A stretch of 58,620 bases of DNA from Limisphaerales bacterium (GCA_003134375.1 PLAY01000182.1:1-58620); one strand, 5' to 3'; shown: positions 1 to 58,620, counted from the stretch's first letter. The notes: generated from the letters alone by a model not told the origin. A program made the numbers and translations.

Positions 1-186
1 GGTTGAAGCTCCCACAAAGCTCGCAGCCGAGGAAGGAGCCGCCCGACTCGGATTCAGTGAACCGTGGGCACATCCGGTCGCGGCAACTGAATTGAGACGG
101 GCACAGTGGCTTTCCAAACGCCGACCAGGACACCGGCAGGAACTGTCTCGCAATCCAAATACATCACGCGGCATTCATGTCTGATT

Positions 187-441
187 ATGCAAACACCATC
201 CACAGCTCAAATTCGCACTGCCATCGAGGTGCTCAAAAAATTTGGCGAACATATCAATCACAACGCCGTAAACACGATGATCGAATTGTCCGACTCACAG
301 CTTCACGACCAACAACCTGGCCGCATTGAAGCCCGGACGATTGAACAAACTACACGCATCGAAACTGTCGCCGCGCAACTGGAATCCTGGCGTAACGAAT
401 TGCTGCAACAGGGGAGGCAATGTGTTTCTCATCATGTTTAA
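187..441 (+). CDS. Small hypothetical helical protein (84 aa from ATG 187; alternative GTG start at 106)
   Basis: Protein-like composition (MQTPSTAQIRTAIEVLKKFGEH...), followed by a hairpin and T-run. Confidence 0.5.
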   Translation: MQTPSTAQIRTAIEVLKKFGEHINHNAVNTMIELSDSQLHDQQPGRIEARTIEQTTRIETVAAQLESWRNELLQQGRQCVSHHV

Positions 442-459
442 GACAGGGCACGCCTTACT

Positions 460-480
460 CCTGCCGGGAGGCAGGTTTTT
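460..480 (+). terminator. Hairpin CCTGCC-GGGA-GGCAGG followed by T5; possible intrinsic terminator, may overlap a nic-like site
   Basis: 6-bp stem at 460-475 followed by ttttt, 19 nt after the stop at 441. Confidence 0.45.
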
Positions 481-489
481 GAGTCCGCG

Positions 490-860
490 AAGTGGTCGCG
501 GTTTGGACGCGGAATGTCCGCGCCATCGCCCGGCCTGCTGGCCGTGGCCGTGGCCAGTCCGCGACCGCGTCCAGTCCGAAACCAGTCCGCATCCGTGCCA
601 CGCCCGTGGCCGTGTCCAGTCCGTAACCGTGTCCTGGCCATGCCCGCAGCCGCGTCCGCAGTCAGTCCCTGTCCGCGTCCCTGTCCGGGCCGAAGCCGTC
701 CGTGACCAGTCCACGTCCGCAAACTATCCGTGTCCGCGTCCAGTCCGCAGCCGCGCACAGTCCATGACCGTATCCAGTCCGTGTTCGTGGACAGTCCGCG
801 ACCGTGTTGAATCCGTCAAATGTCCGGGTCACGGTTGCATCGCATCCGCACTGCGGACGA
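490..860. repeat. Degenerate direct-repeat field (CAGTCC/GTCCGY units, consensus about CCAGTCCGYRNCCGYGT); putative oriT-associated protein-binding array
   Basis: About ten CAGTCC cores between 555 and 800, e.g. ccagtccgcgaccgcgt, ccagtccgtaaccgtgt, acagtccgcgaccgtgt. Lies directly upstream of the traK/stbA-like gene. Confidence 0.7.
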
Positions 861-884
861 TTCATCTCCATATATTATCCGCGT

Positions 885-1316
885 ATGTCCGCATTTGATC
901 CAAACAATGTCCGCAAAGCGGTGTCGGAATTTACGCCGCGTCACCAGCAAAAGTTCGAGAACTTGCTGCCGGCCAAAGATGTCATCGTCGAGTTGCGGCA
1001 GAGACGGGCTTCGTTTCGTGCCATCGCTGAATTGCTCACGCAACACTGCCTGCCAGCCGGCAAGACGGCCATTGCTGATTTCTGTCACGAAGTGCTGGGT
1101 GAATCCATCCGGCCACACCGCCGCACTCCCAGGAAACGGCTTCCCGCCGTCGAACCGCAAGGTGAAACCAAGTTCGTTCTCCCTGCGCCAGTCACCACTG
1201 TGCCCGGCGGTCCGTCCAACCCCGAGGCTGCCGCAGATCGTCCACGCGGACCGCGCATAGCCCAAATCCGCAAACTCACCCCACAAAACAATGAAAAGAC
1301 TGATTCTCATCCTTAA
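885..1316 (+). CDS. TraK/StbA-like DNA-binding protein (HTH-like N-terminus, Pro-rich tail)
   Basis: ATG at 885. HTH-like segment IVELRQRRASFRAIAELLTQH. First gene of a triad preceding the T4CP; overlaps the next gene. Confidence 0.6.
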   Translation: MSAFDPNNVRKAVSEFTPRHQQKFENLLPAKDVIVELRQRRASFRAIAELLTQHCLPAGKTAIADFCHEVLGESIRPHRRTPRKRLPAVEPQGETKFVLPAPVTTVPGGPSNPEAAADRPRGPRIAQIRKLTPQNNEKTDSHP

Positions 1317-1983
1317 CGGCAAAGGCGGCGTTGGCAAAAGCTTCTTCGCCGTCAACTTCGTCCAGTATCTCAAAGACAAGGGCATTGCCCATGTCGCGAT
1401 TGACAGCGACAACGAGAACTCGACGTTGAAACGGTTTCATCCCGACACCCGCTTCCTGGACTTGTCCAAACGACGTGCGCTCGACGGCATCTTCGCCGCG
1501 TTGGAAAAGGCAAATCTTGTCGTAATGGACTGCCGTGCCGCGTCCACCGACCTGTTCATTGAATTCTTCACCGAAATTGACCTGTTCGCCGTGCTGTCCA
1601 CGCTCGGCGCAAAGCTCACGCTCGTCATGCCGGTGAACCACGAGTCGGACAGCGTGGAACAAATCCAACGGCTCACAGACGAGTTCGGAGACAAGTGCGG
1701 CTATGTTGTCGTCCGCAACGCGGCGCACAGCGACAGTTTCACGATCTTTGAAACGTGTGAGGTTCGCGCGCTGCTCAAAGACAAGCTCGGCGCGCGGGAA
1801 ATCGGCATGAGCCGGATGCAGGACTGGCTGGTTGAGGCGCTTAACACCGAGAATCTGACCATTACAGCGGCGGCGAAGCATCCCGCGTTCAGCCTGCTTG
1901 ACCGGCAACGACTTCAAACGTGGCAGCGCAGGTTTTACGCTGAAGTCGAATCTGCCGCCAACCTCCTACTGTCTTCAAAGTGA
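1291..1983 (+). CDS. TraL/StbB-like ParA/MinD-family P-loop ATPase
   Basis: Deviant Walker A NGKGGVGKS, IDSDNEN, VVMDCRA; 230 aa. Confidence 0.8.
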   Translation: MKRLILILNGKGGVGKSFFAVNFVQYLKDKGIAHVAIDSDNENSTLKRFHPDTRFLDLSKRRALDGIFAALEKANLVVMDCRAASTDLFIEFFTEIDLFAVLSTLGAKLTLVMPVNHESDSVEQIQRLTDEFGDKCGYVVVRNAAHSDSFTIFETCEVRALLKDKLGAREIGMSRMQDWLVEALNTENLTITAAAKHPAFSLLDRQRLQTWQRRFYAEVESAANLLLSSK

Positions 1984-2354
1984 TGTCCAAGCCCACCACA
2001 CAGCCGCCGGACTTCGACGAGGAATTCACCAAGGCCGTTGCCGAGTGGCGCGATAAACATCGGCTGCGAGAAGACGACGCGGTGATATTGCTTGTCGAAT
2101 TGTTCCGAATCCACCAGCAGCATTGGGATCAGATTCGTCGCCGGGAAATACCATCCTTTGAGCAGTTCCGCGCGGACATCACGAAGCTCGTCGGCGCGGC
2201 GCAGACATTTCAACAACAGTCATCAGCTTTGCTGGAACTGCTGCGAAGCCAGCCACCGGCTCACCGTGCCGCGAAAATCACCCGCGCCGCCGCAATCTTC
2301 GCCGCGCTCGCCACGTTGCTGGCCGGTTATCTTATTGGGAGGGCATGGAAATGA
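1983..2354 (+). CDS. TraM/StbC-like small protein with C-terminal transmembrane helix
   Basis: TGATG coupling to the ATPase; C-terminal AAAIFAALATLLAGYLIG. Confidence 0.6.
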   Translation: MSKPTTQPPDFDEEFTKAVAEWRDKHRLREDDAVILLVELFRIHQQHWDQIRRREIPSFEQFRADITKLVGAAQTFQQQSSALLELLRSQPPAHRAAKITRAAAIFAALATLLAGYLIGRAWK

Positions 2355-3835
2355 AACTCGGCCTCATTCCGTTCGACCCGATAATTCCGCCGCCAGACCT
2401 CATGCTCGCGTTGAGGAATCCGCAATACTTCTTGGCGGCTGGTGGGATTCTTTTGGCGCTCATCGCAGTTTTCCTCTTGTTCGTTCCTCGAAATCGCAAA
2501 GGCCATGCCGCGCGGCTCGGCGGTTTGAAGTGGAAGCGGAATCAGTTCTGTCGCGGCTGGCTCATCACCGGCGACACTGGCTCTGGCAAAACCAGTTCCG
2601 GCATCAACCAACTGGTGCATCAAGTTTTTCAAAACGAACCGACATGGGGTGGGTTGTGCGTTGACGAAAAAGGCGTGTATTGGGAAACGCTGGCTGCGAT
2701 GGCTCGTCACTACGGCCGCGAACACGATTTGATTCATCTGCAAATCCGCGCAAACGACACCAATGCACAGTGGACGCCGCCGAATCGCTACAACCTGACT
2801 GGCGACCGCAGTATTCCGTTCTCCACCTACGCCAAGTTTATCGTGGACACCGCGACGAGTCTTGGTCAGGGCGGAGACAAAGGGTTTTTCAAAAGCCAGG
2901 CGCAGACCCACATCGCGCACGCACTCGAAATGCTCTTTGAATTGAACCGCCCCGTGACTTTGCTCGACGCGTATGAATTGTTGTCCAATCGGGATTTGCT
3001 CGAAGAAGAAATGGAGAATCTTGAAAATCTCACCGAAACGCCACGCCGGGCCGCTGTTTACGCACACTTTCTCGACCGTTTTCTCACCCAACCTGCCGAG
3101 CAATTTGGTGGTGTCCGAGAAACCATTGGCAACTATCTGCAATACTTCCTAACCCCGGAAGTTGCCGAGGTGTTTTGCACCGGCGATAGCACTTTTGATT
3201 TTTCGGCGATTGACCAAGGCAAAATTATTCTCACGACCATGCCGCAAAAGTTTCAGACCGAACGGCGTTATGTGAACACATTCCTGAAGCTGCTTTATTA
3301 CAATCACGCCCTGCGCCGTTTCGACAAAACCAAGATGGATCGCGCGAAGGACAACTTGCTCATCCTCTGGGCCGACGAGGCGCAGCGGTTCATGACGGCC
3401 AGCGAAGACGGAACGAGCGATTACAATTGCGTGGACGTGATCCGCGAGGCGGGCGCCACCGTCGTCGCCGCCGCGCAAAGCACAACTTCGCTTGTGCCGC
3501 CATTGGGCAACGACAAATCAAAAGTCCTGACCTTGAATCTTCGCAACCGGATGATTTTCCGCTCTGCCGATGAAGCCGATGCCGTCCAAGCCGCTGATTT
3601 TATCGGCAAGAAACGGGTGGTAAAACGCTCATGGGGTTACAGCGCCGGCAAACGGAATGTGAATTACAACGAAACCGAAGAACACAAAATCAAGCCGCAC
3701 AAACTGCGCAATCTCCGCGACCACGAGTGCGTCTTGGTCCATTGCGAACGCGGTTTTCGCCGCGTGACGCTCCCGCCGCTTGAATCAGACGGAACGGTTG
3801 CGAAATGGTTTTCTTGGTGGAGACGGCTTTTCTAA
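2345..3835 (+). CDS. virD4: Type IV coupling protein (VirD4/TraD/TraG-like)
   Basis: N-terminal TM helix, Walker A GDTGSGKT, Walker B LILWADEAQRF, and IREAGATVVAAAQS. Confidence 0.8.
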   Translation: MEMKLGLIPFDPIIPPPDLMLALRNPQYFLAAGGILLALIAVFLLFVPRNRKGHAARLGGLKWKRNQFCRGWLITGDTGSGKTSSGINQLVHQVFQNEPTWGGLCVDEKGVYWETLAAMARHYGREHDLIHLQIRANDTNAQWTPPNRYNLTGDRSIPFSTYAKFIVDTATSLGQGGDKGFFKSQAQTHIAHALEMLFELNRPVTLLDAYELLSNRDLLEEEMENLENLTETPRRAAVYAHFLDRFLTQPAEQFGGVRETIGNYLQYFLTPEVAEVFCTGDSTFDFSAIDQGKIILTTMPQKFQTERRYVNTFLKLLYYNHALRRFDKTKMDRAKDNLLILWADEAQRFMTASEDGTSDYNCVDVIREAGATVVAAAQSTTSLVPPLGNDKSKVLTLNLRNRMIFRSADEADAVQAADFIGKKRVVKRSWGYSAGKRNVNYNETEEHKIKPHKLRNLRDHECVLVHCERGFRRVTLPPLESDGTVAKWFSWWRRLF

Positions 3836-3843
3836 ACATTGCA

Positions 3844-3990
3844 TCACATTCGTATGATGATGTCGTAAAGTTTCTTCAGTTTCTGCTCGCCGAGTTCCTT
3901 GAGGGAGGAAATCGGCTCATTGAGCGCCAACCGTCGAAAAGCCAAATCATAAACTTCTTGTTTCTCCAGTCCGAAGTCAGAAAAGTTCAC
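3844..3990 (-). CDS. 48-aa micro-ORF or gene remnant (MNFSDFGLEKQEVYDLAFRRLALNEPISSLKELGEQKLKKLYDIIIRM)
   Basis: GTG start overlaps the STAND gene stop (GTGA); amphipathic helical sequence; shorter than any ORF in the supplied track. Confidence 0.4.
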   Translation of the reverse strand: MNFSDFGLEKQEVYDLAFRRLALNEPISSLKELGEQKLKKLYDIIIRM

Positions 3991-6900
3991 GCAGTAAGCC
4001 ACATCTCTCTCCAAGCTTCTGCGAGTCGTAGAGGGTCCAACAAAAGCTTTGAGGCTTCATCAGACACATTTTGAACAGACTCACTATCATTATTTGAATA
4101 CAAGCCGACATCCCGGGCATCTGAGCAGGATCCAAAAGTCCCCAATATCAACAACAGACGGACAATGTGCTCGGTAGACGGCGACGAATCTCTGAGGCGG
4201 GTCTTCACTTCGGAAACCACCAGCGAACTTGGAAATTTAGCGATTCGCTCCATTTGATGACTGAAAACGACCGGCTTGCATCCTAAAGCAGATGAAATCA
4301 CATCGGCCATTGTTCCCTCGTCAGTCCGATTGATCAGCTCTTCCAAAGCCTCAGAGCTCAGCATGTGCCCAGGATGATTTTTTAAAATAACAACTTTAAC
4401 ATCTTTATCTGTCCCTGCACGTTTCGCAAATGCCCAGAGCATCCGCCGCACGCTTTCACTGTCGATTTGCTCGAAGCAATGTATCAGATCCCTTCGCTCC
4501 TCAGCGCTCATATCTCCCTCTGCGGAGAATAAATACTCAATAAGTTTAGCATCCTGAACATGGGTATAGTATTCTCCGACAGACCAGCCGCGTTGCATGA
4601 ACACGTGCCTCATCTGCTTGATAAGCCACTTTGGTCCCCCAGATTGCTGGCCTGCGATTTCAACTGCCCGATTCACAGTTCTCAGGCTGCCGTGCGCAAT
4701 CAAAGATTCGATTACACAATGATTATACGGTTCGTTCAAATCAACTTTGCTGGAAATGACTATTAAGGCATCAGCAGCTTCGTCAGTCCCAATGTTGGCA
4801 AGTGCGTCAAGAGCAAAGTCTCGAATGTGATGTTGGTTATCTTCAGCAACACGCGACAGCATTATTACGGCTTCTCCATCGCGCAACTCGCCCAAGGCCA
4901 GAACCAAGCCGTGCATTAGATAAAACGCGTCTGAAGATTTCATGTCCAGCGAACCCAAAGCCTCCCTTAAGTGCGGAACACATCGGATGCTTCCCAGACG
5001 TTTCAGCGCATGAGCCGCACTGCCGCGCAATTCAGGAATTCTCAAGCAATCTATTGCAATATTCTCAATTCTTACGTCAGGTATTTTCCCTGATAGGTTT
5101 AGAAGAACAGCCCTCACCTTATCTGAATTCGCATGTGTCCACCAATCAAGCCAGTCCGATATAGCTATTGATTCGGCTATATCGTCTCCTCTCATCCATG
5201 GGTAGCCGGTGTCCTTTCCAGAAAATATGATGTGCCTAATTAACGCAGGTTTGCGGCTTGAATTAGCAAGGTCTACGCCAAAACGGGCAGCCATATCGTT
5301 CGGGCCATCAACAAGCGAAGCAAGGCACCTCTCAAACGGCGCGGTAACAAGATGGCGAAGGTCTGCGCTCCTTAAAGAGATGTCATACCATAATCTGGAC
5401 GTGACTTCTTCTTCCTTCTTTCCACGTGCCGCTTCAATTTTAGCAGCAGTAAGATTTGCTGACTTCGCGAACACCTCAGTGGCAGCTGGAGAGCCCACTG
5501 CAAAAAGTGCGCGATTTTCATAGCTGCATAGTCCATTGTTGGACTGGAGTCGCTCATTCAAATGACCGACAAGCCGTTCATCGCCAAGATAGCCAAGAAC
5601 GGAGACGGCTTGTGCGTGCCTAATACTTTCAGAAGGCTCTGCAAGAAAAGCTATGGCTGTTTTGGTGAATGCTGCCTTAAAATCATCAGAGGTGTTTCGC
5701 AAAAGCGACAGAATATCTCGATGATAATACGAACGACGACCGTCAAACCACCAACACGCCCCAAGGAGAAGAGAAATGCCAGCAATTAGATTTAGGCGGA
5801 CAATACTATACGAAGCTACCAAATGTAACCCGGCGGGACATTGTTCCCATGGCAAAACCAACCCCGCCAATGTTTCGCATGCTTCCTCACAATGCACATA
5901 CCCGATTCGCTCAATCAAAAAAGCCATCTCCGGTCTTCTTGATTTCCAAAACACCTCTCGGCATTTGTTAAAAATGCTTCGTCTTGTTTCGGCTGAAAAC
6001 GTGTTCGGCCGCCCCTGAATAACCGCCAACGCCTTGGCATAGTCGTGACCGGCCAAAGCACTGGCAAAAGCATCTCCTTCCGGGCTGCCAGCTATTCGAA
6101 AGCCAATCCGGCCCAGGCGGGTTGCTGTTTTCGAGAATGTCTTGCCGCCGATAGATGAGGCCGCTCTTTGGCTGTCTTTTCGTATTTCTTCAATATCGGC
6201 CTCGGCGAGACAGAACTCGTATACAGTGTCTAAAACAAACCTGATGGCATCATTTTGACCCTCTATGAATTCCAATATATTTGCATTGATCAAGCGCTCA
6301 ACGGCTTCGCCAGGCGGACGAACAGGGTCAAATCTAGGAACACCAGACAGTTTGTCGACCGAAACATACGTTTCCCCTCCTGAATCGATACATTTAGCGA
6401 TTTCGATCATCACCCTCCAAAGCAATTCTTTAGAAAGCCGGGAAGAGGAATCTACTTCCTGTCCCAAACGACACAGCAGCCACAACTCGATAATCTCATC
6501 TCGTGTGTTCGGCAGCTTGGGCGTGCTTCCCGCCTTAACAATATCGACCCAGGCCCTCAACGTTAGCGGGTGCGTCAACTCCTGTCGGACTTCCTTCGGA
6601 GCGCTATCGAGAGCGCTTTCCTCAAGACCAAATGAATTCCAAGCCAGCCTCAGTTCGTTGGGTGAAAACCTTTCCGGCAACGTATATCCTAAAATCCGAT
6701 TTTCAGGCTGTGTCTTCTGCTCATCCGACTTTGATGCCGACTTGCGGGCATTAGATTTTGGAGGAGCCACCCATCGTTCCCAAGATTTGTCGGAGCACCG
6801 GCGCCAAAAATCAGGCCTGGATGAAACGATCAAAATACTTGCTCGGCCAACGGCTGATTCCAGCCAGAATTTTAGCGCCCGCCCCACGTTCTGGGAATTT

Positions 6901-7808
6901 CTAACCTCGTCCAGACCATCAAGCACAACAGTTAGAACGCCAAGAGACGAAATCGCTTTTGCCAAAGCGACTTCCTCCTGCATTTGAAGCGTGGAAGAGA
7001 GAACCCCCTGCAGTTTCTCCATCACGGCGCGGACCAGAGCATCGTCCGATTGAAATCCACAATCCCTGGCTTGCATCAATAGGACTGGCACACTTGCCCC
7101 TGATGATTCGGCAAAGGCGCAAAGCAGGCTTGTTTTTCCAACTCCCGAATCACTGACGACAGGAATCAACCGGCATCCCTTGTTTGAGCCGAATGCCTCT
7201 CGCCATAATTGCTTTAACTGAACATCGGCTTCGCGCGAAACGTAATGTTGTGGGTCGTAACGTCCTTTTGATTTGAAATCACTAATGACCGCTTGGCTTG
7301 CCAGATTGCAACTTGTCACGATGGCCGCGCTCGAAAGCCGGGAAAATGGGATTCCCAGATGTTCGTATCTCAAGTCCTGATATTTTTCATCGAGAAAGCC
7401 TGAAAGCTTTCGACCGTCATAAATCGCCCAAGGTTTAGTTTTAGCAGCCGTGCGAACTCTCTCCTCCCAATCGATTGTTTTATCCTTTGGTCCCTCGCGA
7501 TCTACATCGCGTGGAAGCGCTATGACAATTTCTCGAAGATTCGAAGAGGTTTGTAGCGCTAGAATTACATCATCGCAAATCTTGTTCCACCAGTCCCCGC
7601 TGTCGGTATTGTAACAAAAGGCAATTGAGCAGGTGCGCGCCGAATTTCCAACGTAAGAGTCTGGCTGGCCCTTTATGCTAATGCCTTTGTCATTCACGCC
7701 GTGAGTGCGCAGGTCGCGGTATCTTGACTCGACCCGTTTGAGAATCGCGTCAGCCAATTGATGAAATTGGCCATCGTGCAACCCCTGCAATTTTTCAAGC
7801 GTCGTCAT
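3987..7808 (-). CDS. Avs/NACHT-like STAND NTPase with N-terminal Mrr/REase-like domain and C-terminal HEAT-like repeats
   Basis: N-terminal FHQLADAIL...KGQPDSY; Walker A SDSGVGKT; Walker B VVLDGLDE; HEAT-like units such as AAHALKRLG, LALGELRD, ALDALANIG. Confidence 0.75.
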   Translation of the reverse strand: MTTLEKLQGLHDGQFHQLADAILKRVESRYRDLRTHGVNDKGISIKGQPDSYVGNSARTCSIAFCYNTDSGDWWNKICDDVILALQTSSNLREIVIALPRDVDREGPKDKTIDWEERVRTAAKTKPWAIYDGRKLSGFLDEKYQDLRYEHLGIPFSRLSSAAIVTSCNLASQAVISDFKSKGRYDPQHYVSREADVQLKQLWREAFGSNKGCRLIPVVSDSGVGKTSLLCAFAESSGASVPVLLMQARDCGFQSDDALVRAVMEKLQGVLSSTLQMQEEVALAKAISSLGVLTVVLDGLDEVRNSQNVGRALKFWLESAVGRASILIVSSRPDFWRRCSDKSWERWVAPPKSNARKSASKSDEQKTQPENRILGYTLPERFSPNELRLAWNSFGLEESALDSAPKEVRQELTHPLTLRAWVDIVKAGSTPKLPNTRDEIIELWLLCRLGQEVDSSSRLSKELLWRVMIEIAKCIDSGGETYVSVDKLSGVPRFDPVRPPGEAVERLINANILEFIEGQNDAIRFVLDTVYEFCLAEADIEEIRKDSQRAASSIGGKTFSKTATRLGRIGFRIAGSPEGDAFASALAGHDYAKALAVIQGRPNTFSAETRRSIFNKCREVFWKSRRPEMAFLIERIGYVHCEEACETLAGLVLPWEQCPAGLHLVASYSIVRLNLIAGISLLLGACWWFDGRRSYYHRDILSLLRNTSDDFKAAFTKTAIAFLAEPSESIRHAQAVSVLGYLGDERLVGHLNERLQSNNGLCSYENRALFAVGSPAATEVFAKSANLTAAKIEAARGKKEEEVTSRLWYDISLRSADLRHLVTAPFERCLASLVDGPNDMAARFGVDLANSSRKPALIRHIIFSGKDTGYPWMRGDDIAESIAISDWLDWWTHANSDKVRAVLLNLSGKIPDVRIENIAIDCLRIPELRGSAAHALKRLGSIRCVPHLREALGSLDMKSSDAFYLMHGLVLALGELRDGEAVIMLSRVAEDNQHHIRDFALDALANIGTDEAADALIVISSKVDLNEPYNHCVIESLIAHGSLRTVNRAVEIAGQQSGGPKWLIKQMRHVFMQRGWSVGEYYTHVQDAKLIEYLFSAEGDMSAEERRDLIHCFEQIDSESVRRMLWAFAKRAGTDKDVKVVILKNHPGHMLSSEALEELINRTDEGTMADVISSALGCKPVVFSHQMERIAKFPSSLVVSEVKTRLRDSSPSTEHIVRLLLILGTFGSCSDARDVGLYSNNDSESVQNVSDEASKLLLDPLRLAEAWREMWLTA

Positions 7809-7885
7809 TCGCCGCAGTTTGTGTGTTGATGGTTGAAAGTTGAGGGATTAAAGAACGGCATCTGTGTTTGAATTCAAACCGATGT

Positions 7886-10800
7886 TCAGTGCCACGCATC
7901 CGATATTTCGTCCAGTTTCTTGTGCAATTCCGCCGTCGCTTCCGGTTTCAACTCGCCTTCTGCCGTCACCTCGACTGCCAGGTTGAAACGGATTTTGATG
8001 CCGTGCTTCGCCTGAATCTCCAGAATGTCCGTCATCTTTTCGGATAATTCCTGAATCTCGTGCGGTTGCAGATGGGCGCTATAGGTCACGCCCTTGTCGT
8101 TCATCGCCCCAAATCCACCGCCACCACCCCCGCCTTTTGCTCCGGCGACGGCGTTCAAAATCATCTTGGCGGCGGACGAAGGATCACACGGCCATGGAAC
8201 CGAGAGGATGTCCGGTTCAATCAAACGGGCGCGAAGCGCGCCATCCACCGCCTGTTGCACCAGATACCAAGGCAATGGCCGGCCACGTTGCACCGATAAT
8301 TGCGCCAGGATTCCAGCCACGGTGGCCTTGCCATCCTTCCAAGCTGCGGGAACATTCGCCTGTAAAATCGCAGCGGCAACAATCGGCTCTGGCGGCGGCA
8401 ACAGCAGACTCGTATCCGTCAGCACGCCCGCCGGTATGGACTCCTTGAAAAGTGACGTCGGCCCGGACACCAGCCACAGGTCGCCATCGCCCACGGCCTT
8501 TTCGATGGCGGCGTTCACAACTTCGGCGCTCGCCTTCGGCACTTGCTGTCCTTCGTTGTATCCGCCGCGATCCACTTGCACCACCTTGCCGCCGGTGAAA
8601 TGCGCCTTGAAATCCGACAACGGCAATTCCGTTTTGGTTTCCCACAGGCCGGGCAAAATCCCTTTGCGCAGCAACGCGCCGGGTATTTCCACCAGTTCCG
8701 CCGCCGTGCTTAACACGACTTCCAAATCCGGGTCTTTCAGCGCCTCCTCATCGGGGCGCGTGCGCCACCATGTCCGCACCGTCTGGTCCGGGCGTTTCAA
8801 TCGCAATACGAAATCGCCCGCCACACAGCCGTCAACCAGCGTGTCCACGATGGCTGTGGCGCTTAACATCTTTGGTAGATGCGGATGTTGCGCGAACGCG
8901 CTCGCCAAATCCTTCACGCGCCGCAGGGTGTCGCCCGCTTTCCACAAATCATACGGGCCGTCCGGCAAAAGTGATTCCGCCGTGATTTTGGTTTCTTGCA
9001 GCCGCGAGCGGGCCGTGTCTGCCTTCAGCGTCATGAACAACGGATCATCCGTGATACTCAATTTGAACGCCTGGACGTCGTTCGTTTCCGAAACCGTCAC
9101 CATCATGCACCACGCCTGCCGGATGGCGTCCGGCACCAGTTTCTTCGCTTTTTCCATTTCCACCGTTAGCCGCTGCATCCGTTGCGCATCCACGCTGCCC
9201 TTTTTGGACTGCTCCCGTAGTTCCGCCTCCACTTGCTCCCACGCGAGCAGGTCAGCGATGCGGCTGGTCACCATGCCGAGGCCGTCCTTGGATGGCACGG
9301 CCAGAATCACCGCGTTGCGATACACACGCGGCTTGGCCGCGCCCGTCGTCTCATCAATGAATCGCTTCGCCACCGCCGACGGCTTGCCGGATTCCGACGC
9401 CGCCTCCGGCCCAAGCACGGCAAAATGAAACTTGCCGTCGTCCTCGATGTCCGCCGGCTTGTCCGGCAGTTGATGCACGCGCACGCCCAAACCCGAGGCG
9501 CCTTCGGTCAATTTCTTTACGTCGCGAATCGCCTTGTCGAGCCGCACGGCAATCAGTCCTTTGTCGTTTTCGATCAGCCGCTTTTTCTCGCGATGGATTT
9601 GCGTCAGGTTCGGCTTGTTGCCCAATCGCCAGTCTTCCGGCAGAGTGCCGCCTTCGGTCGCCGTGTATTTATCGTCCAGCCAATAGCTGTCCTGTGCCCA
9701 GCGCAGCAGCGCCTTTTCCAGTTCAATCCGGTCTGGATTCGTCGCCGCAACCGCCAGCTTCAATTCCCGCAGGTGTGCCTTTTGGCCTATCGGTTGCGAA
9801 TAAAAAAATGTCGTCAGCACCGCCTGCTCGATTTCCCGATACGCCACGCCCGCAAAATCCCGCTGGATTTCTTTCGCAAAATCCAACTCGCGGTTGAGGA
9901 TGCCATTCCACGCCACCTTTTGCCCGTCGGCGGATTGCGCGTCAGCAATCTCCACCAAGTCGCGAAGGGCGTCCGACAATCCACCGTCACCGGGCTTTTT
10001 CAAAAATACATTCGCGCCGACCACCGGGCAGGGATCAATTCCCGCCGAGTCGCGCAGCGCCATCGCGAACAGCCGCAGCACGCCACGCGTCCGCTGAAAT
10101 TGGTCCAGTTGCACCCAATTCGTGTAAAACACTTCCGTCAGTTCAGGGTGGAAAGGGTAGCTCTCCACATAGCGTTTCTCAGCCTCTGCGCCTTGCTTTT
10201 TTACGATTTCATCGTGCGCGGCGATGCCCTTGAACGCGACCAGCGCATGCGGGCGCAAGGCTTCCTTGTCCTTGATGCTTTCCGGCTTGAAGAACCGGCG
10301 GCGCAGCACTTCGGCCACGTCCTCCTTCACCACCGGCTCGACCGGTTCTTCTTGCTGCCGGGCGAAAATCTCTTTTAAGGCATTGGTGATCTCCTGCCCC
10401 AATTTGTCCATCCGCTTGAGCTCGGAAGCCAGCAGCGAAGCAACAATGGCACAGCGGTCGGTTTTTACGGCCGCTTGCGTCAGCGCCTGGAAAAAAGACT
10501 GGAGTTTGACCAGCCAGGTGCTGTCCTCGGCGACCTTTTGCCGCGCAAACATCAGCACTTCATCCAGTAGAATTAAAACCGAAACACCTTCGGCAATCGG
10601 CACGGCCAGTAAATCCACCAGCACATTTTCAGCCGGGGCGCTGTCGCGTTCGGCCATGCCTTTGCCGCCGTTCAGGATTTCCAGCCCCTTCTTCCCGGCC
10701 AGTTGCCAGGCCAGCACGCTCCACGGATGGAACAGGCGGGCTATCTTGCCGTTCGGGTCAGCCACATCCGCGCCCGTTTCCAAGTCCAGCTTGTCGAATG

Positions 10801-11212
10801 AAATTGCCGCCACCCGCGCCTTTGGCAGATGCTTGCCCAAATCAATGGACGTGCGAAATTCCTCCACCGCCGGCAGGTCCGGCAGGTTGGCCGGGTCGTC
10901 CACCAGATGAAACAGCGCGATGAGTGTGTGCGTCTTGCCGCCGCCGTAGGTGAGATTCAATTGCCGCACCGCCTTGTCGCTCTTGCCCGCCAGCCGCCGC
11001 ACCACGTCCCGCGCCAGGTTCCGCAGGTTATAGGTCGGATACGTGAGCGCGAAGAATTTCTTCGGGTCTTCGTAAATCGGGCGTTTGCCCTTTTTCAGGA
11101 TAACCTCATCCAGATCGGCGGCGAACATCGCCAGCGACAGCTCGCCCGATTTCAATTCATCACGAAGCTGGACCACTTCGTGCCACGGTTTCCATTTTGG
11201 TGCTGGCGGCAT
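7886..11212 (-). CDS. DUF499 family AAA+ ATPase (BREX-related system)
   Basis: KPWHEVVQLRDE, FFALTYPT, Walker A TYGGGKTH, LILLDE, SYPFHPEL, FQRTRGVLR. Confidence 0.9.
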   Translation of the reverse strand: MPPAPKWKPWHEVVQLRDELKSGELSLAMFAADLDEVILKKGKRPIYEDPKKFFALTYPTYNLRNLARDVVRRLAGKSDKAVRQLNLTYGGGKTHTLIALFHLVDDPANLPDLPAVEEFRTSIDLGKHLPKARVAAISFDKLDLETGADVADPNGKIARLFHPWSVLAWQLAGKKGLEILNGGKGMAERDSAPAENVLVDLLAVPIAEGVSVLILLDEVLMFARQKVAEDSTWLVKLQSFFQALTQAAVKTDRCAIVASLLASELKRMDKLGQEITNALKEIFARQQEEPVEPVVKEDVAEVLRRRFFKPESIKDKEALRPHALVAFKGIAAHDEIVKKQGAEAEKRYVESYPFHPELTEVFYTNWVQLDQFQRTRGVLRLFAMALRDSAGIDPCPVVGANVFLKKPGDGGLSDALRDLVEIADAQSADGQKVAWNGILNRELDFAKEIQRDFAGVAYREIEQAVLTTFFYSQPIGQKAHLRELKLAVAATNPDRIELEKALLRWAQDSYWLDDKYTATEGGTLPEDWRLGNKPNLTQIHREKKRLIENDKGLIAVRLDKAIRDVKKLTEGASGLGVRVHQLPDKPADIEDDGKFHFAVLGPEAASESGKPSAVAKRFIDETTGAAKPRVYRNAVILAVPSKDGLGMVTSRIADLLAWEQVEAELREQSKKGSVDAQRMQRLTVEMEKAKKLVPDAIRQAWCMMVTVSETNDVQAFKLSITDDPLFMTLKADTARSRLQETKITAESLLPDGPYDLWKAGDTLRRVKDLASAFAQHPHLPKMLSATAIVDTLVDGCVAGDFVLRLKRPDQTVRTWWRTRPDEEALKDPDLEVVLSTAAELVEIPGALLRKGILPGLWETKTELPLSDFKAHFTGGKVVQVDRGGYNEGQQVPKASAEVVNAAIEKAVGDGDLWLVSGPTSLFKESIPAGVLTDTSLLLPPPEPIVAAAILQANVPAAWKDGKATVAGILAQLSVQRGRPLPWYLVQQAVDGALRARLIEPDILSVPWPCDPSSAAKMILNAVAGAKGGGGGGGFGAMNDKGVTYSAHLQPHEIQELSEKMTDILEIQAKHGIKIRFNLAVEVTAEGELKPEATAELHKKLDEISDAWH

Positions 11213-11243
11213 AATAAATTCCTGTTTTGTGAGTATGCTAAAT

Positions 11244-14200
11244 TTAGGTTTCCACGTCCAATCCTAGTGAGCGCGTCGTGTCGGCCTTCGGCGCTTTCGC
11301 GCCTAGATGATTGCTCAAACTTTCCAGCAGCGAGCGTTCTTCGCCACCTTGCTCCGACAATTCAATCAACGATTGAATCAAACGCCCGAACAGTTCGTTC
11401 CGACGTAGAACGTATTCGTCGAGATAGTCATCCACCTTGCGCACGTCGCCGTCGTGCCACAGGTGCATGAGCCGGTGAACCCGATCAATCAATGGAATCT
11501 CGCGCCCGCCCACGGATTCAAAACCCATTCGCTTTTCTTTCCGCTCCTTCCACGTCCGCAGGATAAATTCGCCGCCGCTCATTTCTTCCGCCTCTGGTTC
11601 ATCCTCGTCCTCGTTCTCGTCCTCGTCCTCGCCTTCGGTAGGCACGACGCTGCCCTTCACCTTGACCAAGTTCCAGGTGCGTTCGAGCTCTACGTCCGAC
11701 AGGCCGCAACTCACTGCATATAGGATGCACGCCCCGGCGGGCGCTTTTTCAAAACCGAAATCATTTCGGTGCAGTAAATAATAGCTGGTGACGGAATCGA
11801 GACGGTCAATGCCCGACTCGATGTGCAGCACGCGCCCAACCACGAACTCGATGACGATGCGCCGCACAGCATCGAGAAACTCCTTCACGGAGAGCAATTC
11901 CTTCGTCGGACTATTGGCCTTGATGACCGCAGGATACTTGCTATAAGCCTCCATCGCCGGCCCGGTTGCTGCCCAGACAAAATCTGGCCCGCGAATCCCC
12001 CCGTCCCAGAACTCGCGCAACTGCACTGCGATGTTCTCGCGCATTTCCGCCATCACGCGATTGTCCCACCCTGCCTTCACCAAAGGATCACGCTTGCGGC
12101 AGACCAGCCAAACGGATGAAGCCAGTGCGGCAGTTGCTATTCCTCGCGCTCGCGCAGCACGTTCAGTCTGTATCGGCCAACTAGCTGTTACCACAAACCC
12201 CGCCCTTATGAGCGCAGAAACCAAAGTTTCCCATGCATCTGGCTGTTTGTGCGCGAAAACTACGACTGCACGTCCTCGCGGCGTCAGCGCTTTCCACATG
12301 CATTTGAATGCTTCGAACATCATCTGCTCGTATTTGCTTTTCTCCGTCACTCGCGATTTGTCTGGATGAACGTGCTGGACAATCTCACGAACTTTATCGG
12401 TTAGCTCTGCGCTGAACTCTTTTTCGTATTGCCCTTTCAAGACCCGTCGAAACCAGACATAGAAAACATCTGATAAATCGGCATACGAAATCGCTTCGTA
12501 ATAAGGGGGGTCTGTGACAATTACATCCACTATTCCATCACCACGGAGAGTTGTTGCTGATTCAAGTTCAATTTTGGGGGCAATCAACGACTCATCGACC
12601 ATACGTGCCAATGAGTGGCATGCAGAAACCGTTGAATCCAGCATGCTTGCGAACGAACCGCAACGGTCCGCAGTGACCGCGACTTCACAATAGTCCCAAG
12701 TATAAGCTAGTGAGAATCGCGAATAGATAGAACGAATTTGTTCGTTGGGCACATTCCAGCTACAAAGTGCAGTGCAATGTTCAATTAGTTTCCCCAAAGT
12801 AGTTAACAGAAATGCTTGGATTGGCTCACGCCAGTCCTTTCCCATGTTGCCTCCGTCGGAGTAGCCAGGTAGCTCCTTTATTAAACGACCAAGACACGCA
12901 AGCCCGACACGTTGTCGCCCAGTATACAAGTCAGCCTGGGAGCGAATGTCGTAGCCTTGGACGGAAATTGATCGAGTGCTTGCGGGTGCGATTGGCTCAT
13001 TTAAATCGCCACAACAAAGGCCAGCGAAGGCTCTCTGAAGCTCGCCGGCCGAAACAGGGACGATCTCGCGTTCAAATTTAGTCGGCAACCGATACTCCTT
13101 ACCTTTTGGCCCGTCCAACACAACCGCCGTAATGAGCTCCCCGAGCAATCCGTTTCGAGCGGCGTAGCGAATATCATTCATTTCCATGATCGCAGGACAG
13201 CACGGACACTGTGCCCCGGCCCGCGACATTGTGCCCGCACCTACTTTTTTGTCGTTCTCGCGTTTTTGCGCCGCGTTGCCACCCCGCTCCGGAACATTTT
13301 CCTCAATAGAAAATTCCGCACCAGACCCATCTTTTTTTGCGTCCATAACTAAACGGATGCGCTTCCCCTCCGATTTGCAGAGCCAAAGGGTCTTAAGAAG
13401 AGGAATTTTGGCACGGCAATTCTTGCACGTCACCGTCCGCGCCCACAGATAAGCCACGGTCGGCTTCGCAAGCCAGCGCGGGTTGGTCTTGTCCTGCAAA
13501 TATACTTCACCCAACTCTGCATTCAGCTTAAACGTATTCGTGAAACCATTGTCGTCTGGCTCAATCAAACGCATCGGCTGCGGTTCAAACGCCTTACCCG
13601 GCACCAACGGTTGCCATTCGGCATAGGTAGGATACAGGTGCGCCAGTTCCTTTCGCGCTTCCGCCAAGACTTTCCTTCCCCACGCGCGGACGTGCCACGC
13701 CAAATCAGCATCCAGCGCCACACCCGCATTCGCTGCCGCTTGTTCAAAATCCCATTCATCCTGCTGATGCTCTCCCTCGCGGGCGTGATGCCCTAAAGTA
13801 TCAAGCGTTTTTCGTAACTTCGCGCCCTTGAGACCTTTGACCTCGTTCAGAAAGTCCTCCATGAACTCACGATCGCGCAAAATAAAATCCGGCAGGGGTC
13901 GTTTCTGTCCCGCCAATTTTTGCGGGTATTCCAGCGTGCATTTCAGAATAAACCACGCCACCGGGTTCAAGTCAGCGGCCGTCACTTCGCAGCCCAGCCG
14001 CATTGCTTCCAGCGGAATTGACCCACCACCCGAAAACGGGTCGAGCACCCTCGGTGGACTTCCACCATTCGCTTTTCGGATTTCTTGCCGAAACCAGTCA
14101 AACAATGGTTTGTTTTCGGTTTCGCGTTTCCACCGCAGAATCCCGCCGTCCGTGACTTCCTTCACTCGGCCTTCCTTGTCTTTTTCCGTTGTCAGCTTGC

Positions 14201-14420
14201 CACCGATTTTCTCACACAATTCCTTGCGCCCTTCCGGTGTGCCTGGATCAGGCAGCAGCGTTGCCAGCAACGCCGCCCGTGCTGCCGCCAGCGGTCGTCT
14301 CGCCGGCCAGATATGTAGCGTAGAGATATGCCCATGCCGCACGTTCTTTTCATGCATCGAGTCAATGGACGCCTGCCGCAGCGGAAAAGCATGTTCAATC
14401 AATCGCGGGTAATCTTTCAT
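11244..14420 (-). CDS. DUF1156 family adenine-specific DNA methyltransferase with Zn ribbon
   Basis: LHIWPARRPLAAARA, motif I LDPFSGGGSIPLEA, CKNC...CPCC, motif IV TDPPYY. Confidence 0.9.
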   Translation of the reverse strand: MKDYPRLIEHAFPLRQASIDSMHEKNVRHGHISTLHIWPARRPLAAARAALLATLLPDPGTPEGRKELCEKIGGKLTTEKDKEGRVKEVTDGGILRWKRETENKPLFDWFRQEIRKANGGSPPRVLDPFSGGGSIPLEAMRLGCEVTAADLNPVAWFILKCTLEYPQKLAGQKRPLPDFILRDREFMEDFLNEVKGLKGAKLRKTLDTLGHHAREGEHQQDEWDFEQAAANAGVALDADLAWHVRAWGRKVLAEARKELAHLYPTYAEWQPLVPGKAFEPQPMRLIEPDDNGFTNTFKLNAELGEVYLQDKTNPRWLAKPTVAYLWARTVTCKNCRAKIPLLKTLWLCKSEGKRIRLVMDAKKDGSGAEFSIEENVPERGGNAAQKRENDKKVGAGTMSRAGAQCPCCPAIMEMNDIRYAARNGLLGELITAVVLDGPKGKEYRLPTKFEREIVPVSAGELQRAFAGLCCGDLNEPIAPASTRSISVQGYDIRSQADLYTGRQRVGLACLGRLIKELPGYSDGGNMGKDWREPIQAFLLTTLGKLIEHCTALCSWNVPNEQIRSIYSRFSLAYTWDYCEVAVTADRCGSFASMLDSTVSACHSLARMVDESLIAPKIELESATTLRGDGIVDVIVTDPPYYEAISYADLSDVFYVWFRRVLKGQYEKEFSAELTDKVREIVQHVHPDKSRVTEKSKYEQMMFEAFKCMWKALTPRGRAVVVFAHKQPDAWETLVSALIRAGFVVTASWPIQTERAARARGIATAALASSVWLVCRKRDPLVKAGWDNRVMAEMRENIAVQLREFWDGGIRGPDFVWAATGPAMEAYSKYPAVIKANSPTKELLSVKEFLDAVRRIVIEFVVGRVLHIESGIDRLDSVTSYYLLHRNDFGFEKAPAGACILYAVSCGLSDVELERTWNLVKVKGSVVPTEGEDEDENEDEDEPEAEEMSGGEFILRTWKERKEKRMGFESVGGREIPLIDRVHRLMHLWHDGDVRKVDDYLDEYVLRRNELFGRLIQSLIELSEQGGEERSLLESLSNHLGAKAPKADTTRSLGLDVET

Positions 14421-14426
14421 GGTGAC

Positions 14427-16226
14427 TTAAAGAGTTTCTTGAATAACGACCGAATTGAACACGGCATTGCGAACGGCGTCAGCATTCGGTGCAGCCCGTA
14501 ATTCGGCATCGAGCCGTTGCCGAGCAAAAGCGGCGCGCTGGAAAACTTCCCGCAATGAAATGACGTGTGGATTCAGCGTCAGCGAACGCAGGCATACAAT
14601 GATAAGTTCCTTTAGATAAAACTCCATGTTTGCTGTGAACAGTGGAAGTTTTAACCGCACTGCCGAGCCGTGGACAATGCAGCACCGAATCCGATAAAGC
14701 CGGCCAAGCTGCCAGAGCAAATGACGTTGATGCGCCAAGAGTGCGTCAGCGGTCTTTTTCGGGTCTTGCAACACCTCCGCCAGACGGCCAATCCGCAGCG
14801 TGGCGACCGGGTTGCTTGGAAAGCTGTTCGCCAGCTTAGTCGCCAGCGGTTGTGCCTGAAGCAATTTCAATGCGCCGGAATATTCCAGATCATTGAGCGT
14901 TGCCGCGCCGGATCCTGCGGCAAGGTCGGCGTCCCACGCGATATTTTGACCCTTGAGTGTTCTGACCAAATCACTCACAAGCCGGTAAAGGTAGCGCTGG
15001 AGCAGGGAGTCGCTGGCATGGATCGCCACCGTGCGCCCGATATACCCGTCGTTGCTGACGTAAGACAAAAACTCCAGCCCCATCCACCAGTTGAGAAATT
15101 TGTCCTTATAGGTGTCCGCATCACTGCCGAAACGGTAGTGCCGGATGGCCGCCCGCAGCCGCTCGCGCGATTCCGGCTCAATGGTGGTCCGGCTAAACAT
15201 GGCTTCCATCTGCTCGGAAAATTCGCGGAAGGCGTCGGGCGTCAGATGGTGATGCGGATTCGGCACGAGATGCCGCACCACCCGGATGTCATTGTGATGG
15301 TCGCCGAGCCGTTCCACAAAGCATCGTTCATCCACCTTGAGCGGTTCGGGTTCAAAGTTGAACCGCAATTGATCGAGGCATTGCTCGAACTTCTCACGTG
15401 CAGTAATCGCCGCCGCCGTGAGATCCACGGCTTCGACGGGCGTTTCAGCAAACGTCGTGAGTGAACTGGTGATCGCGAATTTGCGCTGCTGTGCGCTGCC
15501 GTCGGGGGTAAAACCGGGCAGCGCCCGGAAATTAAAACCTGCGAAATTTCCGAAGCCGGACAACTTGGAACTGCCGCTCAACCGCAAAATTACCCGATAC
15601 TTTTGCCTGCTCCACGAGAGTTGCTGGATGAGAAAGCGCAGGTTGCCGGCAAACGTGTCATAGGGTGGACGCTTGTTTTGAAAGAACAAAACCACCCAAC
15701 TGAACAGGGTTTCAAGCGGCCAGCCTTGGTCCACCAGGTCGCTTAACAGTGCCCCGACAACCGCCTCGGTCTTTTGATTATCACCACCCACAATCGTGTC
15801 TGGCAGGATTGCCAGCAGTTGCTTGCAGTAGTCCCGCTCCAACGCTGCCGAAAAGTCCGCGACGATGAATCGGAACTCCCTGAGTTTCTGTTCCTGTGTC
15901 GCGTCCTTTTTCTTCTCGTCCGGGATTGGAGGAGTTTTCAGCAGCGGTTGCAACAACCCGAGATGTCGCGCAAAGGAGTTGGCCGACAGCGGATCACGGG
16001 CAAGAATCTCGTCCGCTTCCGCGCAAAGGTCTTGAATCTCGTCCGGTTTGGCACGGCCAATTCGGAGTTCCTGATCCAGTTCCCGGATGATGGTTCGTGC
16101 GTTCAGACAACGCACCCGATGAGAATCCAAGGACGCCTCGTGCGTCATCCCATGCCACAGTTCGAGAAAGAATTTCTCATGCGCAAGGAATGTCCCCGTA
16201 GGATGTTGGCGGTTGAGCAGATTCAT
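14427..16226 (-). CDS. HEPN-domain protein (ApeA-like C-terminal HEPN), putative RNase effector
   Basis: KFLNWWMGLE helix and RxxxxH motif in RLYRIRCCIVHG near the C-terminus; 599 aa. Confidence 0.7.
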   Translation of the reverse strand: MNLLNRQHPTGTFLAHEKFFLELWHGMTHEASLDSHRVRCLNARTIIRELDQELRIGRAKPDEIQDLCAEADEILARDPLSANSFARHLGLLQPLLKTPPIPDEKKKDATQEQKLREFRFIVADFSAALERDYCKQLLAILPDTIVGGDNQKTEAVVGALLSDLVDQGWPLETLFSWVVLFFQNKRPPYDTFAGNLRFLIQQLSWSRQKYRVILRLSGSSKLSGFGNFAGFNFRALPGFTPDGSAQQRKFAITSSLTTFAETPVEAVDLTAAAITAREKFEQCLDQLRFNFEPEPLKVDERCFVERLGDHHNDIRVVRHLVPNPHHHLTPDAFREFSEQMEAMFSRTTIEPESRERLRAAIRHYRFGSDADTYKDKFLNWWMGLEFLSYVSNDGYIGRTVAIHASDSLLQRYLYRLVSDLVRTLKGQNIAWDADLAAGSGAATLNDLEYSGALKLLQAQPLATKLANSFPSNPVATLRIGRLAEVLQDPKKTADALLAHQRHLLWQLGRLYRIRCCIVHGSAVRLKLPLFTANMEFYLKELIIVCLRSLTLNPHVISLREVFQRAAFARQRLDAELRAAPNADAVRNAVFNSVVIQETL

Positions 16227-16279
16227 AGGTTTTTTAGGCTTGCAACGGATGCGCCGATGTGGAATCGTAGTTTCATATT

Positions 16280-16417
16280 CGGGAGTTAAGGGTGCTGGTT
16301 AGTTCCGCAAGGAACTGTGGCAGTAATGCCCCCACACCAAACACTCCCGTCCATTTCATAAATCTGTCGGCGATAATATCACCGGCGCAACACCCAGCGA
16401 AAGCTGGGTGTTTTTTT
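16280..16417 (+). ncRNA. Putative structured non-coding RNA, family unassigned
   Basis: CGGGAGU/ACUCCCG closing stem; hairpins AGUUCC-GCAA-GGAACU and GGCA-GUAA-UGCC; GUCGG..CCGGC stem; terminator with GAAA loop. All three tetraloops are GNRA only on the + strand. Confidence 0.65.
16389..16417 (+). terminator. Intrinsic terminator on the + strand, opposite to the flanking genes
   Basis: AACACCCAGC-GAAA-GCTGGGTGTT with a T7 run at 16411-16417. Confidence 0.8.
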
Positions 16418-16463
16418 ATTCCGGTTTGTTCAAATTCGCTTTTCATCATTAGTATATTTCGAT

Positions 16464-19400
16464 TCATGCCAGGTGTTCCCCGGCGGCTAAAATGTCATTG
16501 GCGTCCAGATCAAATCCTGCGGCGCGTTCCACCAGCTTTTCAAACGGGTCTTGCACCGCAACCATGCGCGGCGCAGCAGACGCACAATCAAACACCGCGT
16601 AAAGCCAGTATTCTTCCCGCCGGTTTGCCGCCGCCGCCCATTCGTTTGTGCTGATATGGATGTTGCCCAGCCGCGCCCGGCCCTTGATTTCAATGCACCG
16701 CCGCTTGCCGTCGGGACGGTGGCTCAAAACATCAAACCCCGGCCAGGGCGAGTTCAAACCGGCCAGCAGGGACAATTCCGGCGAGTGAACGTCTTGCACC
16801 CGCGCCCCAAGCGCCCGTTCATGGGCCATCACCAGTTCCATCGCCACGCGCTCCACTTCGGCGTCGTAGCGCATACTCTCTTCGTCGTTCGCCGCCGGAC
16901 GCACCAAAACGTGCGCCAGAAATTCCACCGGCCCGACGCCAATCAGCGCCGGCTCGCGCAACACCGTTTGCTCCGCGTCCTGTGACCGTGCTTCCCACGC
17001 CCGCTGCAAATCCCGGATGCGTGCAATCTCGCGTTCCGCCGAGGGATGGCCGTCGTTCCGCCGCTTGCTCCACACCGTCCGCGACTGGACGAGTTCTTTT
17101 TGCTCGTAAAAAAATCCCTGCCGCAAAAATTCAATGCGCGAGGCGAGGTCCGCGTTCAGACGGTCGCGATGTTTCTGCGCAAACTCTTTCGCCACCGTCG
17201 CCACCATGAAGGCCCGCGCCTCCTCGATGCGGCCTTGGGCCGACACCGCCAGCCGTTGCGCGTCCAGCGGCAGCCCGCCTGTGCGCGGTTCCAGCAAAAG
17301 AAATTCCTCGATTGGCCGCACCGTCATCGTTCCGTCCTCATGCTGGCGCACGGCCACGAGGGATTGTTCCAGCACTTCGTCGCCCTTCAGCGCCGCCAGC
17401 GACGGATCAGCGCGGCGCAGAATCGTGACGGATGCTAGGTGCAGCAAATAAGAATGGTTCGAGGACGGGTCAACCACCACCGCGCCGCGCATAGCATGTG
17501 GCATCGCCGCAAAATTCACCAGTTCCCGGAGTTGGTCGAAAACCGGTTCGCCCGGATGAATCCACACCGGCCCGTCCACACCCCGTTCCGGGCGCGAAAA
17601 CGTGATGTCAAAATAGTCGCCGGTTTTGGCTTCCAGCATCGGCAGCAATGGATCAAGTGCCCGTGGCCGCGTCGGTATCAGCCGGAAACGATTTTCTTCC
17701 AGCGGCGACAGACGCAGATGCAGCAACGGCGAAGCATCCTGGACGAACTGCCGCACATATCCCGGCAGCAGTTGCGAATAAACTTCCGTCGCCATCTTCT
17801 CCTTCAGCGCCGGTAATTGTCGCGCCACGTCTCCACCGTCGCCGTAAAGCCGCCGTTCGCGTTCGGCAATGGCCACGACTTGCTCTTTCGTCAGTTGCCC
17901 GCCCAAGTCGAGCGCAAGCTGGTCCATGTCCTCACCATCCAGCGACCGGCGCATGTAATCAGTGATGCTCTTGCCCTCGAAAATGCGCCCGATGACATCA
18001 AACACCTTCTCGGATTTCAATTCCTTGCGGATGGCTTCCAGTTTATCCAGCAGTATTTTGACGACTTTGCCTTCGCGGGTCTTGCCCGCAATCAGGTTGA
18101 TGATGAACACTTCCGATTTTTTCTGGCCGTAACGGTGAATGCGGCCCATGCGTTGTTCCAGCCGCGCCGGATTCCATGGCACGTCATAATTCACCATCAC
18201 CCAGCAGAATTGCAGATTGATGCCTTCGCCGGCCGCATCCGTGCAAACCATGATGCGCGCCCCGCCATCCTCAATCGGCTTTTTGAAAAACGCGACCTGC
18301 TCACCGCGCTCGACGTAATTCATGCCGCCGTGGATGCTGGCGACTTGACCCGTGAAGCCCAGGCCGTCCAGCCGGCTTTTGAGATATGTCATCGTGTCCC
18401 GGTGCTCCGTGAACACCAGCAGCTTCTCATTGCGAAACCGCTTGTCCTCGATGATGCCGCGCAGTTTTTCAAACTTCGATTCGTGCCCAAGCTCTTGCAC
18501 CTTACGTGCCAGCACCAGCAGTTTCGCGACATGCTCTTTTTCGATTTCCAGATCGGCGATGGTGGTCGCGACAAAGCTGCCAAGGATTTCACCTTCGGAA
18601 CGCTCATTCTCCTCTTCGCCGTCGCGCTCTTGTTCCTCATCAGCGGTGCGACCTTCAAACGGATCGTCATCTTCGCGCAGCCGCTCCGCCTGTTTTGCGA
18701 GTTTCACCAAATCAATGCGCCCGGCCACCACGTCCTGAATCACGCCGTCCAGCTTTGCCAATCGCCGTTCCATCGAGCGCAGCAAGGCGTAGGTTGAACT
18801 CGCCATGCGCCGCTGAAAAACACCCAGCGCCAGTTGCGCCGCCGTCTTGTTCAGCATTTTAGCCCGGTTGTAAATGAACCGCAGATAATCCGTCGTCTGG
18901 TCGTAAAGTGCCTGTTCGCTCACCGGCCCTTGCGTCAGGTCGTAGGAAAAAGTGTCCGTCGTGCGGCGTGGATAAAGTGGCTTGCCTTCAAACGTCACCA
19001 TTTCCTCTTTGGTGCGGCGGATAAAAAACCGTTCACGGCTTTCGCGCGGCATCGCCTGAAATGCGTCAATGGTGCTGAAGGTTTGCGGGTCGAGCAGCTT
19101 CCACAGCGCGAAAAACGGATAATCTTTGCCCATGTGCGGCGTCGCCGTCAGCAGCAACAGATGCCGGGCGCTCCAGCCAAGATTCCATTCAGTCTGGCGA
19201 TTCGCCACGCCCGCCAGTGCCTCCGCTAGTTCATAACGTGCCGACCGTCGCACTGTGAAGTCTGGGTCTTGCCGCGCCGAAAGTTTGTGCGCCTCGTCAA
19301 AGACCACGAGGTCGTAAGGCATCACACCGGCTTCCGCCAGCCGCAGGAATGCCCGCTCGCCGCGCAACGTGTCCACGGAGCAGATGACATGGTCGCAGTT

Positions 19401-20027
19401 CGGGCCGGTGGAAAAGGGGTTGCTGTTTCGCGCCGCGAGATCCGCGCCGGTCACGACGGCAAATTCCATTCCAAACAATTCGCGTAATTCGTTCTGCCAG
19501 TTGCCGACCAACCCAGCCGGCGGCACGATGAGGATGCGCTGGATCAAACGACGAGCCAGCATCTCGCGAATGTAAAGCCCGGTCATGATGGTTTTGCCCG
19601 CGCCCGCGTCGTCGGCCAGCAGGAAGCGGAGGCGCGGTTGCTTGAGCATGTGCTCATAAACGGCAATCCGTTGGTGAGGCAGGGCATCAATCTTGGAAAC
19701 TTCCGTAGCGAACGCCGGATTTGCCAGATGCCCGAACGCCAGCCGTTCACCTTCCACCATCGCCCGAACGGCCAACCCATCGCCCATGAAGTCCACCGCT
19801 TGCGGCTGAACCGGCCTGCCCGTCCGCATATTATTCTCCGACTTTTCGCCAATCACATCCAAGAACTTCTCCCAAAACATCGGCGAAGGCTCGACGCGCC
19901 CCTTTTCCCAGCGCGAAATCGTGACATTCGTCATCCCCAGCCGCTTCGCAAGTTCACCTTGCGTCCACCCCCGCGCCCGCCGCTTGGTTTTGACTAAATC
20001 CCCATAATTGTTTGGAACATCGGCCAT
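16464..20027 (-). CDS. XRE-HTH / SNF2 helicase / DUF3883 nuclease fusion (helicase of the DUF499 system)
   Basis: N-terminal WTQGELAKRLGMTNVTISRWEKG; LLADDAGAGKT; DEAH; QRMGRIHRYGQ; C-terminal GFDVLS...IEIKG. Confidence 0.9.
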   Translation of the reverse strand: MADVPNNYGDLVKTKRRARGWTQGELAKRLGMTNVTISRWEKGRVEPSPMFWEKFLDVIGEKSENNMRTGRPVQPQAVDFMGDGLAVRAMVEGERLAFGHLANPAFATEVSKIDALPHQRIAVYEHMLKQPRLRFLLADDAGAGKTIMTGLYIREMLARRLIQRILIVPPAGLVGNWQNELRELFGMEFAVVTGADLAARNSNPFSTGPNCDHVICSVDTLRGERAFLRLAEAGVMPYDLVVFDEAHKLSARQDPDFTVRRSARYELAEALAGVANRQTEWNLGWSARHLLLLTATPHMGKDYPFFALWKLLDPQTFSTIDAFQAMPRESRERFFIRRTKEEMVTFEGKPLYPRRTTDTFSYDLTQGPVSEQALYDQTTDYLRFIYNRAKMLNKTAAQLALGVFQRRMASSTYALLRSMERRLAKLDGVIQDVVAGRIDLVKLAKQAERLREDDDPFEGRTADEEQERDGEEENERSEGEILGSFVATTIADLEIEKEHVAKLLVLARKVQELGHESKFEKLRGIIEDKRFRNEKLLVFTEHRDTMTYLKSRLDGLGFTGQVASIHGGMNYVERGEQVAFFKKPIEDGGARIMVCTDAAGEGINLQFCWVMVNYDVPWNPARLEQRMGRIHRYGQKKSEVFIINLIAGKTREGKVVKILLDKLEAIRKELKSEKVFDVIGRIFEGKSITDYMRRSLDGEDMDQLALDLGGQLTKEQVVAIAERERRLYGDGGDVARQLPALKEKMATEVYSQLLPGYVRQFVQDASPLLHLRLSPLEENRFRLIPTRPRALDPLLPMLEAKTGDYFDITFSRPERGVDGPVWIHPGEPVFDQLRELVNFAAMPHAMRGAVVVDPSSNHSYLLHLASVTILRRADPSLAALKGDEVLEQSLVAVRQHEDGTMTVRPIEEFLLLEPRTGGLPLDAQRLAVSAQGRIEEARAFMVATVAKEFAQKHRDRLNADLASRIEFLRQGFFYEQKELVQSRTVWSKRRNDGHPSAEREIARIRDLQRAWEARSQDAEQTVLREPALIGVGPVEFLAHVLVRPAANDEESMRYDAEVERVAMELVMAHERALGARVQDVHSPELSLLAGLNSPWPGFDVLSHRPDGKRRCIEIKGRARLGNIHISTNEWAAAANRREEYWLYAVFDCASAAPRMVAVQDPFEKLVERAAGFDLDANDILAAGEHLA

Positions 20028-20036
20028 TGGAGTTAC

Positions 20037-20088
20037 AATTTAACACAGGTTAAAATCACTTGTCAAGCGGCAAGAGACATGATATGCT
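20037..20088. promoter_or_regulatory. Overlapping divergent sigma70-like promoters with a palindromic operator
   Basis: + strand TTGTCA(20060)-17-TATGCT(20083) with TG extension. - strand TTGACA(20066)-17/18-TTAAAT/TAAATT. Inverted repeat TTTAAC-ACAG-GTTAAA at 20039-20054. Confidence 0.65.
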
Positions 20089-20094
20089 AAAAAC

Positions 20095-21024
20095 ATGTCT
20101 GCATCAATTTTAGCCAGATTTCAAGGCACACACGGTCGCCGGCGCCTTATCGAAGCCCTGCGTCTCCAACAAATTGTCGCAGATCAAGAAACCTTGGCTT
20201 CACAACTGGCCAACGCAACCCGGCTGGTGGCTTTCGATCCCAAAACCCGTAGCAATGTCGTCATTCGTCAGGGGGCTTTGGACTCCGATATATTCCTGAT
20301 CGTGAGCGGTCGCGTCTCTGTGCAAGTCAACGGGCGTGAGATTGCTATTCGCAGCTCCGGCCAGCATGTCGGGGAAATGGCCCTCATCGATCCCCGGGCC
20401 GTTCGCAGCGCTACCGTCATTGCGACCGAGCCCTCGGTCCTGGCGAAAATCACAGAGCCGGACTTCTCAAGGCTCGCCAGAAAATATCCTCAGCTCTGGC
20501 GTCGCTTGGCGATTGAACTCGCCGACCGCCTCCGTCAGCGGGCCAGATTCCACACGCCTCCCAATGAGAAACCCCGGGTCTTCATCGGCTCTTCCGTGGA
20601 AAACCTACCCATTGCCCAGCAGATCCAAACCGGCTTGGCCCACGACCGCATGCTGGTCCAGGTTTGGACTGACGGCGTTTTTCGTGCCGCCACCGGCACC
20701 ATGGACAACCTGTTCAGGGCTGTCAGCAGTTCCGATTTCGCCGTTCTGGTTTTGGCTCCCGAAGACACCGTTATCAGTCGTAAGAAAAAAAGTTTCGCCC
20801 CACGGGACAATTGCGTCTTCGAACTCGGCCTCTTCATGGGCGCACTCGGTGGCGACCGGGTTTTCATCGTGAAGCAGCGTGGCGCCAATATCAAAACGCC
20901 CACCGACCTTTTGGGAATCACGCCAGCCGAGTATGCCGCTGGAGACGCAGCCACTCTCGCGGCTCGCATCGCCCCGGTCTGCAACGAAATCCGCCAAGCT
21001 GTCCATCGGCTTGGTCCCAAATGA
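20095..21024 (+). CDS. pycTIR: Pycsar effector: cyclic-nucleotide-binding domain + TIR NADase
   Basis: cNMP-binding motif GEMALID..VRSATV; TIR motifs VFIGSS and PRDNCVFELGLFMG; adjacent cyclase. Confidence 0.9.
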   Translation: MSASILARFQGTHGRRRLIEALRLQQIVADQETLASQLANATRLVAFDPKTRSNVVIRQGALDSDIFLIVSGRVSVQVNGREIAIRSSGQHVGEMALIDPRAVRSATVIATEPSVLAKITEPDFSRLARKYPQLWRRLAIELADRLRQRARFHTPPNEKPRVFIGSSVENLPIAQQIQTGLAHDRMLVQVWTDGVFRAATGTMDNLFRAVSSSDFAVLVLAPEDTVISRKKKSFAPRDNCVFELGLFMGALGGDRVFIVKQRGANIKTPTDLLGITPAEYAAGDAATLAARIAPVCNEIRQAVHRLGPK

Positions 21025-21033
21025 GAATATTGT

Positions 21034-21738
21034 ATGAGCCTGACCGCCGACATATCAGCCGAGGTTGACGAAATTTTTAAGACCCAATGGACCGCCCGCG
21101 ACGGCGACAAAGTGCCCGAACCCGAAGATATCCAACTTGGCAACCATGCCGTCCGCTTGGATGGAACAGTCCTTTACGCCGACCTCGCAGACTCGACAAT
21201 CATGGTCAATTCAAAACCGGATTGGTATGCAGCGGAGGTCTACAAATCTTACCTCATCTCCGCCTGCCAAATAATCCGTGAGAATGGCGGCGAAATCACC
21301 GCCTTCGACGGTGACCGCGTCATGGCGGTTTATTTGGGTGACTACAAAAACACCTCGGCAGCAAAGACGGCCCTCCAGATCAATTACGTCGTCTCGCAAA
21401 TCATTAACCCCAAACTCAAAGCCCGGTATCCAGAACATAGTTACCAAATCCGTCAGGTCGTCGGCATTGACACGAGCAAACTCTACGTCGCCCGCACTGG
21501 CATTCGCGGCTCGAACGATCTGGTCTGGGTGGGCCGTGCCGCCAACTACGCCGCAAAACTTTCCTCAATCAATGAAGTTGGCTACTCTTCCTACATCACC
21601 CAAGATGTGTTCAAAATGCTCCACAAATCAGCCAAATTTGGAAACAACGGCACCGGAAATCTAATGTGGGAGCCGCGCCAATCGGATAATGTCTCAGTTT
21701 CTATCCACCGCTCCAATTGGACGTGGAATCCAGGTTGA
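21034..21738 (+). CDS. pycC: Pycsar pyrimidine (probably uridylate) cyclase, class III cyclase fold
   Basis: VLYADLADST, AFDGDRVMAVY, VWVGRAANYAAKL; paired with a CNBD-TIR gene. Confidence 0.9.
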   Translation: MSLTADISAEVDEIFKTQWTARDGDKVPEPEDIQLGNHAVRLDGTVLYADLADSTIMVNSKPDWYAAEVYKSYLISACQIIRENGGEITAFDGDRVMAVYLGDYKNTSAAKTALQINYVVSQIINPKLKARYPEHSYQIRQVVGIDTSKLYVARTGIRGSNDLVWVGRAANYAAKLSSINEVGYSSYITQDVFKMLHKSAKFGNNGTGNLMWEPRQSDNVSVSIHRSNWTWNPG

Positions 21739-21771
21739 ACCGCCAGGAGCGCTTGATCTATTTGCCATTCT

Positions 21772-24180
21772 ATGCAGGTCATCGAGTCCATCAAATTGCG
21801 CGAGGTGTTGGAACTTGTTTCCAAGCCGCGTTACATCTTGGGCACGACCTACACGCTAAGCCTCGCCTTTTTTGAGTCTGCCATCATCCCTGAGTTCAAC
21901 CGCGAACGGCTCAAGTCCTGCCTCATCATCTCCGACTCGCTGGGTTACCACAACGCTCTGACGGAAGCCACCGCGCTTCAGGGCGCGGCTCAGGATTACA
22001 TGGTCGTGCGTGCCCCCATCTCCGGCAGTTTCCATCCCAAAGTCTGGCTCGTAGTCGGGGATATCGAGGCCGTCCTCCTCACTGGCAGCGGGAATCTGAC
22101 CCAGGCCGGCTTCATGACGAATGCGGAACTTTTCGATGCTGTTCGCATCACCTCGGATTCCCCGCCGTCGCCAGCGTTGCTTGCCGATGTTCGTTCATTC
22201 ATCACCGGCTTGGCCGGCATGTGGCACCCGGAAGATCAACAGGAACTTCTCTGCGTTGAAACTCTCACCAACATCGAACAGGCGCTGGCCGGATTGGCAG
22301 TGGCCACACATCACGAACCCAATGGCGTTCGCTTTCTCCATTCTTTCCAAGGCCCACTCCTTGAGCAAATGCCCGCCATTCCGGATGCAAAGGAACTGTA
22401 TGTCGCCGCGCCGTATTTCGGGGACAGCCTCCAAGGCGTGGACTTGCTCACCGCGCGTTACCCCGCCGCCAAACTCCACCTTTATCCGGCAGTGCATTCC
22501 GGACAGGCAACCAATATTCCATTGGCACAGTTGAAGAAGTCATACTCCAAGGCACATGTCTCGCCACTGTCAATTCCAGGAAAAAAAGGGGCTCTCGCTC
22601 ACCTAAAGCTCTATGGCTTGGCCCTCGCCGATGACACCGCCCGGCTATACTGCACCAGTGCCAATTGCACGCAGGCCGCCTGGCAAGGACCTAACGTTGA
22701 GGCCGGTCTCTTGCGCACTGTGCCTCTCGCCGACTTGCCCCGCTACTTTGCCTCCGCCACCGACAAGTTGCCAGCCGGACGCTTGGAACTGCATCAATCC
22801 CAGAACGACAAGGATACCCTCCATTGCTGGGCGGTGGATACCGGCGCCGGTCTGGACCTGCTCATGTCGAGCGATCATCAGACGCGTCTGCCATTAAGTG
22901 ATGTCCGGTTCACTGTTCGCGCCGGCAGTTCTATCGCCACCTGCGACAAAAGTTCCCTGTTTCAAATGAGCTGCCGCGCTCACATTCCTTGGACCGCATT
23001 TGAAGGTTGGCAGCGTCGTCGTAAAGTGGCCATCTGTCTGGAATTTCAAGCGCGGGATGTGCTCGGTAAAGCCGTTCGCACGATTTGCCTCGTCGAAAAC
23101 CGGATGCTGCTCAGTGCCGACCCGATTCACCGCAGTGCGTGGCGCGGCGCACTCGCTCTGCTCGACGCTGAGGGAGCGCCCGAGTTGGGTGACATCGCCG
23201 CCATTTTTTCTCTGGCCGCTGACATGTTCGACGGAAACCTGATCCGACTCCCCGAGGTCAAGATTCCCGCCGGTCAGCCGCGCCTTAAACCAGATGATAA
23301 GGTCGAGCCACCCGCCATCGCAATCTGGCCTCCGCAACCCGATGCTCACGAGTTGCGGAAACAAATCGGCTCATCAGCGCATGGGCAATTGCAATGGTTT
23401 CAAAACATTCTCAAGTCTCTGCTCCAAAGTGACGCGCATTCCAACAACCGTGACCTGACGGAGCAAGGGCACGTTCACCTTCCCGACGACGAGCAGGATG
23501 CCCCGGAAAGGGGCAGGCGCACGGCGGCGAAAACGGTCACCGACACGGACAGCTTGGATCGCGCGGCGAAGACGGCGAAGCGCATTTGGGATCACGCCTT
23601 CAAGGATTATTCGCGGCTCCGCGATAAACTGATACCCCTATGTCCGACTCCCGACAAAGCGCCTAACATTTGGCCCGTCTCTATTTTCGTTTTCCTCTCC
23701 ACGATGGCGGTGTTTCAGGCTGCCAGACGCATGGCCCCCAACCTTTCCCTGGGCATCACCGCGGAGATTTTGTGCGACGATTTTCTCCGGGCCATGTTCA
23801 ATTTCCGCCGTCAGCCCGAGGATTACTGCCGCCCAAAGGGTTTTCGCTACACAAGCGATGAGAAATTTCCTCCACTTGCCAATGACTTGCATTTTAATTT
23901 CAAGCTTCTACCTCACCCGGACCTTGCGACCGTTATCCTCGCCCTGATGATAGATAGGCGGCAGCGTGAACCAGTGCTATATGGCGTGCCTTCGGCCAAG
24001 AACCACCAGTTGGATTTGGTTTGCGGCCCGCAGTTTGTTGCTGCTGCCGACACGCTCGAAGCCTGTCGGCGAATTTGGAGAAGGTATCTGTGTGACCCGA
24101 AGCGCAAGGTCATTGATGCCTCTTTTGAGAAGGATTTTGCCGCGCTGTTTCATCTCAATTCCGGGGGGACGCCACCATGA
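21772..24180 (+). CDS. Phospholipase D-like nuclease-fold protein with two HxK motifs
   Basis: FHPKVWL...TGSGNLT and AHLKLY...TSANCT. Confidence 0.75.
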   Translation: MQVIESIKLREVLELVSKPRYILGTTYTLSLAFFESAIIPEFNRERLKSCLIISDSLGYHNALTEATALQGAAQDYMVVRAPISGSFHPKVWLVVGDIEAVLLTGSGNLTQAGFMTNAELFDAVRITSDSPPSPALLADVRSFITGLAGMWHPEDQQELLCVETLTNIEQALAGLAVATHHEPNGVRFLHSFQGPLLEQMPAIPDAKELYVAAPYFGDSLQGVDLLTARYPAAKLHLYPAVHSGQATNIPLAQLKKSYSKAHVSPLSIPGKKGALAHLKLYGLALADDTARLYCTSANCTQAAWQGPNVEAGLLRTVPLADLPRYFASATDKLPAGRLELHQSQNDKDTLHCWAVDTGAGLDLLMSSDHQTRLPLSDVRFTVRAGSSIATCDKSSLFQMSCRAHIPWTAFEGWQRRRKVAICLEFQARDVLGKAVRTICLVENRMLLSADPIHRSAWRGALALLDAEGAPELGDIAAIFSLAADMFDGNLIRLPEVKIPAGQPRLKPDDKVEPPAIAIWPPQPDAHELRKQIGSSAHGQLQWFQNILKSLLQSDAHSNNRDLTEQGHVHLPDDEQDAPERGRRTAAKTVTDTDSLDRAAKTAKRIWDHAFKDYSRLRDKLIPLCPTPDKAPNIWPVSIFVFLSTMAVFQAARRMAPNLSLGITAEILCDDFLRAMFNFRRQPEDYCRPKGFRYTSDEKFPPLANDLHFNFKLLPHPDLATVILALMIDRRQREPVLYGVPSAKNHQLDLVCGPQFVAAADTLEACRRIWRRYLCDPKRKVIDASFEKDFAALFHLNSGGTPP

Positions 24181-25808
24181 AAGAATTGCCTGATAAACCG
24201 TTCACGACGGCAGATTTCTCCCTGCGGGGTGGTGGTATTGACTTTCTCGGCTTGCGCTGGGTTAACCTCACGATCGTCGGCCGGGATTTGATACCGGAAC
24301 TCAACAACGTCACCGAGGACATGGGAACATTTTTCCTCGGTGGGTGGATTCCGTGGAAATTTCATCAGCTCTGCGCCGGCGGCAGCGATTACACTGAAAA
24401 AAATTACAAATCCTTTCGTGAGAAGGTGGAAGTCGCCGTCTCGCTCACGCTCCGCGATGAATTGGACATTCCTCGGGATTGCGGTCAGGTTCGCAATCGC
24501 GTCGGCATTACCCAGAAAAACCCGCTCCCAGGCAAACTCAGTTTCAAAGACGCCAAACGCACCGGGCAAAACAGCCTCTACGCCGCCGCCATCTATGGCC
24601 CGTCCCTCCATGCGCTGGGACTGATTAAGACCTACCATTCGCAGGCTAGGGATGGAGCGAAATCCTTGGAAATTCCGATTCCGGGTGATGATGAGGATGC
24701 CCTCGCCATTATGAAAGGCGTTGACGCGAGCCTCAGCAAATCCGGCAGCTATCAGGCGCTCGCCTCCCTGGATTCATCGGAATTCAAAGCTAAGGATATC
24801 AGCAAGCTCGCTGCCAGTGGCCTCGACCCCGCCCGCTATCGCGCGCCTGCCTACGCCCCGCTCAAAGCCAGCTTCCGCCGCAAGCTCCTACCCGCTCAGC
24901 TCGACGATCCCGGTTACGCCCGGACACTTACCACACGGCTCATGCTCGCGACATTGAGCCAGCGCAGCCGGCTGACCACGGAACAAATTCGCAACGCCTG
25001 GTATACCGGCATGTTTGATGATGGAAAGCAGCTTCAAATCAAGGACCAGGAACTTGCTGACCATTGCCTGCGCTGGTCATGTTTCATGGCGCGCCAATAC
25101 CAGCGCTATGCCATCGAACTTCTGCTGTGGTGCTTCGAAGATGCGATCAAACAAGGAAATCGCTCCATCGAAGAAGTGATTGAATACTGGGAGCGCCGCT
25201 CCAAATCCGCCGGCTTGGATGGGAATGTCGCCTTTGAACAATTCACCCGTGAAAGTGCCGGGAAACTGCTAAAAAAGGATGACTTGGCAACGTCGCAAGC
25301 GTGGAATGATACAGTCCATGCCGGAGACAAAATTTTTGAATATGTGGATGACCCGCGCGGTGACAATGCCGTTATCAATGCTCTTCGCATGATTGCCGGG
25401 TGGTATTGGCGAATGTTGGTGCGCCAGCAGGAAGGCAAAACCAAGAACCTCCTCAGCCTCGGCGGCGCGGACCGCATGAGTATGAGTTGGTTTCTACAGT
25501 GGCTCACCGTCCGCAAAAAACTGTCCGTCCGCATCCTGCTGAAGGAAATATTCTCCAGCCTCATTTTCGCCCAACACATGCGCATCGCTCTCGCTCGCTT
25601 TGACGGCACAGCACAACGTCTGCGATTCCTCATCGGCGACAGTGGGATAGAAGCAACAATCAGTGCGCGCAGCGATCTCGGCGAACGTGACCTACCTTGG
25701 ATGCCCGACCGGCTCGACACACTTGCGGGGTTGTTATGTGATTGCGATGTCCTCGCTACAAAAAACGGAGCTTTCATACGTGGCCCAGCCGCCGGCGAAT
25801 TCAATTGA
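24177..25808 (+). CDS. Hypothetical protein coupled to the PLD gene (DxLG...NVT N-terminal motif, distantly DUF6361-like)
   Basis: ATGA overlap with the PLD gene; GIDFLGLRWVN...IPELNNVT; 543 aa. Confidence 0.6.
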   Translation: MKELPDKPFTTADFSLRGGGIDFLGLRWVNLTIVGRDLIPELNNVTEDMGTFFLGGWIPWKFHQLCAGGSDYTEKNYKSFREKVEVAVSLTLRDELDIPRDCGQVRNRVGITQKNPLPGKLSFKDAKRTGQNSLYAAAIYGPSLHALGLIKTYHSQARDGAKSLEIPIPGDDEDALAIMKGVDASLSKSGSYQALASLDSSEFKAKDISKLAASGLDPARYRAPAYAPLKASFRRKLLPAQLDDPGYARTLTTRLMLATLSQRSRLTTEQIRNAWYTGMFDDGKQLQIKDQELADHCLRWSCFMARQYQRYAIELLLWCFEDAIKQGNRSIEEVIEYWERRSKSAGLDGNVAFEQFTRESAGKLLKKDDLATSQAWNDTVHAGDKIFEYVDDPRGDNAVINALRMIAGWYWRMLVRQQEGKTKNLLSLGGADRMSMSWFLQWLTVRKKLSVRILLKEIFSSLIFAQHMRIALARFDGTAQRLRFLIGDSGIEATISARSDLGERDLPWMPDRLDTLAGLLCDCDVLATKNGAFIRGPAAGEFN

Positions 25809-25843
25809 TATGATCCATGCAAACACAAACGCCGATGCTTTGA

Positions 25844-26599
25844 ATGCTCACCACCTCCTTTCTAAATAATTACCTTGCTTCATTCTTTGGCTACGGCCAA
25901 TGGACGGCTCCAATATGGTTTGTCGGAATCGAGGAGGCGGGCGGGCGAACCGAATCCGAGGTCGAACGCCGGCTCTCCCTGTGGAATCATCGCGGGAGCA
26001 AAGAATTGGAAGATGCTCCAGTGTTCTACCCCAAGTCTGGTAACGACCGCTGGCACGGCAACAAGGCTGAGTTGCAGGCCACTTGGAAACAGTTAATCCG
26101 GTTGTTGCTTCTGGCCCGCAACGAGCGCGACGACAAGGCCACCATGCTCGCTAACCAACGCGAACAGCTTGGATCGCTTGCCGGCGACACCTGTTTGGCT
26201 GAGTTGTTGCCCTTGCCCTCACCCGACACAGAGACTTGGAACTACCGTGACTGGTCCGACTTGCCGCACCTGGTTTCACGCCAGAAGTATATCACCACGA
26301 TGTTACGACCGCGTGCCGACGCCTTACAGAAAAAGTGTGCTGCGATTCGCCCCAAGGTCGTCATCTTTTACGGACTTGAACTGGCCGGTGGAACGAGCCT
26401 GTTACCAAGCTGGTCGCGGATCGCCGGTGGATGGTTTAATCAGGCAATCGCGGAAGAGAAAATCCTTCTTTCACGCCGCAACGCTCACACAGTCTTCTTC
26501 ATAACACGCCACCCAGTGAACGAAAGCGATGGCTACTTTTCCCGGATCGGCAAATTTCTTGGCGAGAACCATTCATCCCTCTTCGCAAAGCGCCAATAG
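25844..26599 (+). CDS. Hypothetical protein, possible uracil-DNA-glycosylase-like fold
   Basis: FFGYG...IWFVGIEEAGG, ELLPLPSP, PKVVIFYG, TRHP. Fold assignment is tentative. Confidence 0.5.
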   Translation: MLTTSFLNNYLASFFGYGQWTAPIWFVGIEEAGGRTESEVERRLSLWNHRGSKELEDAPVFYPKSGNDRWHGNKAELQATWKQLIRLLLLARNERDDKATMLANQREQLGSLAGDTCLAELLPLPSPDTETWNYRDWSDLPHLVSRQKYITTMLRPRADALQKKCAAIRPKVVIFYGLELAGGTSLLPSWSRIAGGWFNQAIAEEKILLSRRNAHTVFFITRHPVNESDGYFSRIGKFLGENHSSLFAKRQ

Positions 26600-26612
26600 A
26601 TTATTGCTTCAT

Positions 26613-26767
26613 GCATACCGCGCCCTCGTCGCGAGCGGCATACGTTTTTAGCCGCAGCAGCGGTGGTTTCCGTCTGCGGCTCGGCGGCGGCGTTGCGCTC
26701 CGACTTCGTTCCCGCCGTCTCTCCGTCTGCGCTCCACTGTTCCTGCCCGCCGACCGCAGACCGAAAC
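26613..26767. repeat. Structured inter-cassette repeat, copy R1 (3' arm of hairpin A plus full hairpin B)
   Basis: gtttccgtctgcggctcggcgg...cgccgaccgcagaccgaaac; homologous to R2-R5. Confidence 0.85.
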
Positions 26768-26847
26768 ATTTTCATAGAAAATAGGGGGGGTGTGATTGCG
26801 ACTGGCCAATGTTCGTTCATGCCGCTTTGATTTCCTTCGTGTTCATC

Positions 26848-26889
26848 CGCCTGCTCGACGAGCTGGCCTTCCGTGTAGGCGTGGGGCAT
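26848..26889 (-). pseudogene. hsdR: 5' fragment of type I restriction subunit hsdR (scar 3)
   Basis: Encodes MPHAYTEGQLVEQA, resembling HsdR N-termini; near-identical to 28874-28895. Confidence 0.6.
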
Positions 26890-26895
26890 GGCGTC

Positions 26896-27519
26896 TTAAC
26901 AGCTTGCGCTTGGAGATTCCCCATTACATGGCCGACTTCGGTCCTTTTCCGATGGAATCCCAACCTGCATGCGTCGGTATTTCGTCCAGATTTCATCTTT
27001 CAATGTCAGAAGTTCGTCGCGCAACTCCGCTGAATGAAAGCGCCGGTGTCCCTGCTTCAAGTTTTCGATTAGCCTTCGGAGGTTCGGGTATCGCTTCTTG
27101 AAATCGTCCGTGCCTTTCTGACCGAGGTATCGGAAGTCTTCGCTCATCAGCACAAAGGCGTTCTCAAAATGAAGGCCGACATCCTTCTTTCGCTGATCCG
27201 AGTCTAAGTGATACTTGGCAGAGAGTTTGCGCACCGGCTGGTCATTTTCTAGTCGGTAGATGCAGTCGGCCCGCCTCGCATACTCACGCTGCCGATAGTA
27301 GGCGTTTCCCTCCAGTTTGCCGGTCACTCGCGCAATATAGATCAAACGCTCCTCGTATCCCTTGCCGCCAAAACCGAAGATGAGCGACTCCTTCCCGGCT
27401 GTCCTGCGAATCTTGGGCTTGCAGATGGCGAGGCTAAGAAGGTTGCCGCTGACACAGGGCGCTCCACCGTTATCGGCAACCATTTTGTAAACGTATATGT
27501 CAGGTTCGGTCTTGCTCAT
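26896..27519 (-). CDS. Nucleotide-modification-associated domain 2 (Nmad2) protein
   Basis: YVYKMVADNGGAPCV...LSLAICKPKIRRTA; ATGA-coupled to the Nmad3 gene. Confidence 0.75.
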   Translation of the reverse strand: MSKTEPDIYVYKMVADNGGAPCVSGNLLSLAICKPKIRRTAGKESLIFGFGGKGYEERLIYIARVTGKLEGNAYYRQREYARRADCIYRLENDQPVRKLSAKYHLDSDQRKKDVGLHFENAFVLMSEDFRYLGQKGTDDFKKRYPNLRRLIENLKQGHRRFHSAELRDELLTLKDEIWTKYRRMQVGIPSEKDRSRPCNGESPSASC

Positions 27520-28223
27520 ACGGGATTGTTCTCCGCCACCAATTCAGGCTTCTGCGCGAGAAACCAGCGGTAAAAATTTGCGGTGTCGTGGAAGGCGGGC
27601 AACCTCACGCTGCGGTGAATGTAGCCGTCCTTGATGTCGAGGCCGCCCCAGGCGTCCAGCAGGTCGTTTCTCACGCGATAGACCCGGTCGCGCAATTCGC
27701 CGATGGGAATGCAACGGCGGAAACGGCCAGACACGCCGGGTTTCGCACGAACAACGATGTCCCCGTCGCCGGGAACACGGCGCGTGTGCGCGTTTTCCGC
27801 CCAGCGTGACTTCGGGACGGACTTGGCCGAAACAATTTCCTCGATCACATACAAACCGATGAGCGCGTAGATCAGCGGTCGCGCCGGACCGTCCACCGGA
27901 CGCAGAGCGGCGAAGAACGCCAGCAGGTCGCCAGCGGTCAGCAGCGAGGTGATGCGTTTTCCGCGCTGGCCTTGATCGCCGTAGGTGAGTTGTTCAAAAT
28001 CCGGGTCAAGATGTGTGGGCGTGCCGAGAAGTTCCGGCGGCAACTGCTCACCAAATCGTTTCACCACCGGAATGAACTCGTCGTAACGGCGGGACATGCC
28101 ATCACGTAGCGGCTTCGTGTCGGTGATTGTGACGTAGGAAAACTCACCAGAGGCCAACCGCATCGGCGCGTTCCAGCAGCCGTCCGTTGAATCAATGCCG
28201 ACTCTGACGAGCAACCCGTTCAT
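27516..28223 (-). CDS. Nucleotide-modification-associated domain 3 (Nmad3) protein; likely start ATG 28223
   Basis: LVRVGIDST..G, HLDPDF, TYGD, GDLLAFF, ENAH. Confidence 0.75.
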   Translation of the reverse strand: MNGLLVRVGIDSTDGCWNAPMRLASGEFSYVTITDTKPLRDGMSRRYDEFIPVVKRFGEQLPPELLGTPTHLDPDFEQLTYGDQGQRGKRITSLLTAGDLLAFFAALRPVDGPARPLIYALIGLYVIEEIVSAKSVPKSRWAENAHTRRVPGDGDIVVRAKPGVSGRFRRCIPIGELRDRVYRVRNDLLDAWGGLDIKDGYIHRSVRLPAFHDTANFYRWFLAQKPELVAENNPV

Positions 28224-28309
28224 CCTCGCCCTCCGTTCCAGCCAAGCTCCGCGAACAACCCGATGGCGGATTGCTCGACAAGCTGGTCTTCGGTTTGGGT
28301 GTGGTGCAT
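28220..28309 (-). pseudogene. hsdR: 5' fragment of hsdR (scar 2); 29-aa mini-ORF coupled to Nmad3
   Basis: Translates MHHTQTEDQLVEQSAIGLFAELGWNGGRG*; its stop overlaps the Nmad3 ATG. Confidence 0.7.
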
Positions 28310-28335
28310 GGCGGCTTCTGGACGGCTTTATTTCT

Positions 28336-28812
28336 TCAACGGTTGGTGGTCGGAAGTGCTGCTGGAGCGGAGATTGCGGGCTTCGCATCTTTGTCTTTAG
28401 TGCTTAGCCAAACCGCGTAACTGGAAACATACCCCGTCACCAGCCCGATGATGATGCCGGTGACGATGCCACTGATCCTGCTCTTCCGCGTTGCCCGGAA
28501 TAGCAGCCGTGCAAATGATTCTTCGGAAACCTTCAGTTGATGGTCAGCAGTCGCCTTATCTTGTTCCAAGGCGGCTATTTCTTTTCGGAGTTGGTCCACC
28601 TGATTCTTACTTGTGCTTGCATCGGCCTGAAGTTCCCCAACGGCCGCGATAGCTGCTTCCAAGTCTGCCTTGATTTTGCCCAGTCGAGCAATGCGCTCAT
28701 CAACAGATTCCGCACTCTGGAAGTCTGCGAGCGAAACGCTGATACCAGCTACCGAGAGCGTCATATTTTTGACAGCCGCGGAGATTACCTGCTTCACATT
28801 CTTTGTATCCAT
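28336..28812 (-). CDS. Small coiled-coil protein with a C-terminal TM helix
   Basis: AAAGGA RBS; heptad region; ISGIVTGIIIGLVTGYVSSYAVWL. Confidence 0.65.
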   Translation of the reverse strand: MDTKNVKQVISAAVKNMTLSVAGISVSLADFQSAESVDERIARLGKIKADLEAAIAAVGELQADASTSKNQVDQLRKEIAALEQDKATADHQLKVSEESFARLLFRATRKSRISGIVTGIIIGLVTGYVSSYAVWLSTKDKDAKPAISAPAALPTTNR

Positions 28813-28854
28813 ATCCTTTTGATCGATTTCATCGGGTTAACGGCGTGCGACGCC

Positions 28855-28892
28855 TTGCTAAACAATTTGGTTACGGTGTAGGCGTGGGGCAT
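28855..28892 (-). pseudogene. hsdR: Degenerate 5' fragment of hsdR (scar 1)
   Basis: atgccccacgcctacacc (MPHAYT) followed by a frameshifted match to the other two scars. Confidence 0.55.
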
Positions 28893-28902
28893 GGCATTGT
28901 GA

Positions 28903-30861
28903 TTATTGGTAGCCTGCCGCGCTCCAGTTCGACCCGTGAAGTGCAGCGGGCGCTTGCGGTCCAAGTTCATGGAGGAACTGACAAGCGACCGTGTTGCCGT
29001 GTTGCGCGTTGCCACCTCGAAGCACCGCTCCAATCTGGTGGGACATAGCGCGGGGAATACTCGCGACGGAAGACACCACCAATACCTCCTTTGCTCGCGT
29101 GAGTGCGACGTAGAAAACACGCCTTTGCTCCTGAAGGTGCGCGGCCTGCTCTGCTGGCGGAAGGTCATTGTCCACAAAAGGAATCAGGCCGTGAATACAG
29201 CCGACAATGATGGTGACTCGGCTGGTCAAGCCCTTCGACTTGTGCAGGCTCATTATCCTTACGAAGTCACCTTCGGCGGGCATTTCTGGCTGTGTAATTT
29301 CAGTCCGGAGCAAATCAAGCAAGCCTTCAGCATCCTCAATAGCGTCAACCTTGCCGGTCACCAATTCCCGGATTGGGTCGGCCCACGCAGCACCGGTGGG
29401 GAACAGGTCGCCAAACAGGTCGGTGATACCAAGTTGGTTTAGGCGGTTCACCTCGGTTTGCAAATCTTGGTAACGGGTTGTGAGTTGATTCACGCTATCC
29501 AATTGAAGCTGTCCTGCCGCGACTTGAGCCAAAACCTCGGCGGGCGCGCGGCCGTCCTGCTCGCAGTGGTCACGCAAGGTCGCATACTGACCGCGACGCC
29601 ACGAAGGGCTTCCGATTCCTAGCCAGTAACGCAAGGCCACGCGGTCCTCGGGATCACTCAGGAGCTGGAGCTTGGTCATCGCGACTTGCGCCTCTTCAGG
29701 CACAAGGAGCTTGTCATTGTAAAAGCTGTGGGCAGTAATGCCGAAACCAGGGGCTGCCAAACGACGCTTGATTTCGTTGGCGATTAGCCGACGCGGTGAG
29801 AGCACAAGAATTTCTCCGGCAGTAAATCCTCGCTGAGTCACCAAGTGTTGAATGAAAGCAGCAATTCCGTCGGCCTCGGCGTTCAATGTCGGCCACTGGA
29901 CAACGCGAACCGTGGCCGGTCCAGGTTGTGGTTGCAGTGGGACGAGCCGGTGGTCAGTTCCCGGCGGATAGTTGCCCCGAATCACATTGTCCGACACCGT
30001 GACGATAAGTTCCCGACACCGCCAACACTCGTCGAGTTCATGGTCTTCTACGTTTTGGTGGCGATTGCCGAAATCTGTGATGCCTTCAGGATGAGCGTAG
30101 CGGAAGCGGTAGATTGATTGGTCAACATCTCCCACGATGGACAGATTCTTGCCCGCCGCCATGACGTCGATGAGTTCCTGTTCCGCTCGATTCAAGTCCT
30201 GATACTCATCGACCACGATGTGGTCGTATTGCTGCAAAGCAGGACTCGCGGGGTTGTCGCGTAAATACCGCAGGGCTTCGGGCACAAGCTCGCCAATGAG
30301 CATCCCCCGGTGAAATTGTAGCCAGTTGGTGAGCATGATGTGAAATTGCTGGTCGATTGGGTCAATTGGCCAGCCTGGCTGCTGGTGCTGCATCCGCGCC
30401 CAGTCGGCTTCAAACGCACGGATTCGCCGAGTCATCTCCCTTCGCGCGCCAAAGTTCCCAAGCGGCTGGAGGTCGGCGAGCAAAGGTTCGACTTCATAGC
30501 CGCTAACACCCTTGTTGTTAAAAGTGATTAGCCCTCGCGGAACGCGGCTAAGAAAGGCAAACACGTCGTTTCTCAGGAGAAGTTTGAAGCAGAAGGAATG
30601 CACCGTTCCTGCGGAGATGTCATCGCACCCCGGAACACCCATATTTTGAAGTTCGCGTTCGAGGTCGCGGGCTGCTGTGCGCGTGAAAGTAACGGCAAGG
30701 ATTCGTTCGGGGTCAATGCCATCAACCTCAATCAGTCGGGCAATGCGGCGCTTCATCGCGAAGCTTTTTCCCGTCCCTGGTCCGGCCATCACACGGATAC
30801 GCGGTGACGTGGATTCCGCAATTTGCAGATGCGCTCCTGTGAGGTCAGTGTTCCAACTCAT
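28903..30861 (-). CDS. UvrD/Rep superfamily I helicase; likely start ATG 30861
   Basis: AGPGTGKS, VDEYQD, VGDVDQSIYRFR, HKSKGL, YVALTRA; ATGA overlap with the upstream gene. Confidence 0.9.
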   Translation of the reverse strand: MSWNTDLTGAHLQIAESTSPRIRVMAGPGTGKSFAMKRRIARLIEVDGIDPERILAVTFTRTAARDLERELQNMGVPGCDDISAGTVHSFCFKLLLRNDVFAFLSRVPRGLITFNNKGVSGYEVEPLLADLQPLGNFGARREMTRRIRAFEADWARMQHQQPGWPIDPIDQQFHIMLTNWLQFHRGMLIGELVPEALRYLRDNPASPALQQYDHIVVDEYQDLNRAEQELIDVMAAGKNLSIVGDVDQSIYRFRYAHPEGITDFGNRHQNVEDHELDECWRCRELIVTVSDNVIRGNYPPGTDHRLVPLQPQPGPATVRVVQWPTLNAEADGIAAFIQHLVTQRGFTAGEILVLSPRRLIANEIKRRLAAPGFGITAHSFYNDKLLVPEEAQVAMTKLQLLSDPEDRVALRYWLGIGSPSWRRGQYATLRDHCEQDGRAPAEVLAQVAAGQLQLDSVNQLTTRYQDLQTEVNRLNQLGITDLFGDLFPTGAAWADPIRELVTGKVDAIEDAEGLLDLLRTEITQPEMPAEGDFVRIMSLHKSKGLTSRVTIIVGCIHGLIPFVDNDLPPAEQAAHLQEQRRVFYVALTRAKEVLVVSSVASIPRAMSHQIGAVLRGGNAQHGNTVACQFLHELGPQAPAALHGSNWSAAGYQ

Positions 30862-31679
30862 AATAATTCCAATCCCTTCGCCAGCTTGTGCCACGGGCCT
30901 TTCTTGCGTTCGCGGAGCTTGGCAATGAGTCGCACTTTGGTGACGGGGTCGAGTTGCTCCACGTCCTCGATGGTGCAGACGGCGAGGTCTGCGGGATAGC
31001 ACGAGAGCGAGCGGGTGTCGTCCCATGCGATGTGCTCCAGCCTTTCCCGAATGGGCAAACCGCGAAGCTCGACGAGCAATTTCTCCCGTGCCGATGCTCG
31101 GGCGTGCTGAATCTCTGCTTGTTCGGCATTCAGTCGAGCGGCCACCGCATTCTGGATTTGCCGCCGGTGCTCGCCTTCTGGTTTCTGGTTCGCCATGTCT
31201 TCCGCCACGCGGCGTTGGCGTCCCCACTCATCGGCGCACCAGCGGTCGAGTGCTTCGCGGCATTCCGCCCACGAACCGGCTGTTCGTTTGGTGCCCTCGA
31301 AGGCGTGCCGAATCTTCCGCATCGGGAACGGGATGTAGTCATTGTCGCTGTGGTCCACAATCCACGCGGCCAGCTCCATCGCCCCGACACGGTCGCAGTC
31401 CTCCATTGTCCGGTAGGCGCTCTTGATAGCGGATGCCGAACCGCCTGACTTCGTCAACCGCGCTGCCTCAAGGTGAACTACCGCCCGGACCACGGCGCAC
31501 GCATCGGCCCACGGAATATCCCGCAGCCACTCGAAATCCTGGAACGGATGAATGCTGGCGACGAAGGCGTTCGCTTTCAGTGCGCCCAGAAGTTCGCCGA
31601 GCCTTGCCTCGCCATCGGCGCATTGGCCCAAAGCAATGAGCTTTTCCAAAGTCAGCTGGTCTGGTCGTTGGCTGCTCAT
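30858..31679 (-). CDS. Hypothetical helical protein, 273 aa
   Basis: ATGA overlaps at both ends; no recognised motif. Confidence 0.7.
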   Translation of the reverse strand: MSSQRPDQLTLEKLIALGQCADGEARLGELLGALKANAFVASIHPFQDFEWLRDIPWADACAVVRAVVHLEAARLTKSGGSASAIKSAYRTMEDCDRVGAMELAAWIVDHSDNDYIPFPMRKIRHAFEGTKRTAGSWAECREALDRWCADEWGRQRRVAEDMANQKPEGEHRRQIQNAVAARLNAEQAEIQHARASAREKLLVELRGLPIRERLEHIAWDDTRSLSCYPADLAVCTIEDVEQLDPVTKVRLIAKLRERKKGPWHKLAKGLELL

Positions 31680-32473
31680 TTCGTTTCCCGGTGCGTCTCG
31701 AAAAGGAAGACGGCCAGCGTGGAAGCCGCGCCGACTGCCAGCTTTGCGTGCCGCGCACTAAGGCCCTTGGAACTTCCATCCTTGCCGTGGCCCGTCCCAT
31801 AAAGGCCACGTAGCTCTGCGAGTCCGTTGCCAATTGTTCCGAGATTGCTCAAGAGCCGCTTTATTACGTCCGCACCGCGCGCCGCCTCCGGGATACCTTC
31901 CGGGACAAGTTTCAATTCCCTCAGCGTTTCCTTTGTGAGCGTTGATACATCAGGCGTTCCGGTCACGGGCTTGCCGCGCTCGGCGAGGATTGTCTTGCAG
32001 CATGTCTCGATGAGTTCCTTGGCAGTTCCGATGGCGAGACTTGGGTCGCTCTCTACGGACGCCTCCAACCGCCGAATCTGCTCGGCGAGATGATTCGCGT
32101 TCAGAACTTTTGCGTGTTCTTTGAGCGGGCTAAGGCTCGGCCCGCCAGCAAGAAGCCCAGTTGCAATGTGTCGGCATTTCTCGGCACGAGCTTTTGCTTC
32201 GGCGTCCGGCGTGAGGTTGAGAGTTGCCTCGTAATCGACCAAAGCAAGGATGAGCTTCCCCACCATGTAATCGGACTCGATCTTCCAAAATGTGCGGACC
32301 TTGTTGGCTTTGGAAGTTCCTCCCGCTGTGTATTTCTCGTGATGAATGTCCCGGTCAACAGCCTCGAAAACAAACTCTCCGAAAGTGCGGTCGGAAAATT
32401 TGAGAACGTAGCCGCCCTCCATTTGGAAGTGCTTTTCGAGAATGCGCCGGTCTGTCATTGAGAGAGCGCTCAT
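31676..32473 (-). CDS. Abortive infection family protein (AbiJ-like N-terminus, Abi_C domain)
   Basis: MEGGYVLKFSDRTF, SKANKVRTFW, DPSLAIGTAKELIETCCKTIL, ELRGLYGTGHG. Confidence 0.85.
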   Translation of the reverse strand: MSALSMTDRRILEKHFQMEGGYVLKFSDRTFGEFVFEAVDRDIHHEKYTAGGTSKANKVRTFWKIESDYMVGKLILALVDYEATLNLTPDAEAKARAEKCRHIATGLLAGGPSLSPLKEHAKVLNANHLAEQIRRLEASVESDPSLAIGTAKELIETCCKTILAERGKPVTGTPDVSTLTKETLRELKLVPEGIPEAARGADVIKRLLSNLGTIGNGLAELRGLYGTGHGKDGSSKGLSARHAKLAVGAASTLAVFLFETHRETK

Positions 32474-32610
32474 GCGGCCTCCGTTTCGAGTTTCACCTGT
32501 CCCGTCAGCAGACGTGGCAGCAGCAGGTCGCGCGTCCGGCGGCGTCCCAGAGGCGTGTTCACGACCGTCTCCGTGGCGGCATCATTTTCCGTTGAGGCAA
32601 ACCGTTGCAT
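32470..32610 (-). pseudogene. Fused remnant of hsdM 5' end and hsdS 3' end (type I RM deletion scar)
   Basis: MQRFASTENDAATET.. then RLWDAA in a shifted frame (HsdM-like start), joined over cgccg to RRTRDLLLPRLLTGQVKL (typical HsdS C-terminus). Confidence 0.6.
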
Positions 32611-32794
32611 AATCTGTATATCAGGCGCGCGTTGCGCGGAAGGGTATCTCAAAGCGTTCCACTGGCAAAGCAAAGAAGGAATGTGTCGGCGACACAGAAT
32701 TCCTCGTGTCACCCACGCAAAATGAGAAAGATCAACTCATGCCGCAATTCGAGCGTTACATCGCCATTTGATATAGTTTGCCCGGATACGCCGC

Positions 32795-33036
32795 CGTGAC
32801 CAACGCACGGTTTGCTACGCTTCACGGGCTGCCCGTCGCCCCATCCCCTCTCGACGACGCCCGTTCCGCTTCTCAAACCATGCGCTCGTCACGAGCGGGC
32901 ATCCGCAAAGTGCCGTCATGAGCGGCGGGCTTCCGTCTGTGGCTCGGCGGCGGGGTTGCGCTCCGGCTACGATTCGCCAAACGCATCTCTCCGCGCTCCG
33001 CTCCACTTTCCACGCTCACCGACCACAGACCGAAGC
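32795..33036. repeat. Structured inter-cassette repeat, copy R2 (full length)
   Basis: cgtgaccaacgcacggtttg...gtcacg, then gcttccgtctgtgg...ccacagaccgaagc. Confidence 0.9.
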
Positions 33037-33077
33037 TAAAGTCCGAACTCAATGTGGGGTGAAAATTGGCTTGATGT

Positions 33078-33107
33078 TGTCACAAAAACTAGGCAGTGTT
33101 TGTGACA
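33078..33107. promoter_or_regulatory. Inverted-repeat operator upstream of the AbiEi-like gene
   Basis: TGTCACAAA-12 nt-TTTGTGACA ending 8 nt before the ATG. AbiEi proteins are known to autorepress through promoter inverted repeats. Confidence 0.7.
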
Positions 33108-33114
33108 GTAATGA

Positions 33115-33726
33115 ATGAAAACACCAGCCCAACCCGTTGACGTTTCGATACTCCGGTTCATGCGGTCAAACCGGGGCGCTTCAGTATTCTCGCCCAGGAA
33201 CTTTGACGGATTGGGCAGCCCAGACGCCATCAGGCAGACGCTAAGCCGGCTGGTTAAAGCGGGCAAAATTCGCCGGATTCGCCGAGGACTCTATGATTTG
33301 CCGCGCCAGCATCCCATCATCGGCCAGACCGCGCCGGACATCATGGCAACCGTCCGCGCGTTGATGGAAGGCAGTCACGCGCAGTGGCAGTTCACCGGCG
33401 CTTACGCAGCAAACGCACTTGGCTTGTCGGACCAGGTGCCGGCCAAGATTGTCATCCTCACGGACGGCGCCCCGCGCCGGGTATCATTGGGGAAGTTGAC
33501 ACTCTTGTTCCACCGCGCCTCGCCGCGCAATCTGTTCGGAGCAGGCAAGCCAGCAGGCTTAGTCATTCAAGCGATTCGCCATCTACGAAATGACCCGGAC
33601 ATTTCCCGGCACATCGTGCGATTAAGAAAACGGTTGGACACAAAGACAAAATCAGATTTGAAATCGTTCGTGCCAAAAACGCCCGTGTGGATGCGGCCCA
33701 TCTTGCAGCAGATCATTCAGGACTAA
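33115..33726 (+). CDS. AbiEi/DUF6088-family wHTH transcriptional regulator (type IV TA antitoxin-like)
   Basis: AIRQTLSRLVKAGKIRRIRRGLY, GAYAANALGLSDQVP. Confidence 0.85.
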   Translation: MKTPAQPVDVSILRFMRSNRGASVFSPRNFDGLGSPDAIRQTLSRLVKAGKIRRIRRGLYDLPRQHPIIGQTAPDIMATVRALMEGSHAQWQFTGAYAANALGLSDQVPAKIVILTDGAPRRVSLGKLTLLFHRASPRNLFGAGKPAGLVIQAIRHLRNDPDISRHIVRLRKRLDTKTKSDLKSFVPKTPVWMRPILQQIIQD

Positions 33727-33729
33727 TAT

Positions 33730-36108
33730 ATGAACCCCCTCGAAAAACTTCGCACCGCCGCCAACGCCAAGCCGGGCACGCGGGTCATCGGCATTGATCT
33801 TGGCACGACCAACTCCACAGTCGCCCAAGTGCGGTTGCCGTTGCCCGAAAGTTCCTCCGCCGAGTTCGCGTGCGAGTGCGTGCCGCTGGAGCAGGCCACA
33901 CAAATGAGCCCGTTCACCGGCGCGCTCGTTCCTTCAGTCGTGGCCATCGACAAGGCCGGCAAGGTCTGGATCGGTGAAGGCGCAAAACGGATGCGAGCCG
34001 AGCCACAGAAGCACGGACTGAGCCTGGAAAAAAACCTGTTCTACGAAACCAAGAACGACATGGGCCTGCAAAAGCGGTATCACCGGGCCGCCGAGGATTA
34101 CGATCATGCCCGCAAGATTGCGGGCCATCTCCTCAAGTTCCTGATGAACGGCGCGCGCCAGGCGACCGGTTCACCTCCCGGTCGCACTGTGGTCACCGTC
34201 CCCGCCTCGTTCCAGATCAATCAACGGGCGGACACGCTCGCCGCCGCCAAGCTTGGCGGACTTGTCCTCTCGGACTTCGACCTCCTCGATGAACCCGTGG
34301 CGGCACTTACGGATTATCTTTTCACCTACGCTGGCGCGGAGGTTTGGGACAAGCCGCAGAATGTTGTCGTGTTCGATTTCGGCGGCGGCACGTGCGATGT
34401 GTTTGTGGCCCGTCTTTCCCCTGCCGCCACCGGCGCGGCCTTTGCCATCGAGACTCGCTCCGTCTCCCGCTATCACCGGCTCGGCGGTGGCGATTTTGAT
34501 GCAGCCATCATTCACAACGTGTTGCTCCCGCAGTTGCTCAAGGAGAACGAACTAACGGCGCGTCACTTTGAGTGGACTGACCGCAAGAAAATCATTGAAC
34601 CCGCATTGCGTGGCTGCGCCGAGGCACTCAAGGAAGGTCTTTGCCGCGAAATCTCGCAACTTCACTTGCACGGTCTTTACGAGAGCGCCGACAAGACCCA
34701 GATTGTAGCCCGGCAAGCTCCGACGAAGGTAACCGTCGGCGGCAGGGACTACCTGCTCGCCCATCCCGAACTCAGCGCGGCCCAATGGGAGGAAATCCTG
34801 AAGCCGTTTCTGGATCTGGAAATGATGCACGCCCGCGAAACGGACTACGTGCTGGCGCTTTCCATCTTCGCACCGCTCACCGACGCACTCGACCGCGCGA
34901 AACTGCGGACGAAAGACGTGGACATAGTGTTGCTCGCCGGTGGCAGTTCGCTCGTGCCGCAAGTCCAGTGGGCCATTGACAAATTCTTTGCGCAGAGCCG
35001 CGTGATCCGTTTCCCGGACAGCACCGCAGCGCAGACCGCCATCGCCCGAGGCGCTGCGTGGACCGCCGCGTGGCTGGAGACGTTTCAGCAACCGTTGGTT
35101 TGCCCGGTCGTTTCTCAGACCATTGCACTCCGCGTCCAGGGACGCAACCCCATCCCGCTCGTTCAAGCGGGCACATCCATTCCTTATCCGCCCGATGGCG
35201 ATTTCAAAATGGTGACCGGTTTGGCCCTGCCCAAACCCTTCGGCGGCACGTTGCGGATCGAAGTCGTGACCTTGCCCGAGGAGCACGTCGTGTTAAACCT
35301 GCCCGTCGAGGTCGATCCCAGTGAAGCAGGGGAAGCACTGAATTTTGAGTTTCGGTTCAGCTCAGGTCGCTCCTTTGATTGCGCCGTCGCCCTACGCAAA
35401 CGCCCTGATGCACGAGTTAAAATCGCGGCGGAGAACCCGCTCATCAATGTTTCCAACCCTGGAGCGGTCCGTGTCGAGATCGAAGAAATCGAAGAGGATT
35501 TGCGCGACGCCGGCGGCCTCAGCGCCCGCCATCGCGACAAGCTAATGCGCCTGGCCGAACTTTACCGCGAACTCCGCATGCTGGAGAAGGCGGTCGAGGT
35601 GCTCAAGAGCGCTTCCCGCGCCGTCGGCCGCCCGGATGCCGAAATCCTAAATCGTCTCGGCATGTTCTACGATGAACTCGGCGACCTCAACCGGATGGAG
35701 GCGCACTACGCCGAAGGCGCGCGTGTGTCCGGCAATTGGGGCGGTCCATTGTTCAATTGGGCACTCCACCACAAGCGCCGCCGCAATTTTTCCGTCGCGC
35801 TCGAAAAAGTGGACGAGGGAATTGTGCGCGAGCCGGATTCCGCGCCCTATTACATCCTGCGGGCGCGCATTCTCGAAGGCTTGGGCCAGACGACCGCTGC
35901 CAAGGAAGCAGCGCAAGAGGGCTTTCGTCGCTTCCCACCCATCGAGATTCAAAGTCCCTGGCAATTGGGCTGGTATGAAGACGCGGCTGAGTTCCTTGGA
36001 CGTGCCGACGACGTTAAATCGGCACGCAAAGCTCGCGAACGTGTGCGCGGCCAAAGCAAGACCACCAAGGCCGGTGAGAACGATCTCCCGGTCCTTTCTC
36101 AACCGTAG
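33730..36108 (+). CDS. Atypical Hsp70-family ATPase with C-terminal TPR repeats
   Basis: GIDLGTTNS, VTVPASF, DEPVAA, VFDFGGGTCD, RLGGGDFD, LAGGSS; TPR-like AEILNRLGMFYDELG. Confidence 0.85.
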   Translation: MNPLEKLRTAANAKPGTRVIGIDLGTTNSTVAQVRLPLPESSSAEFACECVPLEQATQMSPFTGALVPSVVAIDKAGKVWIGEGAKRMRAEPQKHGLSLEKNLFYETKNDMGLQKRYHRAAEDYDHARKIAGHLLKFLMNGARQATGSPPGRTVVTVPASFQINQRADTLAAAKLGGLVLSDFDLLDEPVAALTDYLFTYAGAEVWDKPQNVVVFDFGGGTCDVFVARLSPAATGAAFAIETRSVSRYHRLGGGDFDAAIIHNVLLPQLLKENELTARHFEWTDRKKIIEPALRGCAEALKEGLCREISQLHLHGLYESADKTQIVARQAPTKVTVGGRDYLLAHPELSAAQWEEILKPFLDLEMMHARETDYVLALSIFAPLTDALDRAKLRTKDVDIVLLAGGSSLVPQVQWAIDKFFAQSRVIRFPDSTAAQTAIARGAAWTAAWLETFQQPLVCPVVSQTIALRVQGRNPIPLVQAGTSIPYPPDGDFKMVTGLALPKPFGGTLRIEVVTLPEEHVVLNLPVEVDPSEAGEALNFEFRFSSGRSFDCAVALRKRPDARVKIAAENPLINVSNPGAVRVEIEEIEEDLRDAGGLSARHRDKLMRLAELYRELRMLEKAVEVLKSASRAVGRPDAEILNRLGMFYDELGDLNRMEAHYAEGARVSGNWGGPLFNWALHHKRRRNFSVALEKVDEGIVREPDSAPYYILRARILEGLGQTTAAKEAAQEGFRRFPPIEIQSPWQLGWYEDAAEFLGRADDVKSARKARERVRGQSKTTKAGENDLPVLSQP

Positions 36109-36121
36109 CCTAAACAACGCC

Positions 36122-37375
36122 ATGCCATCTGTCCTCCATGACAGCCAACTGACTCGCGAGCAGCGCACCGTTGTCGAATTGCGCCCTGACCGCCATCACC
36201 TCGTCATGGGACCACCCGGCTCCGGTAAAACTCAGGTGTTGCTGCATCGCGCCCGCTGGCTGCGTCAGACCTACAAAATCCCACCCGAAGGTTTTTGCGT
36301 GCTCGTTTACACGAACGTGCTCACCTACTTTCTCCGCCAGTCTTTGGACTTCCTCGGTATTCCCAAGGAGAACGTGCGGACCTTCGATGATTGGTGCGCC
36401 GAATTGTGGGATCAATTTGTTCGCAAGCCCAAACCTCGCACGCTGCCGGATCGGCGCGGCAAGTCATTCATTGATTTTGCAGCCGTGCGGACGGGCGTGC
36501 TCCAGAGTCTTCAAGCCATTGCGACTTCGAGTGCGAGCGCCAACCAGCACAAACCCAGCCTCGATTTCGTGCTCGTGGATGAAGGGCAGGACTTGGATGC
36601 AACCGCCTACGGCATCCTCCGCATGGCCACAAAACACCTGACCGTTTTTGCCGACGCCCGGCAACAAATCTTCGAGGGCGGGGCTTCCGTGCAGGAAATG
36701 CAAAAGCATCTCAGCTTGACCGGCCAATCCGCTTCCCTCTTGCCCGCGTATCGCAATTCCCCGGACATCGCCAAACTCGCCTCCTATTTCGGCAACGCCT
36801 ACGACGGCCTCAACTATCTGGCCATGGAACGGCAGAAGCCCTGCCTCTACGTTGCGAACGATTGGGATGACGAGATGGACAAGCTCGCGGACGTTCTGCG
36901 CGAACGGCGGCTCCTGAATCACAAGTGCGGCATCATTGTCCCCACCAACCGCGACCTGTTCAGCGTCGCCAACAAACTTGGGGAACGCGGAGTTGAAGTT
37001 CACAAGGCCATCGCTGCCCGCCGGGGCGGCACGCCGCCGGACTTCGATTGCCTCACGCCGACGATCGCATCCTACCATAACGCCAAGGGACTCACCTTTG
37101 ATTGCGTCCTCATGCCCAAGTTGGTCGAAAACAACTTCCAGCGCGTGGAGGGGGAGCGTCGCCATCGCCTGCTCCTCGTCGGCATCACCCGGGCCACGCA
37201 ATGGGTTTATCTGAGCACCGTTCGCGGTTGGGAACTACGGGACTTGGACCTCTTCCGTCAGGCATCCGCCAACGGCGATTTGTTCATCAAGGAAAACGCC
37301 AACCCCGTCCCGGTTTCCGCCACCCCGACGGCCCCGGTTTCCGGCGACGACGACAACGACGCCTCGTTCCTATGA
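36122..37375 (+). CDS. Compact superfamily I DNA/RNA helicase; likely start ATG 36122
   Basis: GPPGSGKT, VDEGQD, YRNS, AKGLTFD, VGITRA. Confidence 0.85.
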   Translation: MPSVLHDSQLTREQRTVVELRPDRHHLVMGPPGSGKTQVLLHRARWLRQTYKIPPEGFCVLVYTNVLTYFLRQSLDFLGIPKENVRTFDDWCAELWDQFVRKPKPRTLPDRRGKSFIDFAAVRTGVLQSLQAIATSSASANQHKPSLDFVLVDEGQDLDATAYGILRMATKHLTVFADARQQIFEGGASVQEMQKHLSLTGQSASLLPAYRNSPDIAKLASYFGNAYDGLNYLAMERQKPCLYVANDWDDEMDKLADVLRERRLLNHKCGIIVPTNRDLFSVANKLGERGVEVHKAIAARRGGTPPDFDCLTPTIASYHNAKGLTFDCVLMPKLVENNFQRVEGERRHRLLLVGITRATQWVYLSTVRGWELRDLDLFRQASANGDLFIKENANPVPVSATPTAPVSGDDDNDASFL

Positions 37376-40300
37376 ACGAACCAGAAATCCAACCCGGCAT
37401 TCGCGTTCGCATCATCGGTAATCCGGAGCGTAGTGGCACTATCACATCGCCGCCGAATTCCAAATACGTCAACGACGTTCTTATGGCGCGCGTTCATTTC
37501 GATGGAACGCATGTTCCCGCTTGGCAACGCGCCGCCAACCTCGAAGCTATCTCCGCACAGGCCGACCCGCTGGACGACCTCCGCCACGGACGCGTTCACG
37601 GCATTGCCAGCTTCCAGCGGATTCTTACGCATGAAAAGTTGAGCGGACGCCTCGCGAATGTCATCTACTCGATGGAAACCTCCCAGACGGAGTTTCTTCC
37701 CTATCAATTCAAGCCGGTATTGAAGCTCCTCGAATCTCCCACGAACAGCCTGCTGATTGCCGACGAGGTCGGTTTGGGCAAGACCATCGAAGCTGGACTC
37801 ATCTGGACTGAACTTCGCGCCCGTTCGGGTGCGCGCAATCTTCTGGTCGTTTGTCCGCCTCACCTGCGCGACAAGTGGCAAACAGAATTGAAAAACCGCT
37901 TTGGCGTGCGAGCGGACATCTGCAATGCTCGGGAACTTTTAGAGCACCTTGCCCAGCTTAAACAGGACCCAAATCATTCCTTCGCCGTCATCTGCTCCTA
38001 CCACGGCCTTCGTCCGCCGGCAAAATGGGAGGAACAACTTCCCAACGTCAGCCCCCAGATTGGGTTGGCCCATCTCCTCTCCGAATTGTCCGTGGATTCA
38101 ACCCCGCTCGACCTCGTCGTAATGGATGAAGCACATTACATGCGCAATGGTGGAAACTGCACCGCAGAACTCGGCGAGTTGGCGACGGCGGCGGCCGCAC
38201 ACCGCGTCTTTTTGTCAGCTACACCCATTCACACCCAGAATGAGAACCTTTACAATCTGTTGCGCTTACTTGACCCGGACACGTTTAATAGCGAACACGC
38301 CTTCCGCAGTATTCTCGAAGCTAACGCGCCTCTCGTTCGGCTCCGCGACTTGCTCCTGAATCCACATGGTCTGTTCCCGGAAATTCGTGAACAGTTGACC
38401 GCAGCGGCGTCCAATCCCTTTCTCGCGGGCAGTCGTGTGTTGGAAAGTCTCCAAAAGGAACTAGCGGGTGATTCCAATCTGTTGTCCAGTCCTCAGAGTC
38501 GCAGCGAACTCGCACACCGTGTCGAAAGAGTCAATCTCCTAGGCTATGCCATCAATCGCACACGCAAACGGGACATCCCCGGCAAACGAGTCGAGCGCGA
38601 GGTAAAGACGGTCAAGGTAACACTGTCCGAGCACGAGCGTGCTTTTTATGATGGCGTCACCGAATTGGTGCTGCGTTACGCCGACCAACATGACCTTCCG
38701 GGTGGTTTTCTGTATGTCATGCCTCAACGTCAAATCGCCAGTTGCATGGCTGCGGCCTGTGCCCGGTGGGCGTCCGTGTCGGGCGAAGTCGAAGAAGATG
38801 TTGAAGTCAGCCCCGACTCCAGCGGAGCGGAGGAAGACCCCCATGGACCTGGCCCGCTGGTTCAATTCATCAGCGAAAACATCCGCGACCTTGCGACCAC
38901 CGCCCAGCTTCAAACTGAAGACACCAAGTTTCGGATGCTCGTGCAGACGCTTAAAAATTACTGGCAGGAATACCCATCCGGCAAAGTCGTGCTCTTCTCT
39001 TACTTCCGACCAACGCTACACTACCTCCGCAATCGTCTTGCTGCCGAGGGTGTTCAGTCATTCCTGCTTCTCGGCGGAATGGCTGAGAGCAAGCAGGACG
39101 TCGTAAATGGTTTCCGTAACTCCGATACGATTCGACTACTGCTCTCCTCTGAGGTGGGAAGCGAAGGTTTGGACATTGAGTTCGCACGCGTTCTCATTAA
39201 TTACGATCTGCCTTGGAATCCCATGGTCGTTGAGCAACGCATTGGCCGCCTTGACCGCATTGGCCAGGAGGCGGACCAAATTCTGATCTTCAATCTCATA
39301 GCTGAAGACACAATTGATGAGCGCATCTACGAACGCCTTTACAAACGCCTCAATCTGTTCCGCCGCGCCTTGGGCGATCTTGAACCGGTCTTGGGTCCGA
39401 TCATCTCGGAATTAACCCGCGACTTGCTCACTCACAGACTGACCGAGCAGCAACAGCAGGAGCGAGTCAAGGCCGCCGAACAGGCCATTGCCTATGGTAT
39501 TCGGGTTCAAGAGGAACTCGAAGAGAAGGCTGCTGTCCTTGCCGCTCACGGTGATTACATTCTGAGGCAAGTAGAAGCGAGTCATAAACTACAACGCTGG
39601 ATTAAAGCCGACGAAATCGAACGCTACGTTTTGGACTTCTTCCTTAAATGTTTTCCAGCAACGCGCTTGCAGTGCGCAAATGCCCGGGAACACTGTTTCG
39701 ACATCAGCCTAGATCAGGATGCGTTCTGCGATTTCGACCGTTTCCTGCAAATTCACAATCTTGTCGGGCAAACACGGCTTAACACCACCCAAAATCGCCG
39801 GATTCGTTTCGACAACCGCACGTTCTTGAAAAGTCCGGCTGGTGATGAGATCGTCAGCCAGTCCCATCCGTTTGTGCGCTTTGCCGCCTGGAAAACCCGG
39901 ACCGATCAACTTGTTCAATCCGTGCCTGTCGCAGTCCAACTCACCCGGTCGGCACTTCCCGAGGGAGTCGTGCCCAATGTCTATGTCTTCAACGTTCAAC
40001 GTTGGCAGGTTGCGGGTTTGCGCGAAGTCGAAAAGTTGCACATCGTCGCGGCCTCGCTAGTAGATGGCCATTTGCTTGACCAAAACCTTGCCGAACGCCT
40101 TGTTGACCACGCGTTGACCGACGGCGAAGATTGGCGTGACCCCAATCTGGACGCCAATCTCGCCCTGGTCGCCGAGCGGGTGATAACATTGGATGACTTG
40201 GCGTCCGACGAGTTTCTGAAGTTCGAGCAACAATGCATGGATGAAAATCAAGACCGGGCAACTATCCAGATAACCTCGATTGACCGCTTCGAGTCCCGCC

Positions 40301-40491
40301 GACTTCAGAGGCTGAACGAAGTTCTCCGGATGCACATGGATAAAGGCCGCTCCAGTCTTGCCGAGGCCACCCACGGGCAAATAACCAAGTTGAAAGAGCG
40401 CTGCGAAGTGCAGCGGCGAGCAATACGCGACCGTGCCAAAACCGAAGCTGCGTATCACCAGATATGCTGTGGCCTGATCAGAGCGACGTGA
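37372..40491 (+). CDS. SNF2-family helicase; likely start ATG 37372
   Basis: LIADEVGLGKT, MDEAH, SATP, NYDLPWNPMVVEQRIGRLDRIGQ; ATGA overlap. Confidence 0.9.
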   Translation: MNEPEIQPGIRVRIIGNPERSGTITSPPNSKYVNDVLMARVHFDGTHVPAWQRAANLEAISAQADPLDDLRHGRVHGIASFQRILTHEKLSGRLANVIYSMETSQTEFLPYQFKPVLKLLESPTNSLLIADEVGLGKTIEAGLIWTELRARSGARNLLVVCPPHLRDKWQTELKNRFGVRADICNARELLEHLAQLKQDPNHSFAVICSYHGLRPPAKWEEQLPNVSPQIGLAHLLSELSVDSTPLDLVVMDEAHYMRNGGNCTAELGELATAAAAHRVFLSATPIHTQNENLYNLLRLLDPDTFNSEHAFRSILEANAPLVRLRDLLLNPHGLFPEIREQLTAAASNPFLAGSRVLESLQKELAGDSNLLSSPQSRSELAHRVERVNLLGYAINRTRKRDIPGKRVEREVKTVKVTLSEHERAFYDGVTELVLRYADQHDLPGGFLYVMPQRQIASCMAAACARWASVSGEVEEDVEVSPDSSGAEEDPHGPGPLVQFISENIRDLATTAQLQTEDTKFRMLVQTLKNYWQEYPSGKVVLFSYFRPTLHYLRNRLAAEGVQSFLLLGGMAESKQDVVNGFRNSDTIRLLLSSEVGSEGLDIEFARVLINYDLPWNPMVVEQRIGRLDRIGQEADQILIFNLIAEDTIDERIYERLYKRLNLFRRALGDLEPVLGPIISELTRDLLTHRLTEQQQQERVKAAEQAIAYGIRVQEELEEKAAVLAAHGDYILRQVEASHKLQRWIKADEIERYVLDFFLKCFPATRLQCANAREHCFDISLDQDAFCDFDRFLQIHNLVGQTRLNTTQNRRIRFDNRTFLKSPAGDEIVSQSHPFVRFAAWKTRTDQLVQSVPVAVQLTRSALPEGVVPNVYVFNVQRWQVAGLREVEKLHIVAASLVDGHLLDQNLAERLVDHALTDGEDWRDPNLDANLALVAERVITLDDLASDEFLKFEQQCMDENQDRATIQITSIDRFESRRLQRLNEVLRMHMDKGRSSLAEATHGQITKLKERCEVQRRAIRDRAKTEAAYHQICCGLIRAT

Positions 40492-40514
40492 CCATGATTT
40501 TCAAGGACTAGCGA

Positions 40515-42131
40515 ATGGCAAATTGGTTTAAGAGCATACTTGGTTGGTTCAAGCAACCGATCGCTTCGGGCTCCACGCCGCAGACGGACGCTACCCAGCC
40601 ATCGCCCTCAGCATCCCCGGCTCAGGCCAATCTGTCCGACAAGAAAAGCAAAAGGCCATTAACATTTGAACCATCCACAACTCCAAAGCCCGAACCTGAA
40701 CGAGCCGAACCCTCCACGGTTACTCGCTACCAAGAATCTTCCGCGCTGACCTCTTTGCCTGCACCTCCGTTTTCTTCGCCTCAATCTGTTGCGGACCTGA
40801 CGATCGGCTTCGATTTGGGCACCAGTTGCAGCAAAGTGGCTGTTGGCGACAGCATACTTGGCAGTCAACACGGCGTGCCATTCAACACGCGTGCGCACGG
40901 AGTCGCGAAATACCTTTTCCCCACCCGATTCTATGAAGGTGCTGACGGGATTTCCTTGTCCTCTGGTCAACAGGCCAAGTTTGTATCGAATTTGAAACTC
41001 CGGCTGACCGAGGCTGTGGAAAACCACGGCGACACAAGCGGGTCGGAAACTGACTTGGCAATTTACGTGGCACTCGTGTTGAAACACACCCTTGCGTGGT
41101 ATGAGCAACATCGCGCTGGCGACCATCGCGCTAGGGCGCGTTGCTGGTGGCTAAGTTTCGGATTTCCGGCCAAGCGCGTGGATAACAATCCACGACTTCA
41201 TAAAACGTATCAGCGCTTTGCCGGGGCTGCCATCCAGGCCGTGAACTCAGGCGAGCACATAACTCGCGAATTGATCCAGCACTGTCTCGGCGGGACTCCG
41301 CTGGATGGAGATTCAAAACAGGTGCTTTCCTTGGATCGGGTGAGTTTCTATCCAGAGATTGCCGCCCAACTCGCGGGTTATGTCTATTCCCGCTACCGCA
41401 CCACCGGGCCGCTGATGCTTATCGATGTCGGCGCCGGCACGCTCGATATTTCCACCTTGATCCTCCACCAAAACGCGCATGAAGAAGTGTGTTCGTTCCA
41501 CTTCTGTGAAGTTGCACAGCTCGGAGCGTTCCGTTTGTATGAACAAATCCACCATGCCCTTGCCACCGTTTCGCCGGCTGCCGTGGACACTTTGGTCAGC
41601 ATCGGTTCCGACCAGGATTGGCATGTCCCCGAATCCGCTGGTGAATACTTGCGAGCCATCTCGGTCGTCACTAATCCCATGAAGGCTGCCTTCCATTCGA
41701 CGCGGGAGACATTCGCACTGAAATGTTTAGAGAAGGCATTATCGAACTTCTCCGCCTTTAAGCAATTTCTGGATCAACCATTTCGCGACGCGGACCAAAG
41801 ACCACAGGCATTTCGCCAAAACGTGAACATCATTCTGTCCGGCGGCGGAAGCCGTGCAATTTTTTACCGTAAACTCTTTCCTGAGCGATTGGAAGAAACT
41901 GTTGTAAACAGCGGTTTGACCACATGGAAGCTGGACCCCGGACGAAGGAAGATCGACGGACAGGGATTCCATCCTCGCCATTTGATGAAGCCCGATAAGT
42001 TCATCGTCAGTGGTGTCGAGTCCGACGACTTTGATCGCTTGAGTGTCGCACATGGTTTGTCACTCAGTTCTGAAACCCTTTTGCAGATTACCGCCAAAGA
42101 AATGTCTGACCGGCAGTGGAATGGCCGTTGA
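40515..42131 (+). CDS. Actin/Hsp70-like (ASKHA) ATPase with a disordered N-terminus
   Basis: GFDLGTSCSK, YPEIAAQ, IDVGAGTLD, LSGGGS, SVAHGL. Confidence 0.8.
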   Translation: MANWFKSILGWFKQPIASGSTPQTDATQPSPSASPAQANLSDKKSKRPLTFEPSTTPKPEPERAEPSTVTRYQESSALTSLPAPPFSSPQSVADLTIGFDLGTSCSKVAVGDSILGSQHGVPFNTRAHGVAKYLFPTRFYEGADGISLSSGQQAKFVSNLKLRLTEAVENHGDTSGSETDLAIYVALVLKHTLAWYEQHRAGDHRARARCWWLSFGFPAKRVDNNPRLHKTYQRFAGAAIQAVNSGEHITRELIQHCLGGTPLDGDSKQVLSLDRVSFYPEIAAQLAGYVYSRYRTTGPLMLIDVGAGTLDISTLILHQNAHEEVCSFHFCEVAQLGAFRLYEQIHHALATVSPAAVDTLVSIGSDQDWHVPESAGEYLRAISVVTNPMKAAFHSTRETFALKCLEKALSNFSAFKQFLDQPFRDADQRPQAFRQNVNIILSGGGSRAIFYRKLFPERLEETVVNSGLTTWKLDPGRRKIDGQGFHPRHLMKPDKFIVSGVESDDFDRLSVAHGLSLSSETLLQITAKEMSDRQWNGR

Positions 42132-42316
42132 GTTCAGGCCGCTCGCTCCCCCCCCCGCTCGGCGCAACTTGTGATTACAGCCCGTGAAACGCCCGATGCC
42201 GGTTGATTGGGCACGAAAATACACAACCGCGCGCAACTCGCCCAGCCAAGGATTGCCTTAATTTGTGAAAAAAGAGTGAGACTTCGGAATTTGCTCCATT
42301 CGTTTTTTACTGCCGC

Positions 42317-42550
42317 CGTGACCAACGCGCGGTTTGCTTCGCTCCACGGGCTGACGGTCGTCCCTGTCTCCCTCTCGACCACGCCCGTTCCACTCCGCAA
42401 ACCGCGCGCTCGTCACGAGCTGCAATAAATTAGCCGCATCAGCGGCTGGCTTCCGTCTGCGGCTCGGCGGCGGCGTTGCGCTCCGGCTCCGTTCCCGCCG
42501 TCTCTCCGCCTACGCTCCACTGTTTCCGCTCGCCGACCGCAGACCGAAGC
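42317..42550. repeat. Structured inter-cassette repeat, copy R3 (full length)
   Basis: cgtgaccaacgcgcggtttgc...gcaaaccgcgcgctcgtcacg; gcttccgtctgcgg...ccgcagaccgaagc. Confidence 0.9.
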
Positions 42551-42593
42551 CTTTTCAGACAAAACTACAAATCTGTGCGCCGAACATTTTCAA

Positions 42594-44117
42594 TTATCGA
42601 GCCAATGGGCGAAGCAGACTCAATTTCAATGGGCGCGGCCAGTGGGATGGTTTCGTTATCGCGGCATCAGCCTGATCACCGTGACCGATGATTTTTCCGC
42701 AAGTGCATGATGCCGTTCGTTTCCGGTTGATAATTTTGAAACCGAACTCTGGTTGTCCAAGGTCATACTGAAAACGTGAATGAGGCAAGTCACTTGTTCC
42801 GGCCAGCCAATTGATTGCGTATCCCGCCGCAAGGCTGCCGGCATTTGTCGTCAAATAGCCAACCGTCGGAAGTTGCGCGAGATCCCCGCCCCAATATATC
42901 GTGCCGTCCTCGCCACGCTTGGCCGCTTCCGCTGCCGCATCTTTCCGCTGCTTGCGTTCATCGTCGGTCATGCACTCAACGGTAATTGGCCATGTGCTGA
43001 CGCAGTTGGAGCAAAAAGCACAGGGCAATTCGGGTGCATAGCGCGTTATCTCCACAAGTTGAGCCGTCACCTTGCCGTCGTGGCCTTCGGGCATGACACC
43101 GACATCAATTGCTGGCACAAAATACCGTGCGGCAATGTCGCCAAGCGCTGCACGCCCATGATGCGTGTCGGTGCAGCCAAGCAATAAATCACATCGCAGA
43201 AGTTCACCGAGAACCTCCTCATCGAGGATGTTTCCCACGAACGCTGTGATTCGTGCCGACGGATTGATTTCCCAAATCATTTCCGCCATCAACTCGATTT
43301 TGTAAGGCAGCGGATTCCTTTGCGTGTGCGCGAACCGGCTGCCGTGGATACGCTCCAAATTCGAGCGGTCAAACCGTTGGTAATCCACAATCACAAACTC
43401 GCCGACGCCGGCGCGGGCAAGACATTCGATTGCGGGCGATCCAGTTCCAGAACAACCGATGATTCCAACGCGAGATTCCGGCAATTTTCGCGCGGCACTT
43501 TTGCCATACAATTGTTCCAGACGAGCCGTGACGGATTCTTCGGCGCAGTCCGAATCAGAAATATTCGGCTTGGGGATTTCGATTTCATCGTTTTGCAATC
43601 GGTCATAGGGAAAGGTTGGCGTGATGAATTCCGAAACTGGAAACCATTTTCCTGAATCAAATGCCCGACCGCTGAAAACGAGTTCCTCGTTGTCGCGACG
43701 ATTCAGAATCAGACTGCAATATGGCCGCGAATTGCCATACGGTTCAAACAAGTCCGCAAAATAGCCATCCATGTCGTCATCAGAGGAGCTTGGCGAAACG
43801 CCCCAGCCGTGCGGATGCGAATGGGCGATGCCGATTCCAAACGGTGTGCCTTCCAGTTCTTTCAGCGCCCGTGAAATATATTGCGAGCGAAACGAAACGA
43901 TGGAGCTTTGCCGGTTCAAATCGCCCGGCAACGGCGGCATCGCGCTTACAAAAGTCACAGCCAATCCCCATGCCGTTCGCCGGTAACCGAAGCGGAAGAA
44001 GCTGCCCCATTCGCGCTCTGGATGGCGCTGGAACAGTAATTTTTCAAACTTCTTCCGCTCCGGTTCCGTAATGCGAAACAGACATGAGCGCCTTGAATCG
44101 AATTCAGGGAATTTCAT
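42594..44117 (-). CDS. JAB peptidase - E1/ThiF fusion (BubCD-like)
   Basis: JAB motif HSHP...SSSDD; E1 motifs GCSGTGS, SNLERIHG, CTD, CAFC and CTC. Confidence 0.85.
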   Translation of the reverse strand: MKFPEFDSRRSCLFRITEPERKKFEKLLFQRHPEREWGSFFRFGYRRTAWGLAVTFVSAMPPLPGDLNRQSSIVSFRSQYISRALKELEGTPFGIGIAHSHPHGWGVSPSSSDDDMDGYFADLFEPYGNSRPYCSLILNRRDNEELVFSGRAFDSGKWFPVSEFITPTFPYDRLQNDEIEIPKPNISDSDCAEESVTARLEQLYGKSAARKLPESRVGIIGCSGTGSPAIECLARAGVGEFVIVDYQRFDRSNLERIHGSRFAHTQRNPLPYKIELMAEMIWEINPSARITAFVGNILDEEVLGELLRCDLLLGCTDTHHGRAALGDIAARYFVPAIDVGVMPEGHDGKVTAQLVEITRYAPELPCAFCSNCVSTWPITVECMTDDERKQRKDAAAEAAKRGEDGTIYWGGDLAQLPTVGYLTTNAGSLAAGYAINWLAGTSDLPHSRFQYDLGQPEFGFKIINRKRTASCTCGKIIGHGDQADAAITKPSHWPRPLKLSLLRPLAR

Positions 44118-44119
44118 GT

Positions 44120-45256
44120 TTAGTTCGCTTTGTAGAGCCAGGACAACATTTCATCGTAATAGGTGTGGAAACCGTAACGGTCTTTGTTCCACGCTGCCCC
44201 GTTTCCGCTATACGGGTGGATGCTGATTTGCCGCCATACGCGACCACCGAATGTTTCAGCCCCCTGAACGCCACCCGGCACGCGACCCAAAAGTGGCGAG
44301 CCTTCCGGCAGATAGGCGTTATCAATAAATGCCGCCGGATAACCGCCCGGCACTTTTACCAGCACGTCGGAACTGCCCGCCGGATGTCCGGGCCGCGTTG
44401 GGATTCCCACATATACAACCGCAGGCACTGGCTCGGTGAGCAGCGTGACATTCACTCCATTTTCGCGGAGAAGCGCAATTTCACGCTCAACCCGGCTCGA
44501 TTGGAAGCCCGCGTTCACGTCGTTGCGGATGACCTTGAATTTTTCGCATTCGTGAATTTTGATTTTTTCCGCCAGACCGACGGGGATTTCCTTTTCGTCA
44601 TGCTCGCCTTCAAGTCTGGAAACCGTCGTATTTTGCGGCTTGTCGTAAACGAGCGCGGCAATTTCCAAACCGGTCATTTCGGGTTTCACTCCCTGCGTTG
44701 AGTTGAACTTCTTTTTGTTGACGATGATCGTCAGCAGGTCGGTCCGTTTCCGCGAACGGAACACTTCACCGTCCCCAAGATTCACGGATGCGTCATCGCC
44801 GATGATTTCATCTGTCGGCGACTCGAAATCTTTGAGGAGTTCAACTTCATCAGGCAGATTGAACAAATCTCGAATCGAACGTCCGTTTTGGTCCGGCTTC
44901 ACGACGATTTCCCAGCGGTCGTCAACATCAATGACGCGCTTGGCTGGGGCTTCGCAGCCAGGTCGCGTCTCAACGTCACATGCGGGCACGGAATAAAATA
45001 CCGTGCCCTCGGCCAAATCCGCCGTCCCATTCTCCGGCATAATCACGTCATGCGGGGAGTTATGGTCGCGAATCAGCGCGTGGTCTTTTGGAATGTTCGC
45101 CTGCTCCTTGATGGCGGCCACCTTGACTAAGCGGCCCGGCATCGGGAAAAGTTGATCATTCACGACAATCGCTCGTTTTGGCGCAGGGCGACAATCTTGC
45201 GCGTGTTTTGCCCCGGCATCGCCGAGGCCCATTTCTGGTTCAGAACTTGCGTTCAT
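44120..45256 (-). CDS. Triple multi-ubiquitin domain protein fused to a prokaryotic E2-family-E domain (BubAB-like)
   Basis: Three beta-grasp-like repeats ending in DVNAG, followed by LVKVPGGYP...WRQISIH. Confidence 0.75.
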   Translation of the reverse strand: MNASSEPEMGLGDAGAKHAQDCRPAPKRAIVVNDQLFPMPGRLVKVAAIKEQANIPKDHALIRDHNSPHDVIMPENGTADLAEGTVFYSVPACDVETRPGCEAPAKRVIDVDDRWEIVVKPDQNGRSIRDLFNLPDEVELLKDFESPTDEIIGDDASVNLGDGEVFRSRKRTDLLTIIVNKKKFNSTQGVKPEMTGLEIAALVYDKPQNTTVSRLEGEHDEKEIPVGLAEKIKIHECEKFKVIRNDVNAGFQSSRVEREIALLRENGVNVTLLTEPVPAVVYVGIPTRPGHPAGSSDVLVKVPGGYPAAFIDNAYLPEGSPLLGRVPGGVQGAETFGGRVWRQISIHPYSGNGAAWNKDRYGFHTYYDEMLSWLYKAN

Positions 45257-45456
45257 ATTATTTTTTGCAAAAACCCTGACGACGCGCCATGTTCTTGCGG
45301 GAACTTCGTTCCGGCATCACAAGACGCCAACAACGTAGTTCGCTATACAAGTAGTCCTCGCTATTGCGAACGTCAACTATTTTCTTTGCGACTTTTTCGT
45401 GCTTGCAAGTATAGCCTGAATTTGGGAAGAATTACCCGACATGCAGAAATCCATTT

Positions 45457-45861
45457 ATGAATACCGTCGGTGACAGAATTAGAGCGCGCCGGCAGGAACT
45501 TGCCTGGACGCAGGAACAGCTCGCGGAGAAAGCGGGGATCAGCAAGGGCTTTCTTTCCGATTTGGAGACGGGCACACGAAATGTCAGTGCCGAATACTTG
45601 CTTAAAATAGCTCAAGCACTAAACGTCACGTTGGACTTTCTGATGAAAGGTGACTCCAGCAAACCCAGCACGAGTGAGGTTCAGATACCAGCGAGACTGT
45701 CAGACACAGCGAAACAGAAAAATCTGACTTTCGCGCAAACACTAATGTTGCTTGATATGCGACTTCAAATAAAAGCGCACCGCAGCAACACTCAAAGCGA
45801 CGACCTTGAAAAATTCGATTGGGAACGATTTTACGAGGCCGTGAAACATTTCCTAAAATGA
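45457..45861 (+). CDS. XRE-family HTH regulator (CapH-like)
   Basis: WTQEQLAEKAGISKGFLSDLETG; divergent from the ubiquitin-like operon. Confidence 0.85.
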   Translation: MNTVGDRIRARRQELAWTQEQLAEKAGISKGFLSDLETGTRNVSAEYLLKIAQALNVTLDFLMKGDSSKPSTSEVQIPARLSDTAKQKNLTFAQTLMLLDMRLQIKAHRSNTQSDDLEKFDWERFYEAVKHFLK

Positions 45862-46907
45862 ACACGTTAAGTCTCGACCCTAAAATCATCGGCATGGCCA
45901 GAGCCTTGAAGCTCGACGGGAACGATTCCGTTCAAGTCATCATGGGCTTTTGCCGCAAGCGCATAACCAAAATGCTGAAGTCGGCGGCGTCCGTCCAATC
46001 AATCTGGGATTTTGAAACAATTGTTTGCACGCATCTGAATTTGGTTATCCACGAAATTTGGAACGACGATGAATTGCGCGATTTCAGTCAGCGTTACGCA
46101 ATGGACGAAGGCGACCCAAAGTTTGCGGCTTTGGAAATGGAATTGGAGGGCGACGACACTTATGGTGTCCTTTATCAACGCAATGCGCTGAATGAGGCCG
46201 GGGAATATCAGTATGTTGCGTTTGTGGATTGTCGCGGTGATAAGAAGCACAAGCGTTTTTTCACTCGCTGGCATGAAATTGCCCACTGTTTGACGACCTA
46301 CGAACAATTCGAGTTCCCGTTCAAGCGAACGAACGCCGCCGACATCGAGAAAGACCCCGTTGAAAAACTGATGGACATGATTGCCGGCGATTTGGGATTC
46401 CTTGAACCTCTTTTTCGTCCGGTGCTTCATGGCGAACTTGGTAACAACCGATTGACCTTCGACACGGTTGAAGGTGTTCGGAATCGGTTCTGTCCAGATG
46501 CCAGTTTTCAGGCGACGCTCAATGCTTGCGTAGCCCATGCACCCACGCCGATAATTTTAATTGAAGCTGGCCTTGGCTTGAAACAAAGCCAAAAACGCGA
46601 ACTGCGTGATACCCAACTTCAACTGCTTCCAACCCGCCCGCCGAAACCATGCTTGCGCGTGCTGCGGTCTATGTCAAACGGCGCAGCGCGAAAAACCGGA
46701 TTTCTGGTTCACAAGAATTGGCGTGTTCCAGGCTTTTCTGTGATTGCGAAGGTTTTTAATTCCGATCTCGAAATCAATGACAAGGCGGTGGAAAACCTCG
46801 GCTCATGGAAATCTTCTGACGGAAGCTCACTTCAATATGTGAATGTTTTAATTCAGGCGCGCAAAATTCAGGGCAGAGTTTTTGCGATCATCAGTTTGAC
46901 GGAGTGA
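45858..46907 (+). CDS. ImmA/IrrE-family Zn metallopeptidase (CapP-like); likely start ATG 45858
   Basis: RFFTRWHEIAH and downstream EKLMD; ATGA overlap with the HTH gene. Confidence 0.8.
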   Translation: MNTLSLDPKIIGMARALKLDGNDSVQVIMGFCRKRITKMLKSAASVQSIWDFETIVCTHLNLVIHEIWNDDELRDFSQRYAMDEGDPKFAALEMELEGDDTYGVLYQRNALNEAGEYQYVAFVDCRGDKKHKRFFTRWHEIAHCLTTYEQFEFPFKRTNAADIEKDPVEKLMDMIAGDLGFLEPLFRPVLHGELGNNRLTFDTVEGVRNRFCPDASFQATLNACVAHAPTPIILIEAGLGLKQSQKRELRDTQLQLLPTRPPKPCLRVLRSMSNGAARKTGFLVHKNWRVPGFSVIAKVFNSDLEINDKAVENLGSWKSSDGSSLQYVNVLIQARKIQGRVFAIISLTE

Positions 46908-46950
46908 TTTAATCTTCAACTTCGCCGCTTATTTCCACTTTTTAGTCCCA

Positions 46951-47199
46951 TCGTGACCAACGCGCGGTTTGCTTCGCTTCAGGGCTGCCGGTCGGCCCTG
47001 TCTCCCTCTCGACCACGCCCGTTCCGCTTCGCAAACCGCGCGCTCGTCACGAGCGGCATTTGCGATGGGCCGCAAGACGCGGCGGGCTTCCGTCTGCGGC
47101 TCGGCGGCGGGGTTGCGCTCCGGCTTCGTTCCGCTAGGCGCTCCTCTCCGCTCTCCGCTCCACTTTCCCCGCTCGCCGACCGCAGACCGAAGCCGCGTC
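46951..47199. repeat. Structured inter-cassette repeat, copy R4 (full length)
   Basis: tcgtgac/gtcacga, cgcgcggtttgc/gcaaaccgcgcg and ggtcg/cgacc stems; gcttccgtctgcgg...ccgcagaccgaagc. Confidence 0.9.
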
Positions 47200-47214
47200 A
47201 AACGATGTGAAAGT

Positions 47215-47243
47215 TTGCGGCATCTCAATATGCCCAATATAAT
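47215..47243 (+). promoter_or_regulatory. Sigma70-like promoter, probably producing a leaderless mRNA
   Basis: TTGCGG-17-TATAAT, with the GTG start 7 nt downstream of the -10 box. Confidence 0.7.
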
Positions 47244-47249
47244 CAAACC

Positions 47250-48722
47250 GTGCTAAAGCTCACCGCCCAAGACTTTCATCGCCGATATGCTCCTACCGAG
47301 TGCGATCTGCGCATCTTTCTGCGAGAACGCGGCGTCGAGGAATCGCCACCCTCGGAATTTGAGCAAGTCCTCATGCGCCTGGGCCAGCGTTATGAAGCAA
47401 AACATCTCGCCACATTTCCTGAAGCTATTGATCTGCGGTCGTTCGAGTCAGACAAGCGGTTTGAACAAACCGTGGCACTCGTAAAAGATGGCTGTCCGGT
47501 CTTGTATCAGCCGGTTTTGAAAGTTCAAAAACCGCTCGACGATGTTGAAAGCGAATTCATTGGCGAGCCTGATTTTCTTCTACGGGAGAGAGATGGTTAC
47601 ATCATCCGCGATGTCAAAATGGCGCGGCGAGTTGACGAGGGACATCATCCAGAAATCGTGTTTCAATTGCAGTTCTACGGCTGGCTTTACGAACAGGTTT
47701 TTGGCTTGCCTCCGATCAGGCTCGAAGCCCTGAATGGTCAAGGTGACATCGTTCCTATTCCGTCTAACCATCAAGCCGTGCTCGCTGAATTACGGGCGTT
47801 GATTCGCCTGAAACGATTGTCGCAAGAACCATACGAACCTGTTGGGTGGAGCAAATGCATCGGCTGCGGGTTTCGTGACCATTGCTGGCCGAAGGCGGTA
47901 ACAGCGAAGGACGTTGCCCTGGTCTATGAGATTGATCAAAGCCTTGCTGCGGAATTGCATGAACACGGAGCAGCAAGCATCTCGCAACTGGTGGAGCATT
48001 TCAATGCAGACAGCTTGAGCGGATTAAAACGCCCGTGGGGGAAAAAGTTCCAAAAAGTCGGCAAAAGAGCCGCTATGATTTTGCAGCGGGCGCGCGTGAT
48101 GTTGTCGGGACAGGAGGTTGTTCTTCATCCGCCAATCATCCCGCATCATGAACATTACGTCATGTTCGACTTGGAGGGGATGCCCCCGCACCTGGATGAA
48201 CTCGACAAAATCTATTTGTGGGGAACGCAGGTGTTTGGAAAAACCCAAGGCAAGTTCATGCCTGCCGTATCTGGTTTTGGAGACAACGGCGACCACGAAG
48301 GCTGGAAACAATTCCTGACAAATGCCCAATCCATTTTCCAGCAGTTCGGCGACATTCCGTTCATTCACTGGCACCATTATGAAAAAACCCATTTGGACGA
48401 CTATGTGGAACGCTACGGCGACGCCGAAGGGATCGCCGCCCGTGTCCGCCGGAATCTGCTCGACCTGCTGCCCATTGCACGGGACAGCGTGTTGCTGCCG
48501 TTGTCGAGTTACAGCCTGAAGGAAGTTGAAAAATACGTAGGGTTCAAGCGCAGCCAGACCGAATACGGCGGTTCATGGTCCATTGCCAAATACATCGAAG
48601 CGACCGAAACCCTCGATGAAAATTCCCGCAACAAATTGATTGGCGAAATTTTAATTTACAATCAGGAAGACCTGGCGGCGACTTGGGCAGTCTTTGAATG
48701 GCTGCGGGCGAAGGCATCTTGA
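47250..48722 (+). CDS. TM0106-family RecB/Cas4-like nuclease with C-terminal RNase H-like domain
   Basis: GEPDFL..DVK..QLQFY, CIGCGFRDHC, FDLEG, YSLKEVE, YNQEDL. Confidence 0.85.
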   Translation: MLKLTAQDFHRRYAPTECDLRIFLRERGVEESPPSEFEQVLMRLGQRYEAKHLATFPEAIDLRSFESDKRFEQTVALVKDGCPVLYQPVLKVQKPLDDVESEFIGEPDFLLRERDGYIIRDVKMARRVDEGHHPEIVFQLQFYGWLYEQVFGLPPIRLEALNGQGDIVPIPSNHQAVLAELRALIRLKRLSQEPYEPVGWSKCIGCGFRDHCWPKAVTAKDVALVYEIDQSLAAELHEHGAASISQLVEHFNADSLSGLKRPWGKKFQKVGKRAAMILQRARVMLSGQEVVLHPPIIPHHEHYVMFDLEGMPPHLDELDKIYLWGTQVFGKTQGKFMPAVSGFGDNGDHEGWKQFLTNAQSIFQQFGDIPFIHWHHYEKTHLDDYVERYGDAEGIAARVRRNLLDLLPIARDSVLLPLSSYSLKEVEKYVGFKRSQTEYGGSWSIAKYIEATETLDENSRNKLIGEILIYNQEDLAATWAVFEWLRAKAS

Positions 48723-48853
48723 TGAACACCTCTGAAACACCACACGCAGGCATGTTATGCTTTTTGAAGAGAAGACGGCTGGTGGAAGTCGAAATCGGCG
48801 CAAAGCACGAGCTGCGGTCTTGCCAGACAGCAAACAAGTAAGTTCAATTGAGT

Positions 48854-50566
48854 ATGCTTCTTTATCACCTTTGCATCGAGCGATTCCGAGGAATCCAAAC
48901 ACTCGACTGGCACGTTGGCGGGCGGATCGTTTGTTTGGTAGGACCGGGAGACTCCACCAAGACCGCAGTTTTAGACGCGATTGAAATCGTTCTGTTTCCC
49001 CGTCCGTTTTTTCAATTCACAGATGCTGATTTTTTTAATGGCGATATTTCAAATCCGCTCCGCATTGAAGCGACCGTCGGCGACTTGCCGCCAGACCTGA
49101 TCAAAGAGGAGAAGTTTGGGCTGTGGAAACGTGGTTACGACGGACAGATTAGAGACGAACCATTAGCTGGCTGTCAGGACGTTCTCACTCTTCGTTTGAC
49201 GGTTGATCCGAATCTCGAACCAACATGGGAGATTATCAAAGATGCAATGGGTGAACCGAAGCTAATTTCCGCCAAAGACAGGGAAAAGCTGGGCATGGTG
49301 CGCTTGGGTGATGAAATCGAACGTCATCTCACTTGGGCACGTGGGTCGGCTTTGAATCGCCTGACTGAAGACCACGATGCGACTGGCAAGATGTTTGTTA
49401 CCGCAGCAAGAGAGGCGCGGAAGACTGTGGCTGCGGCTGAACTGGCCGAGTTGAACAAAGCGGCCAAGCAAGCAAGTGAGGCAGCCTCGTTGTTTGGCGC
49501 AAATATCGGCGATACTAAGGCTGGCCTTGATCCCATTGCATTGTCACTTGGCAGTTCCGCTCTTGGGTTGCAGACAGGCGCAATTCCCGTGAGACAATAT
49601 GGTCTCGGAACACGGCGTCTGGCCGCGCTGGCGATACAACAGCAAGGCGCTGGAAAGAATCAAATTCTTCTGACCGACGAGATTGAACACGCCCTCGAAC
49701 CACACCGGATACGCCACCTCTTGAAATTATTCGTGACGGCTGGCGGAGCGGAAGAACGAAGCACCGGACAAGTTATCTTTTCCACCCACTCGCCCACGCC
49801 AATCATGGCCCTTGGCGCGAGCAAACTTCGCATCGTGCGTTCCACGAATGGGAAAACAACCATAACTCCTGTTCCAACGAGTTTGCAAGCGGTCGTCCGA
49901 TCCCAAAGCCTCGCTTTCTTGGCGCGCAAGGTGATTGTTTGTGAAGGAAAAACAGAAGAAGCCGTCGTTCGCAGTTTGGAATCAGTTTGGGGGGAACGGC
50001 ATCAGCATAAGTCTTACGCATTACTCGGGGTCGTGCCCGTCGTGTCCAGCACCGGAGGTGGTTCGAACGCTCATCCAGCAGCACAAAGTCTCCGGTCGCT
50101 GAATTTCAATACGGCTTTGTTCTGTGACACTGACGTTGCGACAACACCCTCAAGCGCCGAGCTTCGCCAAAATGGCGTTTCGGTGTTTGAGTGGGACGGA
50201 AAAATGAGCATTGAGGAGAGAATCGCTCAAGACTTGCCCCTGACAGATTTGCAAAAGCTTTTGATGCTCGTGTTTGAAACCAAAGACGACGACGGTAAAA
50301 GAAGTTTGCTACAGAGTCTTGCCGACCGCGCCAAGAAACCGGAAGCCGCGACCGTCGGTTCAAATTTGCAGTTGTGGCTGCAAGGCGGTCTGTCAGAGCC
50401 GGATTTGCGATTGGCCTTGGGGAAATGTTCAAAGGCTGATGGGTGGTTCAAGAATCTCAACGATGGCCAATTGCTCGGAAAGGTGATTGGCGAAACCTTG
50501 CCAAAAATTCCTAACAGCAGCTTGGCTAAAACATTGAACGGACTCGAAGCTTGGATTTATGGCTGA
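48854..50566 (+). CDS. gajA: Gabija GajA-like OLD-family ABC ATPase-TOPRIM nuclease
   Basis: IERFRGI, GPGDSTKT, DEIEHALEPH, STHS, VCEGKTE, DTD. Confidence 0.8.
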   Translation: MLLYHLCIERFRGIQTLDWHVGGRIVCLVGPGDSTKTAVLDAIEIVLFPRPFFQFTDADFFNGDISNPLRIEATVGDLPPDLIKEEKFGLWKRGYDGQIRDEPLAGCQDVLTLRLTVDPNLEPTWEIIKDAMGEPKLISAKDREKLGMVRLGDEIERHLTWARGSALNRLTEDHDATGKMFVTAAREARKTVAAAELAELNKAAKQASEAASLFGANIGDTKAGLDPIALSLGSSALGLQTGAIPVRQYGLGTRRLAALAIQQQGAGKNQILLTDEIEHALEPHRIRHLLKLFVTAGGAEERSTGQVIFSTHSPTPIMALGASKLRIVRSTNGKTTITPVPTSLQAVVRSQSLAFLARKVIVCEGKTEEAVVRSLESVWGERHQHKSYALLGVVPVVSSTGGGSNAHPAAQSLRSLNFNTALFCDTDVATTPSSAELRQNGVSVFEWDGKMSIEERIAQDLPLTDLQKLLMLVFETKDDDGKRSLLQSLADRAKKPEAATVGSNLQLWLQGGLSEPDLRLALGKCSKADGWFKNLNDGQLLGKVIGETLPKIPNSSLAKTLNGLEAWIYG

Positions 50567-51971
50567 GTCCCTGGCAGTCCACCTAGCGAACCACAAATGC
50601 GCCTCAGTGGTCGCGCCTGCCGGTTGTGGAAAAACCTATCTGATTTCCGAGTCAGTCTCACATACTAAGGGTTGCCAACTCGTCCTTACGCACAGCCATG
50701 CGGGCAAAAGTGCAATCACAACACGCATGCGTGACATGCGCATTCCAGTGGACCGCTACCGCGTGGAGACTCTCGACTCCCTGGCGCTGAATTACGCGCG
50801 GGCCTTTCCAAAGCTGGGGGAAGTGACGAAGGAATCATTGGAGTCTTTCAATTGGCCAGCGATTTGCCGAGGCGCAGCCAAAGCACTCGGAAAGACGCCT
50901 GTGCAGAATGTTATCCAAGCCACCTACACAGGCATCTTTGTGGATGAGTATCAAGACTGCGACAAACCTCAGCATGAGCTTGTTGTTTCCCTTGCGCAGC
51001 TTTTGCCGTGCAGGATTTTAGGTGATCCGTTACAGGCGGTTTTCAGACCACTGCATAAAGGAGAAGCCCTTTCGTGGCCGGACGCAATCAGTGCGTTCCC
51101 CCAAATCGGAACTCTTTCGACACCGCACCGGTGGAAGAATTGCAATCCCATTCTTGGTGAGTGGCTGCTGCATGTTCGGCAAAGCATCGAAAAAGGCGAC
51201 AGTGTTCCACTCCGCAATCATGGTGTTCCCGGATTAAGTGTAATCCAAACGAGCGACTACGTTCGCAAATTGACCGAGTGCCACAAGTTTCTTGATCAGG
51301 AGGAAGGTCGTATTGTGATCCTGCGGAAGTTCCCGAACGAGTGCCATGCGCTCGCTTCGAGACTTCAAAATCGTTGCGCTGTCTTTGAGGACATTCAATT
51401 GGGGGAACTCGAAAAACCAGCGAATGAAATCTTCAGACTCACCGGGCTTGATAGGACGAAAGCTGTAAGTAAATTCGCGCATCGGTGGCTCACAAACATC
51501 CCCGGCGCAGTAAAGAATGCTTGCGACCGATTGCTCACAGGAAAAGACCCCAGAACGAAGGACCCGCAAGCAATCGCCATAATCGCAAGGCTCAAGCAGG
51601 TGACGGAATCGAATGAACTTCTCGTCGTTGATGAAGCTTTGGCGCAATACGAAAAGTGCAAACCCACCTTCAAAAGTATTGAAGTCTGGAAAGGATTGCG
51701 GAAAGCGATTCAGGCTTACGATCCAAGCGAGAAGCTCACTCTGCTACAAACTGTTCAACGCCAGCGGGACACTCTTCGGCGTCTCGGTCGCAAACTGCCA
51801 ACCCGAAGCATCGCAACCCCGCTTCTTGTAAAAGGTTTGGAATGTGAGCACGCGCTGGTTTTCGATCTCGACACCATCGAATCCAACGAGAGCCTGTATG
51901 TGTCGCTGACAAGAGCATCCGCTACGCTCACCTTGCTTACAGAAAATGACTGCATTGCTCCCTTCGTTTGA
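50559..51971 (+). CDS. gajB: Gabija GajB-like UvrD helicase
   Basis: APAGCGKT, VDEYQDC, LGDPLQ, KGLE, YVSLTRA; overlaps gajA. Confidence 0.8.
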   Translation: MAESLAVHLANHKCASVVAPAGCGKTYLISESVSHTKGCQLVLTHSHAGKSAITTRMRDMRIPVDRYRVETLDSLALNYARAFPKLGEVTKESLESFNWPAICRGAAKALGKTPVQNVIQATYTGIFVDEYQDCDKPQHELVVSLAQLLPCRILGDPLQAVFRPLHKGEALSWPDAISAFPQIGTLSTPHRWKNCNPILGEWLLHVRQSIEKGDSVPLRNHGVPGLSVIQTSDYVRKLTECHKFLDQEEGRIVILRKFPNECHALASRLQNRCAVFEDIQLGELEKPANEIFRLTGLDRTKAVSKFAHRWLTNIPGAVKNACDRLLTGKDPRTKDPQAIAIIARLKQVTESNELLVVDEALAQYEKCKPTFKSIEVWKGLRKAIQAYDPSEKLTLLQTVQRQRDTLRRLGRKLPTRSIATPLLVKGLECEHALVFDLDTIESNESLYVSLTRASATLTLLTENDCIAPFV

Positions 51972-51986
51972 TAATTTGACTCCTCT

Positions 51987-52085
51987 TGCGGCTCGGCGGC
52001 GACGTTACCCTCCGGCTGCGATTCGCTAAACGCTTCTCTCCGCCTCCGCTCCACTTCCTTCGCTCGCCGACCGCAGACCGAAGCC
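51987..52085. repeat. Structured inter-cassette repeat, copy R5 (hairpin B only, 5'-truncated)
   Basis: tgcggctcggcggcg...ctcgccgaccgcagaccgaagcc, starting 16 nt after the gajB stop. Confidence 0.85.
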
Positions 52086-52120
52086 AGCTAATCCGCATAC
52101 GCGGGCAAGGTGCTGAATTC

Positions 52121-52165
52121 GCCAATCAGTGATTGGCCAATTCCAGATTTTTCAATCACTGATTG
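52121..52165. promoter_or_regulatory. Twin palindromic sites CAATCA-S-TGATTG, 30 bp apart
   Basis: GCCAATCAGTGATTGGC at 52121-52137 and CAATCACTGATTG at 52153-52165. Confidence 0.6.
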
Positions 52166-52202
52166 TAAAATTGCGAGCCATTCGGCTTGTCGCCTGGACA
52201 GC

Positions 52203-52343
52203 GCGATGAAACCTTGCTTGATTGTATGGCGGCGTCGGTCGCGTCAAGGATTCTACGGGTCGCTCACTTAGATGCTCGCGCTTCCGTTCCTCCTGTGACC
52301 CGCCCGCCGCCGCCGGGGAGTTTTGCCTCTAGGTTTTCATCGC
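52203..52343. other. Long imperfect hairpin with promoter-like boxes in one arm (Frpo/ssi-like candidate)
   Basis: gcgatgaaacct/aggttttcatcgc, ggcggcg/cgccgcc, gtcaagga/tcctgtgac, acgg/ccgt; - strand TTGACG-15-TACAAT. Confidence 0.5.
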
Positions 52344-52422
52344 CGGAATCTGTCTGCTCGAATGAAGATTTAACCGGTTTGCCATAATTCTACGCTGTTA
52401 TTTCTTCGCGCTTTTGCGTTAA

Positions 52423-53286
52423 ATGGGTTCATTGCTGAATTATGCGATTGTCGGTCTTGTGAATAAAACGATTGAAAAAGCCTATCACCGTAATGGTCAA
52501 CTGCGTGAAGAAGTGCCGTTGCGCATCGGTCGCAGGCATGGCGTTGTTCGTGTCTGGCACAAAAACGGGGTCCTAGCCAACGAGGAGCGCTATCAAAATG
52601 GTCTGCTTCACGGCGTCTGTCGCCAGTGGAATGAAGCCGGACGGTTGCTGGGCGAATATCGCATGGCTCATGGCACGGGCGTTCAACGCACCTGGCACGA
52701 GAATGGCCGGTTGCAATTGGAATTTTCCACCGTGCGCGGTGATTTTTCAGGACGCTATCGCTTGTGGTTGCACGATGGCGCATTGCTGTCCGAGGACATT
52801 TATTTGCACGGTCGTTCCGTGAACGCCGAGCAATATCACGCGGCCCGCGCAAAAGACAAATCGCTGCCCATTCTGAACGGCGAGTTCGTCAAGCCTTTGC
52901 CCGAAACCATCGCCACGGATAAACACGCCCATGAAGTTTTCGTCCGTTTCCTTTTGGCGCACAAGCGTTGTTCCGAGGCGCGGAAGTGGCTTGAAAGCGG
53001 CGGCAAGGCCGTGCGCTCGCTTGGACGATTCAAACGCAAGGATGATGCCTTGAAATTTGTTGCCGCGCTTTACGAAGCAGGCGCGACCGAGGTGATCGCG
53101 CCCGACATCTACGATGGCAAAGCCGGCGCTCAATTCGCTGATTGTCTTTTGGTGAAGCTGCCGAAATTTGCTGCCAAGCGGAAAGCCATCCGCAAAGTTT
53201 GCGGGCAGTTGTCGAAGCGCAAACTTGGGGCTTTTCTGCCGGACAAAGACTTTGGCGAAACGCATCTGTATCTTTCGCTGGCCTGA
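52423..53286 (+). CDS. MORN-variant repeat protein (YwqK-like)
   Basis: Repeats YHRNGQL, WHKNGVL, WNEAGRL, WHENGRL; start codon uncertain. Confidence 0.75.
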   Translation: MGSLLNYAIVGLVNKTIEKAYHRNGQLREEVPLRIGRRHGVVRVWHKNGVLANEERYQNGLLHGVCRQWNEAGRLLGEYRMAHGTGVQRTWHENGRLQLEFSTVRGDFSGRYRLWLHDGALLSEDIYLHGRSVNAEQYHAARAKDKSLPILNGEFVKPLPETIATDKHAHEVFVRFLLAHKRCSEARKWLESGGKAVRSLGRFKRKDDALKFVAALYEAGATEVIAPDIYDGKAGAQFADCLLVKLPKFAAKRKAIRKVCGQLSKRKLGAFLPDKDFGETHLYLSLA

Positions 53287-53287
53287 G

Positions 53288-54196
53288 TCACAGCACAATC
53301 AGGCAGTCGCGCATTTCGTCCAAGGTCAGCGCGCCGCTGGCCGGGCGTTCTTGCAACAGGCATTCCGACACGGCATCGCCGACCAGCTTCTCAACCGCGT
53401 CGCGCATCGGACGCGCTCCCAGCTTCGGATGAAAACCTTTGCGCACGAGAAACGGCAAAACCGTTTTGTCCAGTTCGAGTTTGTGTCCGCGTTCCCGGAG
53501 GAATTCGATCTCACGCGCAATGAATTTCTCCGCAATCTCCAACTGGTGTTCGTAACCCAGACGACGAAACACCAGTTTTTCATTCACGCGCGCGAATATT
53601 TCCGGGCGCAGGGATTGTTGCGCCCGCGTGAGGACGTGACGTTCCAGCGTCGCGTCATTGGAATGTTGGAGGCTCATCAATTCTGCCGAGCCGATGTTTG
53701 ACGTGAGCCAGATATAATAGTTGCTGAAGTCCAGCGTCTGACCGGTCGCCACCGTGATCCGCGCCGCGTCCAGCAGTTGCAGCAGGATGTCCAGCACACG
53801 CGGGTGCGCTTTTTCTGCTTCGTCAAACAGGAGCGAGCCTTCTGCCGCGCGCTCGCGCACTCCGCCCAAATAACCAACTTCGCCAAGCCGTGCGCCGAGC
53901 AGCAGGCCGAGCGATTCTTGATTCTGAAACTCCGACATATCGAAGCGGAATAATTGTCCCGGCCCGAAAATTTGATTTGTCGTCACAATCACCGTTTCCG
54001 TTTTGCCGACGCCCGTCGGCCCGAGCAGCAGAAAACTTCCGCGCGGACGGCCGGGCTTCGTCAGGCCGAATTCGCCGCGTTGCACCGCTGAGACGATGCG
54101 CGGCAGCACTTGGGACTGCCCGCGGATTTCGTGTGGCAGCAGCGCGTTCAGTTTCTGGAGCTTGTTAAGTTTGTTTGTGTCTATGTTTTTATTCAT
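53288..54196 (-). CDS. Stand-alone ClpA/ClpB second AAA+ (D2) domain protein
   Basis: GPTGVGKTET, RFDMSEF, FDEAEKAHP, TSNIGS, GARPMR; no N-domain or D1 ring. Confidence 0.85.
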   Translation of the reverse strand: MNKNIDTNKLNKLQKLNALLPHEIRGQSQVLPRIVSAVQRGEFGLTKPGRPRGSFLLLGPTGVGKTETVIVTTNQIFGPGQLFRFDMSEFQNQESLGLLLGARLGEVGYLGGVRERAAEGSLLFDEAEKAHPRVLDILLQLLDAARITVATGQTLDFSNYYIWLTSNIGSAELMSLQHSNDATLERHVLTRAQQSLRPEIFARVNEKLVFRRLGYEHQLEIAEKFIAREIEFLRERGHKLELDKTVLPFLVRKGFHPKLGARPMRDAVEKLVGDAVSECLLQERPASGALTLDEMRDCLIVL

Positions 54197-54328
54197 CCCC
54201 CACTTCTAGCAGGAATCCTTTTTTAAGATGTGTGCCACGCACGCCATCGCGGTTTTTACTTCAGGCAGAGTAGGCGCGTAATGCAGCGAATGAATCGCTG
54301 ACCGAAACATAAAAACAAAACAACGCGT

Positions 54329-54688
54329 ATGAAGATCATCAAACACATCCATCCGAAAATCCGTTCGCGGCTGCCGTCGTTCCTCGTGGCCGCCGCCGTC
54401 CTAGCCCTTAACACCATCCCGGCTTGGGCGCAGTCCACCACGTTCAGTTCCACCGACCTCAAGACCGGCATCAGCAACAGTCTCGCCGTAATCATGATGT
54501 TCGGTTTCGTGCTCGGCATTTCGTGCGTCATCTACGGCGGCTTCGCCATCCGGCGTGGCGACGTTGACCAGGGCAAGATGTCCATCATCGGCGGCGCAAT
54601 CATCGCGGCTGCTCCGGCGGTCATTTTCGCCTTCTTCAAAATCTTCGGCCTCGACTCCAACAGCGCCGTCGGCGTCGGCACCTTCTAA
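54329..54688 (+). CDS. VirB2/TrbC-like conjugative pilin
   Basis: Signal peptide ending PAWA-Q, two hydrophobic helices; first gene of the VirB4 operon. Confidence 0.7.
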   Translation: MKIIKHIHPKIRSRLPSFLVAAAVLALNTIPAWAQSTTFSSTDLKTGISNSLAVIMMFGFVLGISCVIYGGFAIRRGDVDQGKMSIIGGAIIAAAPAVIFAFFKIFGLDSNSAVGVGTF

Positions 54689-54723
54689 ACCTGCACCGCA
54701 CCAACCCCCAACCGCCCACGAGC

Positions 54724-55071
54724 ATGAAATCCGAACTGCGATTCACCGAAACCAACGCCGCGACCGATTCCAAAGGCCGCACCTGGGGTCTGGAAGGCGG
54801 CTTGTTCTGGTGGCTCGTGGGCGGTGTCGGCGTGGCCATCACGGTGTTCTTCGTCCTGCTCGTGATGATGAACACCTCCTTGTTGACGGCCTTCCTCGCC
54901 GCGCTCGTGCCGCTCGGTATTTGCCTCGCCTACATTTTCGGTTTCCGTCAAGGCAAGCCGCCCGGCTACGACCGCGATTGTTTTGAACATTGGTTTTCCG
55001 GCGGCGGGTTCGCCCCCGAAATTCAAACCATCCACTCATGCAAACATCCATTGGTGGAGGCCAGACCATGA
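54724..55071 (+). CDS. VirB3-like two-TM membrane protein
   Basis: Two TM helices then GKPPGY; lies between the pilin and VirB4. Confidence 0.6.
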   Translation: MKSELRFTETNAATDSKGRTWGLEGGLFWWLVGGVGVAITVFFVLLVMMNTSLLTAFLAALVPLGICLAYIFGFRQGKPPGYDRDCFEHWFSGGGFAPEIQTIHSCKHPLVEARP

Positions 55072-55370
55072 ATGCCGGCGCACTGAATCATCTTGAATTG
55101 CTGCGGCGGACGTTGCTTGGCCAGCTTCAAACTGCCGATGTCAATCTGCGCGCCGGGCTGCACCAGCACGGCATGGATGCCATCGTCCGCGCCCATCTGG
55201 AACGGGCGCTCGCCCACATCCGCGAAGCCTCCATCGCGGTCAACGAGCAAACCAAAGTCCGCACCGTTCAGGAACTGGCCGACCAGCTTTCGCGCATTGA
55301 ACAAATGCAGGCCGACCTGCGCGCCCAACAAACGCCCGCTGACGAACCCTCAACCTCAATCCATGTCTGA
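55068..55370 (+). CDS. Hypothetical helical protein in the T4SS operon; start ATG 55068
   Basis: GGAGG RBS and ATGA overlap with the upstream gene. Confidence 0.6.
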   Translation: MNAGALNHLELLRRTLLGQLQTADVNLRAGLHQHGMDAIVRAHLERALAHIREASIAVNEQTKVRTVQELADQLSRIEQMQADLRAQQTPADEPSTSIHV

Positions 55371-55373
55371 CCT

Positions 55374-58088
55374 ATGTTTGAACGCGCTCCCAACGGTTTT
55401 TTTGTCCGCAACCTGATTGTCTTCAATCTGCTCCGGCGCGGTGGTTATGTGGCGAAGGGCTTTGTCTTTGAAGCGCCCGACCTCACCAATAGCCAGGTCG
55501 CCGACCTCAACGATTTTCAGGATCAACTCTGTCTCCTGCTCGCCTCGCTTCACGAGAACCAGCGGCTGCAAGTGCAATACTTCTGCGATTCCGATTACAA
55601 GGGGGAATTGCTGCGCTACCAACAGGAGACGGAGAAGTTTTCCAATGTCTGGACCATACGCACCCGCAACGAACGGTTCGCGCGCTACTGGCAGGCCATG
55701 TCCGAACGCAAACTCCGCCGTCAGCGCGTCATTATCTACATCTCGCGCTCGCTGGAAAACGTTCCGAAATCCTTCCAGTCCGCCGCCGCCCGGCGCGACT
55801 ACTACCACACGCTGCTCGACCAGCTTGAAACCGAGTTCGACCACGTCCACCGGCTCTTGCTCGAAATCTTCGGCTCCGGCGGCGCGCGCATCCTGCCGAT
55901 GAATGACCTCGACCATTTCCGGCATTACAAACGGTTTCTCAATCCGTCGCTCAACGACCGTTTCGATTACGACCCGGCGGACGGTTTTGAACCCGAACTT
56001 TCGATTCAGGAAAATTGCTGGCACAGCGAAGGCAACGGCCAGTCCGACTTCGGCTTCTTCCTCGACGGCCATTATCACAGCGTCATCGTGCTCACTCGCT
56101 GGCCGCGCACGACGTATCCCGGCATCATCCAGCGCCTCACCAATCTGCGGTTGCTCGATTATACCGTCACCGTGAATGTTGATCCGCTCCCGATTTCACA
56201 GGAAATCCACAAGGAGGAAAAGGAGCACGACCGCGTGGCCGGCGACTACGCCAGCGAAAAGAAAATCTCCCTGCTCACGGTCATGGAAAAGAAGCAGAAG
56301 AAAATCCACGCGTTGATGCAGGGACAAACAATTCCATTCCGCGCCATGTTCGCCATCCGCGTCTGGGACAAGTCCCGCGACGGTCTCAACGCCAAGTCCG
56401 GGGCCATCAAGAACGCCATCAACTCGATGAACTCGGCGCAATACTTCGAGAGCAACCTGCCCAGCACCTCAAGAAGCCTTTTCTTCCAGACCTGGCCGGG
56501 CTGGACATGGGGACGTTACGAGCATCGCAAACTTTATTCCGAGCACCGTTTCCTGGCGGACATGCTGCCGGTGTCCAGCACCTTCACCGGGCACTTGGCA
56601 ACGGCGGAGGCAATTTACGACGGGCCGCAGGATAATCTCATCGGCATTGAGACGTTCTCCGGTTCGCAGGACAATAAATCTCCACAACACGCGGTTCTGC
56701 TGGGCATGTCGGGGGCGGGGAAATCGGTCACGGTTTGCGACCTGCTTTCGCAAACCGAAGGTTATTTCGGTTACACCGTCATCATCGAAGAAGGTCTGTC
56801 CTACGGCATCTACACCGCGACCGTCGAGGAAGGCGCGCGGCCCATCATCATTCATCCCGACGGCGACCTGACCATCAATTATCTCGACACGAAGGGACTA
56901 CCCCTCACGCCCGACCATTTGTCGGCGGCAACCGCGCTTGTGGCACGGATGATTGGCACCAGCTCGCAGGAAGATAAACAGATGCTACGGCAGGCGCAAA
57001 TCGCCAAGTATCTGAACCTGCTTTACGAGGATTCGTTCCAGGACTGGCAGAAGAAGCGCCACGACCAGTTGCTCGATATCGCCCGGCACGCGATGGCGTT
57101 GCAGAATTTTCGCGCCGAAAAAATGCCGCCCGGCGCGACCACCCTCGAAACTTTTGCGGACTTCCGCGACTGGAAAGCGGCCCACCCGGACGAAGCGGAA
57201 GAATATCAGCGCCAATTCGAGGAACCGGCGGTGTTGAAATTCCTGAAAGACCCCCGGACCAGCAAGGAAGTCCGCAATCTCGCCTTTGCCCATTTTACGC
57301 CGGATGAATTCCCGACGCACCGGATGCTTCAGGAGTTGATGATGCTCGACCCGATGGGCGGCGAACGCGACCAGATCATGGAAATCGCCACGCTGATTCT
57401 GCCGTGGTGTCGCGACGGCAACTACGGCTGCCTGTTCGACGGCACGAGCAATCTTTCGCTCACCGGCAAAATCGCCCACTTCGAGTTGGGCTACATCCCG
57501 GAGTCCGCGAAGGAGCTGAAGGCTGCCGCCGGTTTTCTCATCACCAACCACGCGCGCAAGCACATCATGACGCTGCCGCGCGCGATTCGGAAACGGAACA
57601 TCTACGAGGAGGTCGCCCGCTTCCTCGACATTCCCGGCGGTCAGGAAATCGTCCAGGAATCTTACGCGCAGCTTCGCAAATTCAATTGCTGGAACATTTC
57701 CATCGTGCAGCAGTATGCGCGCTTCAAACAGTCGCGCATCCGCTCCGCCGTGTTTGGAAACAGCCGTCAGTTTTTCATCATGCGCCAGAACGACCGCGCT
57801 GATCTGGATGACATGGGCAAGGACATCGCGCTGCCCGAAGTGACGCAGCACGCCATCATGAACTATCCGCTGCCCGACCACCAAACCGGCCAGAAGTATT
57901 CGCCGTTCACTTACCTGCACACCGACGCGACGCGCAACCTCTGCGGCACGGTCCACAACGTCGCGTCGCCGGAGATGCTCTATTGCAGTTCGTCCAGTGG
58001 CGAACATTTCGACAAACGCGCCCGCGAACTTCGCAAAAGTCCCAACATCGTCGAGGGCATCATCGCCCACGCCAATCCACCCAAATAA
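55374..58088 (+). CDS. virB4: VirB4-family type IV secretion ATPase
   Basis: Walker A GMSGAGKS, Walker B IYEEVARF, QLRKFN..IVQQ; 904 aa. Confidence 0.88.
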   Translation: MFERAPNGFFVRNLIVFNLLRRGGYVAKGFVFEAPDLTNSQVADLNDFQDQLCLLLASLHENQRLQVQYFCDSDYKGELLRYQQETEKFSNVWTIRTRNERFARYWQAMSERKLRRQRVIIYISRSLENVPKSFQSAAARRDYYHTLLDQLETEFDHVHRLLLEIFGSGGARILPMNDLDHFRHYKRFLNPSLNDRFDYDPADGFEPELSIQENCWHSEGNGQSDFGFFLDGHYHSVIVLTRWPRTTYPGIIQRLTNLRLLDYTVTVNVDPLPISQEIHKEEKEHDRVAGDYASEKKISLLTVMEKKQKKIHALMQGQTIPFRAMFAIRVWDKSRDGLNAKSGAIKNAINSMNSAQYFESNLPSTSRSLFFQTWPGWTWGRYEHRKLYSEHRFLADMLPVSSTFTGHLATAEAIYDGPQDNLIGIETFSGSQDNKSPQHAVLLGMSGAGKSVTVCDLLSQTEGYFGYTVIIEEGLSYGIYTATVEEGARPIIIHPDGDLTINYLDTKGLPLTPDHLSAATALVARMIGTSSQEDKQMLRQAQIAKYLNLLYEDSFQDWQKKRHDQLLDIARHAMALQNFRAEKMPPGATTLETFADFRDWKAAHPDEAEEYQRQFEEPAVLKFLKDPRTSKEVRNLAFAHFTPDEFPTHRMLQELMMLDPMGGERDQIMEIATLILPWCRDGNYGCLFDGTSNLSLTGKIAHFELGYIPESAKELKAAAGFLITNHARKHIMTLPRAIRKRNIYEEVARFLDIPGGQEIVQESYAQLRKFNCWNISIVQQYARFKQSRIRSAVFGNSRQFFIMRQNDRADLDDMGKDIALPEVTQHAIMNYPLPDHQTGQKYSPFTYLHTDATRNLCGTVHNVASPEMLYCSSSSGEHFDKRARELRKSPNIVEGIIAHANPPK

Positions 58089-58106
58089 ACCAAAATCAAA
58101 ACGCTC

Positions 58107-58526
58107 ATGAAAAAATTATACATTCAATTCATCCTTCTTGCCTGTGTCGTGTGCCTGTTCACGGGCTGCGCCGCTGTCACCCGACCCGTCACTGATGTGG
58201 CATTAGGGGCAGGCGGCGCGGCTCTCGGCGGCGAACTTTCCCACAACAATCCGATGGCCATCGCGGGCGGTGCGGCGGGCGGGGTCCTGCTTGGCGAAGG
58301 ACTTCACTACGCCAACAGCAAGCAGAACGACAAGTCCTACCAGACCGGCTACGACAAGGGCCGTAGCGATGCCGTGAAACAGCAATACTGGCTTTACGTC
58401 TCCATGCAGCAGGCCAGGGCCGGTAATGAAGGCCGGGTCCGGCTTTATGAAGTGCATCTGCCGGAGCAGACCATTGACGGCGTGATTTTCAAACCCACAA
58501 CCCAATTTCTCCGCATCGAACAATAA
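58107..58526 (+). CDS. Conjugation-operon lipoprotein with glycine-zipper region
   Basis: Lipobox FTGC; GAGGAALGG...GGAAGG. Confidence 0.7.
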   Translation: MKKLYIQFILLACVVCLFTGCAAVTRPVTDVALGAGGAALGGELSHNNPMAIAGGAAGGVLLGEGLHYANSKQNDKSYQTGYDKGRSDAVKQQYWLYVSMQQARAGNEGRVRLYEVHLPEQTIDGVIFKPTTQFLRIEQ

Positions 58527-58553
58527 ACAAACAACAACAGTGAAAGGAAAAAT

Positions 58554-58620
58554 ATGAAAAAACTAATCGTAGCAGCCCTCATCGCCCTGCCGCTGGCATT
58601 CTCCGCCCGCGCGCAGTGGA
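58554..58620 (+). CDS. 5' end of an exported protein, likely VirB5/TrbJ-like (truncated by the window)
   Basis: GAAAGGA RBS; MKKLIVAALIALPLAFSARAQW signal peptide. Confidence 0.5.
   Translation, partial: MKKLIVAALIALPLAFSARAQW

What the first reader, a model, noticed from the sequence alone, without database searches (positions are those of the whole stretch)
26613..52085. A family of ~240 bp covarying double-hairpin repeats divides the defence island into cassettes
Seen: five same-orientation copies (26613-26767, 32795-33036, 42317-42550, 46951-47199, 51987-52085), all intergenic and each at a border between self-contained modules: RM-remnant cargo | Hsp70-helicase operon | ubiquitin-like operon with regulators | TM0106 and Gabija. 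Each full copy is two long nested hairpins. Pairing is kept by compensatory changes: gtctgCgg/ccGcagac vs gtctgTgg/ccAcagac; Ggtcg/cgacC vs Cgtcg/cgacG; gCttc/gaaGc vs gTttc/gaaAc. Two C-A mismatches in R2 become G-T wobbles on the minus strand, and the internal loops are purine-rich there (GAAGCG/AGCGAAG), so the minus strand is probably the folded one. Single bulged bases recall attC sites, but the attC core sequences are absent. Inference: an integron-like but IntI-independent cassette system on a conjugative element, in which folded ssDNA sites direct capture, excision or shuffling of whole defence operons. Alternatives are ssDNA priming sites that secondarily act as homologous-recombination anchors, a structured RNA, or a MITE.
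Basis: partly seen in the sequence, partly recalled or inferred. Interest (0 to 1): 0.92.

Follow-up and report, generated by a model that had tools for sequence, protein, structure and literature searches.

The report
Structured repeats punctuating conjugative-element cargo
A conserved ~245-base, three-hairpin DNA repeat sits between cargo (mostly anti-phage defence) gene modules of a family of conjugative elements in Verrucomicrobiota, and gene content on either side of it has been reshuffled again and again, so it is a real and apparently undescribed boundary and exchange point whose own molecular job is still open.

Summary
The window has five same-strand copies: three full (~245 nt) and two cut short at the 5' side. 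Each full copy folds into three hairpins, not two (z about -9). On 93 distinct copies from many genomes, 35 of 64 stem pairs show compensatory changes (0 of 500 shuffles reach this).

The repeat is not genome-wide. G000 has 11-12 copies, all beside conjugation or integrase genes. It occurs in 74 of 401 genomes of the order. Its orientation relative to the transfer genes is fixed. It has no target-site duplication, terminal inverted repeats, attC cores or Rfam match.

Among 90 full copies, 30 pairs share only the upstream flank, 35 only the downstream flank and none share both. Copies therefore mark exchange junctions. Linkage to the shared flank decays gradually across the repeat, and no dedicated recombinase sits beside the arrays. 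This fits homologous exchange through portable homology better than an integron-like site-specific crossover.

Three clues point to the minus strand as the folded one: C-A mismatches outnumber G-T, the loops are purine-rich, and two group II introns lie on that strand.

My best reading is a strand-specific single-strand site of the element, probably acting on DNA during transfer, that doubles as a recombination anchor. The integron-like reading is not excluded.

The parts
26613..26769 (+). R1, a 5'-truncated copy (model positions about 86-250): 3' arm of hairpin A, hairpin B and hairpin C
   Evidence: nhmmer; CM 112 bits; upstream sequence shows no left arm; starts 13 nt after the stop of ORF 25844-26599
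32790..33040 (+). R2, a full copy with hairpins A, B and C (type II hairpin C with a 6-nt insert)
   Evidence: Upstream flank plus R2 (32153-33044) is shared with two other genomes, and homology ends at the R2 3' end
42312..42555 (+). R3, a full copy: hairpin A 42312-42423, hairpin B 42432-42447, hairpin C 42448-42551
   Evidence: folds; reference row of alignments A2 and A3
46947..47199 (+). R4, a full copy
51986..52086 (+). R5, a 5'-truncated copy (most of hairpin C only), at the border between cargo and backbone
   Evidence: starts 14 nt after the GajB stop (51971)
26896..32473 (-). Module R1-R2: Nmad2, Nmad3, UvrD/GajB-like helicase, Abi_C/AbiJ-like protein
   Evidence: Pfam, PADLOC
33115..42131 (+). 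Module R2-R3: DUF6088/AbiEi-like, Hsp70-TPR, UvrD-like helicase, DrmD-like SNF2 helicase, 538-aa unknown
   Evidence: Pfam; PADLOC DrmD E 8.5e-249
42594..46907 (.). Module R3-R4: ThiF-type E1 and multiubiquitin/E2-like (minus strand); HTH regulator and 362-aa unknown (plus strand); GC 51.5%
   Evidence: Pfam; PADLOC E1-E2; GC
47250..51971 (+). Module R4-R5: PD-(D/E)XK + RNase H-like protein, GajA, GajB (Gabija); GC 51.8%
   Evidence: Pfam; PADLOC GajA 7.9e-158 and GajB 3.6e-114; no close GajA in 350 other genomes of the order
1291..3835 (+). Left backbone of the conjugative element: ParA-like ATPase, small ORF, TrwB/VirD4-type coupling protein
   Evidence: Pfam; same gene clusters in related elements
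3987..26599 (.). Left part of the cargo, with no repeat copies: NACHT/HEAT protein, DUF499, DUF1156 methyltransferase, SNF2-NOV_C helicase, cNMP-binding-TIR protein, unknowns
   Evidence: Pfam; no copy by nhmmer or CM
52423..58526 (.). Right backbone: MORN-repeat protein (+), ClpB-like AAA_2 ATPase (-), TrbC/VirB2-like pilin, VirB4-like ATPase
   Evidence: Pfam; the same order follows the last repeat on contig C70 and in 10 or more other genomes

Best explanation
The repeat is a cis-acting, strand-specific structured element. It belongs to a family of integrative conjugative elements (TrwC-type relaxase, TrwB-type coupling protein, VirB4-type secretion genes, tyrosine integrase at the end) found in one order of Verrucomicrobiota.

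Shown: it has a conserved three-hairpin fold kept by compensatory changes. Its orientation relative to the transfer genes is fixed. It sits at recurrent positions: just after the integrase gene, at the border between cargo and the MORN/Clp/secretion genes, and between cargo modules. It marks the places where gene content has been exchanged between elements.

Inferred: exchange works mainly by homologous recombination between copies, which act as about 245 bp of portable homology. A double crossover at two copies swaps the module between them. Occasional imprecise insertions into a copy also bring in foreign DNA, as seems to have happened at R1 and R5.

Inferred with less weight: the element's own job is done by the folded minus strand as single-stranded nucleic acid. 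The most likely role is as single-stranded DNA during or after conjugative transfer, for example a priming or protein-loading site of the ssi/sso kind. Recombination would then be a by-product that the elements benefit from.
For: Structure: z about -9. On 93 distinct copies, 92.2% of cells are paired, 35 of 64 pairs have double changes in 219 cells, and 0 of 500 shuffles reach this. Slid controls give 30-40% paired. Diverged subfamilies keep hairpin A through further paired changes in its basal stem, with the same CAA/CTC internal loop.

Restriction to the elements: G000 has 11-12 copies, on C48, C70, C54, C66, C158 and C186. All lie beside relaxase, integrase, MORN, Clp or VirB4 genes. There is no match in 72,556 plasmids.

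Fixed orientation: same strand as VirB4 in 13 of 13 cases, MORN 11 of 11, ParA 5 of 5 and coupling protein 4 of 4. Opposite to Clp in 16 of 16 and to the relaxase in 7 of 8. All 38 adjacent pairs are co-oriented.

Exchange junctions: among 90 copies (4005 pairs), 30 pairs share only the upstream flank, 35 only the downstream flank and 0 share both. Homology stops within 0-7 nt of a repeat end in most pairwise comparisons (up to 26 nt). R2 itself shows this. There are 70 distinct upstream and 70 distinct downstream flank groups. In 36 of 42 cases a copy's nearest relative is in another genome.

Homologous rather than single-site exchange: the excess identity of flank-sharing pairs declines gradually with distance from the shared flank. 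The mismatch ratio to background runs from about 0.4 to about 0.9 for upstream-sharing pairs and from about 0.65 to about 0.35 for downstream-sharing pairs.

Minus strand: in 64 robust pairs there are 175 C-A cells against 90 G-T cells (34 pairs against 15). Unpaired + strand bases are 42% C and 30% T. Two related group II introns in two genomes sit on the minus strand in distal hairpin C.
Against: - No experiment or read-level data shows single-stranded DNA function.
- The transferred strand is unknown. The relaxase gene with a covarying hairpin just upstream of it is arranged in a way that, by analogy with IncW/F plasmids (recalled), would make the + strand the transferred one. The orientation of most other genes suggests the opposite.
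- No sigma-70-like promoter lies in the stems. One search found none in R1-R3 on either strand. One search found 0 of 93 on the + strand only.
- The C-A excess could instead reflect selection for a C-rich, G-poor + sense RNA.
- Homologous recombination alone does not explain how 70+70 unrelated flanks came to abut the repeat at ends precise to about 1 nt.
- Homologous recombination alone also does not explain tandem copies only 67-146 nt apart.
- The pairs are not phylogenetically independent, and the gradient is an aggregate.
- 16 of 103 copies lie between divergent genes, and 72 of 112 follow a co-oriented gene at a median of 30 nt. This also fits an RNA 3'-end element.
Confidence: 0.45

Rival explanations
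1. RNA-level element. The repeat is a transcription terminator or insulator (possibly Rho-dependent, since the + sense is C-rich and G-poor) and a 3'-end stabiliser. It would keep cargo modules and host read-through from driving the transfer genes. Recombination between copies would be secondary.
For: 72 of 112 upstream genes are co-oriented, with a median gap of 30 nt from stop to repeat. 87 of 103 copies adjoin at least one gene 3' end. Copies sit right after the integrase gene and right before the MORN/secretion genes. The + strand is 40% C and 28% G, and its loops are 42% C. The hairpins are very stable as RNA on both strands. Contigs from RNA libraries include one copy (C70, 8049-8285) with its flanks. 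This is weak, because DNA carry-over is not excluded and the strand is unknown. An insulating terminator at an element end is known for Tn916 (PMC11658703; abstract seen in the listing).
Against: It is found only on these elements, not behind ordinary host genes. It is 245 nt long with conserved loop sequence, far more than a terminator needs. There is no consistent T-run after hairpin C. 16 of 103 copies lie between divergent genes. C-A mismatches, which are disruptive in + sense RNA, are twice as frequent as G-U. The introns lie on the other strand.
Confidence: 0.2
2. Integron-like site-specific system. Folded copies are recombination sites for a tyrosine recombinase or another enzyme of the element, which excises and captures whole modules as cassettes.
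For: Arrays are co-oriented, with spacings from 67 nt to 12.5 kb and including near-empty units. The ends are sharp to about 1 nt against 70+70 unrelated flanks. No pair shares both flanks. A full copy lies 17 nt after a tyrosine integrase gene in several elements, and three integrase clusters lie next to copies. The hairpins have conserved internal loops. Group II introns target it as they are known to target attC sites (recalled). One element looks like a repeat-to-repeat deletion of another (L012 against L015).
Against: There is no step in linkage at a fixed position. Sequence identity among copies is high. attC cores are absent. The integrases are at element ends beside tRNA genes, in either orientation to the repeat. 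Arrays have no recombinase of their own. The true integron integrases of this genome are on other contigs. Many module borders lack a copy. Truncated copies show imprecise events. One shared module lacks the expected repeat on one side (L041 against L028 and L034).
Confidence: 0.15
3. Selfish non-autonomous mobile element. It would be moved as a discrete unit by a single-strand (HUH-type) transposase or by the element's relaxase, inserting without duplications, like IS200/IS605-derived palindromic elements or REPINs.
For: It has no terminal inverted repeats and no target duplication, but has hairpins near both ends and precise ends. It is strand-specific. Y1 transposase genes exist in the genome. 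The relaxase is an HUH enzyme (Pfam TrwC).
Against: No filled-versus-empty site pair was seen. Copies share one flank but never both, which is the signature of recombination rather than insertion. There is no conserved target motif. The Y1 genes are on other contigs. Copy number is low and confined to the elements. Nearest relatives are in other genomes rather than the same one, which argues against local bursts.
Confidence: 0.07

Closest known systems
Integron attC sites and cassette arrays
   Same: Co-oriented structured sites follow the 3' end of gene units. Arrays have variable unit content. Folding of one strand matters. They serve as a store of defence genes. They are targets of group II introns (this property of attC is recalled).
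   Different: The repeat is 245 nt with three hairpins, not one hairpin of about 55-140 nt. It has no RYYYAAC/GTTRRRY cores and no adjacent IntI/attI platform. Copies are 80-95% identical in sequence. Units are whole multi-gene modules in both orientations. Linkage analysis shows no single crossover point.
Single-strand initiation sites and ssDNA promoters of conjugative plasmids (ssi, Frpo) and single-strand origins (sso) of rolling-circle and conjugative elements
   Same: They occur only on conjugative elements. They are intergenic, up to a few hundred nt long, made of multiple hairpins, and strictly orientation-specific. There is often more than one per element. In PMC11541004 (passages read), 13,089 Frpo-like sites were found in 6,006 elements.
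   Different: No -35/-10 elements lie in the stems. There is no sequence match to any plasmid in PLSDB. Flanking genes point both ways, whereas leading-region genes all use the transferred strand. Position relative to oriT and identity of the transferred strand are unknown here. No function has been tested.
REP/BIME/REPIN extragenic palindromes and other structured intergenic repeats (BOX, Correia; recalled)
   Same: They are extragenic, palindromic, modular (A-B-C) and often just 3' of genes, and they act as recombination and rearrangement points.
   Different: Those are short units present in tens to hundreds of copies across the chromosome, and REPINs are tied to a flanked RAYT gene. This one has 1-11 copies per genome, all on conjugative elements, and no linked Y1 transposase.
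Variable hotspots of SXT/R391-type elements (recalled)
   Same: Cargo, including defence systems, is exchanged between related elements at fixed positions by homologous recombination in conserved flanks.
   Different: There the flanks are backbone genes. Here a dedicated, non-coding, structured 245-nt unit supplies the homology and also subdivides the cargo into several exchangeable modules.

Membership tests
Integron attC site | Core sites RYYYAAC (5') and GTTRRRY (3') at the ends (motifs recalled) | tested here: not met
   RYYYAAC is in the first 35 nt of 1 of 93 copies. GTTRRRY is in the last 35 nt of 0 of 93.
Integron attC site | Single imperfect hairpin of about 55-140 nt with extrahelical bases | tested here: not met
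   The repeat is about 245 nt with three hairpins. Conserved internal loops are present, but the architecture differs.
Integron attC site | Array next to an intI gene with attI | tested here: not met
   Two true intI genes (TIGR02249: 389 and 386 bits, cut-off 265) lie on C126 and C60. No repeat copy is on those contigs.
Integron attC site | Co-oriented sites separating exchangeable units | tested here: met
   38 of 38 adjacent pairs are co-oriented. Flanks are exchanged at copies.
Frpo/ssi ssDNA promoter or priming site | -35 and -10 promoter elements rebuilt in the stem (Frpo) | tested here: not met
   None of the 9 promoter-like sites in 26000-45999 lies in R1-R3 (both strands). 0 of 93 copies match a loose -35/-10 pattern on the + strand. 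The minus strand of all 93 copies was not scanned.
Frpo/ssi ssDNA promoter or priming site | Sequence similarity to known Frpo/ssi | tested here: not met
   blastn of R3 against 72,556 plasmids gives no match. No direct comparison with reference ssi sequences was possible.
Frpo/ssi ssDNA promoter or priming site | Lies on the transferred strand in the leading region, in fixed orientation | tested here: inconclusive
   Orientation relative to the backbone is fixed. oriT and the transferred strand are not established.
Frpo/ssi ssDNA promoter or priming site | Supports initiation on single-stranded template | not testable with these tools
   Needs a single-stranded phage vector or an in vitro priming assay.
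MITE | Terminal inverted repeats and target-site duplication | tested here: not met
   Identical flanking k-mers (k = 3-8) are no more frequent than in shuffles. The ends are not inverted copies of each other.
REP/REPIN | Many copies spread over chromosomal extragenic space; a RAYT gene flanked by copies | tested here: not met
   G000 has 11-12 copies, all on element-type contigs. The 8 Y1_Tnp matches are all on other contigs.
IS200/IS605-derived palindromic element | Conserved short target sequence 5' of the left end | tested here: not met
   Base frequencies are at background from position -6 upstream and +3 downstream.
Known RNA family (Rfam 15) | Match to a curated covariance model | tested here: not met
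   No hit at gathering thresholds in the window. At E up to 5 on R3 the only hit is a chance-level 14.5-bit one.

The most novel reading that the evidence does not exclude
The repeats are the recombination sites of a previously unknown cassette system carried by conjugative elements. In this reading, folded minus-strand hairpins are recognised by an element- or host-encoded enzyme (the adjacent tyrosine integrase, the HUH relaxase or another protein). That enzyme excises and captures whole multi-gene defence modules. It would be an integron analogue that works on operon-sized units and spreads by conjugation.
Probability: 0.15. Interest if true: 0.92.

Novelty: new variant of a known kind. Interest (0 to 1): 0.7.

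Why it matters
How defence islands are assembled and reshuffled is an open question. So far integrons are the only known device that stores and shuffles defence genes through structured sites.

Here a conserved, structured, non-coding unit is carried by a widespread family of conjugative elements in soil and peat Verrucomicrobiota. It marks every place where cargo differs between elements. No two species in the sample share both flanks of a copy.

If it is only portable homology, it shows a simple way for mobile elements to make their cargo modular. If it is an active site, whether for single-strand priming or for recombination, it is a new cis element of conjugation or a new cassette system.

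It also gives a practical handle. A profile of the repeat finds these elements and the borders of their cargo in metagenomes.

Tried and rejected
**Known RNA families.** There was no Rfam match.

**Plasmids.** There was no match in PLSDB.

**MITE reading.** I found no target-site duplication, no terminal inverted repeat and no target motif.

**att-site accretion.** Modules carry no integrase. tRNA genes lie outside the integrase, and the repeat lies inside the element.

**Repeat as oriT.** The candidate oriT hairpin upstream of the relaxase is unrelated to the repeat. The repeat's 12-nt signature occurs only in copies.

**PUR-like ssDNA/RNA-binding gene as a repeat-specific partner.** This gene lies directly downstream of the integrase-proximal copy. 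It turned out to be a common gene of the order: 324 of 401 genomes matched, one of which is the unpublished genome G334. Its presence therefore says nothing specific. Binding was not tested.

**Precise loss of a repeat.** I looked at one junction (L041 against L028 and L034). Homology is confined to the coding regions and the intergenic DNA is unrelated, so this was uninformative.

**Sequencing runs.**
- All four runs are contigs only.
- DNA contigs simply break at the copies.
- The joints between copies (for example 32954 to 52003, and 42501 to 47144) have 30 or fewer letters on one side. They are repeat k-mer effects, not evidence of deletions or circles.
- RNA-library contigs cannot give strand, ends or levels.
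- Parts without RNA cover, and the apparent drop in depth across R4, are not used as evidence.

**Close relatives of the Gabija module.** None was found among 350 other genomes of the order at E <= 1e-120, so whether that module travels with its repeats could not be tested.

**Integrons of G000.** A regex search for attC-like pairs near the two intI genes found none. Both contigs end near intI.

**Covariance model of the whole 245-nt unit.** I did not attempt this because of the calibration limit. Only hairpins B+C were modelled, and the automatic consensus kept just 15 pairs.

**Rows left out.**
- Alignment A3 and one search use only the 93 distinct copies with near-full model coverage and 100 bits or more.
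- Searches use the 90 of those that have 400-nt flanks.
- The diverged subfamily next to the MORN gene and all truncated copies were left out of these counts.
- One pair of that subfamily (L016 and L017, two elements of one genome) does share both flanks.
- Some loci are the same places as loci fetched earlier. Exact duplicates were removed by sequence, but still holds a few.

**Supplementary files of papers** were not consulted.

Full report
**What is there.** The window is a whole contig (G000:C48). It carries five direct copies of one repeat on the + strand. R2 (32790-33040), R3 (42312-42555) and R4 (46947-47199) are full length at about 245 nt. R1 (26613-26769) lacks about the first 85 positions and R5 (51986-52086) about the first 148.

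In both truncated copies the similarity begins 13-14 nt after the stop codon of the upstream gene, and no left arm is present upstream. A covariance model of the 3' half, run with filters off, finds exactly these five copies (78-132 bits; the next hit is 18 bits).

A full copy folds into three hairpins, not two: a long bent hairpin A (about 112 nt), a short hairpin B and a long hairpin C (about 104 nt). Folding energies lie 8-9.5 standard deviations below shuffled sequence on either strand, as DNA or as RNA. Copies differ by 1-, 2-, 3- and 6-nt indels, so they do not encode a protein. Nothing in Rfam matches.

**Is the structure selected?** I collected copies from the same genome, from relatives and from a pattern scan of one genome per species. 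I aligned 93 distinct near-full copies.

On a structure taken from the R3 fold and limited to 64 robust pairs, 92.2% of cells are paired. When partners are slid by 1-3 columns this falls to 30-40%. Double changes occur at 35 of 64 pairs (219 cells), and no shuffle out of 500 reaches any of the five measures.

Two diverged subfamilies first looked like partial copies. They turn out to keep hairpin A with further paired changes in its basal stem and the same CAA/CTC internal loop.

**Where it occurs.**
- G000 has 11 copies plus a fragment: five on C48, three on C70, and one each on C54, C66, C158 and C186.
- Gene clustering and Pfam show that all lie in one kind of conjugative element. Its order is: tyrosine integrase, a full repeat copy (17 nt after the integrase stop in two elements), a small PUR-like gene, variable genes, a TrwC-type relaxase on the other strand, ParA, a TrwB-type coupling protein, cargo, a MORN-repeat protein, a ClpB-like ATPase on the other strand, and VirB2/VirB4-type secretion genes.
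- The window starts at ParA and the coupling protein and ends in the secretion genes, so 3987-52086 is cargo. Contig C70 is a second element of the same kind, with three copies in its cargo.
- tRNA genes lie outside the integrase. The repeat is therefore internal to the element and is not its attachment site.
- The repeat was found in 12 of 24 other genomes of the genus and 1 of 16 genomes from other families in a first draw.
- It was found in 74 of 401 genomes and 47 of 165 genera of the order, with only two candidates scored per genome.
- It was found in none of 400 other genomes in a phylum-wide draw that held only two genomes of the order.
- With the covariance model it was found in 3 of 17 genomes of one family outside the order among 150 genomes of the class.
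- In the scan of species genomes, 80 of 118 pattern matches are true copies by nhmmer. Their record titles are mostly Verrucomicrobiota.
- A few weak full-length matches lie in bins labelled as other phyla. I did not resolve whether these are diverged relatives or mis-binned contigs.
- No plasmid in PLSDB matches.

**Orientation and neighbours.** The repeat has one orientation relative to the backbone. It is on the same strand as VirB4 in 13 of 13 cases, MORN in 11 of 11, DUF4141 in 6 of 6, ParA in 5 of 5 and the coupling protein in 4 of 4. It is opposite to Clp in 16 of 16 and to the relaxase in 7 of 8.

All 38 adjacent pairs of copies are co-oriented. Gaps run from 67 nt to 12.5 kb with a median of 2.8 kb, and a few rows are the same place fetched twice.

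The upstream gene is co-oriented in 72 of 112 cases, with a median of 30 nt between stop codon and repeat. The four gene arrangements around a copy are 43 (tandem +), 26 (convergent), 18 (tandem -) and 16 (divergent) out of 103.

**Is it a border of exchangeable modules?** Yes, and this is the strongest result.
- In pairwise comparisons of loci, homology runs for hundreds to thousands of bases on one side of a copy. It stops within 0-7 nt of the other end in most cases and within 26 nt at most.
- Among 90 distinct full copies with 400-nt flanks (4005 pairs), 30 pairs share only the upstream flank, 35 only the downstream flank and none share both.
- There are 70 distinct upstream and 70 distinct downstream flank groups. 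Conservation drops to background within one or two bases at both ends.
- For the window itself, the 640 nt upstream of R2 plus R2 are 84% and 80% identical to two other genomes, and the match ends 4 nt past R2.
- Whole modules recur in different elements next to copies.
- In 36 of 42 cases a copy's closest relative lies in another genome, so arrays are not built by local duplication.
- One integrase-repeat-cargo element (L012) looks like a repeat-to-repeat deletion of a fuller element (L015).

The picture needs three qualifications.
- The left 22 kb of cargo in the window has several defence-type genes and no copy.
- R1 and R5 are truncated where the upstream module ends, which points to imprecise insertion into a copy.
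- The two right-hand modules have 51.5-51.8% G+C against 57% for the genome. The Gabija genes have no close relative in 350 other genomes of the order.

**Which mechanism of exchange?** A single site-specific crossover predicts a step. The part of a copy on the side of the shared flank should be as similar as the flank, and the rest should sit at the family background.

What I see is a gradient. For pairs sharing the upstream flank, the mismatch rate relative to background rises from about 0.4 in hairpin A to 0.6-0.9 or more in hairpin C. For pairs sharing the downstream flank it falls from about 0.65 to 0.3-0.5.

That is what crossovers spread along 245 bp of 80-95% identical sequence would give. 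It points to homologous recombination or gene conversion. The pairs are related and the curve is an aggregate, so this is suggestive and not proof.

Three more points count against an integron-like system.
- attC cores are absent.
- The two genuine integron integrases of this genome are on other contigs.
- The integrases next to copies belong to three clusters, sit at element ends beside tRNA genes, and lie in either orientation to the repeat.

Two points count against homologous recombination as the whole story. The ends are precise against so many unrelated flanks. Tandem copies occur only 67-146 nt apart.

**Not a MITE, REP or REPIN.** There are no target duplications, no terminal inverted repeats and no target motif. 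Copy number is low and confined to the elements. The eight Y1-transposase matches are all on other contigs.

- In the 64 robust pairs, C-A cells (which are G-U or G-T on the minus strand) outnumber G-T cells 175 to 90. This holds at 34 pairs against 15.
- Unpaired + strand positions are 42% C and 30% T, so the minus-strand loops are purine-rich.
- Two copies in different genomes are split by 1.97-kb inserts. These are group II introns (reverse transcriptase plus maturase domains, RF02001 and RF00029), 83% identical to each other. Both lie on the minus strand of the repeat, inserted 4-5 nt apart in the distal part of hairpin C, with no loss of target sequence. Introns of this kind without an endonuclease domain are known to prefer single-stranded or hairpin targets such as terminators and attC sites. 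This is recalled. The intron class was not determined here.

There are counter-points. The C-A excess could reflect selection for a C-rich + sense RNA. Two intron insertions are few. I also could not establish which strand is transferred. A covarying hairpin directly upstream of the relaxase start is arranged as in IncW/F plasmids (recalled), which would make the + strand the transferred one. The orientation of most other genes suggests the minus strand.

**What it most likely does.** The repeat is confined to conjugative elements, fixed in orientation, long, made of several hairpins, conserved in its loops, and shows single-strand signatures. This is the profile of a cis site that acts on single-stranded nucleic acid of the element.

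The closest functional models are the single-strand initiation sites and ssDNA promoters of plasmids and the single-strand origins of rolling-circle and conjugative elements (PMC11541004, passages read).

It is not a member of the Frpo family. No -35/-10 elements lie in the stems and there is no sequence similarity to any plasmid.

An RNA terminator or insulator is the main rival. It fits the position just behind co-oriented genes and at the two backbone borders. Contigs from RNA libraries do contain one copy with its flanks, but that shows neither strand nor true transcription.

Whatever its own job, the repeat gives related elements portable homology inside their cargo. The comparative data show that this homology has been used constantly.

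**Novelty.** Five full-text searches found no description of such an element. The terms covered conjugative elements, defence systems or islands, repeats, hairpins, integron-like or attC-like sites, extragenic palindromes, Verrucomicrobia, and ssDNA promoters. It fails the tested defining features of attC sites, Frpo, MITEs, REP/REPINs and Rfam families.

I file it as a new variant within the broad kind of structured intergenic repeats that act as recombination anchors. I keep a 0.15 chance that it is a true site-specific cassette system.

My confidence in the layered best explanation is 0.45. That copies are exchange junctions I hold at about 0.9. That exchange is mainly homologous I hold at about 0.6. 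That the primary role is on single-stranded DNA I hold at about 0.35-0.4.

Noticed in passing
G000:C126:25632-26573 (-) and G000:C60:584-1531 (-): The genome has two genuine integron integrase genes (TIGR02249: 389 and 386 bits, cut-off 265). Both are near contig ends, so their cassette arrays are not assembled with them. A simple attC regex found nothing on what remains of the contigs.
   Followed up: partly
L036 (G150:C73) 7329-9300 and L069 1261-3229: Two group II introns (RVT_1 + GIIM; RF02001, RF00029), 83% identical, are inserted into the minus strand of distal hairpin C of the repeat in two genomes, 4-5 nt apart. The L069 copy has its 5' half (about 58-1026) inverted relative to L036. 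This may be a real inversion or a mis-assembly.
   Followed up: partly
window 542-826: There is a loose array of about 11 units with 17-nt spacing (60-75% alike; TRF sees only 727-784) upstream of the ParA-like gene (1291-1983). It may be partition or operator iterons of the element.
   Followed up: no
L003 about 19290-19330, with matching places in L007, L011, L014 and L015: A short hairpin with compensatory changes lies directly upstream of the TrwC-type relaxase start codon and is followed by an A-rich stretch. It is a candidate oriT inverted repeat or a translational operator.
   Followed up: partly
L003:10796-11140 and 324 of 401 genomes of the order: A small PUR-domain (PurA-like ssDNA/RNA-binding) protein is nearly universal in this order and has extra paralogues on the conjugative elements, always just downstream of the integrase-proximal repeat (4 of 4). 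One of the 324 matching genomes is the unpublished genome G334.
   Followed up: partly
window 20095-21024: A protein combines a cyclic-nucleotide-binding domain with a CAP12/Pycsar-type TIR effector domain. No cyclase was recognised next to it.
   Followed up: no
window 33115-42131: An operon of a DUF6088/AbiEi-like regulator, an Hsp70-TPR protein, a UvrD-like helicase, a DrmD-like SNF2 helicase (PADLOC E 8.5e-249) and a 538-aa unknown. This is an unusual pairing of a chaperone-like ATPase with DISARM-type helicases. The DUF1156 methyltransferase and DUF499 gene lie 20 kb away in the repeat-free cargo.
   Followed up: no
L019 (G022:C9) 10372-11760: A cluster of five tRNA genes begins inside or next to a truncated repeat copy, with two more tRNA genes and an integrase about 3.5 kb further on.
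   Followed up: no
window 42555-51986: The two right-hand modules (E1/E2-like with HTH, and Gabija) have 51.5-51.8% G+C against 57% for the genome and 66-71% for the repeats. This suggests recent import from a different background.
   Followed up: partly
L035 (G079:C556) 8781-15351: The densest array seen has six co-oriented copies in 6.5 kb, with gaps of 133, 68, 2166, 2434 and 332 nt. Several units hold no ORF of 90 aa or more.
   Followed up: partly
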